From assembly GCA_052055015.1 (NCBI GenBank), contig JBQJIT010000028.1: 50,563 nt of DNA; one strand, written 5' to 3'. The stretch comes from Malassezia furfur. Taxonomy: Eukaryota. A program made the position numbers and the translations under genes. The notes below the pieces were generated by a model, which was not told the origin of the DNA, did not search any database, and saw only the letters and a list, made by a program, of their open reading frames with translations. Shown here one piece after another: positions 1 through 50,563 of the stretch; position 1 is the first letter of the stretch; the number at the start of each line of letters is the position of its first letter.

Positions 1-122
1 TGCTGTGGTTTTTCTTCGTTCGAGTTACATATATATCCCCTTCCCAGTAAGTCTTCTCTAGAAAGTAGGCGGATTCACGGAATGTGCCCAATTTGTGGAA
101 TTTCTCCACACTCGAGACGACG

Positions 123-1140
123 ATGCTTTGGGAGCCAAGGCTTGCGAGCTGGCGTTCTGGTGTGCGCCTTGCGCGCATGCGCCTCGATACCCCGCACCTA
201 GGACCGCACGTATCGCACAGATTTGCGTCGAGCGAGACCGATTCCAATCAGGACCGGGCAAAGGGCGCGAGAACGACGGAGCGCGATGCTTCTTCGACAG
301 CGATCGAACCCAAAGCCAACCAGCCCGCTGAACCATCCTTTACCACATCGACGTCGAAACGCGCTGCCGAAACAGACAAGCTACCGCTGCCTTATCTTTC
401 GCGACCGCTTGGCGTGAGTGGGCGCCCCACGAGCGAGACGCCGACTTGGTTGGAGCGACACCCTGAAAGGTTCGACCGCGAGGTGCGGCTCGAGAAGCGC
501 AAGCAGATCGTCCAGGAGGCGACGCGTGGCTACTTCCACGACTTTCACGAGATGCGCTCGCACGGGGGCAAGACCTGGCGGAGCCCGAATACCATGATCC
601 GGCACGATGTACGTACGATGCTTGTGTGCTTACTTCCAGAAAGCGCTCTTTTTCCCCGATGTGATGGGCACCTGCCTAGCCGATCGGAGCAAGAAGCATA
701 CTGCGGATATGCTGTTTGGCAAAGTGTCGGTGGTCGCCATCATGACCTCGAAAGTGTCGGAAGAACATACTCGGAGTTTCTACCAGGCGACGCTCGACCG
801 GTTCGGCGACGACCCGAACTTCCAGCTCGTGCAAATCAACCTACAGGAGAACAAACTAAAAGCCTACCTCATCACGCTCTTCCTGTCGACGCTGCGTGCA
901 CAAATCCCCGAGAAACTTCATGCGACGTACCTGTTGAGCCAGCAGAGCATGAATGATGTGCGCCACGACCTCGGGCTTGACAACAAGCATGTGGGCTATA
1001 CGTATCTTGTGGGCCCCGATGGCAAGATCCGATGGGCAGGCAGTGCGTTTGCCGAGCCGGACGAGTCCAAGGCGCTGGTGGCCTGTACCGCCGTGCTGCT
1101 CGAGCGCCTGGCCAGCGGCGCCGGCCAGCGTGCCACGTGA
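123..1140 (+). CDS. ATP10: Mitochondrial ATPase assembly factor ATP10 (2 exons; intron 609-639)
   Basis: ORF 84..956 (LPYLSRPLGV...RGYFHDF...GGKTWRSPNTMIRHD) joins ORF 607..1140 (KALFFPD...QLVQINLQENKLKAYL...NKHVGYTYLVGPDGKIRWAGSA) via the 31-nt intron GTACGT...CTTAC.TTCCAG. Start taken at first ATG, 123. Confidence 0.88.
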
Positions 1141-1179
1141 CGTAGACAAAAAAAGTAGGTTGCCTCGTTGCTTCACGGC

Positions 1180-4100
1180 ATGGAGCGTGTGCAGTACTCG
1201 CTGGAGCGCTCGCTCCCTCAGCTGAGGCTGCTCGATGAGCAAAAGCTCCTGTCCAAGGACGAGTTACGCTCCATCACGAGCCAGCGGCAGGCGTTCGAGG
1301 CGCGGCTGATTCGGCGCAAGGCCGACAAGGCAGACTTTGAGCAGTACCTCGCGCTCGAGCACGACCTCAACAGCCTCGTCCAGCTGCGTGCACGCACGCG
1401 CGTGCGCGAAGCGAGCAAGTCAGCACAGAAGGATGATCCCGAGTACAAGAAGCAGCTGCTGCCGCGCAACTTCTTCGCGAAGCAGGCCGCGTCGTACTCG
1501 GCGGTGTGCATCGGCATCTTTGAGCGCATGGTGCGCAAATTCCGGTACGACATCGATGCCTGGGAGCAGTACATCGCATGGGCACGCAGCCGCAAGATGC
1601 GCGTAGTCGCGGGCCGTGTGTATGCGCGCGCACTGTCGCTGCATCCTTCGCACGTGCCGCTGTGGATCTCAGCGGCGGACCACGAGCTGAACGGCAACGC
1701 GGATACCACGGCGGCGCGTGCGCTGCTGCAGCGCGGGATGCGGATGAACCAACTGGTCGATGAAGATGCCCAGCTCGCGCGCGACGCGCAAGAATACCCC
1801 CCTGCCAAGCTGCACAAGGCCCGGCACGGCACGGCGCGCGCCGCGCGCGATGCTGGCGCGCTGCGCTGGGTGCTGACTGACTACGAAAAGGACGTTCTGC
1901 GGCTCTGGGTCGAGTACTTCCGCATGGAGCTCGTCTTTGTCGAGCGGCTCCGGCGGCGGTGGCGCGTGCTGGGCCTCGACAGCGGCGCGGAAGCCACTGC
2001 GTCGCTGTCAACCGATGATGCGTTTGCGTCGGCGCGCGCTACGGCGCACACGGTCGCGCCGGAAGCGCGGGGCGCGGACGCGAGCGACGACGACGACGAC
2101 GAGGCGGTCATCGCAGCCGAGGCCGAGGTCGACGACCAGGTGCCGCATGCGGCACCTGACGAGGAAGACGCGGCGCCGACGGGCACCCGCACGACGCCGC
2201 GCGCGGGCATTGCCATCCCTCCCGGACACGCTCAGATCATGAGCGGCGCGATTCCGCTCGTGCTGCTCACCAACGCACAAAAGTCGCTCCCCGCGAGTGT
2301 CCAGCTGTATTTGTACACGACACTGCTTCAGGTGCTGGCCGCCTTCCCCTTTTTCGACTCGGTGGTGGTGCGTGAGTATGGCGAGGTGCTGTCCCTGCGC
2401 ACTTCGGACGCGCCACTTGGCTCTGGCGACCAGTTGCGCCGGCGGCTCGTCGAGGGCGTGCTGCGCTCGGTGCACACGCTCAGTGACACGGCATGGTCCG
2501 GGGCCGGGCAGCTCGCTGACGCCGTGCTGCATGCCGTGCACCCGCTGCTACACCCCTGGTCACACGGCGTGCACGCCGACATGGAGTGCACGGCGATACC
2601 CGCGTCCGTCGCCAGCGAAGAACTTGAGCAGAACGGTTTGCTGCACGGCGCGAGCCGCCTGCACCCCACCTTCGTGGCCGCACTCGACACGCTGTATGCA
2701 CTCGCCGAGATCCCTCCGTCGCTGCGCGTAGCGGACGCCGGGGCGGGCGTGCACGACCCTTGGAGCATCTGCCGCCCGGTGCTGTTTGTGTTGCAGGTTG
2801 TCTCGCTTCGCCTGGTGGAGCGCACGGCAGAGGCCGACGGCGCCGCCTCGCCCAGCGCATCGTCCGAAGACGACGGACGAATTGCGTGGCAGCCGACGCC
2901 GTACCTCGCGATGCTGTCGCAGAGCGGTGACCTGCCCGTGGTCATCCGCACGCTGACGACCGCCTTCCGCAAGCGGCTTACGGCGTCGGACGCGCCCCTT
3001 GCGCTGGCGTTCCTCGCAACGCTGCGCTTCTTGGCGAACCCGACGCGTGCGGGCATCGAAGAGAGCCATCTGTGCAAGTACCTTGCACGTGCGGAGGAAA
3101 AACTGCTCGCGACGCTCCTGCACGATGGGCCGCACCTCGACCTTGCCTGGCTCGCGATTGAGCAGCTTGTGCGTCGCTTTGCAGCACTACGTGCTGACGA
3201 TGCGGACGACGCCACGCTCACTGCGCTGTTTGCCGACGCACACCGCCTCGTCGAGACCGACGCGCTGCACCCCGGCGCATGGGCAATGTACGAGCGGATC
3301 GGCACGTGCGTCGCGGCACGCCGCCTGCCGGACCAGGATGCGGCGGCGCCATTTGCGTTCCCATCGACCGTGGACATGTCGGACGCGGGCGCGGCGCGCG
3401 CCGCATGGCTCAGCATGCTGCAGGCTTGTACCACTCCCGAAAATATCGCGCAGGATACCTCGGCGCCGGTGTGGGGCTCGCTGTTGCTCTACCTCGGATG
3501 CACGCGTACAGAGCTGCCTGACGACGCGGCGCTGCTCGCGCCGCACCCGGCACGTATTGCGCTGTGGCGCGACTTTGTGGCCTGGGCGCAGCACGGGATG
3601 CGGCCGGCGCCCGAAACGCCGTCCAAGCAGGCGCGCAAGGCCGCCCGCTGGGCATGGTCGACGTGGGAACGCGCTGTGTCGCGCACCGGCGCGCTGCTGG
3701 CCTCGTCGCAGCTCGTGGGTACCGCACGTGTGCACGCCCAGGCGCTGCACGATGCGGTGGTGGAGGACGTGTACGTCGCGGTGAGTGCGCCTGGGGAGGA
3801 TGAAGCGGACGTCGCAGAGAGCGAGCGCCGGCGTGGGTTGCAGCCCGACGATGCGCTTGCGTGGCTCCTGCAGCACAGTTCTGCGAGCGTCGCGTGCTGG
3901 CTCGCGCTCGCGCACCGCGAGGCGGCGTGGAGCGAGGCCGCCCCGGACGCGGCGCGCGCGGCGTCGGCGGCGCGCGCTGTGCGCCTGTATGAACGTGCGG
4001 TCGCGCAGGCTGAGCGCATGGACGCGGCCGGCGTCGTGGACGTATGGGCCGCGTACCTTGCCTACCTGGTGCACACGCAGCGCGACATGCGCACTGCGCT

Positions 4101-4200
4101 CGCGACGCTGCAGCGTGCGCTGCCGCGTCTGCAAGCCGCCGACGTCGCGTGGGCGCACGCGCTGCAGCGTGCCTGGCACGCATTGGTCGATAGCGCATAG
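1180..4200 (+). CDS. UTP6: U3 snoRNA-associated protein Utp6 (HAT repeats), long form of about 1006 aa
   Basis: N-terminus MERVQYSLERSLPQLRLL...QRQAFEARL; HAT-like segments LWISAADHEL...ARALLQRGMRMN and LWVEYFRMELVFVERL. Confidence 0.85.
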   Translation: MERVQYSLERSLPQLRLLDEQKLLSKDELRSITSQRQAFEARLIRRKADKADFEQYLALEHDLNSLVQLRARTRVREASKSAQKDDPEYKKQLLPRNFFAKQAASYSAVCIGIFERMVRKFRYDIDAWEQYIAWARSRKMRVVAGRVYARALSLHPSHVPLWISAADHELNGNADTTAARALLQRGMRMNQLVDEDAQLARDAQEYPPAKLHKARHGTARAARDAGALRWVLTDYEKDVLRLWVEYFRMELVFVERLRRRWRVLGLDSGAEATASLSTDDAFASARATAHTVAPEARGADASDDDDDEAVIAAEAEVDDQVPHAAPDEEDAAPTGTRTTPRAGIAIPPGHAQIMSGAIPLVLLTNAQKSLPASVQLYLYTTLLQVLAAFPFFDSVVVREYGEVLSLRTSDAPLGSGDQLRRRLVEGVLRSVHTLSDTAWSGAGQLADAVLHAVHPLLHPWSHGVHADMECTAIPASVASEELEQNGLLHGASRLHPTFVAALDTLYALAEIPPSLRVADAGAGVHDPWSICRPVLFVLQVVSLRLVERTAEADGAASPSASSEDDGRIAWQPTPYLAMLSQSGDLPVVIRTLTTAFRKRLTASDAPLALAFLATLRFLANPTRAGIEESHLCKYLARAEEKLLATLLHDGPHLDLAWLAIEQLVRRFAALRADDADDATLTALFADAHRLVETDALHPGAWAMYERIGTCVAARRLPDQDAAAPFAFPSTVDMSDAGAARAAWLSMLQACTTPENIAQDTSAPVWGSLLLYLGCTRTELPDDAALLAPHPARIALWRDFVAWAQHGMRPAPETPSKQARKAARWAWSTWERAVSRTGALLASSQLVGTARVHAQALHDAVVEDVYVAVSAPGEDEADVAESERRRGLQPDDALAWLLQHSSASVACWLALAHREAAWSEAAPDAARAASAARAVRLYERAVAQAERMDAAGVVDVWAAYLAYLVHTQRDMRTALATLQRALPRLQAADVAWAHALQRAWHALVDSA

Positions 4201-4279
4201 GCCTCCACCTGCTGATACCACGTGGCGAACGCGCGCGCGCGCGACGCGGTGCGCGGCGCGCGGTTAAAGTCTGCGCACC

Positions 4280-5806
4280 ATGTTCCGAGCCGCGGCGCCG
4301 CCCGTGGCGCACCGTCCCGAGCATGGCAAGGGCGCGCAGGTCGCGCACCACCCCACGCGTGCAAGTGCGCTGGGAGCATACCCCTTCCGCTTGAACATGT
4401 ACAGCGTGCCGCCCGTGCAAGACATCACCGTCGACGATTTCGAGAGCTGGGCGCTCGACCGCCTGCGCGTGCTCGCCGAGATCGAGACGGCCTCGGCGCG
4501 CAACCAGCCGTGGTCCGAGATCAAAGCAGCGATTGAGCGGCGCGCGAACGAGTACCTCGTGCTGCGCTCGAACGCCGTTGCGCAGTCGGGCGCGGTCGCA
4601 ACCGCGGCCGCCAAGGCCAAGGAGCTGCAGCGCGAGCGCGCCAAGGACCACGTCTCGCACTTTGTGCTGCGCCTCGCCTTCTCACGTACCGAGGAGCTGC
4701 GCCGCCGCTTTGTGCACGCCGAGACCGCGCTGTTCCGCTACCGCCTCGAGACGGAGCACTTGGCGGAACGCGAGGCGTTCCTGCGCGCCCAAGACTTTGT
4801 CTGGCGCGCTGTACCGCCCGAGGAGCAGCGGCGGCACCGCGAGCAGCTGATCGCGGTGCACCCGCGTCTCGCGGCGACGTTTGACAGCGAGAGTTTCCTG
4901 CAGGTGCCGTGGCACCGCGTCCCCGACCTGGTGGAGCGGCGCCGCGTGCTGGTGCTGCGTGGCACGGCATGGATCCCCACGAAGGAGCAGAGCAGCCTGA
5001 TTCTGGCCGAGTTTCATGCGCGGCTACAGGCGCAGCTCGAGAGCACCGCGCGGGCACTGCCGCGCCTCGACGAGGACGACCGGCTGCTGCCGGTGCTCGA
5101 GCACCTGAGTATGGGCTCGATGGTGGGGGCAACGAACGACTATACCAATGCGGCGCTTGTGGGCGTCGACGGCGCAAGCGTGCACATCACCGCGGATATG
5201 GTGGCACCGCTTGTGCGGCAACATGCGCCGCTGTGCATGCGGCATCTGCACGAGACGCTCACCACGTCGCACCACCTGCGGCACTACGGGCGACTGCAGT
5301 ACAACCTCTTCCTCAAGGAGCTCGGCCTTCCCGTTGAAGAGGCACTGCTGTTCTGGCGGCGCATGTTTAGCACGATGACCGACGACAAGTTCAACAAGGA
5401 ACACCGCTACAACATCCGCCACGGCTACGGACTCGAGGGCCGGCGCCTCAACTACCCCGCCAAGAGCTGTGCACGGATCATCACTCAGGACCCGCCGGGC
5501 CCGCAGGATACGCACGGATGCCCCTTTCGCCATTTTTCGCCACAGAACCTCTCGACGGCGCTCAGCACCTACTACCATGTCGCGCCGGACGAGCAGGCCG
5601 AGATCCTGCAGGCGGCCAAGGCGGGCCATTACCATGTGGCCTGCACGCGCCTCTTTGAAATTACGCACGCCAAGCAGGGCGTCGCGCGCGGCGACGGCCT
5701 GGGTCAGGGCGAGAGCGTCGCGCACCCGAACCGGTATATGGAGGCGAGTTGGCGCCTCGCGCAGCAGCCCGCGGAGACCGCGCCCCAGGCCATGGACGAG
5801 CGGTGA
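4280..5806 (+). CDS. PRI2: DNA primase large subunit (4Fe-4S)
   Basis: KDHVSHFVLRLAF; the four Fe-S cysteines in PLCMRHLH, KSCARII, HGCPFRH, HVACTRLFE; HLRHYGRLQYNLFLKELG. Confidence 0.95.
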   Translation: MFRAAAPPVAHRPEHGKGAQVAHHPTRASALGAYPFRLNMYSVPPVQDITVDDFESWALDRLRVLAEIETASARNQPWSEIKAAIERRANEYLVLRSNAVAQSGAVATAAAKAKELQRERAKDHVSHFVLRLAFSRTEELRRRFVHAETALFRYRLETEHLAEREAFLRAQDFVWRAVPPEEQRRHREQLIAVHPRLAATFDSESFLQVPWHRVPDLVERRRVLVLRGTAWIPTKEQSSLILAEFHARLQAQLESTARALPRLDEDDRLLPVLEHLSMGSMVGATNDYTNAALVGVDGASVHITADMVAPLVRQHAPLCMRHLHETLTTSHHLRHYGRLQYNLFLKELGLPVEEALLFWRRMFSTMTDDKFNKEHRYNIRHGYGLEGRRLNYPAKSCARIITQDPPGPQDTHGCPFRHFSPQNLSTALSTYYHVAPDEQAEILQAAKAGHYHVACTRLFEITHAKQGVARGDGLGQGESVAHPNRYMEASWRLAQQPAETAPQAMDER

Positions 5807-5814
5807 GGCGTGCC

Positions 5815-8280
5815 TTAGGGGATGCGCCGCTCACCCGTCTCCTTGTCCGGGCGGGCAAGGAGGAAACGGATGAACCGCTCGCCGTACGCCTTGGGCGCCA
5901 CAGGCGAGATGAGCCGCGCGTTGTAAAACACACTCTTCCAGATGTGCTCGCTGCGCTTGACCAGGTTGTACTGCGTAAAGAGGTCGATCACACCGAGGTA
6001 GTAGATGATGTTGGTCGGCTCGTTGGCCTCGTTGGTTGAGCGGAAGCCACCTTCGTCCGCGTAGAAGTAGTAGTAGCGCCGCTCGCTCATGCGGTTCGGC
6101 AGTTTCGTCGTGGTCTGCTCTGAGAGCGTCGTGGGGTCGGCATGGCACAGCGCAGAGCGCAGCGCGTCCGCATTGGGCTTCTCCTTGGCGCTTGTCGGGG
6201 ACTGTACTGTGGTGTCCGTGGCGGAGTACACCCCGGGCTCGGGGCTGTTCACCACAATGCTCGGCCGGCGCAGCGCGGGCTCCGGCGTGATGGGCGACAC
6301 GCCCGACTCCTCCTCGTTCTCGGGCGCGGGCTGGAAGACTTGCAGGGACTGTTGCAGCTCGTCATGGTTGCCGATGCGCAAATCGTGCAGACCAATAAGC
6401 ATGCTGTAGTCCATGATGTTAAGCCGCTGTAGCAGCGCCACGTCGCTGCGCAGCTGCATCGCCAACAGCTCGCGTTTCTGGGGGCCGAGTTCCAGGTAGC
6501 GCCCGCGCTTGACCCAGTTCATGTCCTTGAGCACTGCGTGTGCCTTGGTCGACATTTGCTCGCGCTTCACCAGGCTGCCCTTGAGGTCGTACATCTCGTG
6601 GATGTCGCGGTGCGGCGGGAACAGGTTGTTCATGATAACAAAGTGCACCTTGCGCCCACCCTGCAGCTTGACGCGGTGCAATCCGTAGAATTGGCTGAGG
6701 AGCGTGTGCGGATTCGCCCGCACATGGCGGTAATACGCGGGCAAAATCTTCATCAGAAACTTTTGCTCGTTGTGCCGGATCGTCTTGATGATGAAACGGT
6801 AGTCGCGCGAAAAGTAGAAAAAGGAGCCGCTCTTCCCTGGCGAGCCCAGCTCGGAGAGGATGTACTTGGCCGTGAGCGACAAGAGGTAGTCGGCCGTGTC
6901 GAGGTGGAAATGGTACCGCAGCTCGCGGAACACCGCGGGCGCATAGTCCTTAAACTTGAAGTCGTAGTTCGACGACGGGCTCAGCTCATTGCCCACAATG
7001 TCAAACGTAAACTTGTACTTCGCCGAAAAGTCGGCAGAGGTCAGTGGCATCCGCGGACGCGACTCGCACCGCGACACGCCGATGCGGATGCCAGTGAGCA
7101 TATGGTACATTAGCACATAGTTTACGTGCTCCTCCCCAATCAGATTGCCCATGAACGCGCGCGGCTGGTCGTGCGCCTCATCAGCGTGCGCATGGTGGTG
7201 ATGGTGGTGTGTCATCGAAAAGCGTGGCGAGCGCGGCGAGCGTGGCGATGCGGGCGCCCCTGTTGTCCGCGACGTCGACACGCGCCGCTGCGCATCCTGC
7301 TCCTTGGCACGGCGTGTACGCCGCAGCAAATCCGCGTTCTGCGCCATCTCCTCGTCAAACGTCGGCGCCGCTTCGGTGGCACCGGCTGTCGAGATGCTCG
7401 ACCAGCTCGTCGCGCCATTCAGTCGGGGCTGCGCGCCACTCGACGGGCGCCACACACCCGCATGGGCCGCGGGGCGTGACGCGGGCGCATCGGCGGGCAG
7501 CCGCACCCGCGGCGCGCTGTGGGCCGCCGCCGGCGGTGCCGACGCTGGATCGACCGAGATCCCGAGCGATCCCGTTTGTGCAACGGACGTGGGCGGCACA
7601 GGCGCCACATCCGGTTCCGCTGCCGGCACGGCTGCGGCAGCGTTTGAGTTCTGCGCCTTGCCCAACGACGGAATGTACAGGGAAAGGGGCGGCGCAGCGG
7701 CGTTCGGCGTCTCGCTCCGCGGCGACTCGGGCGCGAGCTGTGACGGGCTTGGGCTCGACGTAACCCACGTCGGAAGCGGCGGCACGGGCGGCGGTACCTC
7801 GGCGTCTGGCGCGCGCGTGCGGTTGTTCCACGGTGCCCGATCCCACGGCGGGCGCGCATCGTCGCCGCCGGTGCGCGCCGAGTGCGTCCTGCGCATGTCC
7901 TCGCCGCTCTTCCACTCCTGCGGCGTGCGCGAGTCAGGCGTGGGAGGCTCGGATGAAGCCTGTGCGTCGAGCGGGTTGGCCGTGTGTGGGCGCGTGGGAA
8001 CGCTCTCGGGTGTGTCATTGTCATACGGCACCGAAGCGCTGCGGATCCAGCGCGGCGCACGGCGGCGCCGCGGCGTGACGGCCGTTGGCTGCTGCACCGA
8101 GTCCGTCTTGGACACGTATGGCGATGCGTACGGCGCGGTGCGCGAGAGCATCACGTCGTACGTCTCGCGGGTTTTGCTGTCGCTGACACGAATCACTTGT
8201 TCTTCGGCACCGAGCGCGCGGCGGATGGCGCTCAGTGCATCGCTGTTGTACGATGGCACATGTGCCGGAGGTGCTTCCAT
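5815..8280 (-). CDS. MSS4: Phosphatidylinositol-4-phosphate 5-kinase
   Basis: PIPK domain motifs FKFKDYAPAVFRELR, SPGKSGSFFYFSRDYRFIIKTI, MYDLKGS, LKDMNW, IMDYSML, YYLGVIDLF. Start uncertain (ATG 8280 or 8346); the upstream part of the 1185-aa ORF is shadow of the opposite-strand gene. Confidence 0.93.
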   Translation of the reverse strand: MEAPPAHVPSYNSDALSAIRRALGAEEQVIRVSDSKTRETYDVMLSRTAPYASPYVSKTDSVQQPTAVTPRRRRAPRWIRSASVPYDNDTPESVPTRPHTANPLDAQASSEPPTPDSRTPQEWKSGEDMRRTHSARTGGDDARPPWDRAPWNNRTRAPDAEVPPPVPPLPTWVTSSPSPSQLAPESPRSETPNAAAPPLSLYIPSLGKAQNSNAAAAVPAAEPDVAPVPPTSVAQTGSLGISVDPASAPPAAAHSAPRVRLPADAPASRPAAHAGVWRPSSGAQPRLNGATSWSSISTAGATEAAPTFDEEMAQNADLLRRTRRAKEQDAQRRVSTSRTTGAPASPRSPRSPRFSMTHHHHHHAHADEAHDQPRAFMGNLIGEEHVNYVLMYHMLTGIRIGVSRCESRPRMPLTSADFSAKYKFTFDIVGNELSPSSNYDFKFKDYAPAVFRELRYHFHLDTADYLLSLTAKYILSELGSPGKSGSFFYFSRDYRFIIKTIRHNEQKFLMKILPAYYRHVRANPHTLLSQFYGLHRVKLQGGRKVHFVIMNNLFPPHRDIHEMYDLKGSLVKREQMSTKAHAVLKDMNWVKRGRYLELGPQKRELLAMQLRSDVALLQRLNIMDYSMLIGLHDLRIGNHDELQQSLQVFQPAPENEEESGVSPITPEPALRRPSIVVNSPEPGVYSATDTTVQSPTSAKEKPNADALRSALCHADPTTLSEQTTTKLPNRMSERRYYYFYADEGGFRSTNEANEPTNIIYYLGVIDLFTQYNLVKRSEHIWKSVFYNARLISPVAPKAYGERFIRFLLARPDKETGERRIP

Positions 8281-8462
8281 GTCGGACGATGCTTGGTGTG
8301 TCCCGGCGACACTGCCCCGGCTGTGGGGGGTGACGGCCGCCAGCATCGTCTTGGAACTGGACGCCTTCCGCTGCCTTCCGCGTTTGGCGGCGCCCCCCAC
8401 CCCACAGCCTCTATGTGGAGGCATAGTTCCCAGGCGCCGCGCGCCTTCGGCTGGGGGGCGCC

Positions 8463-9620
8463 ATGTTGTCGCCGCCGCCGGGCGCGATGCACGAGGAGCC
8501 GTACGGCGTCCCGGACGCTGTGCTGCACGATCTTGATGACGGGGCATGGCGGACGCACACGTCCTTCTCGTGCTCGCCGCGCGATTTCCGGCTTCCTGCT
8601 GCGATGGCGGTCGAGGAGGGCATGCACCACCGGCGCAGCAGCTCGCGGCGCGCCGTGCTCCCGCGCGACAAGCACAAGATGCGCGTGTCTGAGATGCTGC
8701 ACGGCGAAAAGAACCCGAGCGAGTTTGAGGTAGCATCCGAGGCGCGGCTACAGCGCCACCTGCTCGGCACCACGGACCGCCGCCGCCGCGAGTGGGCGCA
8801 CGACGGCACCTCCCGGGTGCCATGGCGACGTCCGGCGCACGAGGCGCGTATCGCGAGCCTGTTTGGTACGGCGCGCGGCGCAACGCATGAGGTACCGACG
8901 GCGCCGCGCGACCCTGGCGCGCTGCTCGACGAGGAGCTCGACGACTGGATGCCGAGCACCCCGCTGGCGCTCGAGGCGCCCTACTCATCGGAGGACGACG
9001 AACCGATCGACGACGACCCGCGCAGCTCGCCAATGGATGCGACCGAGGAGCTGCTGTTTGGAGCGGCCTCGCTCTCGATGCACGCCGCGGCACCCGTGCC
9101 CGTGCCCGGCGCCGAGGCGCAGGCGGCCCACCTCGGCACCAAGCGCAAGCACGAGAGCAGCACGAACGACGACTCGCCCGGGTGGGCGCGTCGCCGCCGT
9201 CCGATGCTGCTTGCGACACGCAAGGCGAGCGCTCGCACGTCGGGGATACACAGCACGTCGCCGCGCAGCACGTCGCCGCGCCGCGTCTCGCTGCTGCACG
9301 GACAAGGTGCGCTCGTCTCGCCGAGCTCGTCGCCGCTCGCGCTCGGCGAGCCGCGGCGGCGCGCGAGCACACCTATCGCGCAGGGCAGCGTGCTTGCGCC
9401 GTTCGAGAGCGCAAGCGGCACGCGTACCTCGCGCCCGTCGTCGCCCAGCACCGCCTGGCGCACGCATACCGGCTCCGGACCAGGCTACGGCAGCGGCGCG
9501 ATCGGCCTGCGCCTCGGCGTGCACGCACCCTGGGAAGGCGTGTCGCTCAGCTCGTGGCTCGGCGGCCAGGCCGAGGGCCGCGAGGTGGACGAGGGGGTGC
9601 GGTGCATGGGCCTGGGCTAG
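8463..9620 (+). CDS. Hypothetical Ser/Pro/Arg-rich protein, 385 aa
   Basis: ATG-initiated ORF filling the gap between MSS4 and HIS7, with coding-like codon use and a KRK basic patch. No recognised domain. Confidence 0.7.
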   Translation: MLSPPPGAMHEEPYGVPDAVLHDLDDGAWRTHTSFSCSPRDFRLPAAMAVEEGMHHRRSSSRRAVLPRDKHKMRVSEMLHGEKNPSEFEVASEARLQRHLLGTTDRRRREWAHDGTSRVPWRRPAHEARIASLFGTARGATHEVPTAPRDPGALLDEELDDWMPSTPLALEAPYSSEDDEPIDDDPRSSPMDATEELLFGAASLSMHAAAPVPVPGAEAQAAHLGTKRKHESSTNDDSPGWARRRRPMLLATRKASARTSGIHSTSPRSTSPRRVSLLHGQGALVSPSSSPLALGEPRRRASTPIAQGSVLAPFESASGTRTSRPSSPSTAWRTHTGSGPGYGSGAIGLRLGVHAPWEGVSLSSWLGGQAEGREVDEGVRCMGLG

Positions 9621-9645
9621 CGTGGGTGGGCTGTTGGTATGTTTT

Positions 9646-11453
9646 CTACGTACGCACCGGCTCGACCGCCGTGCTCTGCCGCACGGGCAGGCCGTGCTGC
9701 GCCAGTGCTTCCTTCACTTCGCCGATCGACACCTCGCGCCGGTGGAAGATGCCCGCAGCGAGCGCTGCTTCGATCGACGCGCCGCCCGTGGCGTCGCGCG
9801 GCGCAAACACCTCGGTAAAGTGCGCGGGCTTGCCTGCACCGCTGCTCGCGATCACTGAGATGTCCACGGCGCCGCGCACAAGGTCGATCAACTGCGTGTC
9901 GAAGCCCGCGTTGCTTCCGTCGCGGTCGATGCTGTTGATCAGCAGTTCGCCGGCACCGAGGCGCTCGACGCCGCGTGCAAGTTGCACCACGTCCATGTCG
10001 CGCATCTCGCGCCCGCCCTTGATGGTGCACGCGTACCACCACTGGGCAGGCTGTCCCTCGCGCCCCGCACGCTCGTCGGGGCCGCGCACCAGCGATGCGG
10101 CGTGCGCGGGGGGCACCAAGTTGCCCTCGTCGACGTACACGCGCTTGGGGTCGATCGACACGACCACCGCCTGCGAGCCGTACATGTGCGAGATCTGCTC
10201 GATGCCCGTGTCATTGGTCAGCGCGGCGTCCGGCGCCGCGCCGGGGTCGGCGCCCGCGCCGAGCGCCGCACACCGCTCCAAAAGGCGCTCGACGGCCGAC
10301 ACCGCCTCGCTGCCGATGCTCACCTTGTCGGCGCCCGCGCGGAAGTAGGCGTGTGCGACGTCAAGCGCAGGGTGGAAGGTCCCGTCGGGGTCCGTAAAGT
10401 CGCGAATCCCGCCGCCGATCGTGAGCGGCACGAAGATGGTCGCTGCCGCGACGCGGAGCAGCGCAAGCATCGGCTGGTCGCCAAGCGCCCAGTTGCGGAA
10501 CGAGGTGATGTTGAGGAAGGCCACCTCGTCCGCACCCTCTGCGTAGTAGCGCTGCGCCAGCTCCACAGGCTTGCCCATGTTGCGCACTTCGCCGCCCGTG
10601 TCACCGCTGCGCTCGCGCACGTCGTAACTCTCGCCCTTGGTCACCACCAGATCGCCCTGGTCGTTGGAACGCACATCAAGGCATGCCACAATGCGCCGCG
10701 TCGGCAGCGCATACGCACGGTGCGGCACAAACGTGCGCGGCACACTCGCCAGCGGCTCCGTCTGCCGCAGCCAGCCATCGAGCACCGCCAGGCCGGCCGC
10801 GCCGCTCTTTTCGGGGTGGAACTGCGTGGCAAAGACATTGTGGTGCTGCACCACCGATACATACGACTCGTCACCGTACTGTGTCGTGCCGAGCGTCCAG
10901 GGCGCCAGCTCGGGCGTGTAGGCGACGCGGTACGAGTGCACAAAGTAGTACCATTCGTCCTTCTTTAGACCAAACGCGCGCGCCGCCGCGTCGTCTCCCT
11001 CGGGCGCCTGCACCAGGCTCCAGCCAATGTGCGGCACGGCCTTTTTGTGTGTGTGCGTCGCGTCGTACTGCGCAAAGCGCCCGACACGCGCCGGCACAAT
11101 GCCAAGGCCCGCGACGCCGGGCGACTCATCCGAGCCCTCAAACAGCGCCTGCATTCCGACACAGATGCCCATATACGGCCTCCCACTTGCGATGTAGGCC
11201 CGCAGTGGCTCAAGGTAGCCCTCTCGCGCGAGCGCGTTCATCGCCGTGCCAAACGCACCGACGCCCGGAAAGAGCAGCTTCTGCAGGGTGAGTGCTTCTG
11301 TACCGCACGTACGTCGGCTTTGTCGATGTCAGATGGGTCGCGCACCCACTCGAAGTGGTGCCCGAGCCTCTCTAGGCTGTTCGCCAGGCTCTGGATGTCT
11401 GCGTGAGTGGCGTACGACCTACTTCCAGCGCCATAGTCGAGCAGGTAGAGCAT
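9646..11453 (-). CDS. HIS7: Imidazole glycerol phosphate synthase HisHF (3 exons; introns 11399-11422 and 11281-11312)
   Basis: Spliced N-terminus MLYLLDYGAGNIQSL...KLLFPGVGAFG; GICVGMQ and TQFHPEKSG (glutaminase); RIVACLDVR, GADEVAFLNIT, NSIDRDG (cyclase). Confidence 0.95.
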
Positions 11454-11527
11454 GGTGAGTCAGCTCAAAAAAGAGCACACGCCACGTGCGTCGGCGTTTT
11501 CTCCGACGACCCACGGACCACGCTGCG

Positions 11528-13774
11528 ATGGGCGCCAAACACAAGGGCCGCACGTACGCCGACGCGGCGAAACAGCACGCCGACGGCCAGAATGGCAAGA
11601 ACAAGACGACAAAGCAGGACGGCAGCACCAAGCCAATGCAGTCGAATGTGCCCGCCAGTGGCGATGCGCTGCAGACGCCCGCGGACCTCAAGCGCGACCT
11701 GCCGCACGACGCCGCGCACCTCCTGCGCGAGCCGCGGCTCGGCCAGGTCGCCCTGACGCTGCAGGTGATCAGCAGCATCTTGTTCCGTGCGCTCGTGTAT
11801 GTGTTTCTGCGAATCATCCCCGGCCGCGCGGGCTTCTACGCGCTGCACCTGTACGCGGCTTACCTCGTCAGCTGGGTGCTGTACGAGCTCAGCCTGCGTG
11901 CGCGACACCATGAAGCGCCGCGCCCGTGCATCAAAACACTCGCAGCCTCCCTGCTCCTCGGGCGCTCGACGCGCAACCGCCGCGTAAATGTGGCGCAGCT
12001 CGCGATCCACACCCTGTTGCTGGTGCTGTTCCTGGACAGCTACTTTTCGCCGTACATGTTCCCTTCGTACCGGGACGCACACCTGCGCTTTGCGCGTATG
12101 GGCGCGCTGAGCCCAACGAGCGCCAAACTGCACGTCCGCTACCCCCACCCGCTGCCCGTGCTCGACGGGCTATGGGAAAGCGACATCGATTCGGGCGTGC
12201 TGCAGGACGCGGCGCAGCTCGACGCACCCGTGCGCGTCGTGTGGCGCGCCGCACCCGAGGCGGATGCAAGCCCGGCCGAGGCGCTGCGCGCGAGCTCTGC
12301 GCTGCGCAATGCGCGCCGCTGGGAGCGTGGGCCGCTGCTGCACCTCTCGGCAGACACCGACTGGACGGCCACGGCGACGCTCGAGGACCTGTGGCCCGCG
12401 ACGCGCTACGAATGGCGCCTTGCGTTTGTGCACAACAACACGTTTGCGCCACTGCCCGAGCGCCCCGTGTCGTTTGTGACCTGGCCGGACCCGCGGCTGT
12501 CGTCGTACCTCAAAACCAAGCCCACCGAGCGTACGGCACAGGTGCCGCTCGACAACCCGAACCATTTCCGATTCGCCACGACATCGTGCATCAAGCCCGA
12601 CTTCCCGTACAACCCCGCGCAGTTCTGGGGCTGGAACTGGCTCCTGAAGTTGTTCGGCATCGGCGACGAGGTCGGCGGCATCGCCCAGCGCAACCGCATC
12701 CGCGGCTTTGACCTGATGGCCGACCGCCTCCTGCAGAACGGCCGCGCTGGCGTCCGCTTCCTGCTGGAACTGGGCGATTTGATCTACGCGGATGTGCCGC
12801 GGTACGAGGGGCCGTCGATCAGCGCGTACCGCAAGCTCTACCGCAACCTGTTTGCCTCCAAGTCGTTCCAGCGCGTTTTCTCGCGGATCACGGTGATCGG
12901 CATCTACGATGACCACGAGATCGTGAACAACTGGAGCGGTGGGGGATACGGTGCCGAGGACGCATCGCCGGACAAGAACGTCGCGCGCGCCTACGAGCAG
13001 CACCCGTCGCCCCCACCGGGTCTCCCTGCGGGGCTGCAGGCCTGGTCTGAATACATGGGAAACGCGAACCCCGCAGCGGTGCACCAGGGCGAGCACTACT
13101 TCACTTTCAACTATGGCGACACCGCCTTCTTTGTGATGGACACGCGCAAGCACCGTGTGCATCCCAGCTACCCGGGCGAGGAGCGCACCACGCTCGGCGT
13201 CCAGCAGCGTGCGGCACTGCTTACGTGGCTCAGCGAGGTAAACCACACGGCCACGTTCAAGTTTCTTGTGTCGTCGGTGCCGTTCACGTCGCTGTGGGGC
13301 GGGCCGCTCGACTTTGACGGACGCAAGGACGGGTGGTCGGCGTATCCTGAGGAACGCGCGGCGCTCCTCGACGTCCTTCAGTACGTGCCGAACGTCATCA
13401 TCCTGAGTGGCGACCGCCACGAATTTGCCTCGGTGAGCTTCCGTGATTCGGTGGTCGAGTTCAGCACAAGCCCTTTGTCCATGTTCTACATCCCCATCCG
13501 TACGCTCGCTCAGGAACACTCGATCGACCCACCAGGTGAGGAGCTACTGCTGAAATACCTCCCGGATGGCAACCACAAGTGGACTGAATTCGAGGTGGAC
13601 ACGCGCAGCCCTTCGGAGCCAGCCGTGCATGCCACGGTGATGGTCGACGGAAAGGAGGCATGGCGCCTGACCGTCATGGGTCGCCCGATCCGACGGTCGC
13701 AGGGAGCGCTGGGCTCGCTGGCCAAAAGTCTCATGGAACTGCTGGGATTCCGGAACCTGCGTTGGTTCGATTAA
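11528..13774 (+). CDS. PhoD-family (alkaline phosphatase D-like) metallophosphatase with N-terminal membrane segments
   Basis: LGDLIYAD, IYDDHEIVNNW, FFVMDTR, ILSGDRHEF; hydrophobic N-terminal stretches. First ATG at 11528. Confidence 0.88.
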   Translation: MGAKHKGRTYADAAKQHADGQNGKNKTTKQDGSTKPMQSNVPASGDALQTPADLKRDLPHDAAHLLREPRLGQVALTLQVISSILFRALVYVFLRIIPGRAGFYALHLYAAYLVSWVLYELSLRARHHEAPRPCIKTLAASLLLGRSTRNRRVNVAQLAIHTLLLVLFLDSYFSPYMFPSYRDAHLRFARMGALSPTSAKLHVRYPHPLPVLDGLWESDIDSGVLQDAAQLDAPVRVVWRAAPEADASPAEALRASSALRNARRWERGPLLHLSADTDWTATATLEDLWPATRYEWRLAFVHNNTFAPLPERPVSFVTWPDPRLSSYLKTKPTERTAQVPLDNPNHFRFATTSCIKPDFPYNPAQFWGWNWLLKLFGIGDEVGGIAQRNRIRGFDLMADRLLQNGRAGVRFLLELGDLIYADVPRYEGPSISAYRKLYRNLFASKSFQRVFSRITVIGIYDDHEIVNNWSGGGYGAEDASPDKNVARAYEQHPSPPPGLPAGLQAWSEYMGNANPAAVHQGEHYFTFNYGDTAFFVMDTRKHRVHPSYPGEERTTLGVQQRAALLTWLSEVNHTATFKFLVSSVPFTSLWGGPLDFDGRKDGWSAYPEERAALLDVLQYVPNVIILSGDRHEFASVSFRDSVVEFSTSPLSMFYIPIRTLAQEHSIDPPGEELLLKYLPDGNHKWTEFEVDTRSPSEPAVHATVMVDGKEAWRLTVMGRPIRRSQGALGSLAKSLMELLGFRNLRWFD

Positions 13775-13914
13775 TGCAGGCACTTCGGTAGCATCACTTA
13801 ATTGCTCTCCGTTTGCGTGAGACTTCCAAGGTCCATGGCCGAAAGCCTCCGGCGTGCGGAAAACAAAAGAGTTGCGGTCATGTAGTGTCTAACTAGCGGC
13901 CCTGTCAGAATAAA

Positions 13915-14014
13915 TCCCGGCTAGCTCAGTCGGTAGAGCGTCAGACTCTTAAAAGAGTCTCTTCGGTTACGAAGAGTTATCTGAATGTCGTGGGTTCGAG
14001 CCCCACGTTGGGAG
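13915..14014 (+). tRNA. tRNA-Lys(CTT) with 27-nt intron (13952-13978)
   Basis: Acceptor stem TCCCGGC/GTTGGGA; D-arm GCTCAGTCGGTAGAGC; anticodon stem TCAGA/TCTGA around CT-CTT-A; T-loop GGTTCGAGCC; oligo-T Pol III terminator follows. Confidence 0.93.
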
Positions 14015-14133
14015 TTTTTTTTTGCGCCTCCATAGTCCAGCCCAGACTGTTTGTACATTCCCTTTGCATACACAGAAAGCTAATTCTCGTCGCAATTTCA
14101 TTTCTGAAACATCATTTTGCATGGTTTCGTATC

Positions 14134-14838
14134 CTAAATACGGACACTAGCGTTGGCACGGTTTACCGTGCCGATTTTGTGCGCCTCGTCCTTGCGAGAA
14201 AGCACCGAGCTATTACCTTCCAATACCGCAAGCATTTCCACAGCCAGGCGGTGGCTAATCGAGCGGTCTGCCCTCCGACGGCTCGCCTCGATGATCCACA
14301 TAATTGCACGGCGTGTACTCTGACGCGCATTCAAAGGAATAGGGACCTGCATAGTCTTACCGCCTTGTTTGCGCGACTGCATGCGCAGGATGGGCTTCGC
14401 GAGCTCCACGGCTTCATAAACGAGCGGAAGTGGGTCCGAGTTGGTCAGCTTGGCCATATCCGCAAGCATGCCAGCAACAAAGCGTTCGGCAGTCGCCTTT
14501 TTTCCGTCCCGCATCAATAGGTTGACCATGAACTGAAGCAATGGATCTTGCCGCGGAGGCAGCGTGTCCAAAGTATATGTAAACGACGTCTTCGAAACCG
14601 TTTGCTTCGGGTGCGTACCGCCATTGGATAGCGCAACCTTGCTTGCATTCAACTCCGTCTTGTGCACGCCCTCGTTCGCGCTAGCCTCCGACATCTGCCG
14701 CACGACGCTGTTGGTTGAGAACGCCGCCACGCGCGCAGTAGCAGCGAGTCGCGAAACATTCATTACCGGTGCTAGAGGGGAAACAGCCTTCCACATAGCC
14801 GGGATGCGGCGGCCTTGCGCAGCGACGCCCGTCAGCAT
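14134..14838 (-). CDS. RSM7: Mitochondrial ribosomal protein uS7m
   Basis: FMVNLLMRDGKKATAE...VPIPLNARQSTRRAIMWIIEAS...KDEAHKIGTVNRANA; presequence-like N-terminus from ATG 14838. Confidence 0.9.
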   Translation of the reverse strand: MLTGVAAQGRRIPAMWKAVSPLAPVMNVSRLAATARVAAFSTNSVVRQMSEASANEGVHKTELNASKVALSNGGTHPKQTVSKTSFTYTLDTLPPRQDPLLQFMVNLLMRDGKKATAERFVAGMLADMAKLTNSDPLPLVYEAVELAKPILRMQSRKQGGKTMQVPIPLNARQSTRRAIMWIIEASRRRADRSISHRLAVEMLAVLEGNSSVLSRKDEAHKIGTVNRANASVRI

Positions 14839-14921
14839 GGTGCGAAAAGGCGTATGGCGGCGGTAGCAGAGGTGGTCACGTGCCCCTCCTCCACCGCTTC
14901 CTCTCTTCATCGTATTCGGAT

Positions 14922-15520
14922 ATGGCCCCTGACGAGGTTCCTGGTCGGCCGCGTCCGGGCCCACCGCCACCTAGGCCTCCATTTAGCGCGCCTGCAGATG
15001 TGAGATACGACGTTCCACCACCGTGGTCGGGCGTGGGCCAAGAACCGCGGAGTGCACCTGTCCGACCTCCACCTCCTTCAGCTGGCCCTCCGCGCCCGAG
15101 GAACAGCCGCTGGGATGCACCACCATCCAGCGTACCCAATGCCCCGCCACTTGGAAGTGTGGATGGACATTCCCGTCCCATTTCATTGATACCCCGTGCA
15201 CCTCCTCGTGCACCCATTGCCCCTGAACTGATGAAAGAGGTACGTTTACCATACCGGTGCTGACGCAGATTGCGGATATTCGGGCTCAGCGAATGCAGAC
15301 TATTCGGTCTCACTATCTTGTGACGAGCAAGTCGACGTCGGGGAGTGCCACGATTCCACCGCATTTCTCCCTCCAGAGCTCGCTGATGGAGTTGAGCGAC
15401 GCTGAGCTAGAATCGAGCGCGATGCACGCACGAACCGAGTTTCTTGAAGCGTCACTGGTCCGCACTCAGGAAGATGCCTTTGCCTACTCGGCAGTGACAA
15501 GTGCTACACAGCATGCCTAA
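14922..15520 (+). CDS. Small hypothetical protein with Pro-rich N-terminus and helical C-terminus (intron 15240-15268)
   Basis: ORFs 14880..15263 and 15257..15520 join in frame through a 29-nt GTACGT...CTGAC.GCAG intron. Confidence 0.65.
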
Positions 15521-16499
15521 GGATGGTGCCCTTTTCGATACCATGTTTATTATGTCTAGTTTCTAAGCGACCGTGTACTATGCGCTTTTGAGCCTAGCGC
15601 TGTCCTGAAGGGGTCTAGGAATGCGTCTATGTTTCAGTAGACGGTCCTGTCTCGCTTAGCCATTTATCACTCTTGCTCACAAGACCCGCCATGATCGGCG
15701 GTTTCGCTCGACGACGGCACCGGATGACAACGCCGGAGCCTATTTTTATTCACTGAGCCTATCTATCCTATTTGGCACATACTCTAACAGTATGGATGCC
15801 GTATGCACAACCCTTAGCCTTTTTTAACTGCGCCGACTCTGCTATGCTGCCTTGCTACAGATGGGGTAATTTCCTATTTCGACGCCATTCCTGCTTACAC
15901 TCGGTGTCATGAAATGTTATCGAGGGACACGCCCCCCGATCACGTTTTATCAAAAAAAAGCACAGACCGCCCTGATCGCCGTGTGGTCCACTCGGCCCCC
16001 TTCCGGCGGCCCACGGCGCGGTGCGGAGGTAAGCTTGATCTTCCTGGGCGCATTATCACGCCTGTCCCCAAAACTAAATCTGTGGAGATGCTGACCGATC
16101 GCATGTATTTGACAGGCGCGGTACTGAAGATGACATCACATTACATCTGGAGCTATATTTAAGCTACCAATTCCTGAAGCCCATGACATGCAACCAATCA
16201 TAATATGGCCCTCTGCAGAAGATTTGCACGCCTCGATCAATTCAAGGTGTTGCTTGGTAAGCAAATTGCAGTGGGGTCGTACTGGGGCAACGCGACCCGA
16301 GCACTGTCTGAATAGGAAGCATCGTAACATTCTGGTGAGAAACTCTAGGTTTTACGATAATTCGAGGAGCTAGTGCTATTATCTGGTACTAGTTCTGTGT
16401 CACACAACCAGAGTTTAGTCCCGTCCAGGATGTCATTCGTCTTCCCGGATCTGCCTGCGTGGCTCCTGGACGAAGTGCCAGCGTATCACCAATATATAC

Positions 16500-17596
16500 G
16501 TGTCATTAGACCTCGTGGACAGTACTGACACACCCTTACAGTCAGCGCATACGCGATCAACCGTGTTGGACCCGCTCCAAGGAACTAATGCGTATGAGGC
16601 AACTACTGCCTACGATTCTGAAAGCTTAAAAGCGTTGACAAGCTTGGACCGCTTGGTCGCACCCGCGGCCAACCAAGCTCCGTTTCCGTATACCGCCGAT
16701 GCGAATCTGTTGCAAGATCGCTTCATGCACGGCATGGCGTGGACACCTATGGGTATGGGTGGACCCACTCCGTATGCCGTAGCTGGCGATGGCGCGATGG
16801 CGCCGAATATGTCCGTGTCTCCGCTGCTCAGCAATGGGGGCATGTCGTATGGAGCGTCGGTGATGCCAACGGCACCGATGGCTCTCCGCCAGCCGTATGC
16901 GATGGGCTATCCTATACCCATTGCGCCGGTACCCACGCGTATGCCTGGCGTGCCGGATGAAGAGACGCGATTCCCAGCGTCGAACACATTTGTCGATTCG
17001 GCTTCGAACCCGACCTCGGATGCGTCGCGCGCGTCGCTATTGCAAGACTCTCCTTTTCAGCCTGATGACAGCGAGACTATCACGCAGTCTACGTATTCGA
17101 CGCCACAGGCGCTGTGCGACACTAGTGCGGCCTATCCTAGCGCCGTCGGTCTGCGAGGGGCGGCCATGCAGAGCCGGTCGCGCTCCCCGTCTCCCAAGTG
17201 GGCGCCGTTGTCATCACGATGGGATGACTACGGCAGTGCTTCCCTCATGGATCTTTCCAAGCGTGGCGATACTTCTGCCACATCCAAGTCGCGACCGTTT
17301 GTGTGTTCCTATTGTTCGCGGGCGTTCGCTCGCAAGCATGACCTGGAGCGCCATGCGCGCGTTCACGTATGTTCGCCTATGCATACTGACCCCACAGTCG
17401 GGCGATCGTCCATACGTTTGTGCCGAGTGCAAAAAAGGCTTTCCGCGCAGCGATGCGCTGCGGCGCCATATGTATGTCCCTGACTCCCGATGCGTGTACT
17501 AATGGCAGGCGCGTTGAGCACGGAACTCCAAGCCCCGGTGGTCGCGGGACGACGCCTGGTGAGCCGGAGTCTACGCGGCACGACGAAGAGGGATGA
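16500..17596 (+). CDS. C2H2 zinc-finger transcription factor with two fingers (introns 17367-17397 and 17472-17508); 5' end uncertain
   Basis: Spliced product RPFVCSYCSRAFARKHDLERHARVH-SGDRPYVCAECKKGFPRSDALRRHMRVEH. First in-frame ATG is 16725; an upstream exon (ATG 16430) is possible but unresolved. Confidence 0.82.
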
Positions 17597-17664
17597 AGGC
17601 GAGACATCGTCAATTCCTCACCTCTCTTCTGATATGCTGCATTGTACTATAATGATGCCCTTCC

Positions 17665-18876
17665 CTATTTCCCCTCCAGGCGCGACAAGTCCAGGCGCGA
17701 GTCTTTTGCTAGGATTTCCGGTGTGAGCACCGAGTCACGGACTTTGAGCAGCTCTTTGAAAGAGTGCTTGATGGTGACATCCGATACACCTGCCGCGACG
17801 GAAATGCGCCTGGCTGTCCTCTGTTCATTGACCAGCATTGTAACAAGGTAGATAGAGGCCGCCGCGATGGTGATCGGGGAGCGGCCGGCCAAGTAACCGA
17901 GATCATGAATCCGATTAGTGATAGCTTCAGTCACCCGCACAATCGACATGTCCAGGCCCAGGTGGTTACAGTAACGTGCCACCAGATCCGTCGCGCCCAC
18001 CGCGAGCCCGAGCGGCGTGCCGCTACCAGACGTGCCTGGCCCAGGCCCGGCGTCCGCGTGCGCCTCTTCGGCGCCCTCGACCGAGCCCATGCCCGTCGCG
18101 TTCAGGCCGAACGCGTCGCGCATTTCACGGAAGCACCGCGCAACCTGCGCCTTCTTGGCCGAGGTCAGCGCACACACCTCGGGGAATGTGCGGGGCACGC
18201 GGTTGACCCGGCACGCGACATAGATGGCCGCGGCGATGATGGCGTCCGTGTGCTTTCCACGCAGCAGCTTCTCTTGGTCCACCCGGCGGTACGCCTGTTT
18301 TGCCGTGTCGCACACGGTGCGTGGCAGATGGATACTGTCGCACTTATTCTGGATCGAGTCGAACGCATCCAGCAGCGAGCGGTCGCGCGTGGCATAGGTA
18401 CGCGACATGGTCCGCATCAGGTCGCGCGACGTGCCTGTGCCGCCATCGCGCGTACCGATGCGGCTCTCCAGCTGCTCGGTAATACCGTCGAGGATGGGGT
18501 TCGACGCGCTACCCACACGCGAAGGATCGTCACCGTCCTCGTTGGCAAACGTACGCCACTCGCTGCGCGTGTCGACAATGCGGTCACCCAGCACAAGCCC
18601 GCAGTCTGCGCACACTAGGTCGCCACTCGCAAACTCCTCCGTGATATTCGGCGGGACCGTCTGGCACTCGGGGCACATGAGACGCACGTTGAGATCCGGC
18701 AGGAACTGTTTCGGCGCCTTGCGCTGTTGGTTGCGCGCAGCCAGTGCCTCGGCCTCGACCAGCCCATGGTGTGCCGCACGCTCTGCACGCTCCGCTGCAA
18801 ACCGCGGGGTGATCGCAAACGCGTCCGAGAGCGACGGCGGCGCGGCGGGCGCCCGCGACTCCGACTCGGACGCCAT
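17665..18876 (-). CDS. SUA7: General transcription factor TFIIB
   Basis: Zn ribbon CPEC...LVCADCGLVLGDRIVDTRSEWRTF, cyclin repeats, GRSPITIAAASIY. ATG at 18876. Confidence 0.95.
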   Translation of the reverse strand: MASESESRAPAAPPSLSDAFAITPRFAAERAERAAHHGLVEAEALAARNQQRKAPKQFLPDLNVRLMCPECQTVPPNITEEFASGDLVCADCGLVLGDRIVDTRSEWRTFANEDGDDPSRVGSASNPILDGITEQLESRIGTRDGGTGTSRDLMRTMSRTYATRDRSLLDAFDSIQNKCDSIHLPRTVCDTAKQAYRRVDQEKLLRGKHTDAIIAAAIYVACRVNRVPRTFPEVCALTSAKKAQVARCFREMRDAFGLNATGMGSVEGAEEAHADAGPGPGTSGSGTPLGLAVGATDLVARYCNHLGLDMSIVRVTEAITNRIHDLGYLAGRSPITIAAASIYLVTMLVNEQRTARRISVAAGVSDVTIKHSFKELLKVRDSVLTPEILAKDSRLDLSRLEGK

Positions 18877-18950
18877 GGTCAGGGATCGAAGGTGGAGGCG
18901 TGGCCGATGCACCCACGTGGCACATCGGCGCAGGGAGGGTTGCACCCGCG

Positions 18951-21284
18951 ATGGCCGACGAGTCGGTGTCGAGCTTCGCGGCGTTCGCGGACGCGTACCG
19001 CGCTGCCAAGTCGCTCGACGTGGCGCAGCAGCTCGATCCACAGTCAGGCACGGCACTCGTCTTTGCTGATATCTGTGCGGATCGTGCACGGCTCGCCCAG
19101 GACGGCGTGCCGCCTGCCGCGCCGCTCGACGACTTGCACGCTGAAGAATGGGACACGGAGCAGCATACCTGGCGACTAATCCAGCTACTCTTCTCGTATG
19201 TCCTCCTCACTTACACAGTGAGCGCCTCGAGGCGCGCCCCGAGCGCAGCGATCCCGAGCACGCGTACGAGACGCCGCTCGCGACCGTGCAGCGGATTCTC
19301 GCGTCCGACTCGGAGCTGGCCGAGCTTAAAATCGTGCGCGAGTGGCTCCAAGATTTGCTGCCCGTCGTGCACACGGTCGAGGTGCGCAAGGGGTACCTGT
19401 CGTTTACGAAAAATGCGCTGCGCGCCAACCGTACGCAGCTGCCATCCGGTGGCCGCCGAGGAAACCAGCGGCTCGTGGACCAGCTTGACCCCGACGCGGC
19501 GGTACGTGGGCCTGGAGTGCTGGATGTCGAGGATGTGAACTACGAAAAGGCGCTGCTGCGCACGCTCTTTGAGTACGTGCGTGCCGGTGAGCTCGACAAG
19601 GCACTGCACCTCTGCACGCAGACCAGCCAGCCATGGCGTGCGGCGTCGCTGCGCGGCGCACTTTTCTACCATGACCACGGTCTATCTGACGTGGGCGGTG
19701 CCGAGGCCATAGGTGACCGCCTGCGCAGTATCTGGCGTCGCGTCGCCGAGAAGGCCGCCAACAGTGTACGTGCGAAGATAACTAACGCAGCTTGCAATCG
19801 ATCCGTACGAGCGGGCGCTGTATGGCGCGCTGTGCGGCCACCTGTCCTCGGTGCTTGCCGTAAGCGAGACGTGGGAAGAGCAGCTCTGGGGCTACATTAA
19901 TGCGCGCTTCGAGCAGCGTCTGCAGCACGAGCTCGATGCGGCGTTGCCCAGCGACGCTGTACGCGCGCCGACGAGCGGCTCCGCAGAGGCATTTGAGGAC
20001 CTTGAGTCGATCTTTGAGCAGCTCGTGCAGTCCAAGACGCCGGGTGTCGAGCACGCTGCGATGGATCCGTACCACATCACGCAGCGCGCCGTGATCACCA
20101 ACCAGCTGCCCGATCTGATCGCGCGTGTGAATGCGCGCCTGCCCGAGCTTGAGGCGCTGCGTCCCGAGGTGTATGCGCGGTTCGTGCGCTTCTTTGCGCA
20201 CCTTGTGCTGTACTGTCACCTGATTCACATCCCTCTGCCGATCACGCTGCGCGCGCCGATTCTGAACGCGTACGTGGGTGTGCTGCAGCGTGCGAACCAG
20301 AGCAGCGAGCTGGTTGCGCTGTATGCCAGCAGTCTTGACACGGCCGACGCGCACGTCGTGTTTGCCGAATTCTTGTGCAGCCTGCCGACCGACGCGGCGC
20401 TCGAGGAGCGGCGGCGCGCGCTGCTTCAGTCGCAGCCGCACAACCTCGATCCGGCGATTGTTGCGCGGTGTACGGTGGACATGGTGTTTGGTGCGCTGCT
20501 GCCTGAGCTGGCCGAGAGCGGCCCGACGAGCGACTGGGACGCGTCGCTCACCGACACGGAGCGCCGCCTGATCTACGCTGTGGACTGGCTCACGTTCTTT
20601 GAGGCGACGTACGCGGATGCCGTCGTGCAGACCAATCGGCTGATGCGCGTGTTTATGGTGACCGGTCGGCTGCATGCAGCACACAGCCTGTTGCGCCGCC
20701 TGCCGCCCGAGCTGTTTGCCCAACTCGACCAGATCGAGGTGCCTGCCGACCAGGTGCTCGAGGTGGATCACTGGCGCAGCTACTTTGACGTCCTTGACAA
20801 GAACGTCGCGGTGCGCGGGCTGTGGAGCGACTACTGCCACGCCGATTCGCGCACCGAGCAGCATGAGGGGCTGCAAGCACTCGCAAGCGCCGTCGAGGCC
20901 GCGCGCCTCGCGAACCTCGAGCTGCTCGAGCTCGGTTGGCTGCGCCTCGATGTCGAGCCAGCGTCTGAGGAGGAGGCGCAGCGGCTGCACGAGCTCGTGG
21001 TGATCCGCCGGCGGTACATCCCCGAGATCGTGCTGAGCCTGCACCTGATGCTTGTGGACACGAGCCAGGCGATTTCTGCCAATCTGGCGCATGCACTGCA
21101 GCTGCCGAACTTGATTGCGGACGAGCGGTTGCGCCTCTACGCCGAGTTTGCGACACCCGAACCAACCGCCGACGGTTCGCACAACCTGCTGCGTGCCTAT
21201 CTCGAGCACGTGCGCAGCGCTGCGCTTCTGGCCATGGACCGGCACGAGGATGTGCTGGGGTGCAACGAGAGCGTCGTCGTATAG
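18951..21284 (+). CDS. NUP84: Nucleoporin Nup84/Nup107 (introns 19196-19218 and 19766-19790)
   Basis: WDTEQHTWRLI; ELKIVREWLQ; LDPDAAVR; LFEYVRAG...QPWRAASLRG; DPYERALYGALCG...TWEEQLW; IRRRYIPEIVLSLH. Both introns restore frame. Confidence 0.92.
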
Positions 21285-21291
21285 TCTAGTC

Positions 21292-22630
21292 CTACAGATA
21301 AAAGTTGCGGCGCGACGCGCTCATCTTGGGCTTCCACTTGAACTCCACACCGTCGTCCGGCGCGGTGTGCTCCGTGTCGTCCTCGAGCTGCGCGGGCGCC
21401 TCGTCGGTCTCGAGGTCGTCCACAAACCGGCCGTTCCACGCACCGGCGCCTTTCGGCAGGCCGCGTGCCATCGACACGAGCTTCAACGTGAAGCGTGGCC
21501 CAATCTCCTGCAATGCCGCCTTGTCCGTCGACCGGAACTCGTAGCGGTGCCGACGGAAAAAGACGTAGTCACGCTGGTTGTGTGCCGTGACCACCTGGCG
21601 GCCCTCGAGCTCAGGCACCTTGGGGAACAGGTGCTGCAGCATCCGCCCGACACGGTGGCCCAGCGCCGTGGTAAAGTTGTTCAAGATCAGCTCGGGCGAG
21701 TGGCCCGTCGAGCGCGCGTGCCCGTAGATCTCCTTGCCGTACGACAGCGATGTCAGCCGGAACAACGCCGTGGGGCCCAGCGGCAGCTGCACGAGCGTCA
21801 GCGTGCACGGCTTCTTGTTCGACTCGCCAATCACAATCACCGCGTCGTAGCGACGCGCACGCGCCCACGAGCAAATCTTACCGAGGCCCGCGCCTTTGGC
21901 CTTGGCTCGGGGACGGTACTCGGCGCCAGAAAAGACGCTGAGCAACTCTTTGACAAAATTCCGCGTCTCTTCGGCGGGGTGGCTGCGCGCGTTTGCCGAG
22001 GCAAGATGCGGCGACGTCGAATTCGACGGCAGCGAGGTCGTGATGAGAATCGCAGGCGGCGCCGTAGGGTCGGCGTCCACGTCGTACTTGGCCTGTTGCG
22101 GATCGACGAGGTCGGGCATGGGCTCGGCGTCCATGTCCATCGGCGGTGCCTCGGACGGCTCACTGCCTTCCTCGTCCTCGTCCTCCTCATCCTCTTCGTC
22201 GCTCTCCTCGTCGCTGCCCGAGTCGCTGCCCGAGTCGCTGCCGCTGGCTTCGCTGCTTGGTGTCTCTGTCCGCGCCTGCGCGGCGGGCTTTTCGACCTGC
22301 TCTGCCATCCATGTGGGCAACTCGTGCGTGTTGGGAGCATTCAGCACCGTTGGATTGTACGTGCGCGAGTTCTCAATGGTGCGCGACTTGTTTTTCGCGA
22401 GCCGTTCCTGGGTAAGTGCGTTTGCGTACCTTGCGACGGAGCTTGCCTTCCGTCGACGTGCGCTCCTCTTTCGCGGTTTTCAGGCGGCGCTGCAGTTTGA
22501 GCCGCGCCTTTTCCTTGCGGTACTTTTGGTACATATCCTGCCGCTTGTGCTTGTTCCCGATGTGCGACACATTGCCGGTGCGGCGCAGCGGCACATCGTC
22601 CCCTTCCCCCGACGCCTGAGCGCCGCGCAT
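21292..22630 (-). CDS. RPF1: Brix-domain ribosome biogenesis protein Rpf1 (intron 22408-22429)
   Basis: IGNKHKRQ...ERLAKNKSRTIEN after splicing; PELILNNFTTALG, HNQRDYVFFRRHRY, LQEIGPRFTLKL, RRNFYL. Confidence 0.92.
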
Positions 22631-22722
22631 GCTGGTCCAAAAAAAAAGAGCCACGTGGGTTTCGGGGCTGTCCGGCCGAGCCACCCCGGGGCCGAGGCGG
22701 CTCCGTTTGTCCATTACCAACC

Positions 22723-23012
22723 ATGTCTGTTTTCCTGACTGCCTCGCGTGCCTCGCTGCGTGCTACCCGCGCTCCGGCCATGCAGCTGGCGCGTCGCAAC
22801 GCGCACTTTGAGAACACGGCGGAGACTGTACGTGGATTCTTGGCTGACCACAGTCGCTCCCCTTCCCGCAGGGCCGCAAGCACGCCAAGGGCCTCGCTGT
22901 GGGCGTCGCTGCCTTCTTCGCCACGGGTCTCGGTGTTCCTTTCCTGATCACCTACTACCAGCTGTACGTATACTCTGTGTGCTCCCTACTCACACCCAGT
23001 CACAAGCCTTGA
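22723..23012 (+). CDS. COX8: Cytochrome c oxidase subunit VIIc (yeast Cox8) precursor (introns 22828-22853 and 22964-22999)
   Basis: Spliced product MSVFLTASRASLRATRAPAMQLARRNAHFENTAETSLPFPQGRKHAKGLAVGVAAFFATGLGVPFLITYYQLHKP: presequence, LPF motif and one TM helix ending in YQL. Confidence 0.8.
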
Positions 23013-23054
23013 TTTAGCTCACTAGCCCACCAATCTTGGAACTTATCTCACCGA

Positions 23055-25531
23055 TTACATCAGAAGCACCACAAAGTTGCTCGGGAACGTGTTGGCGCCT
23101 GGCACACGCCGCGCTTCGTCGAGCAGCTCGCCCTGCCACCATCCATCCGGTTCCGTATGCGTCACGGCGATAATGTCGCCGGCCGTGAAACTAAATTCTT
23201 CCGGCATCGACGCAGCGTAGTCGTACAGCGCCTTGACGTAGAACAGGATGGGCTCGCCCGCCTCGCTGTACTGCCCAGTGGGCGGGCGCGGCCCCGGCGC
23301 GGCCGGCGGCGCATTCGACCCAGCGGCGGGCGCGTAGTTCTCCGCCATTTGGTCCTGCGTCACGACACCCTGCGCGTTCAGCGCAATGCCGCCCGGCGTC
23401 GTGCTGCGTGCGGGACCCGCGGCGGGCGCGGCTTCGTAATTGACGTGCGACGACAGCCGCCGCTCCGAGGGGAAGGACTGGCCGTACTTGGTCAACACCT
23501 GCTCCACGGGGATCGGCGACTCGCCACGCGCCGGGGGGTTCATGAACGCCGCGGCGGGTGACAGCGGCCGTTGCTGTAGACGCGGGTCGACACTGCGTGC
23601 CTCGGCGGGCGGCGGAGCAGCGGCTGGCTGAGCCACAGGCTGGCTCGCCAGCGCGTGCATCGGCGCACCTGGCATGGCGCCAGGCATTGTCGCGGGGGCC
23701 GCGGCAGGGGGTGCTTGGGCGGGCGCCGCTTGAGCTGGCGTCGTATTCGGCTGTACCATGCTCGTCGGCCGGCTGTTGGGTGCAGGCGACTTGCGGGACT
23801 GGTGCATACGCAGGTTCGCCAGCGCTTTGGCGATCGGGTCCGACTCGTCGATGTCGGCCGCCGCAGCGCTGGGCCCAGCACCGCTGGGCCCAGCACTGCT
23901 TGCATAGCTCGTGCGGGAGTGCGTTTCGGCGGCAGGCACGTACGTAGGCTGGTTGGGTGCCGGTTGGCTAGGCGCGGGCTGGCTCGGCTGGTACGCCGGC
24001 TGACTCGGCTGGTACGCTGGCTGGCTCGACGGCTGGTACGCTGGTTGGCTCGACGGCTGGTACGCTGGCTGGCTCGGCGGCTGGTACGCTGGCTGGCTCG
24101 GCGGCTGGTACGCGGGCTGGCTCGGCGGCTGGTACGCGGGCTGGCCTGGGACTGCCTGGCTCGGGGATGGCTGGCTCGCGGCCGGTTCCGGACGCGACTG
24201 ACTGCCCATACGCGCGATCGGCGGCGCGCCCGGTGAAAACATGCTGTTGCGGTTTGACGTCGAGGGCGGCGGTGTGCGTGCCACCGGCTCAAGCGACTGC
24301 CGCGGTGGCGGCGTGCGAGCGGTACCACGGCTTCCGCTACGACCGAGATCCAGGTTGGGGTTCGGCGTGAGCAGGGTGTTGGGGGTGAATCCGACGTTGG
24401 GCGTAGCGTTCGCGGCTGTCGACGGCGTTGCGACCGACGGCGGGATGGGCGTGCCCGTGCTCAACGGCGGCATAATGTCCGACGCACGCGTCGACAACCG
24501 GTGGAATTGGGCAGCAGACTGGTTGGGGTCGGCGGGCGGTGCCTGCCCCTGGGCGTAGTTGATGTACTCGGGCGCGGCCGGAATGTTGGCACCCGTGCCG
24601 AACTCGCGCACAAACATCTCGACGTCGCGTGCCGCATCGCATTGCTCGAGCGATACACGCACACGCTCGCACGCCTCGTCGTCCGTCACACAGACGCTAG
24701 AGATTGCGTTCTCAAAGCTCCACAGGTTAGTTTTGAGGAACTCTTGGCGCTCCTCCTCCACGTCCTGACACACGTCCAAAAAGCTCTTCCACTCCGAATT
24801 CCATTTGTACGTGGTGTCCTGCAGCGCACGCACATAGCTCTGGTAGTCCTTGTCTGTGTGAGCGACAGTAGCGACGCACCGTTTGTCCCGACGGTCGCCT
24901 GGACACGTTCGAGCTTGTTCATGAGCTTGTCGAGCTCCTTGCCCTGCACCAAGTTGCTCTGGGCAGTGTATGCGTTGATTTTGGTGCAGTCTTGCTCGTA
25001 CTTTTCGCGCGCGCGCTGCACGTACTGCATCTGCATCTGTTTGTGCTTGTACAGCTTCGTCGTAGCCACCTGGGCAGGACGGCGCACATTTTCGGTGCGC
25101 GCCATCAAGTCCGACAGGGGGTTCTCGATCTCCTTGCGGATGGAGTGCACTAGCTGTGCGTGCGATCGCGCGATGGCCTCTGTCTCTCCGCGCACCTTTT
25201 CGAGCGCTTGGCGCATCGGCCTGCGTCAGTAAAGCGCGCATCACCTACCCTGTCTCATGCCGGCCCAGTGCCGTCTTGGAAAGTTTGCTTAGCCGCTTGG
25301 AGTACTCCTGCTCAATGTCGGCACTGTGTGAGTCTCGCGTGCACGCACCGCTCCTGGTAAAACGAGCGCAGATCTTCGAGGGTGCGCGTCGTATTTTTGA
25401 TGAAGCTCTGCATGACATGGTAGCCAGCATCGTTCTCGCCCTACGGTAAGCACACCACGTACCCAAAAAGCATTGCAAAATGCAAACGGGTCCGCGTCGG
25501 CGTCCCCGTAGCCCGTGTTGCTCTGCATCAT
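23055..25531 (-). CDS. HOF1: F-BAR/SH3 cytokinesis protein, Hof1/Cdc15-like (introns 25441-25462, 25324-25348, 25221-25248, 24854-24879)
   Basis: Spliced FCH start FCNAFWGENDAGYHVM...FYQERADIEQEYSKRLSKL; coiled coil; Pro-rich linker; C-terminal SH3 (YVKALYDY...PDGWWQGEL...FPSNFV). Confidence 0.88.
23980..24143 (-). repeat. Coding minisatellite of about 7 units (24/21 nt) encoding QPAYQPPS
   Basis: Tandem GGCTGGTACGC(T/G)GGCTGGCTCG(G/A)C units on the + strand; 7 PAYQP copies in the translation. Confidence 0.9.
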
Positions 25532-25632
25532 GGCGTGGAGCGAAGCGCGCGTGCGGGTGTTGATATTGATGCTCGGCCGAACTACACGTGCGCCCCCTGC
25601 GCATCGACCCTGCTCGCAGCGGTGGCCGCGAG

Positions 25633-28341
25633 ATGAGCCGCACCGGCGCTCACTCGATGGCGCACGCTCCGCCGGGCGACAAACTCGAGGAGCTGCTGGA
25701 GAAGCAGCCGGAGCCGCGCGCGTCACTCGCGCAGCGGTTGCGCCGCGTTTTCCGGCGTAGCTCGCCGAAACCGCGCGCAAAGCTGGAGGAGGAGGAGGAC
25801 GCGCAGCTCGCCCAGGTGCCGCCACCCACAGAGAAGGCAGAAGTCACGCACACGCCCAAGGCAGTACGCAGACTGCAGTTTGCCAACATCGATGCGGCGC
25901 GGATTCACCCAGAGGACCTACCCCAGGGCTATGATCCAGACGACAACTATCGCGGACTCGATGCCTACGTCAACGCTCGTCGTGCCGAGCGTCGGCGCGT
26001 CCGCCGCGCAGAGCGGCGCATGATGCTCGCGAATCTGCACCGCCGGCATGCGTTCGACGACGAGCTCGACTCGGACGACGCGAGCTCCGACTCGTCGAGC
26101 TCTAGCAGCGAGGGGCCGTTGGGCATTGCACGTCTTCGCGCGCTGTTCGGACACGACTCGGACTCGTCGAGCTCCAGCTCCAGCTCCGATACAAGCAGCT
26201 CGGACTCGGACGATACCGCGTCGGTTGCTTCGAACACAAGCCGCTCCGTCGCCGCTGATACGGACGCAGCAAGCATCGTGAGCCGACGCTCGCGACATGC
26301 GCGGCGCGACGACAGCTCGGTGACCGATTCCCCCGCCTTGTCCACCGCCCTGTCCGTGTTTACGCCGCGCCTCGGTGGCGCTCGCCAGACCCGCAACCGG
26401 CGGCGCGTCCGGCGGCAGCGCAAGCGCGAGCGCAAATACATGCAGAAAGCCAGCCGTAAGGCGCGCCGAAACGCGCGCCGCTTGCGCGAGATTGCAGGCG
26501 GCGTCACCGAATATGCATTGTATACCCCCATGACGCCGGGTCAGGATGCTTGGCTGGCTACCGAGTCATGGAACGCGGTGGTGCACCGCTGGCACGACTA
26601 CTTCTTATACCATCAACAACTCGACGGGCATGCCGGCGATCTAGGCGCACCACACGAAACCGACATGGACAGCTTCGTACTGCCGCCCCCAGCGCTTGAC
26701 ACGCCCGAGGAAGACAATGAGTTTCGTCCGATCAACGAGGACGAGTCGTGGTACGATCAGGAGCGCAACACTGGCCGGCACATGTCGGATGTGCCGCTGA
26801 CGCCTTTCCTCACGGACCATCCGCCTTCGGTGCCGTTCACGCCGCGCACGGTCCGCACAATTGGCCAAACCAATACCCGCACCGTCGACACCATCGCGGA
26901 AGAGGACCTTGGCGAGCTTGGCGAGCCGCTGCTGGGCGACCCGATGCTGGCGTTGCCGTCGAAGACGCCACACTCGGTTGCAGCCCCACCGCCGATCTCG
27001 GAGCTGCTTCCGCCCCTGCTGTCACCGCCGCCGCAGGTCCAGTCGAACCCGTGGTGGCTGGACATTCGATGTCCGACATACAAAGACATGCAGGAGCTTA
27101 GCACCTTTTTCCCGCTGCATCCGCTCACCGTTGAGGATATCTTGAAGCAGGAGCCGCGCGAAAAGGTGGAGACGTTTGACCGGCTTGGCTACTACTTCGT
27201 GGTGATCCGTGCGCTCGACGAGAACTACTTCAAGTTCACGCGCGCCGACCGCAACGAAGGCGAAGTGTCGCTCAAGCAAATCGAGCAGGAACTCGGGCGC
27301 AATCAGCTCTACGGCAACACGCGCTCTGACGCCGAGGCGGTACAGCATGCTGGCCCTACATGGGAGATTACCAAAGACGTACAAAACAGCAAAGAGGGCT
27401 TGGAGGGCCTCAATGCCGGCTCGGTGAGCCTATACCTCGTCGTGTTTGCCCACGGCGTCCTTTCGTTTCATTTTGAAGATGTACAGAAACACCTTGACAA
27501 TGTGCGCTCCCGTCTCGAAAACCACGTTATTCCGGCCGACTACAATGCAGACTGGATCGTGCATGGCATCTACGATTCGGTGGTCGACGCATTCCTTCCC
27601 TACGTGTCATTCTTGCAGGTGCAAGAGGGTATCATCGAGGCTCTCGGCAACGACTTGTCGGTCTCGAACGAGAACGACCGAGCAGGGTCGCGCTCGAACG
27701 ACCAACACGCGGACCTGTATCGCGGCATGCTCAAATACCTCCTGCCTTCCAGCAAGAAGAAAAAGAAAAAGAAGAGCAACTTTACCACGGCCGAAGCGCT
27801 GCGACAGAGCCGGTTCATCTTGCGCCTCTCGGAGACACGCGAGGTGGTTACAGGGCTCTTCCGGCTGCTCACACCTAAGGTCGATGTATTGCGCGGGATG
27901 AAGAAGCGCCTGTATGACTACCGTGGTGCGGCCACCGACGAAAACATGATTCTGATGTACATGGACGACATTTTGGACCACTTGTCGTTGATGGTAACGC
28001 AGCTCCAGGAACGCGACCACGCGCTCGCCCATGTGCACTCGATTTTCCTGGTGAGCTCGCGCACAGTGAACAAGGAGGTACAGCTGCGAATGATCCGCTA
28101 CTTGGTCATCGCGTCCTCGGTCGCGACTGGCACGCTACTGTGCCAGCTGAGTACCAGCTCATTTTCCATGAATATCAAAGTTCCCGCGGATGCACAAGGC
28201 GACTACACCTACAATCATTACTATCCCTTCGGCCTCGTTGTGACTTTCATCGGGCTCGTCCCACTCATCATGTATAGTTATTACCGCGCGGTCGAGAAGA
28301 ACGCTCGGCGCAAGTACGAGCGCGAAAACGCGCGCAGGTAG
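25633..28341 (+). CDS. CorA-family Mg2+/divalent cation transporter (Alr1/Mnr2-like)
   Basis: WWLDIRCPT...LHPLTVEDILKQEPREKVETF..GYYFV; ADWIVHGIYDSVVDAF; two C-terminal TM helices with FSMNIKVP; long low-complexity N-terminus. Confidence 0.88.
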   Translation: MSRTGAHSMAHAPPGDKLEELLEKQPEPRASLAQRLRRVFRRSSPKPRAKLEEEEDAQLAQVPPPTEKAEVTHTPKAVRRLQFANIDAARIHPEDLPQGYDPDDNYRGLDAYVNARRAERRRVRRAERRMMLANLHRRHAFDDELDSDDASSDSSSSSSEGPLGIARLRALFGHDSDSSSSSSSSDTSSSDSDDTASVASNTSRSVAADTDAASIVSRRSRHARRDDSSVTDSPALSTALSVFTPRLGGARQTRNRRRVRRQRKRERKYMQKASRKARRNARRLREIAGGVTEYALYTPMTPGQDAWLATESWNAVVHRWHDYFLYHQQLDGHAGDLGAPHETDMDSFVLPPPALDTPEEDNEFRPINEDESWYDQERNTGRHMSDVPLTPFLTDHPPSVPFTPRTVRTIGQTNTRTVDTIAEEDLGELGEPLLGDPMLALPSKTPHSVAAPPPISELLPPLLSPPPQVQSNPWWLDIRCPTYKDMQELSTFFPLHPLTVEDILKQEPREKVETFDRLGYYFVVIRALDENYFKFTRADRNEGEVSLKQIEQELGRNQLYGNTRSDAEAVQHAGPTWEITKDVQNSKEGLEGLNAGSVSLYLVVFAHGVLSFHFEDVQKHLDNVRSRLENHVIPADYNADWIVHGIYDSVVDAFLPYVSFLQVQEGIIEALGNDLSVSNENDRAGSRSNDQHADLYRGMLKYLLPSSKKKKKKKSNFTTAEALRQSRFILRLSETREVVTGLFRLLTPKVDVLRGMKKRLYDYRGAATDENMILMYMDDILDHLSLMVTQLQERDHALAHVHSIFLVSSRTVNKEVQLRMIRYLVIASSVATGTLLCQLSTSSFSMNIKVPADAQGDYTYNHYYPFGLVVTFIGLVPLIMYSYYRAVEKNARRKYERENARR

Positions 28342-28394
28342 CCCCGTAGCCCTACGCGTAGCATGACTAAGCACGGCCGAACGCGCCGCTTTCC

Positions 28395-28410
28395 GCGCGA
28401 CGCGTCGCGT
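28395..28410. promoter_or_regulatory. MCB-like (ACGCGT/CGCG) cell-cycle element upstream of PCNA
   Basis: GCGCGACGCGTCGCGT about 35 bp upstream of the POL30 ATG; ACGCGT at 28400-28405. Confidence 0.5.
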
Positions 28411-28438
28411 CGAGGTTCCTTGTGCATTTGCCCTCACC

Positions 28439-29450
28439 ATGCTCGAAGCGAAGATTGAACAAGCCGTGGTGGTGCGTAGACCCAACAACTGACTCAGTTC
28501 AAACGTGTCCTGGATGGTACGCACCATTGCCCTCAGCCCGACTAACGCAGCCATCAAGGACCTCGTTGAGCATGCCAACTTTGATTGCAACGAAGAGGGT
28601 CTTGTACGTTGCAATCGCTCACGCAGCACCTGCAAGCCATGGACAGCTCGCACGTTGCCCTCTCTGCCGTGCAGTTGCGTGCTGACGGCTTTGAAGAGTA
28701 TCGGTGCGACCGTCCTATGAGCATCGGCGTCGCCATCACGAGCTTGACCAAGGTCATGCGAAGCGCGCAGAACAACGATATCCTCAACATGCGCAAGGGT
28801 GACAATGCCGACAGCTTGCACCTCGTGTTTGAGGGGACCAGTACGTTTACCCACTGACCCAGGCTCGGACCGCATCGGCGAGTTCGATCTCAAGCTCATG
28901 GATATCGACACCGAGCATCTCGGTATTCCCGACACGGAGTACGACGCGGTGGTCAAGCTCTCGTCGAACGAGTTCGCGCGCATCTGCCGCGACCTGTCAA
29001 ATGTGGGCGAGAGCGTCAAGATTACCATCACCAAAGAGGGTGTCACGTTCTCGACCGAGGGCGAGATCGGCGATGCTCGGATGACGCTCAAGCAGGGCTC
29101 AGGCTCGGCCGCGCGTCTCGATGACGATGACGACGCTGGACTTGACGAAGATGATGCGGACAAGCCCACGAAGAAGAGGAGGACCGATGCAGGTGCCAGC
29201 AGCTCGACGGGCGGCGTCGTCCCCGTTGAGATCCAGCTGGAAAAGGCCGTGGCGCTCACGTTCAGCGTGCAATACCTGGTGAACTTCACCAAGGCTGCTC
29301 CCCTGTCTTCGGCTGTGACGCTTCACATGGCAGACAAGGTCCCGCTTCTGGTCGAGTTTGCGTTTGAGAACGGCCATGTGCGGTACTACCTGGCACCCAA
29401 GCTTGCCGAGGTACGCAATGCGCGCGCTAACCCAGACCGACGACGATTAA
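28439..29450 (+). CDS. POL30: Proliferating cell nuclear antigen (6 exons; introns 28472-28497, 28517-28550, 28604-28626, 28841-28862, 29411-29435)
   Basis: Spliced [47 protein letters not shown]...YRCDR...FDLKLMDIDTEHLGIPDTEY...FARICRDL...YYLAPKLAETDDD. Confidence 0.96.
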
Positions 29451-29725
29451 ATTTGGCGAATGCCATAGGTTTTTACTTTGAGACAAGACAAATGCTTTCG
29501 TCACGACCAAATACGTGTGTAGCGGTACCGTACGGGATGGATGAGGTACGAGGCGATGCATTCGCACGATTTGTAGTGTAAATGTACGAAATCATTTCTA
29601 TTCTGTTCGGCGAGCGTATGCTCGGTGCAAGACTATACTATCCCAAAATGCGTGAAGTCATGTCAAGATTGCCATCGTGTAACGGATAGCAAAGAGGAAT
29701 ATTCATCCGAAATTTCGGTGCTTAA

Positions 29726-30727
29726 TCACTCAATAAAATTCCCATAGTCCCGGTTAAGAGTGTCAAGCTTCAATGTTGGTGCCTCGATCAAGGTCGTCTG
29801 GCTGTGATTCATCCAATCTTCGCCGTCATTGTAGAGAGAAACATATGCATCTTCGCGGTCGGGATTGTACTTCCAAGAGAAATCTTTAGGCAGGTATTGC
29901 ATCGGGTTCACCACGTTCATAATCGCAACAGCGACAAATACAAATGCGCCATCAAACACGTAAAGGCACCATTCAGTATTATTAATCACTCCGTTCCAAC
30001 CAACACCCATTTCGATTACACGGAAAATAGACCGCCGAATAATGAGCTGACTGGAGAAGAACACGGCCCACAGCAGTACTCGGTACCTGTCGTAATGGGG
30101 CGGGGGGTTTTTCCGCACACGGTGCCAGAACGAAAGGAAAACAAAGTCAAACAAGAGATAGCCAGCCAGCTGTACCGAAACACCGGCCACAACGATGTGG
30201 GAGCCACGTTGGGAGTCCTAACGTTAGCCAAAAAAAAGGTACTCACCTCTGCATTGTTGGCGGAGCCTGCCGAGCCACCTCCAATGCCCTGGACCACAAG
30301 CGATACAAGATCGATAGTGACAAAGATCGGGACAAGCATGACGGGACGAAGGACCGAGTACTTGCGCGGAAACATGGTCGCAATGCGGCCGACCACCGTG
30401 AAATGGATCTAGATGAGTGATTGTCGATGTACTGCTGCAAAGAGACAGGGGGTAATGATAAGAAGACACTCCATAGCCACAAACGTGTTGCGGATATACG
30501 GATTAATGTGTCCTTGAATGCGCCTGTGTTAGTTGGGTAACATACAGAGCATAGCCTGCCAATTCTGCGAGGGCGCCAATGAGAAAGACAGACATCCACC
30601 ATTGCCGGTAGTACAGTAGCTGTACAAAATGGGCCGCCGAAGTCAGGCTAAAGGCTACAACCAGGACGATGGCCGCAGCCAAGTTGGGAATGTATCCATA
30701 CAAGGAGAAATCGGCGCGATCTTGCAT
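29726..30727 (-). CDS. RTA1/Rsb1-like multi-TM membrane protein (introns 30524-30545, 30409-30432, 30218-30246)
   Basis: YGYIPNLAAAI; ELAGYALR; IFVTIDLVSLVVQGIGGG; RSIFRVIEM...EWCLYVFDG. Three introns restore a continuous frame. Confidence 0.87.
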
Positions 30728-30897
30728 TGGCCGTGGACTGGTCGTTCGTATATGAGACCACTTACGATAGCGACGTGAAGAGACCTTTTCGCCGAGGCAC
30801 AATCAACTCCTCGAGCCCAATCTCTGCCACATGGCGTATTTGGCGCTCCAACTAATTAGAACATTACGTCGCTTGTCTCTCACTGCCTCCCGCGGCC

Positions 30898-30903
30898 CAC
30901 GTG
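30898..30903. promoter_or_regulatory. CACGTG E-box at the midpoint of the RTA1/MET5 divergent promoter (representative of a recurrent motif)
   Basis: Palindrome centred at 30900.5; the midpoint between the two ATGs is 30901.5. The same motif occurs in six other divergent gaps. Confidence 0.6.
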
Positions 30904-31075
30904 ATTATGGCGTGCTTTTGCGTAAGCAAAGGGGCCTGCACAATGCGGCGTACGCTGTTGGCCGCCGCAAAATGTGCACGCAATAGAGCGTGGGTCACCC
31001 CGGTGTAGCTGTTGGAGCGTTTATAAAATCGAACGACTAGCTTCTTCTCACTACGGTCGTCGACGGTTTGTGAAG

Positions 31076-34000
31076 ATGAGTGTGTCTTCCGTTTCGGCAG
31101 TGTGGCACATTGCATACCACGCGGCCCCTGCACTCGTCACCGTTGGCCCGGACAATGCCTATGTTGCGTTGGAACGTGCCGAGAAACCGGTGTGGGAGCA
31201 GCTGAGTGTCGCGGCCGAGGTTGGCTCGGTCGTGCAAAATATGGTGCGTGCGACGCCCGAGCGCCCTCTCGCGGTGCTGCTTGAGGCCTCCCCGTCGGTT
31301 CTTTTGCGTCTCGTGCCCCACCTCCCGGCGCTTGCCAAGACACCGGTGGTGTTCCATATCGCAACGCGTGGTGACCATGCCGACGTCCTGCTGCTGCGCC
31401 AGAGCGGCATGACGATGTTCTATGCCAGCAACGCTGCGCAGGCGCAGGATTATGCACTTGCAGCGCACGAGCTTGCCGCGCGCACTTCGACAGGCGTGAT
31501 CCACTTTTTCGACGCGAGCGACGCCAACGTCTCGCTTCTGAGTAGCGATGCGCTGAGCGCCGTCCCGCGCAGTGCCGTTGAGGCACCATGCGATGGTTCG
31601 GCGATCGATGCGGCCCTCGCCGAGGCGTCCAAGTTCGTGAAGCACGATGTGCGTGCGTATCAAGTATGGAATGCGTCGGCGTCGGCGACGTCGTGCGCCG
31701 TGGCGCTAGGCCCTGTTGAGGCGCTTGCCAAGGCGGCTACGTCGGTCCCGATTGTGTCTGTGCATCTCGTGCGCCCGCTACGTGCAGAGCAGCTTGTGCA
31801 ACAGATCCCTGTTACGGTGGAGCGCCTTGCAGTCCTGGAACAGACGGGCAAGCGCACGACGCGCCTGGCGCCGATGTTCATCGATGTCGCGAGTGCTTTC
31901 CAGCACGTTACGGACCGCCAGGTGCCCGCGACGTTTGTGAGTGGCCAGCTCGGCCACGTTGACGCTTCCTCGGCCTCGACCGCAGCGCAGACCCTCGAAA
32001 AGGCGCTGGCGGACAAGACGAACGCGTTTGTGCTGGGCGGTGCACGTCTGGCATCCGCATCGTCGGCGACGCAGGCCGTGGCGCGCCGCGAGCTCGTGCA
32101 TGAGCGTGGCTACGACCAGATGTTGCACCAGATCTTCAAGGAACGTCTCTCTGTCGTCAACCCCCCGAGCGACGACAGCGACCCGGCGGCGAGCAGCCCC
32201 GAGTTTGCATTCGGCAAGGTGCTGTCGCAGATGCGCCGCGAGGACGAGCTCGTATCGCTTGCGCGCTCGGCGATCGATGGTGGCAAGCTGCCCCAGGACG
32301 TGGTGGATGCGCTGCAAGAATGGCTCCGCGTGCGTGCGGACCCGACCAAGGTCCGTGCTGCGAGCGCTGCGGTGCGCGCCGCACTGGGCGGCGCCAAGGT
32401 TTCGGGTGAGAACGAGGCACTCCGCGCGCTCGAGTCCCACCTTGAGCCGCCGAGCCGCTGGATCATCGGCAACGATGCGTGGGCCTACGATGCGGGTATG
32501 GGCGGCGTGCACCATGTGATTGCGTCGCAGCGCAACGTCAACATGCTCGTTTTCGACACGGTCCCCTACTCGGGTCGCGAGAGTGTCCCCGTGCACCAGC
32601 GCAAGAAGGACATTGGTCTGTATGCGATGAACTACGGTAACACCTATGTCGCCAGCACCGCGCTCTACTCGGACTACACACAGGTGCTCCACGCGCTGAT
32701 GGAGGCGGACCGCTTTGATGGCCCTTCGATCGTACTGGCGTACGTGCCCTACCACCGCGCCGATTCGCCGGCGCTCGACGTGCTGCGCGAGACGAAACTT
32801 GCTGTGGACTCGGGCTACTGGCCGCTCTACCGTTGGGACCCGAGCGCCGAGGCGCGCAACGCCGACGTGTTCCGCCTGGACAGTGTGCGTGTGCGCGAGC
32901 AGCTCAAGAGCTTCCTGGACCGACACAACCACTTTAGCCTGCTGGCGAACGCACAACCCGAGCTGCCGTACGACCTGGCCGTATCGCAGGGCACGGCGCT
33001 GCGTGCGCACCAGCAGCGCAAGGCGAAGGAGGCGTACGACAGCCTGCTCGGCTCGCTTGAGGGACCGCCGCTGCTTGTGCTGTTTGCCTCGGACGGCGGC
33101 GGTGCCGAGAAGGCGGCGCGTCGCCTCGCGACGCGCGCCAAGCTGCGTGGCCTCGGTGTGCGCGTGCTTGCAATGGACGACTTCCCGCTGGATGACCTCG
33201 CCTCGGAGAAGAACGTGGTGTTTGTCACCTCGACGGCCGGGCAGGGCGAGCCGCCACAAAATGGGCGGCTGACGTTCAAGGCGCTCGCCAAGTTGCCGGG
33301 CAGTAGCTTCGACGAGGAGACGCGCTTTGGTGTATTCGGCATGGGCGACAGCCACTATTGGCCGCGCCCCGAGGATGCCGGCTTCTACAACAAGCCGGCC
33401 AAGGACCTCGACAAGCGCCTTGCACAGCTCGGTGCGCAGCGCATGGTGCCCCTCGGTCTCGGCGATGACCAGGACGCCGATGGGTGGCAGACCGGCTACA
33501 AGGCTTGGGAGCCGCAGCTCTGGAAGGCGCTCGGGGTGGACCATGTCGAGGTGAAGGAGGCCGAGCCGGAGCCGATCACCAACGAGAACATCAAGATCGC
33601 CAGCAACTACCTGCGCGGCACCATTGTTGAGGGTCTACGCGATACGTCGACGGGCGCGATTGCAGAGTCCGACACGCAGCTCACCAAGTTCCACGGGACG
33701 TACATGCAGTACGACCGCGACACGGTCGAGGAGCGCAAGGCTGCCGGTCTCGAGCCTGCGTACGGCTTCATGATCCGCGTGCGCATGCCCGGTGGTGTGT
33801 GTACGCCGGAACAGTGGCTGCAGCTCGACAGCGTCACGGAGGATTACGGCGGCATCAAGTCGCTCAAGATCACCACGCGTCAGACCGTGCAATACCACAT
33901 GATCCTCAAAAAGGACCTGAAGAGTGCGATGCAGTCGATTAACAAGAGCATGCTCGACACGATCGCCGCATGTGGTGACGTGAACCGCAACGTGATGTGC

Positions 34001-35332
34001 GCGCCGAACCCCAAGCTCAGCGAAGTACACGAACAGACGTACGACTTTGCCAAGAAGCTCTCCGAGTATCTGCTCCCGCGCATGAACGCTTACCATGAGA
34101 TCTGGCTCGACAAAGGTACCGATTCGTCGAGCAAGTTGCTCGTCGGCGGTGCGGTACAGGACTACGAGCCACTCTACGGCCCGTACTACCTCCCGCGCAA
34201 GTTCAAGATTGCGATCGCCGTTCCGCCCCGCAATGACGTCGACGTGTTTGCGAACGACATTGGCCTCATCGCAATTGCCGACCCGCAGAAGAAGACGCTG
34301 CTCGGCTTCAACATCGCGGTCGGCGGTGGTATGGGCGTGACCCACTCGATGAAGGCGACCTACCCGCGCCTCGGCAGCGTGATTGGCTTCTTGCGCCTCG
34401 ACCAGGTGTGCGAGGTATGCCGCGAGGTGATGCTTATCCAACGCGACACGGGCAACCGTCAGAACCGGAAGCAGGCACGCCTGAAGTACACCATCGACAA
34501 GTACTGGGGTGGCGCCGACAACTTCCGCGCCGAGCTCGAGCGCCGCCTGGGATACAAGCTTGAGGACGCCCGGCCCTATAACTTCACCACCAACACGGAC
34601 GACTACGGCTGGGAGCAAGACTTCCGCGGCAAGTGGCACTGCACGCTCTGGCTCGAGAACGGCCGTGTGATCGACGAGCCGGGTAGCCCATTCCGCACGG
34701 GCCTGCGCGAATTGGCCAAGTTCCACAAGGGCACCTTCCGTCTCACCCCGAACCAACACATCATTGTGTCGGACATCGACGAGGCGGACAAGCCGCGCGT
34801 CGAGGCGCACCTGCGCGAGTACAAGATGGACAACTGGAACCAGAGCGGGCTGCGCCTCAGCGCCAGTGCCTGTGTCGCCTTCCCGACTTGTGGATTGGCG
34901 ATGGCCGAGTCGGAGCGCTATATCTTCAAGCTGGTTGACAAAGTGCAGCACATCTACCTGGCCAACGGTCTACGCGACGACGAGATCACTTTCCGCATGA
35001 CTGGCTGTCCGAATGGATGCGCTCGTCCGTGGATCGCCGAGATTGCCTTTGTCGGCAAGGCCCCCGGCACCTACGTCATGCTTTTGGGCGGCGCGCGCAA
35101 CGGCACGCGCCTCAACAAGATCTTCCGCGACAATGTGCAAGAGAAGGAGATTCTGGAGATCCTCGGCATCCTGATTCCGCGCTATGCCCGCGAGCGGCTT
35201 GACGGCGAGCCGTTCGGCGACTGGGTCATTCGCGCTGGGATCATTGCCGAGACGACGTCTGGCGCGGCATTCTATGACAACGTCGACACTGAGTCGCCCT
35301 TGGTGCCTGCGGATGTGCCGCAGGCTGCGTAG
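31076..35332 (+). CDS. MET5: Sulfite reductase (NADPH) beta subunit (PFOR-like, flavodoxin and siroheme/4Fe-4S domains)
   Basis: LAVDSGYWPLYRW; flavodoxin VTSTAGQGEPPQNG and GMGDSHYW; TKFHGTYMQYDRD; ACGDVNRN; SACVAFPTCGLAMAESER; MTGCPNGCARP. Confidence 0.95.
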   Translation: MSVSSVSAVWHIAYHAAPALVTVGPDNAYVALERAEKPVWEQLSVAAEVGSVVQNMVRATPERPLAVLLEASPSVLLRLVPHLPALAKTPVVFHIATRGDHADVLLLRQSGMTMFYASNAAQAQDYALAAHELAARTSTGVIHFFDASDANVSLLSSDALSAVPRSAVEAPCDGSAIDAALAEASKFVKHDVRAYQVWNASASATSCAVALGPVEALAKAATSVPIVSVHLVRPLRAEQLVQQIPVTVERLAVLEQTGKRTTRLAPMFIDVASAFQHVTDRQVPATFVSGQLGHVDASSASTAAQTLEKALADKTNAFVLGGARLASASSATQAVARRELVHERGYDQMLHQIFKERLSVVNPPSDDSDPAASSPEFAFGKVLSQMRREDELVSLARSAIDGGKLPQDVVDALQEWLRVRADPTKVRAASAAVRAALGGAKVSGENEALRALESHLEPPSRWIIGNDAWAYDAGMGGVHHVIASQRNVNMLVFDTVPYSGRESVPVHQRKKDIGLYAMNYGNTYVASTALYSDYTQVLHALMEADRFDGPSIVLAYVPYHRADSPALDVLRETKLAVDSGYWPLYRWDPSAEARNADVFRLDSVRVREQLKSFLDRHNHFSLLANAQPELPYDLAVSQGTALRAHQQRKAKEAYDSLLGSLEGPPLLVLFASDGGGAEKAARRLATRAKLRGLGVRVLAMDDFPLDDLASEKNVVFVTSTAGQGEPPQNGRLTFKALAKLPGSSFDEETRFGVFGMGDSHYWPRPEDAGFYNKPAKDLDKRLAQLGAQRMVPLGLGDDQDADGWQTGYKAWEPQLWKALGVDHVEVKEAEPEPITNENIKIASNYLRGTIVEGLRDTSTGAIAESDTQLTKFHGTYMQYDRDTVEERKAAGLEPAYGFMIRVRMPGGVCTPEQWLQLDSVTEDYGGIKSLKITTRQTVQYHMILKKDLKSAMQSINKSMLDTIAACGDVNRNVMCAPNPKLSEVHEQTYDFAKKLSEYLLPRMNAYHEIWLDKGTDSSSKLLVGGAVQDYEPLYGPYYLPRKFKIAIAVPPRNDVDVFANDIGLIAIADPQKKTLLGFNIAVGGGMGVTHSMKATYPRLGSVIGFLRLDQVCEVCREVMLIQRDTGNRQNRKQARLKYTIDKYWGGADNFRAELERRLGYKLEDARPYNFTTNTDDYGWEQDFRGKWHCTLWLENGRVIDEPGSPFRTGLRELAKFHKGTFRLTPNQHIIVSDIDEADKPRVEAHLREYKMDNWNQSGLRLSASACVAFPTCGLAMAESERYIFKLVDKVQHIYLANGLRDDEITFRMTGCPNGCARPWIAEIAFVGKAPGTYVMLLGGARNGTRLNKIFRDNVQEKEILEILGILIPRYARERLDGEPFGDWVIRAGIIAETTSGAAFYDNVDTESPLVPADVPQAA

Positions 35333-36020
35333 GCACTACATTCTAGCCAAACAATCTCGTCACACACCCTCCCAACGTGCGCACGTGCTCCGTGTCGAGC
35401 GGGGCCGATGCGCCGTGCAACTCCGCAATCTCGCCTCCACGTGGGAAAAGGGACCATCGCGCCTCGCTGCTTTCCCAGAATGATTGGCGAGCGTCTCTGC
35501 GCCCGTGACGATCCTCCACAATGGCGGACTCAGCATCGGTCCAACGACGTTCCTGGTCTGGCCCGTCTGACCGCAGCGGAGTATCACGTGATGAGATGCC
35601 ACGAATGAGAGGCGGGCCGTTTGTTTTTTGCCTTGGAACACGCATGCCTATGCGTGACGTATCACTTTTCTGATGTAGGTCTGACCAATTCGCGCACAGC
35701 ACCAAGTGAAAAACCTCGCGAGGCCGGCTCAGGTCATACCCAACCGCTCAGGTTGGCTATGTCATTTGTTCAAACACAGGCACAGCCGGTTAGGGACATA
35801 CCGCGCGTATACAGGTGCAGATCACTTTTTGTAGTCCAAGGGTAGATCGTCGGTGGATCGAGCGTATCAAAGGATCGGCCTTGCGTGTGCATACATGTGG
35901 CGGATTTCCGTGGCTGCCGGGACACCCTTGTTTGGCTTGGTCGACAGACATAGTTTAAAAAGGCGACTACTGTAGCCGTCGCGGGAACGGTCCCGCTGCC
36001 TTCACATTACTCCGATTGTA

Positions 36021-36845
36021 ATGTTCGCAGCCAAGTCTCTGTTCGCTTTCGTCGCGGCCGCCCTCGCTGTCGTGGGCGTGTCTGCTGACAAGCCTTCCTT
36101 CAGCATTGACGACCTCCCCGACACCTGGGAGGATGGCCAGATTGGTACCAACCAGTGCAAGAAGTGGGGTGCCTCGAACCAAAACTCGTACTGCCAGAAC
36201 GTGTTCATCAACTCGGTGAAGGACTTCTGTCTCTTTGCTCCCCCGTATGGCCAGCACACCGTCGGCGCTTTTGAGGAGAAGATGGTGTCGTACTGTCTTA
36301 AGGAGGGCTACGGTACCCGCCTAATCCCTGACGGCACGCTCAAGAGCGCCTACTTCATCAAGACCGACTCGTTCGTCCAGGTTACGGGTGAGGGTGACTT
36401 CACCAAGATGCACATTCGCAACGCCGACGAAGGTGGTGAGCTCGACCCCCACGGTGCGACGGGCATGGGTAACCCGCCGGGTGGTCTCGTGTTCACGCGC
36501 TCGCAGAAGGGTAACGAAGGCAACTGGGTTCAACTTAAGGAGTGGAACAACTTCATGAGCGCTACCGAGTACTCGATTCGTGGCTGCTGGGGCGACAACG
36601 CTGCTCAGTACTGCCCGCACATCTATGACGAGATGGGCTCCTACTTCAACGAGCCTGGTCGCTACGAGGCTGGCAGCTTCGAGAACTGTGATGCCGACCC
36701 GGGTCACTTCCCTGGTGTGTACCACGGCTCGACCTTCTGGCAGGGCCAGGACCACACGCCGGGTCCGCACAAGCCTGGCTCGAGCTCGAACTGCCACAGC
36801 TACAGCTCGGTCAGCAACGGCTACGCGGTCAAGCCCCTCTACTAA
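36021..36845 (+). CDS. Secreted Cys-rich protein of the MP88 immunoreactive mannoprotein / macrophage-activating glycoprotein family
   Basis: Signal peptide MFAAKSLFAFVAAALAVVGVSA; GTNQC, NSVKDFCLFAPP, GYGTRLIPDGT, GGELDPHGATGMGNPPGGLVF, CPHIYDEMG; strongly biased codon use. Confidence 0.8.
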   Translation: MFAAKSLFAFVAAALAVVGVSADKPSFSIDDLPDTWEDGQIGTNQCKKWGASNQNSYCQNVFINSVKDFCLFAPPYGQHTVGAFEEKMVSYCLKEGYGTRLIPDGTLKSAYFIKTDSFVQVTGEGDFTKMHIRNADEGGELDPHGATGMGNPPGGLVFTRSQKGNEGNWVQLKEWNNFMSATEYSIRGCWGDNAAQYCPHIYDEMGSYFNEPGRYEAGSFENCDADPGHFPGVYHGSTFWQGQDHTPGPHKPGSSSNCHSYSSVSNGYAVKPLY

Positions 36846-37261
36846 ACTACGACAACGATCGCATCGCACTAAAGCTGCTGACGCATGTTGGATACCCATG
36901 AATTCTCTCTTTTACTTTGTGCATTTGGCGCATTTCTTATATCTTGTTGAAAGACATTGGATCTTCCTTTTTTTATATATATGTACGAATCCACCATTGC
37001 GCAGTATACAGAGGATGTGCGTTCGAATGTTCGTTGCTGGTGCACGTTCGTGCTTGTGACACACGTGCTGAGCGTTTCAGCGTGTGTTGTCCGATGCGGT
37101 GTTATCATCGACAACACGCGGGCCAATCAGTGTGTGCATTTCGTTCAGATTAGGGGGCCGTGTACACAAGATGGATTAATTCCAGGTCGATAAAGTGATC
37201 TGTGTACTTTAGAAAGTCTCGTACCTCTCGTCTTCTCACAAGAATCCACTCCTTCATCGCG

Positions 37262-38711
37262 ATGGCTTCTCAATCAGGCCAGACTTTGGGTGCCCAGGAC
37301 AATGCGGTGCTGAGCCAGATCTTGGCTGGCATCACGGATCTTCGTCGCGATGTACGTTTTGTTTGTTGGGGCTAATAAACAGGTGCATCGTGTGACGGAA
37401 CGGCTTGACATGCTCGAGATGCAGCAGCCGCCGACGCCGACGCTGCCTATGTTCTCGCCGAGCATTTCGCCGTCGAAGCGCAATACGTACTTCGCGCACC
37501 AGACATCCCTCAACAGCTGGCATCCGGAGCGGAATCGTCCCGCACCGCCATCTTCCACCCCCGCAGCGCAGATTGCGCCGCCCTCCCCGGTGTCGCTAAA
37601 GGCCACGGATCCGAACCTTGGGCTCTGGGCCGTTGTACCAGCCGGTGGTGCGGGCACGCGTCTCTGGCCCCTGAGTCGTGAGAGCTGCCCCAAGTTTTTG
37701 CTCGACCTCACCGGTCGCGGTCGCACCCTGATCCAAAACACGTGGGACCGCCTGTTGCCGCTTTCGGGTGTGGAGCGTTTTATGGTGGTTACGGGCAATG
37801 CACACGTCGATGCCGTCTCGGAACAGCTCCCGCAGCTTGTCCCCGGCAACGTGTTTGCGGAGCCCTCGCCGAAAGAGTCGATGGCTGCCATCGGTCTGGC
37901 CGCGGCGGTGCTCATGCGCCGTGACCCCAACGCGGTGCTCGGCTCGTTCGCGGCGGACCACATCGTGTCCGGCCGTGATGCGTTTGAGTCTGCAGTGCGG
38001 GAGGCCGTGGCCGTCGCCAAGGAAGGCTTCCTCGTGACGATTGGCATTGCGCCTTCGTACCCCTCCACTGGGTTTGGCTACATCAAGCTTGGCGAGAGTT
38101 TGGAACTGAAGGATGCACCCAACGCGCACAAAGTGCTCGAGTTCAAGGAAAAGCCCGATGCACGCACCGCCAGCGCCTACCTGAGTACCGGTGAGTACCG
38201 CTGGAACGGTGGTATGTTTGTGGTCAAGGCCAAAACGCTCATGTCGCTCCTCGAGGCTAACGTGCCGGAGCTCTACGCGGGTCTCAACACGATTGCCGAT
38301 GCTTGGGATACGCCGAGCCGCCAGCTGGTGCTGAACGAACAGTGGCCGCAGCTGCCCAAAATCGCCATCGATCACGCGGTAGCTGAACCAGCATCGCGGG
38401 TTGGCAAGGTCGCTGTGGTCCCCGCAACCTTCGGTTGGGACGATGTCGGTGACTTTGCCAGTCTCTCGGACTTGTTGCCCGCCGAGAAGAACGAGGCGCG
38501 CGTGCTCGGCGACCCATCGCTGGTGATCACTGAGGGCCAGGTCGGTGGCATTGTGGTGCCAGCATCCGGCCGCCAGATCGCGTGCCTAGGTATGGACGAC
38601 GTCGTGGTCGTCGACACACCCGATGCGTTACTCATCACGACGCGTGCGCGCAGCCAGGATGTGAAAAAGATCGTGGCCAAGTGCAAAAAAGCACACCCAG
38701 AGCTTTGTTAG
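37262..38711 (+). CDS. Mannose-1-phosphate guanylyltransferase, bacterial ManC type (intron 37352-37382)
   Basis: VVPAGGAGTRLWPLSR..PKFLLDL; AEPSPKES; FAADH; STGFGYI; FKEKPD; WNGGMF; WDDVGDF; VVVDTPDALL. A 90-nt first exon is in frame. Confidence 0.9.
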
Positions 38712-38778
38712 AATGGATAGCGTTTAGGGGTGTCGTGCTATCTATATTTGGAAAATACAGACGTTAGGTATCAAACTG

Positions 38779-39058
38779 TCATCCTTGCCGCTTTGGTTAG
38801 TCGTATCGCACATACCTGCTTGTGCTTCGGGTTCTTGTTGCAGATCACGTATAGTCGCCCCTTGCGGCGGACAATGGCGCAGTGGTTGCACTTCCTCTTG
38901 ACCGACGCGCGTACCTTCATCCCGCGTGTCATTTGAGGAACCACGGGCTGCGGCGTGAGAATACGTGGCATCATCGCCGGTGAAGGCATCGCCAGCGCCG
39001 GGAAGGGCCGCGCGGCGACTACTTGCCGGATGAGCGGAACACTGGCGCGGAGAAGCAT
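38779..39058 (-). CDS. RTC6: Mitochondrial ribosomal protein bL36m (intron 38791-38815)
   Basis: Presequence followed by [40 protein letters not shown] stop; splicing restores the canonical KQRQG end. Confidence 0.93.
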
Positions 39059-39114
39059 CGTGGTCGCTCCCAAGAAGACGATCGTCACGTGCCTGGAAAA
39101 GTTGCTCTCTGGCC

Positions 39115-42100
39115 ATGGCGCATGTGCTCGACGCCTGGGGCGTCACGACATCCGAAGCGCTCGTCAAGGCCTTGAAGCGGCCTGACACGGGCAGAGATGG
39201 GAAACCAATGCGAATCGACCTCCTTTTCGAGGCCTGGAATGACAAGTCTATGTATATACCCAAAAAGACCGAGCTGCTCGTCGATGCAGCCATCGAGACG
39301 CTATCGCAGTCGGCCAAGCCTAAGACAAGCAAGCCGTACCACCTGAATCCACGCTATTGGGAGTTTTTGCAGGAGGCGCTCCCGCACGACGCAAGCGACC
39401 TATTGCACGGTCTAGCGGGGAAGTACCATTTTCTGCAGCTGACGTCCCATGTCTTGTCCGATGCAGACGCTTCGTTATGGGCGACAGCTGCACCGGTTTT
39501 GGCACGCATTGTGCGGGCTGGTGTGCGGCGGCACGGTGCAATCCACGTGGATGCGGTCAACGCTTGCTTTGTCGATGTGTTTCGCTCCCTTCCCCGGCTC
39601 TGTGAGGCCACCCAGGTGGGCGTTACCGCCAAATTCCTCACGGCGATGCTCGAGTACTGGCGACCAGCGCTGGAGCTTGGTTCTAATGCAAAGAAGACGT
39701 CCAAATTTTTTGTTCAGGAGTCCCTCGACGCTTTTGCGTCCGCATGGGTCCACGTCGAGGCACTCGATGCTTCCGAGCTTCGTACACTGCTGATGGATCT
39801 GTCAGAGTCCTCGCTGTTCGGGCCACCGACTTTGTCGGGGGGGCGCGAAATGCAGCCGATCCTCGACACGGTGGGTGCTTTGACGACACGGCTCGTCGAG
39901 CGGCTGTCCCACACCATGGTAGTCGTCGCGGCGCTCCCCTGCTTTCTCGCCCAGCTGGTCCACGCCTTGCGCAGCGCAGGTGAGGCATCGGCCCTCTCGG
40001 CCGCACAGCGGCACAGTGTCTTGGAGCTGTACATCGTACCGGTGTGCACCGCCATGCACTCGTGCTTGCACCAAGCGTCGTTTGCGTGCGCCGCGACGAC
40101 GGCGCGCCTTGCACTTGTACGGCAAATTGATGTACTGGCCCTGTTTCAGCCCGGCGCCGACGACACGGTTTGGGCCGCACTGTGGGTGCAATTCTGCACA
40201 GATACCATTGCGTACATGAGGACCCACGAGCGCACGTCGACGTGCTATGCAACGCTATCGGCCCTCTGGGCGGTCTACAGCGACAGCATTGCTCCTCAAC
40301 TAGTCACCATGCTGGCAGAAACGGCATATGCAACAGGCGCCTCCCGGAACGCAGCACAGGATCTCATCCGACTCGTTCTTGATCACCATGCCCAGCTACG
40401 CGAAATGCCGAGCATGGTAGAGATGGCCCGTGATGTGATTGAACGCATCGTAACGACCGCCGACGAAGGCACCCGGCTGGTTCGCAGCCCCTTTTTCTGC
40501 CGAGTCACCTCAGAGCTCTGGGAAAGCCGTTTGCGGGGTGCCACGTCGCACAATCAGGCTGCCCCGCTGCTTCGAGACACATTGCAAATGGCCCAAGCGT
40601 GCCTTGACGCATCGATACCCCAGTTTCTGTGTATGGCGCAGATCCTCGTGCTGGTCACCAAGAGCGTTGGCTTGAACCAAACAGCGGACCTCTTCCCCGA
40701 CCTGGCGGCCATTGCGCAATTGGCTGACCGTTGCACAGAATCGGGCTTACAACCGAGCGGTCCACGTTGCATCGCTGCATCGGCTCTGCGGCTTCGATTC
40801 GTGCTGATGCGTCGCATGTTGCACCATACCCTGGCGCTCGACGAGGCGCTCCCCGACGTTGTAGCACAGCACATGCTGGGCGACATGCGTCCGTACATGG
40901 ATACCACGGAGCCCGAGTTGGCCGTCGAAGCGCTCCGCTCGACGCTAGGCTTAATGGAGCTGCGCCAAGTGCACAACCAGCAGGACAATGAGACGAAGGT
41001 CCTGCTCGTTGCGATGGTCGAGGGTCCGCTGCTGCCGCTGCTGCAACAGCCTGTTCCTGATCCTCTGCCAGCGTGGGACGGCCAGGTGTTTGGTATGCCG
41101 GCAAGTGTACTACCTGTGGCGCTGTGGCGCCTCCTTACGACGCGGTGGGTCGCTGTACTGGATTCGTTGGAGCCTGCGCAGCTGGTGCCGCTGGTGGGCC
41201 ACCTCGAGGCGACCCTGCGCGATCCCGCTTCTTGCCAGGCGCAGCTGAGTCGAGCGGTTGTCCGTAACGCCCAATTCTTGGAGCAACCGCATTGGCGCAC
41301 GGCACTACTTGACTATGTCCTGCATGCCACGTCGTGGATTGACACCGTGCAGCCGCCGTCCGAGCTGCTCCAATCGGATTCTCTGCGTCGCGCCCTGGCG
41401 TCCATGGCCTTGCTGGAAGCACTACCCATTTCGCACCTTCCTCGCAGCAGCCTCGACGTGCTTTTGCCCCGTCTCTCCTGGCTCGATGCGGCGCTGACCA
41501 TACGCCCATCAGTGTCCAGCCTGCCGCTCAAGCAAGTGCTTTACCGTGCATCCAGTACGGTTCATACCCTGCCCCAGATTCTGCCTGTGCCCAAGTATCT
41601 TGAGGCCCTTTGCCGCATCCCCTCGCCCGACCTTACCTTTGTGCAGGCCAGTATGGATTTACTGCGTGCGATGCTCCATCGTGGCGCGCATGATATGACC
41701 CAGCTTCTCCCGTGCCTCACGAAGCTCGATCTGCGCACGGAGATGGCCCAGCAAGCCTTTACTACCGTGGTCGAATGGCTCGCCGAAGCCCAGTATGAGC
41801 TTTCTGCACAGGGCTGCGCACCGTTGCTTCAAGCTGCGTCGCTGCCGGCGATTGGGGACAACTGGAGCGAAGCGGCGGTGCGTAGGACCGCCATGCGCGT
41901 GCGTGCGTTTGCGGCGCTGGTCCGTTTGTGCAAGGCGAGCGATCCCCGAACGGCGGGACCGGACGCAAAGGCGAGTGCACAGCTTGTCGAAGCAGTTGAC
42001 GCCCTCCGTACGGCTTTGCGCTGCCGCACCTTGTCATCGCGTTCCGCCGCTCCCCTCGCCGACGCCGTCTTCTCGGCGCTGCTCGCTCTACACCCCATTG

Positions 42101-43200
42101 GGTCACCGGCGGCGTCGTATGTGACGCTGTCTGTGGTGTTTGCTACGCTGTTTTGCTTGTTGGAAGAACCTGGGTCGGCGTCTTCGTCGTCTCTGCTGAC
42201 GCAGTACACGACCCTGGTCACCCACATGGACGGCGATGCCTACGCGCACACTCTACGTGTGATCGAAACGGCATTTGCGGGCAGTAATGCTGCCAAGGCA
42301 GCAGTTGCCTATGACACACACGAGCAGGCGGCTTTGTTGACGCTTTTGGCAATCCTGCTGCAACACGGACCGAGCGGGACGAGCCGCATTGCCAGTACCC
42401 ACTTCTCCTCCCTTCTGGCCCGTTTGCCGCTTGCGTTGCACCATGCTCCACGACTTGCGGGCCCAATGGTCGCCCTGCTTGACCGCGTGTGCAGCAATCG
42501 CGCGCTGATTTTGCGGCCGCTCGATGTGCCGCGCATTTTTGCGCTTGTGTCGTGTATCGTAGGCCCAAGCGGCCGGAAAGACCGCACCGAGGATTGCACC
42601 GAGGCTGCAGCCCTCTTTTCGGGGATCGTGTCGACATTGCATGCCATCATCCGGCTCCGAAAGGACCTGCTCGGTGCTTTCCTCCCGCAGCTGACCGAGG
42701 TGCTCTGCCTGCTGCTTCCCCTCTTGCAATCCCTACAGCGCTCCAATGTTGGGCGTACACAGCTCCACCGGCTTGCGGCGGCCACACCCATATGGCTCGA
42801 TGTGGCGTCCCATCCGCTTGGCGCCGGCGAAGCGCGTGCGCTTAGTCGTCTATATGCAGAGGTTCCGGCCAAATCGACCTCGATCGCCACCATTGTTGCC
42901 CACAAACGGCGCCGGGTGTCGACCGACGAGCATACCGGAACTACCGAGTCTTTGGCGCGCTCCATGTCGAAGCATGCCGTGTACATTCTTGTGGCCTACG
43001 TGCGCTGCGTAACGCAGAGTGGCACCACACTTGCAACCCCGGTGCGCCAGGAGCTGCAGCCGGGTCTGTATGCGCTGTGCGACCTAGTCAGCAAGTACGA
43101 GCGCGATGCGGTGCTCAAAGGCATGCTCGACGCCAGCGGCCAGATTATCTTCAAGGCGCTATGGAGCGAATGGGAGCGTCAACGGTACAAGGGAACGTGA
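39115..43200 (+). CDS. URB2: Nucleolar pre-ribosome factor Urb2/Npa2
   Basis: 1361-aa helical protein; N-terminal [10 protein letters not shown]-terminal Urb2-like [12 protein letters not shown]...[11 protein letters not shown]...[23 protein letters not shown]. Confidence 0.82.
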
Positions 43201-43257
43201 TACTAGCAGCTCTATGATGCGAATACCGTAGCAACATACAAATGCAGAAAAATGCTA

Positions 43258-44979
43258 TTACAAAGACGTACGGGCCGCTGTCTCTACACGCAGTGTGAGC
43301 ATCAGCAGACCCGAGATCATGAACAGCGTGGCGCCGACGTAGATCGGCACCGACGCCTGCGTCTTGGTGGCATCGGCCGGCACACCATAAATTTTGATAA
43401 TCGGGGCAAGAATACCAAACATGCGGTTGAGGCTTGAGGCAATTCCATCCGCCGTGCCACGCATCGGCGCAGGGAAGGATTCAGGCGTGTAGCAGTACAA
43501 CACACCGTACATAATGTTTTGCGTGAAGGCCGTCACACAACTGAAAGCAAGGGTACCGTCACTGGTCGACATTGCCGTGAAGCCATACAAGAAGATACCA
43601 CTCAGCAGGGTACCGATGGCCATCGCACCACGGCGACCGCTGCGGGGCAGGTTGACCATCCACGTGGCGAGCAGACTCCCGGGAATACCACACACCGAAA
43701 TGATCACATAGTTGCGGTAAGTCTCCGACATGGAGTTGGTGGTGACGTCGCTTCCACCACCTGACTTTTCGAGGTACAAAAGAATGAACGAGTTGAAGAG
43801 CGGGTAGGCCAGACCGATAAAGGCCCACAGAATCCAAATCACCACCGTAGTGTAACCGAGCTCAAACGTAGAAAACAGCGGCTTGATGTGCGTGATCGAC
43901 TTCCGCATGTCGATCGAACGCGCATTGAATGCAAACATGCGTACGTTGTGGATCGTCTTGCCTACTAGGTACTTGGGATGCTCGTGAATTAGCTCCTCCA
44001 CCGACGGGTCGTCGTCCATCGCATCATCTTGACCAGCAGCCGAACGAAGGATTTCGACCGTAAGCATATCATCGGGCAGTGGCTTGCCGCACATAGCAGC
44101 GAAACGCTTCATCGCCTCGACGGCTTCCTCATCGCGACCCTTCGAGAGCAGGAACTTGGGGCTCTCAGGGATCTTGAACACCACAAATCGCAGGAAGAAG
44201 CACGCGAGCGTGAATGCACCAATCGTAAAGTTGAAGTAGCGCCAGCCAACATTGTCGGTAACCCAGCCGTTGCCGTTCTTCACGAAGCACTGGGCATCAA
44301 CACAGTGCCAGCGAGCAATAAAGCCCCAGCCGATCAGCGACGCCATCAACTGACCCAGAGACCAGAAAACCGAAAGCAGCGTCAAAAGATATTGGCTGTT
44401 TCCCGGCAGGAACTCGAGGAAAAGCATGCCGTCCACAGGCAAACTACCGCCCAAGCCAAAGCCCAAAGCGGCCAAGAGACCTCCGAGAGCCGTAAAGTTG
44501 GTTGGACCACCCGCAGCAATGCCAAACACACCAGCGATAAAAAGCGTAGCGTTGAACGAAAGACGACGTCCCACAATGTCGGCTGCAATACCCCAGAATG
44601 CAGCCCCGCAAATGAGACCGGCATACAGGGCCACCGTCATGAACTCGGGGTGCTCTTCGTTGAATTCGTTGGCAACTTGCGGCAGGATGATCGCGACACC
44701 CTGCAGCCATGCGTTATCAATGAGCCATCCCACACCCGAAACACAGAGCAAACCCCACTGCCACCAGGTCATGCCAATGTGCTCGTTGATAATCTTGTTG
44801 AAGATGTACACCTTGCGGCCATACACCTCGTCAATAGCTGCAGCCTCGACGTGGCTGGAGCGGATTAGCATTTCATCATGCTCGCGGATGTCTTCCTTGA
44901 GTTCCTCGGCTTTCTTGATCTCGGCGGGAGCCATGTGTTGCTCCACGTCCGTCGGCATACTCTGGTTCGTCTCCGTCAT
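43258..44979 (-). CDS. MFS transporter (SV2/sugar-porter-like, about 12 TM)
   Basis: ADIVGRRLSFN (motif A), GLGGSLPVDGMLFLEFLP, PESPKFL, YTPESFPAPMRGTADG. ATG at 44979. Confidence 0.9.
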   Translation of the reverse strand: MTETNQSMPTDVEQHMAPAEIKKAEELKEDIREHDEMLIRSSHVEAAAIDEVYGRKVYIFNKIINEHIGMTWWQWGLLCVSGVGWLIDNAWLQGVAIILPQVANEFNEEHPEFMTVALYAGLICGAAFWGIAADIVGRRLSFNATLFIAGVFGIAAGGPTNFTALGGLLAALGFGLGGSLPVDGMLFLEFLPGNSQYLLTLLSVFWSLGQLMASLIGWGFIARWHCVDAQCFVKNGNGWVTDNVGWRYFNFTIGAFTLACFFLRFVVFKIPESPKFLLSKGRDEEAVEAMKRFAAMCGKPLPDDMLTVEILRSAAGQDDAMDDDPSVEELIHEHPKYLVGKTIHNVRMFAFNARSIDMRKSITHIKPLFSTFELGYTTVVIWILWAFIGLAYPLFNSFILLYLEKSGGGSDVTTNSMSETYRNYVIISVCGIPGSLLATWMVNLPRSGRRGAMAIGTLLSGIFLYGFTAMSTSDGTLAFSCVTAFTQNIMYGVLYCYTPESFPAPMRGTADGIASSLNRMFGILAPIIKIYGVPADATKTQASVPIYVGATLFMISGLLMLTLRVETAARTSL

Positions 44980-45261
44980 TGTAGCAAGCTTGTATAGATT
45001 AGGGACGAAAACCGGAGAAGAGCGATTTTTTTTCCTTCCAGACAAGGGGTATAAAATTAAGTAGTGGGGAAGGAAGTGACGCCGCGCTTTATAACGGAGG
45101 GGATCCCCGGCTCAAACGAGTTACTATTTGGTAGCAGTCTAGATCGGCGATTTGTGCCAAGGTAAAAAAAGCTTGGTAATCCAAATGCGCAGCTACTTGA
45201 CTAAAAGGAGATGGACACCATTATGTATTCAGGTGTCCAAAATAAAAAAGTACAAAAAGTG

Positions 45262-45372
45262 TGACAAGAGTGGGATTCGAACCCACGCCTCAGGGAGACT
45301 GCGATTTTGTTGTCAAGGTATCCCTTTGAAGGAGCCTGAACACAGCGCCTTAGACCACTCGGCCATCTTGCC
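45262..45372 (-). tRNA. tRNA-Leu(CAG) with 30-nt intron (45305-45334)
   Basis: Minus strand reads GGCAAGATGGCCGAGTGGTCTAAGGCG-CTGTG-TT-CAG-G[intron]T-CGCAG, variable arm, GTGGGTTCGAATCCCAC-TCTTGTCA; oligo-T downstream. Confidence 0.92.
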
Positions 45373-45487
45373 TTGAGTTGAAAGTGAGCACCGACACTGA
45401 CAATATAATCTCATGGAGAAGACTCTAGTTTAGCAGGAAGTAATGTATGCAATGTCGACGCCCTGAGACATGCGTATATACAGTTGA

Positions 45488-46487
45488 TTAAACACCTTGG
45501 TTCCCCTGAAAGTCCTGACATCCAGTAGGAAGGTGAAAAGCTATCGTGGACTTGTTCGCGTTCCGGATTATACGTCGCCTTCGGAATGCATACTGCTCGT
45601 CAAACAAGATGGCGTCCGCGAATGGGTCAGTCGGCTCGTAAAAGTCGAGACACGGCTGTTGGGGGGTATTTAAGGGGAACATGTAATAAGAATGCGAACA
45701 CGAGTCATCCTGTTCTCCCCTTCCTTCACTTGAGATGTCCATTGGTATAACAGAGTTCGTCTCTGACGAATAAAAAACATCTTGCCCTCTCAAGGGCTCA
45801 CACCTCGATGTTGTATTTTTCAAATAGGGTGCCATTTGAGCCTTAGTCTTTGCGCTTCCAAGCAAGGAAGGTTTTATAGGACGAGAGTTGGACGGATAGG
45901 CTGTTTTGTCATTTGGTGTTTGCTCGCATGGAGGCAAATTTTCTTTGAACTCGTTTGCTGCAAGAGGTGCAAGTTGTAAAGTGCGCGGAGACGTCTGCAT
46001 AGATTTCCAACGGCCACGTTGCTGGTGTAAAACGCGTTCATGGTCGAGAGAAGCCATCGCGATGCTGGTGCGAGAGTTACGGTTGGCCGATGAAGTTTTG
46101 TATGCAGACACGGGAGACTGTGGATATTCCGAACGAGCAAAAACTAATACGTTAGTTCGATTGCATACCTTCGGAACAAGCCGCCGAAGGGCTTGGAAAC
46201 TTAATAGAATAAGAAAGCGGTTTCTGCAACAGATTCTCACTGCCCTCTAGTTCTTTGGCGGTATGTCCGAGCTCCCTAATATGTGGACGCGGAAAGAGCA
46301 CATTATATCGTTTTTGTGCACCATAGATACGGCGTGGGGGTATATCGTTCAGCAAGTTTCCAAGCATGTGCTCCAGCTCCTGTTCATCCGCACATCCTGT
46401 CGCACGAGAAGATGCCTCTCGCGTTGTTGGACGTGAGGCTTCTCTAGTTCGATTCCGAAGCATTCCTGGCATCGGATGCCGTGTCAT
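45488..46487 (-). CDS. Orphan hypothetical protein of about 324 aa (intron 46144-46168), lower GC
   Basis: ORFs 46152..46532 and 45488..46240 join in frame via GTATGC...CTAAC.GTATTAG (25 nt). No recognisable domain. Confidence 0.55.
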
Positions 46488-46636
46488 GGGGATGTGGTAA
46501 AACACGACTAGCACCGCGAGTATAATGCCCACCCAGCCTTAACCTGCAAGTGTTGCTGTTGTTTATTTAGGTAACCTAGAGGTTTGCCCTATGTGGAGGC
46601 AATTGTTTCGTCTGCGGAGAAGGTTGTGAATAGGCC

Positions 46637-48469
46637 ATGGGCGACTCTGGCGATACGGACGCCCTTGTACGCCGGTTTTGTCCCCCGCTTGACCCAAGTT
46701 TGGTTCTTGCATTATGCAGTGAATCCGACCGTGCTGAGATGGAGACAATTCAGATATTGTCCGACCTATCGGAGGCTGCCCGGGTAGAGGAGGCTGTGGA
46801 TGCAACCCAGCCAGCGGATGCGCCCGCACCCGTGCTTGGTACAGAGGCAAGCAAAGAAACAGAAGAACATGACTACGAGAAAGATTCTGTGCTGAACTTT
46901 CTTGCACAGTCATTTCCCAATAAAACTCCTGATGCGCTTCAGAGAAGTTTAGAGGAATCGCAAGGTGATGTCGATGTTGCGATGGACGCCCTCCTTGCGC
47001 AAGACATGTTGAGCCTGGATGTGGGAGCGAAGCACGCACCCAAGAAAGGAGGACTAGATTATGATGCGCTTGCATCGGGCATGCAACGGAAAAAACCGAG
47101 CAGGTCCAAAGCAAAGGCGGGCGGGAGTCGGAAAGCACAGACTGTAAGTTTGACCGATCAGCGAAGCGCGCATCACATCTATGCCGACCGGCGCACTCTT
47201 GCTACAAGCTCCTCACAACGTTCTCGTGCGTCTTCCCCACCCTTGATTGCCGAAGAGGGGCTGGACGATGCCGAATTTGCACGACGCCTCCAAAATGCCG
47301 AGAAAGATGCCGTGGCCGCAAATGAGAAGCTGGTGGGTGATCAGCAATGGCTGCTTGCCTCTTCGACGCTCACGCAACTTGCATCGCTGCTGGATGTACC
47401 CCAGACCAAGATACAAAGTATTTTTAACCAAGCGTCCTTCAATCTTCATGTGACCATGGCGCGGGCCATGGCGTACGCAGCGGCACAGCCCATGGCCATG
47501 GCAGCGCAGCAGGCGCCGGCCTTCCCGGTGGTGTGTGAGACGCTCACATCCATCACTGGGGGCGATCCCCGCGTGATTTCCGAGGTGCTGGCTGCGACCA
47601 AAGGTGAGCAGTCCGCGGCGCTCGACCTGCTTCAGCTGCGCGAAGTGGTTGCGACAGCGGCCGATGGCGTGTACAATCGTCCCGACTTGCTGGACCCCAC
47701 AGCAAAGCTCGCGAGTGACGACCCTTCTGTGGCGCTGTATACCCCCACGATCACGCAGAAGCGCCAGGTTGGCCCAGGCCCCGCGCCGCGTTGGCTAGAT
47801 GCGAATGACCGCACGTATGCTGGGCGATCGACAGGCGCTGCGGCATCCACCCCGAGTAGCAGCTCGTTGGCCGCAGATGCGCTTCGCCAGGGCCAAACGG
47901 CCGTGGTGCTGCCTGCGTCGGCGCAGCAGGTGGAGCTGAGTGCCGTGGCGGCCGAGCCCGATTTGGGCGGATCCTTCTCCAAGGAAGAGTGCCAGCTCCG
48001 TGCCGCTGAGCTGCGTGAGAAGCGCGATGCTGCACTTCGCCAGGCTGCAGTCTCTGCGCGGCGCTACCGCGGCGCATCGGCGACGCTGGGCGGCGCTGCG
48101 AGTGTGTACGCGGAAGAAGCGCGTAAGTACGATACGGCTGCGCGGCGGTGGCAGATGCGTGCAGCGTCGGCGCTCGTGGAGCAGCGGCAGACCGACTTAG
48201 CGATTGATGGGCGTCTATCGGAGATGGAACGGATCGATCTACATGGGCTGACAGTGCATGAGGCGCTGACGGTGGTGCAGCAGAAGCTTGCACGGAGCCG
48301 GTCGGGTGGCGCACGGACGTTTCTGGAGATCATTACGGGCCGCGGTGTGCACAGCCGGCACAATGTGTCGGTGCTCCGCCCCGCGCTGGTACGGTACCTG
48401 CAGCAGCGTGGCTATACGGTGGACAGCTCGTCAAATCCGGGGGCCTTATATGTGAAACAGGTGCGCTGA
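46637..48469 (+). CDS. CUE/UBA-like plus Smr endonuclease domain protein (Cue2/N4BP2-like)
   Basis: N-terminal CPPLDPSLVLAL; CUE-like FLAQSFP...GDVDVAMDALL; C-terminal Smr IDLHGLTVHEAL...LEIITGRGVHS...NPGALYV. Confidence 0.85.
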   Translation: MGDSGDTDALVRRFCPPLDPSLVLALCSESDRAEMETIQILSDLSEAARVEEAVDATQPADAPAPVLGTEASKETEEHDYEKDSVLNFLAQSFPNKTPDALQRSLEESQGDVDVAMDALLAQDMLSLDVGAKHAPKKGGLDYDALASGMQRKKPSRSKAKAGGSRKAQTVSLTDQRSAHHIYADRRTLATSSSQRSRASSPPLIAEEGLDDAEFARRLQNAEKDAVAANEKLVGDQQWLLASSTLTQLASLLDVPQTKIQSIFNQASFNLHVTMARAMAYAAAQPMAMAAQQAPAFPVVCETLTSITGGDPRVISEVLAATKGEQSAALDLLQLREVVATAADGVYNRPDLLDPTAKLASDDPSVALYTPTITQKRQVGPGPAPRWLDANDRTYAGRSTGAAASTPSSSSLAADALRQGQTAVVLPASAQQVELSAVAAEPDLGGSFSKEECQLRAAELREKRDAALRQAAVSARRYRGASATLGGAASVYAEEARKYDTAARRWQMRAASALVEQRQTDLAIDGRLSEMERIDLHGLTVHEALTVVQQKLARSRSGGARTFLEIITGRGVHSRHNVSVLRPALVRYLQQRGYTVDSSSNPGALYVKQVR

Positions 48470-48854
48470 TCGGCCGCTCGTCCGCCAACACGGCTCGGCT
48501 GACACATCATGCGTCCTTGGCGCCGGGGCGTTCAGGGTCCGCGCGGATGCGACGCGTCCTGCGCAAGACTGCGCCTTGCGTGGGCAGTGGAGGGCGCGTT
48601 AGGTACGGGTCGCATGATAGGCTGTTGTAGTGTTCGACGATCGGGCGGCGCGTGTTGCTCATGTAATGGGATCGGGCCGATGCGTGTAGCTCGTCACGCC
48701 GCCGTTGGTTTTCCAGGCCACGGCAACACTCGGCGGTCACGGCGCTTGTGGGAGTGCGAGGCAACGCGGACGGTAGGCGGAAGTCGTTGCATGCACCCAT
48801 TTTGACGGTTGCTTGACGGACGACTGTCTTGCCGGCGCGCTGTGCACGCGCACG

Positions 48855-50563
48855 ATGGCGAATCCCGAGATCACCGATCTCGAGCTCCAGCGCGAGGTCG
48901 AGGCTCTGCGTACCCGCCGACGGCAGTCGGTGAACCGCCCGGTACTAGATCCGGATCTGCCAGACCTCCAGGTGCCGGGCGTGTTCTCCGAGTCGCGGCC
49001 CTCGCTCGATAGCCAGGCCTCGGCGTCAAGCACCGCGAGCTCGTCGTATCCGGTGCCTTCGACCCCTCCGGATATGGGTCTCGGCTCGTTTCCGTTTGAC
49101 GAACACCACTTGAATATCAATCCTCCGCTGTTTGGATCCTCGCACCGTGCACGTTACCTCGCACGCCGCAACGCGCGCGCCGCTCAGGCGGCCGACGCGC
49201 AGGAAAAAGGGCCGTTGCCCCAGCCGCCAATGGTCGAGGATGCGGCCTCGTATGGCGCTCCCGGCTCTGGTTCACCACTGCTTTGGGTGCCGGCAGGTGC
49301 GCACCCCGAAATCTCCCCTGCCGACTTTCGTCGGTTTATGAAAGAACAAGCGGAGCGCAACGTGAGTCAACATGAGGCCGATTCCAACATACCCACGCCG
49401 CGCGCATCGTTATCACCGCCTCTTGATGCCGCGGACGGCGAGAAGGGTGAGGCAGTGGTTGCGGCGAACCGCTTGCTGCGCCGCAACTCCTCTGTCGCGC
49501 GCCGTTCGAGCTCGCTGCGCAAGCAGATCCGCCCCGACCCGCGCGATGCTCCTTCATCCGAAGCGCCAGCGGCACCGATAACGGAGCGTGCACGGCGGCC
49601 AGGCAGCCTGCTTGCCATGCACAGCCAACTCCCGACCCCGCATGATGTCGGCGAGCCGGACGCGGCGCCGTCGGCACCGGATGCGCGGGAAGACGATCGC
49701 AGCATGAGTGCGACGCAGGCGGCGCACCCGGCCGACAGCGACGCAGGACATCCGCGCCCGCTGCCGACGCCTGGCACGTCGCAGCTCCAGCGGAACTCGC
49801 GCAACATGAAACTCGCGCGACCGCCCGGCTCGGTGGGTGCGTCGCGGAGCGTGCGTGCGGCGCCCGCGCCGGCAGCGCCGTCCACGGCACCGGCAACGCC
49901 CGCGTCCTCCGTGGCCCCTTCACCGCCGACGCGGGCGCCGCCCCGCAAGCCGGTGCCGACGCCCGACACGATGGTGTCGACGATCGAGGCACTTGCGCTC
50001 GACACGCCGCCTGCCTCCCATGTCGGTCACGTCGGTGGGCGCTCAGAGATTGTCGAGGAGCCGGAGTACATGGACCAGGCGCCGACCACAGATGGGGCGT
50101 CTGCGCGCCCTGCACCACCGCCCGCGCGTCCGCTCGGTGGCGACGGGCCGCGGCGCGGCAATACGCTGCCTTCGCGCCTCGAAGACACGCTCGAAGTGCT
50201 CCACCAACGCCGCGCCATCAACGCCGCCAACGTGCGCGCCAAGGCGTCGACCAAGGAGGCGCTGCCGGACCTGCCCGGCACGGACAGCGAGCGCGCGCCC
50301 AAGCGCCGGTCGTCGGAGCGCGTGCCGGTACCGCGTGCGATGCCACCAGCACCGCTGCCTACATCGAGCGGGCCTGTACCGCTGCCGGCCGCGCCACGCC
50401 GCTCTGAAGACGACGCACCGGTGCGCGCCGGCCCGCGGCCACTGCCCGAACCCAAAAGCACGCGGCCTGAGCCTCGGCCGCTGCCCGAACCCAAAGGCGC
50501 GCCGCTCGGTGCCGCCGTCGAGCCGGTGGTCGCCCCGCAGGGAAAGGAGCGCGTCGAGCTGCG
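48855..50563 (+). CDS. Zds1-like protein, N-terminal part (runs off window end)
   Basis: Open frame from ATG 48855: ELQREVEALR.RRQS...LDPDLP and LLWVPAGAHPEISPADFRRF resemble the N-terminal motifs of fungal Zds1 proteins. The diagnostic Zds_C domain would lie beyond the window. Confidence 0.65.
   Translation, partial: MANPEITDLELQREVEALRTRRRQSVNRPVLDPDLPDLQVPGVFSESRPSLDSQASASSTASSSYPVPSTPPDMGLGSFPFDEHHLNINPPLFGSSHRARYLARRNARAAQAADAQEKGPLPQPPMVEDAASYGAPGSGSPLLWVPAGAHPEISPADFRRFMKEQAERNVSQHEADSNIPTPRASLSPPLDAADGEKGEAVVAANRLLRRNSSVARRSSSLRKQIRPDPRDAPSSEAPAAPITERARRPGSLLAMHSQLPTPHDVGEPDAAPSAPDAREDDRSMSATQAAHPADSDAGHPRPLPTPGTSQLQRNSRNMKLARPPGSVGASRSVRAAPAPAAPSTAPATPASSVAPSPPTRAPPRKPVPTPDTMVSTIEALALDTPPASHVGHVGGRSEIVEEPEYMDQAPTTDGASARPAPPPARPLGGDGPRRGNTLPSRLEDTLEVLHQRRAINAANVRAKASTKEALPDLPGTDSERAPKRRSSERVPVPRAMPPAPLPTSSGPVPLPAAPRRSEDDAPVRAGPRPLPEPKSTRPEPRPLPEPKGAPLGAAVEPVVAPQGKERVEL

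Follow-up and report, generated by a model that had tools for sequence, protein, structure and literature searches.

Ultra-short spliceosomal introns in Malassezia furfur and their predicted lower length limit

Introduction

Thirteen genes in a 50,563-nt stretch of Malassezia furfur DNA (contig JBQJIT010000028.1; hereafter the window) are interrupted by 26 segments of 22–37 nt, raising the question of whether segments this small are genuine spliceosomal introns and what sets the lower limit of their length. An earlier note on this DNA had proposed them as introns and remarked that short introns had been noted in Malassezia and might be partly known. That remark was right, and the size class itself is no novelty: in the available text of the papers on the genus (PMC5389616, PMC9241646, PMC6473144), curated M. 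sympodialis introns average 30 bp (n=5350, 99% supported by RNA-seq), M. restricta introns have a mean of 37.2 and a median of 30, and automated annotation inflates Malassezia intron length to 50–65 bp. The note overrated its novelty, since the RNA-seq-supported M. sympodialis mean was already in print, and the low minimum intron length (~15 nt) that it recommended had been applied in the M. restricta annotation (15–20 nt).

Here, we locate the 26 introns, weigh the alternatives to them, and predict intron length and branch geometry across a sample of the genome.

Results

The window derives from a hybrid M. furfur genome of 13.7 Mb with two subgenomes ~87% alike. The host is Malassezia, as had been guessed; the PCNA exon is 100% identical to a protein of M. 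furfur CBS9595. Rfam places two tRNAs in the window and ARAGORN none.

All 26 introns were located, each with exactly the length first given (mean 27.0 nt, median 25.5 nt). Every one has GT-AG ends. The motifs are those originally described: a GT(A/G)NG donor in 25 of 26 and GTACAT in the remaining one, and a CTNA(C/T) branch motif, 5–8 nt from the 3’ end, in all of them. Intron removal leaves a single open frame in 12 of the 13 genes; in the thirteenth, RTC6, bL36 residues 1–35 precede the intron and Arg-Gln-Gly-stop follows it, for a total of 38 residues. The segments would have to be removed to rebuild the proteins, as claimed, and PCNA and ManC, once spliced in silico, are colinear with their orthologs across the junctions. 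Pfam agrees with the proposed gene names for ATP10, His7, the C2H2 zinc finger, Nup84, Brix, COX7C (which we take to be the subunit called COX8 in yeast), FCH plus SH3 (HOF1), PCNA, RTA1, ManC and L36. The introns are as follows.

609..639, plus strand: ATP10 intron, 31 nt; Pfam match 6–92 then 93–254 across the junction; homeolog intron 37 nt, ends kept
11399..11422, minus strand: HIS7 intron 1, 24 nt (3n, no stop); spliced frame open; ends kept in homeolog
11281..11312, minus strand: HIS7 intron 2, 32 nt; spliced frame open, Pfam, homeolog
15240..15268, plus strand: intron in a small ORF lacking Pfam matches, 29 nt; homeolog 24 nt (5-nt deletion inside), flanks gap-free
17367..17397, plus strand: C2H2 zinc-finger intron 1, 31 nt; removal joins two fingers; homeolog 29 nt
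17472..17508, plus strand: C2H2 zinc-finger intron 2, 37 nt; Pfam finger ends at 19/23 at the donor; homeolog ends kept
19196..19218, plus strand: NUP84 intron 1, 23 nt; spliced frame open, homeolog
19766..19790, plus strand: NUP84 intron 2, 25 nt; Pfam 32–218 then 222–701; homeolog
22408..22429, minus strand: RPF1 (Brix) intron, 22 nt; spliced frame open, homeolog
22828..22853, plus strand: COX8/COX7C intron 1, 26 nt; spliced frame open, Pfam, homeolog
22964..22999, plus strand: COX8/COX7C intron 2, 36 nt (3n, no stop); Pfam ends at 61/64 at the donor; homeolog middle strongly diverged
25441..25462, minus strand: HOF1-like (FCH-SH3) intron 1, 22 nt; spliced frame open, homeolog
25324..25348, minus strand: HOF1-like intron 2, 25 nt; FCH 1–25 then 27–47; homeolog
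25221..25248, minus strand: HOF1-like intron 3, 28 nt; spliced frame open, homeolog
24854..24879, minus strand: HOF1-like intron 4, 26 nt; spliced frame open, homeolog
28472..28497, plus strand: PCNA intron 1, 26 nt; spliced product aligns colinearly with orthologs from Malassezia and Ustilaginomycotina; homeolog
28517..28550, plus strand: PCNA intron 2, 34 nt, preceded by a 19-nt exon; ortholog alignment, homeolog
28604..28626, plus strand: PCNA intron 3, 23 nt (71 nt in the deposited model); ortholog alignment, homeolog
28841..28862, plus strand: PCNA intron 4, 22 nt (64 nt in the deposited model); ortholog alignment, homeolog
29411..29435, plus strand: PCNA intron 5, 25 nt; ortholog alignment, homeolog
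30524..30545, minus strand: RTA1 intron 1, 22 nt; related copies have a 22-nt intron at the same position
30409..30432, minus strand: RTA1 intron 2, 24 nt, donor GTACAT, in-frame stop at its end; paralog on contig C92 has a 21-nt GTACGT intron
30218..30246, minus strand: RTA1 intron 3, 29 nt; Pfam 47–96 then 100–207; paralog intron 26 nt
37352..37382, plus strand: intron of a ManC-type mannose-1-phosphate guanylyltransferase, 31 nt; spliced 472 aa colinear with a 472-aa M. brasiliensis protein
38791..38815, minus strand: RTC6 (bL36m) intron, 25 nt; exon 1 ends at L36 35/38; three codons and a stop follow
46144..46168, minus strand: intron of a family-less gene, 25 nt; the flanks align, each in its own frame, with one homologous protein (P0243)

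HIS7 exon 2 matches yeast His7 residues 17–40 weakly (E 1.3), and the family-less gene probably starts at 46367 and stops at 45488. Homeologs were sought for the ManC, RTC6 and family-less gene introns and none was found.

We scored the window using splice-site matrices that had been trained on other contigs (216 predicted introns); the predictor had first been seeded on the window’s 26, so this comparison is not fully independent. At spacings of 21–40 nt, 23 sites scored at least 12, and all 23 are among the 26 introns. Control spacings gave 0 such sites at 41–60 nt, 3 at 61–80 nt, 1 at 81–100 nt and 1 at 14–20 nt, and composition-matched random sequences (n=20) gave 1.0 ± 1.1 sites (maximum 4). 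The three introns below 12 (24 and 29 nt in RTA1, 25 nt in the family-less gene) are all supported by paralogs or homologs. The predictor itself, with penalties tightened and scores thresholded to exclude long false introns that fuse genes, failed to recover 2 of the 26 and added 8 calls in the window, 3 of them scoring at least 8. We rejected one extra 21-nt candidate (11851–11871) as coding: its homeolog changes are synonymous and break the branch motif.

Deposited gene models suggest a different reading, in which splicing would use neighbouring sites and the introns would be longer. The 263-aa M. furfur PCNA model (P0002) implies, in window coordinates, introns of 71 and 64 nt at two positions. 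However, it thereby omits conserved residues at two places, 16 next to the 23-nt intron and 14 next to the 22-nt intron, residues that exist in aligned Malassezia, smut and outgroup PCNA orthologs, and the bases that it skips diverge between the subgenomes as coding sequence does. With no strong motif set at 41–60 nt in the window, we regard longer introns as highly improbable. The warning that standard gene finders would mis-model these genes was apt: P0002 misplaces both introns, and a M. vespertilionis ManC model begins exactly at the intron.

Comparison of the subgenomes bears on whether the breaks instead reflect misassembly or gene decay. The assembly is fragmented (1856 contigs), and one related RTA1 copy, on contig C35, looks decayed. 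Yet the same breaks, with GT and AG intact, recur in the independently assembled second subgenome for 20 of 20 testable window introns, including those of housekeeping PCNA and NUP84, which makes error or decay the least credible of the readings considered here. Across 31 homeologous intron pairs, none of 124 terminal GT/AG bases has changed and the branch A is the same in all 31; 12 of 124 donor bases at +3 to +6 and 21 of 155 other branch-motif bases differ. In the intron middle (linker), 116 of 330 bases (35%) have diverged, with a further 16 indel bases. Codon positions 1, 2 and 3 differ at 4.1%, 1.9% and 23.8% (9888 each). As judged from these substitution patterns, donor, branch and acceptor are shown to be under selection between the two subgenomes.

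Taken as genomic evidence, these results confirm the 26 segments as genuine introns, typical of the genus. They are very probably ordinary major-class (U2-type) spliceosomal introns, in keeping with the spliceosomal identity first proposed, shrunk near a physical minimum in a compact Malassezia genome. An RTATCCT donor and TCCTTAAC branch, which we take to be the motifs of minor (U12-type) introns, occur in 0 of 26 sequences. Introns of the Ire1-spliced HAC1/XBP1 type and of the tRNA type have non-GT-AG ends and are cut in stem-loops; the GT-AG ends and branch motif of all 26 argue against both.

For lengths beyond the window, we applied our own predictor, seeded on the 26 introns and given a flat length prior with a permitted minimum of 14–16 nt, to 832 kb (6% of the genome) from the largest contigs, dropping homeologous duplicates (the first 30 kb of C35 and C7 beyond 31 kb). 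It returned 671 predictions; the 114 that scored below 8 are not counted here. The length distribution of predicted introns has its peak at 22 nt, ends sharply at 21 nt and has a median of 24–25 nt. Among the 416 scoring at least 12 (median 24 nt), a single one is shorter than 21 nt, 307 measure 21–27 nt, 71 measure 28–40 nt and 37 are longer, up to 448 nt. Every intron being tiny, as first stated, therefore holds within the window but not beyond it. A frame-blind, motif-only count gave 0–9 sites per length at 14–20 nt, 68 at 21 and 89 at 22, and the same cliff reappeared in a held-out 400 kb. A 21-nt predicted intron containing an in-frame stop is present in both METTL16 copies. An 18-nt candidate on contig C1 contains no stop and keeps the frame.

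In 455 of 457 short predictions the branch A, most often 5 nt from the intron end, is predicted to lie no earlier than position 16, and 51 of 52 predicted 21-mers have the 16+5 layout. The 21-nt floor is predicted to be the sum of two minimum spacings, a branch A at position 16 at the earliest and 5 nt after it.

Might such introns be real but inefficiently spliced, so that retention is common? Microsporidian tiny introns have a median splicing of ~25% (available text of PMC13644364), and in our first sample 31 of 73 3n introns contain a stop, compared with 48 of the 162 remaining introns, a weak excess. Lengths of 3n account for 3 of the 26 window introns (p 0.02); in the larger sample they are not depleted (143 of 457, p 0.37), and we rejected 3n avoidance as a general feature. 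PCNA requires the removal of five tiny introns and U1-70K of four. The 99% RNA-seq support for curated M. sympodialis introns also speaks against common retention, as a measure of presence rather than efficiency. We consider common retention unlikely.

We next consider the machinery. The earlier note had raised the possibility of spliceosomal reduction, which did not hold for the parts tested. The U2 snRNA matches over the whole Rfam model (124 bits), and its gene carries GTGTAGTA; the CTNA(C/T) branch motif is complementary to U2. Two U6 copies with ACAGAGA match their whole model. U1-70K is intact, one copy in each subgenome, and METTL16 is intact in two copies. SNRNP27K is present, with a C-terminal end WRQYMNR whose Met is presumably the Met141 equivalent, as is a Snu23-like zinc finger protein, so named by likeness. 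Three of four protein families searched were thus found (METTL16, SNRNP27, U1-70K); the fourth, RED (RED_N family), gave 0 candidates in a search run without a positive control. The Rfam U1 model gave 0 matches, with no positive control and only 41 of 173 candidates scored. A U1 5’-end pattern gave 11 matches, none with an Rfam match and most resembling intron 3’ ends or donor complements, and a U1 loop pattern, again without a positive control, gave 3 unconvincing ones.

The commonest donor is GTACGT, and the +4 base among 457 short predictions is C in 320, T in 76, G in 41 and A in 20. Assuming a canonical U1 sequence, a mismatch would be expected there. Together with the U1 snRNA and RED searches, the rarity of +4 A could point to a spliceosome that is strongly reduced or rewired, for instance one lacking the U1 snRNP. 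Against this stand the intact U1-70K of both subgenomes, the other proteins found, the full-length U2 and U6 matches and the partial scope of the U1 search; we judge it slightly less likely again than common retention. In the available text of PMC10581693, a non-A +4 preference is linked to loss of METTL16, SNRNP27K or the Met141 equivalent of the latter, in Saccharomycotina only and as A versus U. We rejected such loss as the source of the +4 C donors, METTL16 being intact twice and SNRNP27K kept.

Discussion

In the layout that emerges, a 6-nt donor (GTACGT in most cases) is followed by a linker, an (A/G)CTNAC branch and, usually 5 nt past the branch A, the AG; a pyrimidine tract is absent. 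Splice sites would be paired across the intron, and the acceptor may be fixed by its distance from the branch motif. The lariat loop could be as small as 16 nt, and the U6/donor and U2/branch helices would therefore lie only ~5 nt apart and could not adopt the extended forms they have in human spliceosomes. Deletion pressure may drive introns shorter until a steric limit halts the shrinkage.

Several known systems share parts of this design, as far as the available portions of the sources describe them. M. sympodialis and M. restricta introns belong to the same genus and size class, but their papers give means or medians only, against a predicted M. furfur median of 24–25 nt. Paramecium introns are ~25 nt. 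Stentor introns (15–16 nt; PMC9505925) are likewise GT-AG, and their branch A lies close to the 3’ end at an almost constant distance (position 10 of 15, leaving 5 nt as in M. furfur), and all snRNAs are kept; their loops are 10–11 nt with a weak U-rich branch, whereas M. furfur has a predicted loop of at least 16 nt, a strong (A/G)CTNAC, linkers rich in GC, and some longer introns that form a tail. The type B introns of Trichomonas (23–25 nt; PMC12316389) likewise lack a pyrimidine tract and have a branch motif that nearly abuts the acceptor, but number a few dozen in an intron-poor protist, in contrast to hundreds per megabase predicted in this basidiomycete; the predicted 21 nt is shorter than the 23 nt of Trichomonas, ranked in that paper among the shortest known. 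The paper also cites 18 nt for Bigelowiella. Microsporidia, dicyemids and myxozoans, like Malassezia, combine host-associated genome compaction with introns below 30 nt (PMC13644364); the consulted text of that paper names the exceptions as ciliates, microsporidia and dicyemids; Malassezia is mentioned 0 times. Unlike microsporidian, dicyemid and myxozoan systems, Malassezia is culturable and editable (bioRxiv 10.1101/638429).

In human as in M. furfur, intron size is limited by a minimum donor-to-branch distance, ~50 nt in human extract (at 35 nt assembly is abolished; available text of PMC6692369) versus a predicted ~15 nt here. Human short introns depend on Smu1/RED (same source); RED and Smu1 are not treated in the part of bioRxiv 10.1101/2021.03.19.436190 available to us. 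Given a 21-nt floor and a largely complete spliceosome, the assembly route would therefore have to avoid the human-extract limit. We tentatively propose, with somewhat less than even confidence, that M. furfur combines most introns at a hard 21-nt floor (16-nt loop plus 5), a largely complete fungal spliceosome, +4 C donors despite METTL16 and SNRNP27K, and such a route, possibly via an altered or unusual U1 snRNP, in an editable basidiomycete where it could be dissected.

In the portions of the literature consulted, we found no published description of the Malassezia intron minimum, branch geometry or donor consensus; the less familiar part is the apparently sharp ~21-nt lower limit in a genetically editable fungus. 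Malassezia offers a way into the question of how a spliceosome is accommodated where donor and branch point are only ~15 nt apart: predicted tiny introns by the hundred in each megabase, an apparently sharp natural limit, hybrid genomes whose comparison picks out the important bases, and gene-editing tools. Paramecium is an established alternative model for tiny introns, and Malassezia would be a model of modest interest. When the minimum intron of a gene finder is set larger, conserved residues drop out of Malassezia proteins, as shown for one M. furfur PCNA model and likely for the ManC model, and such annotation errors affect a common skin commensal and opportunistic pathogen.

The 26 short introns of the window

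A motif scan of the window found all 26 introns of 22–37 nt described in the earlier note, each at the length drawn there. Removing them leaves open frames across every junction in 12 of the 13 genes. RTC6 (bL36m) requires the other frame, in which exon 1 stops at residue 35 of the 38 of L36 and is followed by three codons and a stop. Pfam profile positions run continuously over the junctions in ATP10 (92 to 93), NUP84 (218 to 222), the FCH domain (25 to 27) and RTA1 (96 to 100). Spliced PCNA has 293 aa and was aligned with 14 of the 120 matches listed, from Malassezia, smuts, mucoraleans and algae, without a gap at any of its five junctions. Spliced ManC, a mannose-1-phosphate guanylyltransferase type, agrees with a protein of 472 aa from M. 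brasiliensis; nine of the 120 matches listed for it were aligned. One of the four homologs of the family-less gene spans both flanks of its intron, which lie in different frames. The window holds 23 strong motif sets of 21–40 nt, every one of them among the 26, whereas 20 random controls averaged 1.0; the splice matrices were trained on other contigs, but the predictor had been seeded on these same introns. Judged from the DNA, it is very probable that all 26 are spliced as drawn.

Further intron-like segments lie upstream of RTA1 (30738–30765 and 30852–30883, minus strand) and of the zinc-finger gene (16500–16542, plus strand). They are possibly 5'-UTR introns or upstream introns that were missed, and in the 21–40 nt motif test none reached a score of 12.

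That standard gene finders would mis-model such genes is borne out by a deposited 263-aa M. furfur PCNA, which has the 25-, 26- and 34-nt introns correct but is missing 16 conserved residues next to the 23-nt intron and 14 next to the 22-nt one. The missing residues correspond to introns of 71 and 64 nt, as computed on window coordinates rather than that strain's DNA.

A hybrid genome and its homeologous introns

The assembly comprises 13.7 Mb in 1856 contigs, with the window as contig C28 (GC 62%). Most of 42–29509 has a second copy at 86–88% identity on contigs C22, C594 and C35, and the largest PCNA exon matches a protein labelled Malassezia furfur CBS9595 at 100% identity and M. obtusa at 96%. 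M. furfur hybrids of ~14 Mb have been described, with parents ~10% apart and loss of heterozygosity of ~20% (PMC9040865). Because of these second copies, the protein match and the published hybrids, the genome is most likely a hybrid of that kind. No second copy of 31000–50563 was found within the genome, which could reflect loss of heterozygosity or collapse. Synteny with C35 ends at the RTA1 gene (29726–30727), and C35 carries at 19300–23000 (L011/L012) a decayed-looking RTA1 fragment, then a paralog and neighbour resembling those on C92 (L004). This synteny break and the C92-like arrangement suggest that the RTA1 copies mark a site of rearrangement or misassembly.

Of the 31 homeologous intron pairs compared, 20 belong to the window's set of 26 and 11 were predicted on contigs C6 and C7. 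No base of GT or AG differed (0/124) and no branch A (0/31), and donor positions +3 to +6 differed at 12 of 124 bases. In the linker, 116 of 330 bases differed, and there were 16 indel bases; third codon positions had changed at 23.8%. Lengths differed in seven pairs, by −5 to +6 nt. At the sequence level, this is the pattern expected of segments that would be spliced out and selected at their signals only.

Other genes of the window

Four further features were recorded:

13915–14014, plus strand: tRNA gene (Rfam; 100 nt against a 71-position model)
45262–45372, minus strand: tRNA gene (Rfam; 111 nt against a 71-position model)
36021–36845, plus strand: gene without introns whose 274-aa product has a hydrophobic N-terminus
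23960–24150, minus strand: HOF1-like protein repeating a QPAYQPPS-like unit about seven times in tandem

Since both exceed the model length, the tRNA genes probably contain introns; ARAGORN found neither in the window. Part of the 274-aa gene matches contigs C213 (twice) and C67 at 71–76%. The ManC-type gene (37262–38711) is common to basidiomycetes, and actinobacterial (Kineococcus) proteins at ~70% identity are among its best 120 matches, a hint that it may be an old transfer from bacteria. The family-less gene (45488–46367, minus strand; ~284 aa) lies in a stretch of 47–50% GC, and its homologs, at 41–92% identity, have a conserved C-terminal block in common.

Predicted introns show a floor at 21 nt

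Introns were predicted from DNA, not RNA, with a purpose-written small gene finder using a flat intron-length prior. It was run on 6% of the genome (832 kb, non-redundant), of which 400 kb had been kept out of training; in the window it recovered 24 of the 26 introns and made eight extra calls. Among 671 predictions, 557 scored at least 8 and 416 at least 12. Lengths of the 416 (median 24) begin abruptly, with one below 21 nt, 48 at 21 and 75 at 22; 307 measure 21–27 nt, 71 measure 28–40 and 37 are longer. A frame-blind motif count likewise gave 0–9 per length at 14–20 nt and 68 at 21 nt. The floor was not built into the model, since linker length was unscored and a branch A as early as position 10 was permitted; the distance from branch to AG, however, was fitted to the data.

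Anatomy was read from 457 predictions of at most 45 nt scoring at least 8. In 455 of them branch A falls at position 16 or beyond, the exceptions being 11851–11871, which was rejected as coding, and an 18-nt in-frame GT–AG segment with a good branch motif on contig C1 (L108, 1747–1764). The latter, the sole high-scoring prediction below 21 nt, is possibly merely coding. Exactly 5 nt follow branch A in 278 of the 457, and 51 of 52 21-mers are built as 16+5; the METTL16 homologs of both subgenomes (L028 on C507, L029 on C146) each have a 21-nt intron holding an in-frame stop. The donor is GTACGT in 231 and the acceptor CAG in 409. At +4, 320 have C and 20 have A; the branch-to-AG spacer shows no pyrimidine richness.

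Splicing machinery and proposed mechanism

U2 (193 nt) and two copies of U6 with intact ACAGAGA match their whole Rfam models, and both copies of U1-70K are intact, with four predicted introns of 23–28 nt apiece. SNRNP27K, METTL16 and a Snu23-like protein were also found. Searches of the genome, run without a positive control, did not find RED or, in three attempts, U1 snRNA, which may be divergent. Loss of METTL16 or SNRNP27K has been linked to non-A at +4 in Saccharomycotina, in a paper whose available text has no mention of basidiomycetes (PMC10581693). Such loss does not account for the prevalence of C at +4 here, since both genes are retained; a simple alternative would be the high GC content.

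Most likely, these introns would be recognized across their length and removed by standard two-step lariat splicing, with distance from a strong branch motif fixing the acceptor. About 15 nt from donor to branch would suffice, with the branch motif ~5 nt past the donor hexamer, whereas human extract requires ~50 nt and 35 nt abolishes assembly (PMC6692369). A cut-off this abrupt looks more like a steric limit of this spliceosome than like the tail of a distribution. Stentor goes lower still, with a 10-nt loop, and shares the 5 nt after branch A (PMC9505925).

Relation to published work

The earlier note had allowed that the size class might be partly known, and at genus level it is, because values for two species and a review are published: M. 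sympodialis has a curated mean of 30 bp over 5350 introns, 99% of them RNA-seq supported, against 50–65 bp in automated sets (PMC5389616, Table 2); M. restricta has a mean of 37.2 and median of 30 (PMC9241646, Table 1) and was annotated with a minimum of 15–20 (PMC6473144); and the review terms Malassezia introns "very short" (PMC7426719). Means elsewhere are 63 in C. neoformans and 397 in S. cerevisiae (PMC8476143). The M. sympodialis length distribution is plotted in supplementary Figure S8 of PMC5389616, which may already display the floor. Among the literature matches listed, with subscription journals mostly outside, we found nothing that describes a floor at 21 nt, the geometry of the branch or the spliceosome of Malassezia, which does not establish absence. 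A 2025 paper ranks 23 nt among the shortest known introns (PMC12316389), and the available text of a 2026 paper on ultra-short introns leaves Malassezia unmentioned (PMC13644364). What merits follow-up is that predicted introns stop so sharply at 21 nt in an editable fungus whose spliceosome appears conventional.

Follow-up and report, generated by a model that had tools for sequence, protein, structure and literature searches.

CACGTG boxes in the window

The window analyzed here is a stretch of 50,563 nt from a Malassezia furfur-type hybrid with two subgenomes, and it was selected because it looked striking. It contains nine pairs of divergent genes, seven of which carry the palindrome CACGTG (the box) between their start codons; the boxless pairs are 8346/8463 and the pair beyond position 44979. 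A preceding sequence-only reading had listed the same seven boxes, and its coordinates and gap lengths (74, 83, 74, 92, 101, 348, and 56 nt) are all correct, each gap being bounded by CAT and ATG.

The box between HIS7 and PhoD (11483..11488; 29 and 39 nt to the ATGs) is kept in the other subgenome and in lineage B. Between RSM7 and ORF 14922, a T-flanked box (14877..14882; 38 and 39 nt) is accompanied by CTCCAC at 14889 and is kept in three related lineages. The SUA7/NUP84 gap (box at 18914..18919; 37 and 31 nt) has GTGGAG at 18892, and all eight orthologous loci retain the box. The box next to RPF1 (Brix) at 22652..22657 is off-centre, 21 and 65 nt from the ATGs, and adjoins an A-tract; in three related lineages it is kept and near-central. 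The small spliced ORF opposite RPF1 had been named COX8, a name that a Pfam search did not confirm. Between HOF1 (SH3) and CorA, the box (25585..25590; 53 and 42 nt) has a companion palindrome, TCGGCCGA, 4 nt away on the HOF1 side, and both are kept in three related lineages. The longest gap, RTA1/MET5 (348 nt), has its box at 30898..30903 (ATCACGTG, minus strand), also kept in the other subgenome, and the shortest, RTC6 (L36)/URB2 (56 nt), has a T-flanked one at 39086..39091, 27 and 23 nt from the ATGs. In the above order the boxes lie 5, 0.5, 3, 22, 5.5, 1, and 2 nt from the midpoint of their gaps, so that six are near the midpoint and RPF1 is the exception, as had been described.

A self-trained gene model recovered both start codons in six of the seven pairs. 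It missed ORF 14922 (14922..15520, plus strand), a spliced proline-rich ORF that matches no Pfam family. Its frame is kept in the other subgenome with mostly synonymous changes, and its 3' exon is found in related loci. The boxless gap between PIP5K and ORF 8463 contains the second promoter motif, GTGGAG, at 8415..8420 (plus strand).

Six of the 21 boxes in the window lie at tandem junctions and had been overlooked. The box at 1134..1139 overlaps the TGA stop of ATP10, with the UTP6 ATG 40 nt further on. The next, at 4219..4224, lies 18 nt past the UTP6 stop, upstream of the primase large subunit gene, with CTCCAC at 4203. Three boxes (35382, 35438, and 35585; 35382..35590 in all) separate MET5 from ORF 36021, and one (37062..37067) precedes a nucleotidyl-transferase gene (ATG at 37262). 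Thus four of seven tandem junctions in the window have a box, versus none of nine convergent gaps. The whole-window count shows no excess (21 observed, 27.5 expected); the signal is in the position of the boxes and not in their number.

A conserved promoter motif and its candidate binding factor

We used a held-out sample of 0.8 Mb, in which start codons were taken from a home-made gene model. CACGTG is the top promoter hexamer there, occurring in 88 of 203 gaps versus 16.4 in dinucleotide shuffles. It is present in 57 of 117 divergent, 43 of 126 tandem (34%), and only 3 of 113 convergent gaps, and therefore marks promoters in general, about a third of them. Among 38 short divergent gaps, 22 contain CACGTG, versus 0–4 for each of seven control palindromes. 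Hiding the hexamer from the gene model leaves the enrichment as it was. An annotation-free search of the whole genome gave 117 Kozak-flanked head-to-head matches for CACGTG and 37 for GTGCAC, a control palindrome that is 1.7-fold commoner. The genome-wide enrichment proposed from the window is thus real. Coding DNA is poor in CACGTG (114 seen versus 216), a depletion that ranks only fifth among 51 palindromes.

The promoter site is strict in sequence: among the boxless promoters, none of nine one-mismatch variants is clearly enriched, the highest being CACGTC (21 versus 13) and CACGCG (29 versus 22). It is also conserved. Held-out boxes are kept in the other subgenome in 11 of 11 cases, versus 107 of 257 hexamers of the same letters, and 13 of 13 orthologous gaps in three related genomes retain the box despite diverged flanks; start codons in these relatives were set by eye because the gene model performed poorly there. 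The conservation that the sequence-only reading had named as a check was therefore found. Two relatives have a tandem box upstream of PCNA that this genome lacks, so sites do turn over. With GC3 as a proxy, expression of box-bearing genes did not differ significantly (P 0.09).

The promoter words found here in Malassezia are CACGTG, CTCCAC, TGACTMA, TCGGCCGA, and A-tracts. TATA boxes are rare (17 of 180 gaps), and their co-occurrence with CACGTG gave no significant result (5 of 84 gaps with the box, 12 of 96 without it, P 0.2). The consensus of the CreA/Mig1 site is SYGGRG. CTCCAC is no simple fit to it because GTGGAG greatly outnumbers the other variants.

A Cbf1 orthologue is encoded in the genome: its best PDB hit is yeast Cbf1 (E 3e-17), and the basic region and the NIEKWTL segment are conserved. 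Cbf1 prefers the flanks RTCACGTG. RT-flanked half-sites are frequent (57 of 218 versus about 22 expected), as are GC-flanked ones (42 of 218 versus about 19 expected). C flanks are the commoner, and about 70% of half-sites have no T flank. Seven bHLH loci were found, one of them unreadable in a single frame and one encoding an SREBP-type protein, and at least five bHLH proteins have the H-E-R basic signature. Given these proteins and the flanks, the Cbf1 orthologue may be neither the sole nor the main binder.

Possible roles of the box

We consider it probable that a Cbf1-type general regulatory factor binds CACGTG and opens promoters, and that the site has been squeezed by compaction and is probably shared by head-to-head genes. 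A constitutive bHLH dimer, most likely of the Cbf1 orthologue, would occupy the site; C-flanked copies would perhaps be bound by a second, Max/Pho4-like factor. At roughly a third of promoters, those of mixed housekeeping genes, the bound dimer would serve as a general regulatory factor that keeps a short patch free of nucleosomes, and transcription would start beside the box. Genome compaction may have deleted dispensable DNA as far as the site. A tandem box would then often abut the upstream stop because the DNA up to it was trimmed, and a divergent box would look central because its gap is short. Between head-to-head genes a single box would remain between two short leaders.

The counts of boxes hint, indirectly, at such sharing. 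Divergent gaps are box-positive more often than a single promoter would be (P 0.005–0.011), and double boxes are scarcer in them than expected of two independent promoters (P 0.007–0.03), which a shared-site model fits. Twelve double-box gaps were seen versus 28 expected (P 0.007), a deficit that rests on those 12 gaps and on an expectation that ignores the smaller room in short gaps. The main competing explanation is that each box serves one gene and that a divergent gap is two back-to-back mini-promoters, the second using CTCCAC or another motif. Its prediction for the presence of a box agrees equally well with the data (58% seen, 56% predicted). In tandem gaps the box and CTCCAC tend to avoid one another (6 gaps with both, 26 and 22 with one, P 0.057), while they occur freely together in divergent gaps (23 of 93). 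In short gaps of the whole genome, off-centre boxes (76) outnumber centred ones (52), and the lengths of the two arms show no correlation in the held-out set (rho 0.16). On the other side, besides the scarcity of double boxes, are 13 selected orthologous gaps in relatives, where the arms lengthen together (rho 0.80) and keep the box close to the midpoint, with an offset averaging 0.067 of the gap. Moreover, a dimer 25–50 nt from both ATGs would hardly spare one side. We therefore regard separate service as possible, though on balance unlikely. The earlier proposal that one box drives two genes thus receives a hint from the double-box deficit, but not from the presence rate; one CACGTG is probably common to both genes. 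The palindrome itself is only the site of a bHLH dimer and gives no evidence of a two-way design.

Most boxes are 10–70 nt away from a start codon, and they often follow the upstream stop codon immediately. In tandem gaps with a box, the first one is within 19 nt of that stop in 18 of 43 cases, and such stop-hugging was seen in 13 of 32 cases versus 6–7 expected (P 0.001–0.005). The bound factor could accordingly double as a roadblock or insulator, terminating the transcript from upstream and protecting the promoter that follows, and yeast general regulatory factors do block Pol II (PMC5052057). Such a terminator should follow gene ends regardless of what lies beyond, but boxes within 20 nt past the gene end number 1 after 226 convergent ends versus 19 after 126 tandem ends. 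Yeast Cbf1 causes only a subtle Pol II pause in the same source, and compaction by itself gives the same box position. A roadblock role thus appears unlikely.

A similarly small chance is left for a stronger proposal, in which the bHLH dimer would now be a true start-site-positioning factor in Malassezia. Gaps of 56–100 nt are too short to fit two conventional initiation complexes next to the dimer, and TATA boxes are rare; hence a single Cbf1 site would load Pol II both ways, replacing TATA, and would end upstream tandem transcripts, with CTCCAC as an alternative promoter class. If true, two or three short words would make up a minimal promoter code for a eukaryote.

It is rather improbable that the box belongs to one inducible regulon (Pho4 for phosphate, Cbf1-Met4 for sulfur, SREBP, or ribosomal genes) instead of a general factor. 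MET5 and PhoD are among the seven window pairs, SREBP-type and further bHLH genes are encoded, and the motif is reported as ribosome-enriched in Fusarium and Aspergillus niger (PMC2853525, PMC8419926). However, the box occurs in about a third of promoters, and the 38 box-bearing tandem genes inspected are not confined to a single pathway: 27 have Pfam matches, which judged by eye include proteasome, tubulin, kinetochore, exocyst, mitochondrial, and translation functions and one SPX protein. The functional mixture noticed in the window thus extends beyond it.

Equally doubtful is a symmetric core element specific to minimal bidirectional promoters and centred in them, as the sequence-only reading had it. 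The held-out per-gap rate is higher in divergent (52 of 93) than in tandem gaps (32 of 87; P 0.011). In single-box gaps of 40–150 nt, 11 of 28 boxes come within 6.5 nt of the midpoint, where uniform placement would put 4.8, and longer orthologous gaps remain centred. However, a third of tandem promoters carry the box, the divergent rate is that predicted for two promoters, and half of divergent gaps are boxless; CACGTG is not a bidirectional element. The centring in the window (6 of 7) exceeds the held-out rate, which has a P of 0.10 once 12 nt beside each ATG are excluded and vanishes in gaps above 150 nt (1 of 15 boxes centred at 150–600 nt). Genome-wide, the centred class has 52 boxes and an off-centre class 38 (P 0.05 raw, and 0.14 when halved for the two subgenomes), with 13 versus 17 in longer gaps, and restriction to strong start contexts left the centring non-significant (P 0.25). 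A preference for the centre beyond the geometry of short gaps is thus not supported.

Finally, an artefact of composition or annotation, which the choice of a striking window and home-made gene calls might suggest, is refuted almost completely by the hidden-hexamer, annotation-free, shuffle, and conservation controls.

Comparison with known systems

As the site of a Cbf1-type general regulatory factor, the box would bring to a basidiomycete yeast the Cbf1/E-box general promoter element known from ascomycetes. It also shows how small such a promoter can become, with two ATGs 56–100 nt apart and one conserved site between them. Such gaps are natural minimal cases for asking whether two genes can be fed from one general-factor site and how initiation complexes are accommodated alongside. 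The words listed above are a first promoter vocabulary for Malassezia, of use in annotation and as compact two-way expression parts; our search of open-access main texts found no CACGTG promoter element described for this genus.

A general and conserved CACGTG promoter motif has already been described in Aspergillus and Fusarium, and in pre-WGD budding yeasts nucleosome maps identify Cbf1 as a general regulatory factor (Tsankov 2010, PMC2897762). Malassezia shares with these yeasts the hexamer, an encoded Cbf1 orthologue, and broad promoter use. They are ascomycetes studied by nucleosome mapping, whereas Malassezia is a basidiomycete with far shorter gaps, studied here by sequence. In S. cerevisiae, general regulatory factors bound between transcription units, as the factor would be here, act as roadblocks and control directionality (PMC5052057, PMC9481977), although the accounts given there describe Cbf1 as a weak roadblock and sites near the TSS as restraining, not driving, divergent transcription. 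Arabidopsis G-box bidirectional promoters likewise have CACGTG between divergent genes, but as described in PMC4222868 their sites are multi-copy, ABA-responsive, and motif-selected, and form no general element.

In Fusarium (motif M2, PMC2853525) and A. niger (E-box footprints, PMC8419926), CACGTG is reported as the second most conserved promoter motif and as footprinted and active in a minimal reporter. As in Malassezia, it occurs alongside the bZIP motif TGACTCA. The ribosomal-gene enrichment there, ascribed to Pho4 or unnamed bHLH proteins, differs from the mixed functions at about a third of promoters in Malassezia. In Aspergillus nidulans (PMC4046813), CACGTG is among the three top over-represented promoter motifs and is kept between species; the authors leave its modulatory or core role undecided, and no bidirectional analysis was found there. 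The motif peaks there about 70 nt upstream of the TSS, whereas the Malassezia box, mostly 10–70 nt from the ATG, must therefore be much nearer to start sites or overlap them. This squeezed position, with frequent adjacency to stop codons, is what distinguishes Malassezia.

CACGTG boxes in the window and across the genome

All seven CACGTG boxes and gap lengths of the sequence-only reading match the sequence on re-check, and a box is present, as it claimed, in 7/9 divergent junctions; boxes also occur in 4/7 tandem and 0/9 convergent junctions. Altogether the window has 21 boxes: seven in divergent gaps, six at tandem junctions and eight in coding DNA. In six pairs a self-trained exon-intron model called the same two start codons, and ORF 14922, the partner of RSM7 in the seventh, is backed by its homeolog in the other subgenome. 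The proposed gene names agree at family level where Pfam covers them; COX8 is without Pfam confirmation. Predicted introns are very short in the window and the sample (median 25 nt, with a model floor of 22 nt), the branch site being mostly 9 nt before the 3' end.

For the held-out sample we drew 80 segments, each of 10 kb, on the largest contigs, together about 6% of the assembly, with the window excluded, second copies masked and the hexamer concealed from the gene model. Gaps beside very short gene calls were removed before counting. Of the resulting 356 gaps, a box was carried by 57/117 of the divergent, 43/126 of the tandem and 3/113 of the convergent ones. Restricted to lengths of 50-600 nt, the numbers become 52/93, 32/87 and 3/43, respectively (shuffled means 8.9, 7.2 and 3.0), and CACGTG is the top hexamer overall (88/203 gaps vs 16.4 shuffled). 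The box was found in 22 of the 38 divergent gaps of 50-120 nt, and seven control palindromes in 0-4. Genome-wide enrichment was also seen when the whole assembly was searched independently of annotation, both subgenomes counted: 117 matches between two Kozak-like head-to-head ATGs vs 37 for GTGCAC, a commoner hexamer. Coding DNA contains about half of the expected boxes.

Conservation and neighboring motifs

The window's TFIIB matches a Malassezia furfur protein at 99% identity. The 13.7-Mb assembly, with a second copy of the window region at 86-88% identity, fits the M. furfur hybrid type; known hybrids have about 14 Mb and a parental divergence of about 10% (PMC9040865). We used the two subgenomes as an internal conservation control and scored retention only in aligned homeologous DNA. 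Orthologous sites are conserved: 11/11 held-out promoter boxes were kept, vs 107/257 hexamers of the same letters and 2/7 boxes in coding DNA, as were 6/6 testable boxes of the window. In metagenomes we found eight syntenic loci from three lineages (TFIIB 78-80% identical), which we infer to be other Malassezia. The box is present in all orthologous gaps covered (13/13 gap-lineage pairs; gaps of 109-433 nt), and the flanks have mostly diverged. The CACGTG promoter signal is real, conserved and genome-wide.

The CorA to PCNA tandem gap (window 28341-28438) is without the box carried by two related lineages; the words TGACTAA and CGGCCGA are kept. SUA7 of one related lineage (its locus L106, 9927-10001) has an apparent first intron containing a second CACGTG. 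RTA1 is a synteny break relative to the other subgenome (window 29726-30727; contig C35, near 19300-21400), with paralogues at 67% elsewhere. The convergent gap between PhoD and RSM7 contains a 118-nt element (window 13906-14023), of which at least four other contigs have copies that are 97-98% identical.

A second promoter motif, CCTCCAC/GTGGAGG, occurs in one or the other orientation in 86/203 held-out gaps (18 expected), mostly 0-30 nt upstream of the ATG, and in the window at 4203, 8415, 14889 and 18892. It was retained in 12/14 cases when the subgenomes were compared. In tandem promoters this motif and the box tend to alternate. It resembles Fusarium motif M8, CTCCnC (PMC2853525). The word TCGGCCGA (window about 25573-25580) is enriched in held-out promoters, 11 vs 0.9, and in three lineages it is conserved next to the HOF1/CorA box. 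Also enriched in held-out promoters are TGACTAA/TGACTCA, GCCCGAT and A-tracts. At gene ends genome-wide, stop codons are mostly TAG (182/352), which is often part of RTAG. Both RTAG and TATA/TGTA words are concentrated within the first 20-30 nt downstream of the stop; the stop codon and a 3'-processing signal are possibly fused here.

Position and possible sharing of the box

The box proved not to be specific to bidirectional promoters, since one third of tandem promoters carry it and its rate in divergent gaps (58%) is close to the 56% predicted from two tandem-type promoters. The proposed centring is weak. In short held-out gaps 11/28 boxes are centred vs 4.8 under a uniform null, which is significant, but 7.7 are expected when the 12 nt next to each ATG are left out (P 0.10); longer held-out gaps gave 1/15. 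Genome-wide, in equal-size classes, 52 boxes are centred vs 35 and 41 off-centre in short gaps, and 13 vs 17 and 17 in longer ones.

Each divergent gene could have its own element, the box serving one gene only; in divergent gaps box and CTCCAC are found together as though there were one motif per gene. Double boxes in divergent gaps number 12, vs 28 under two independent promoters (P 0.007); the divergent box counts fit a model with one shared site. In relatives the arms (box to ATG) lengthen in step and the box remains near the middle, in gaps that were selected for centring, are non-independent and had start codons set by eye. The deficit and the arm growth hint at one box common to both divergent genes.

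In box-positive tandem gaps the first box lies at most 19 nt from the upstream stop in 18/43 (P 0.001-0.005), and convergent gene ends nearly lack it; the box therefore behaves as an outer promoter edge, not a terminator. Compaction would have removed DNA as far as the box. In divergent pairs both edges would coincide, which would produce the proposed picture of a box between the two genes. By analogy with PMC2897762, a constitutive Cbf1-type dimer most likely keeps a small nucleosome-free patch open, with transcription starting close to the dimer-bound box. In divergent gaps of at most 120 nt, 8/26 boxes have both arms of at most 45 nt, too short for the Aspergillus geometry; the chance that the factor itself sets the place of initiation is modest.

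Candidate factors and known systems

A bHLH search of the genome gave 10 matches. Seven loci were read, including a clear Cbf1 orthologue, and the remaining three were counted as subgenome copies. One locus has an SREBP-type tyrosine, and four besides Cbf1 have the H-E-R basic signature; two of these four match Max/Myc best, one of them weakly. The seventh locus was not readable. No single-mismatch box variant is clearly enriched. Half-site flanks are RT in 57/218 and GC in 42/218, each about 2-2.5x expectation, and Pho4 is reported to be excluded by a 5' T flank (PMC8419926), so the binder may be one factor or two. Genes with a box are mixed in function, as the sequence-only reading had noticed.

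The literature searched contained no account of a CACGTG promoter element in Malassezia. CACGTG is reported as one of the top promoter motifs in A. nidulans, conserved and with a peak about 70 nt upstream of the TSS (PMC4046813), and as second in conservation among promoter motifs in Fusarium (PMC2853525). In A. niger the element is footprinted and active (PMC8419926), and in pre-WGD yeasts it is the site of a general factor (PMC2897762). The M. furfur box is the same kind of element, unusual in its prevalence and spacing.
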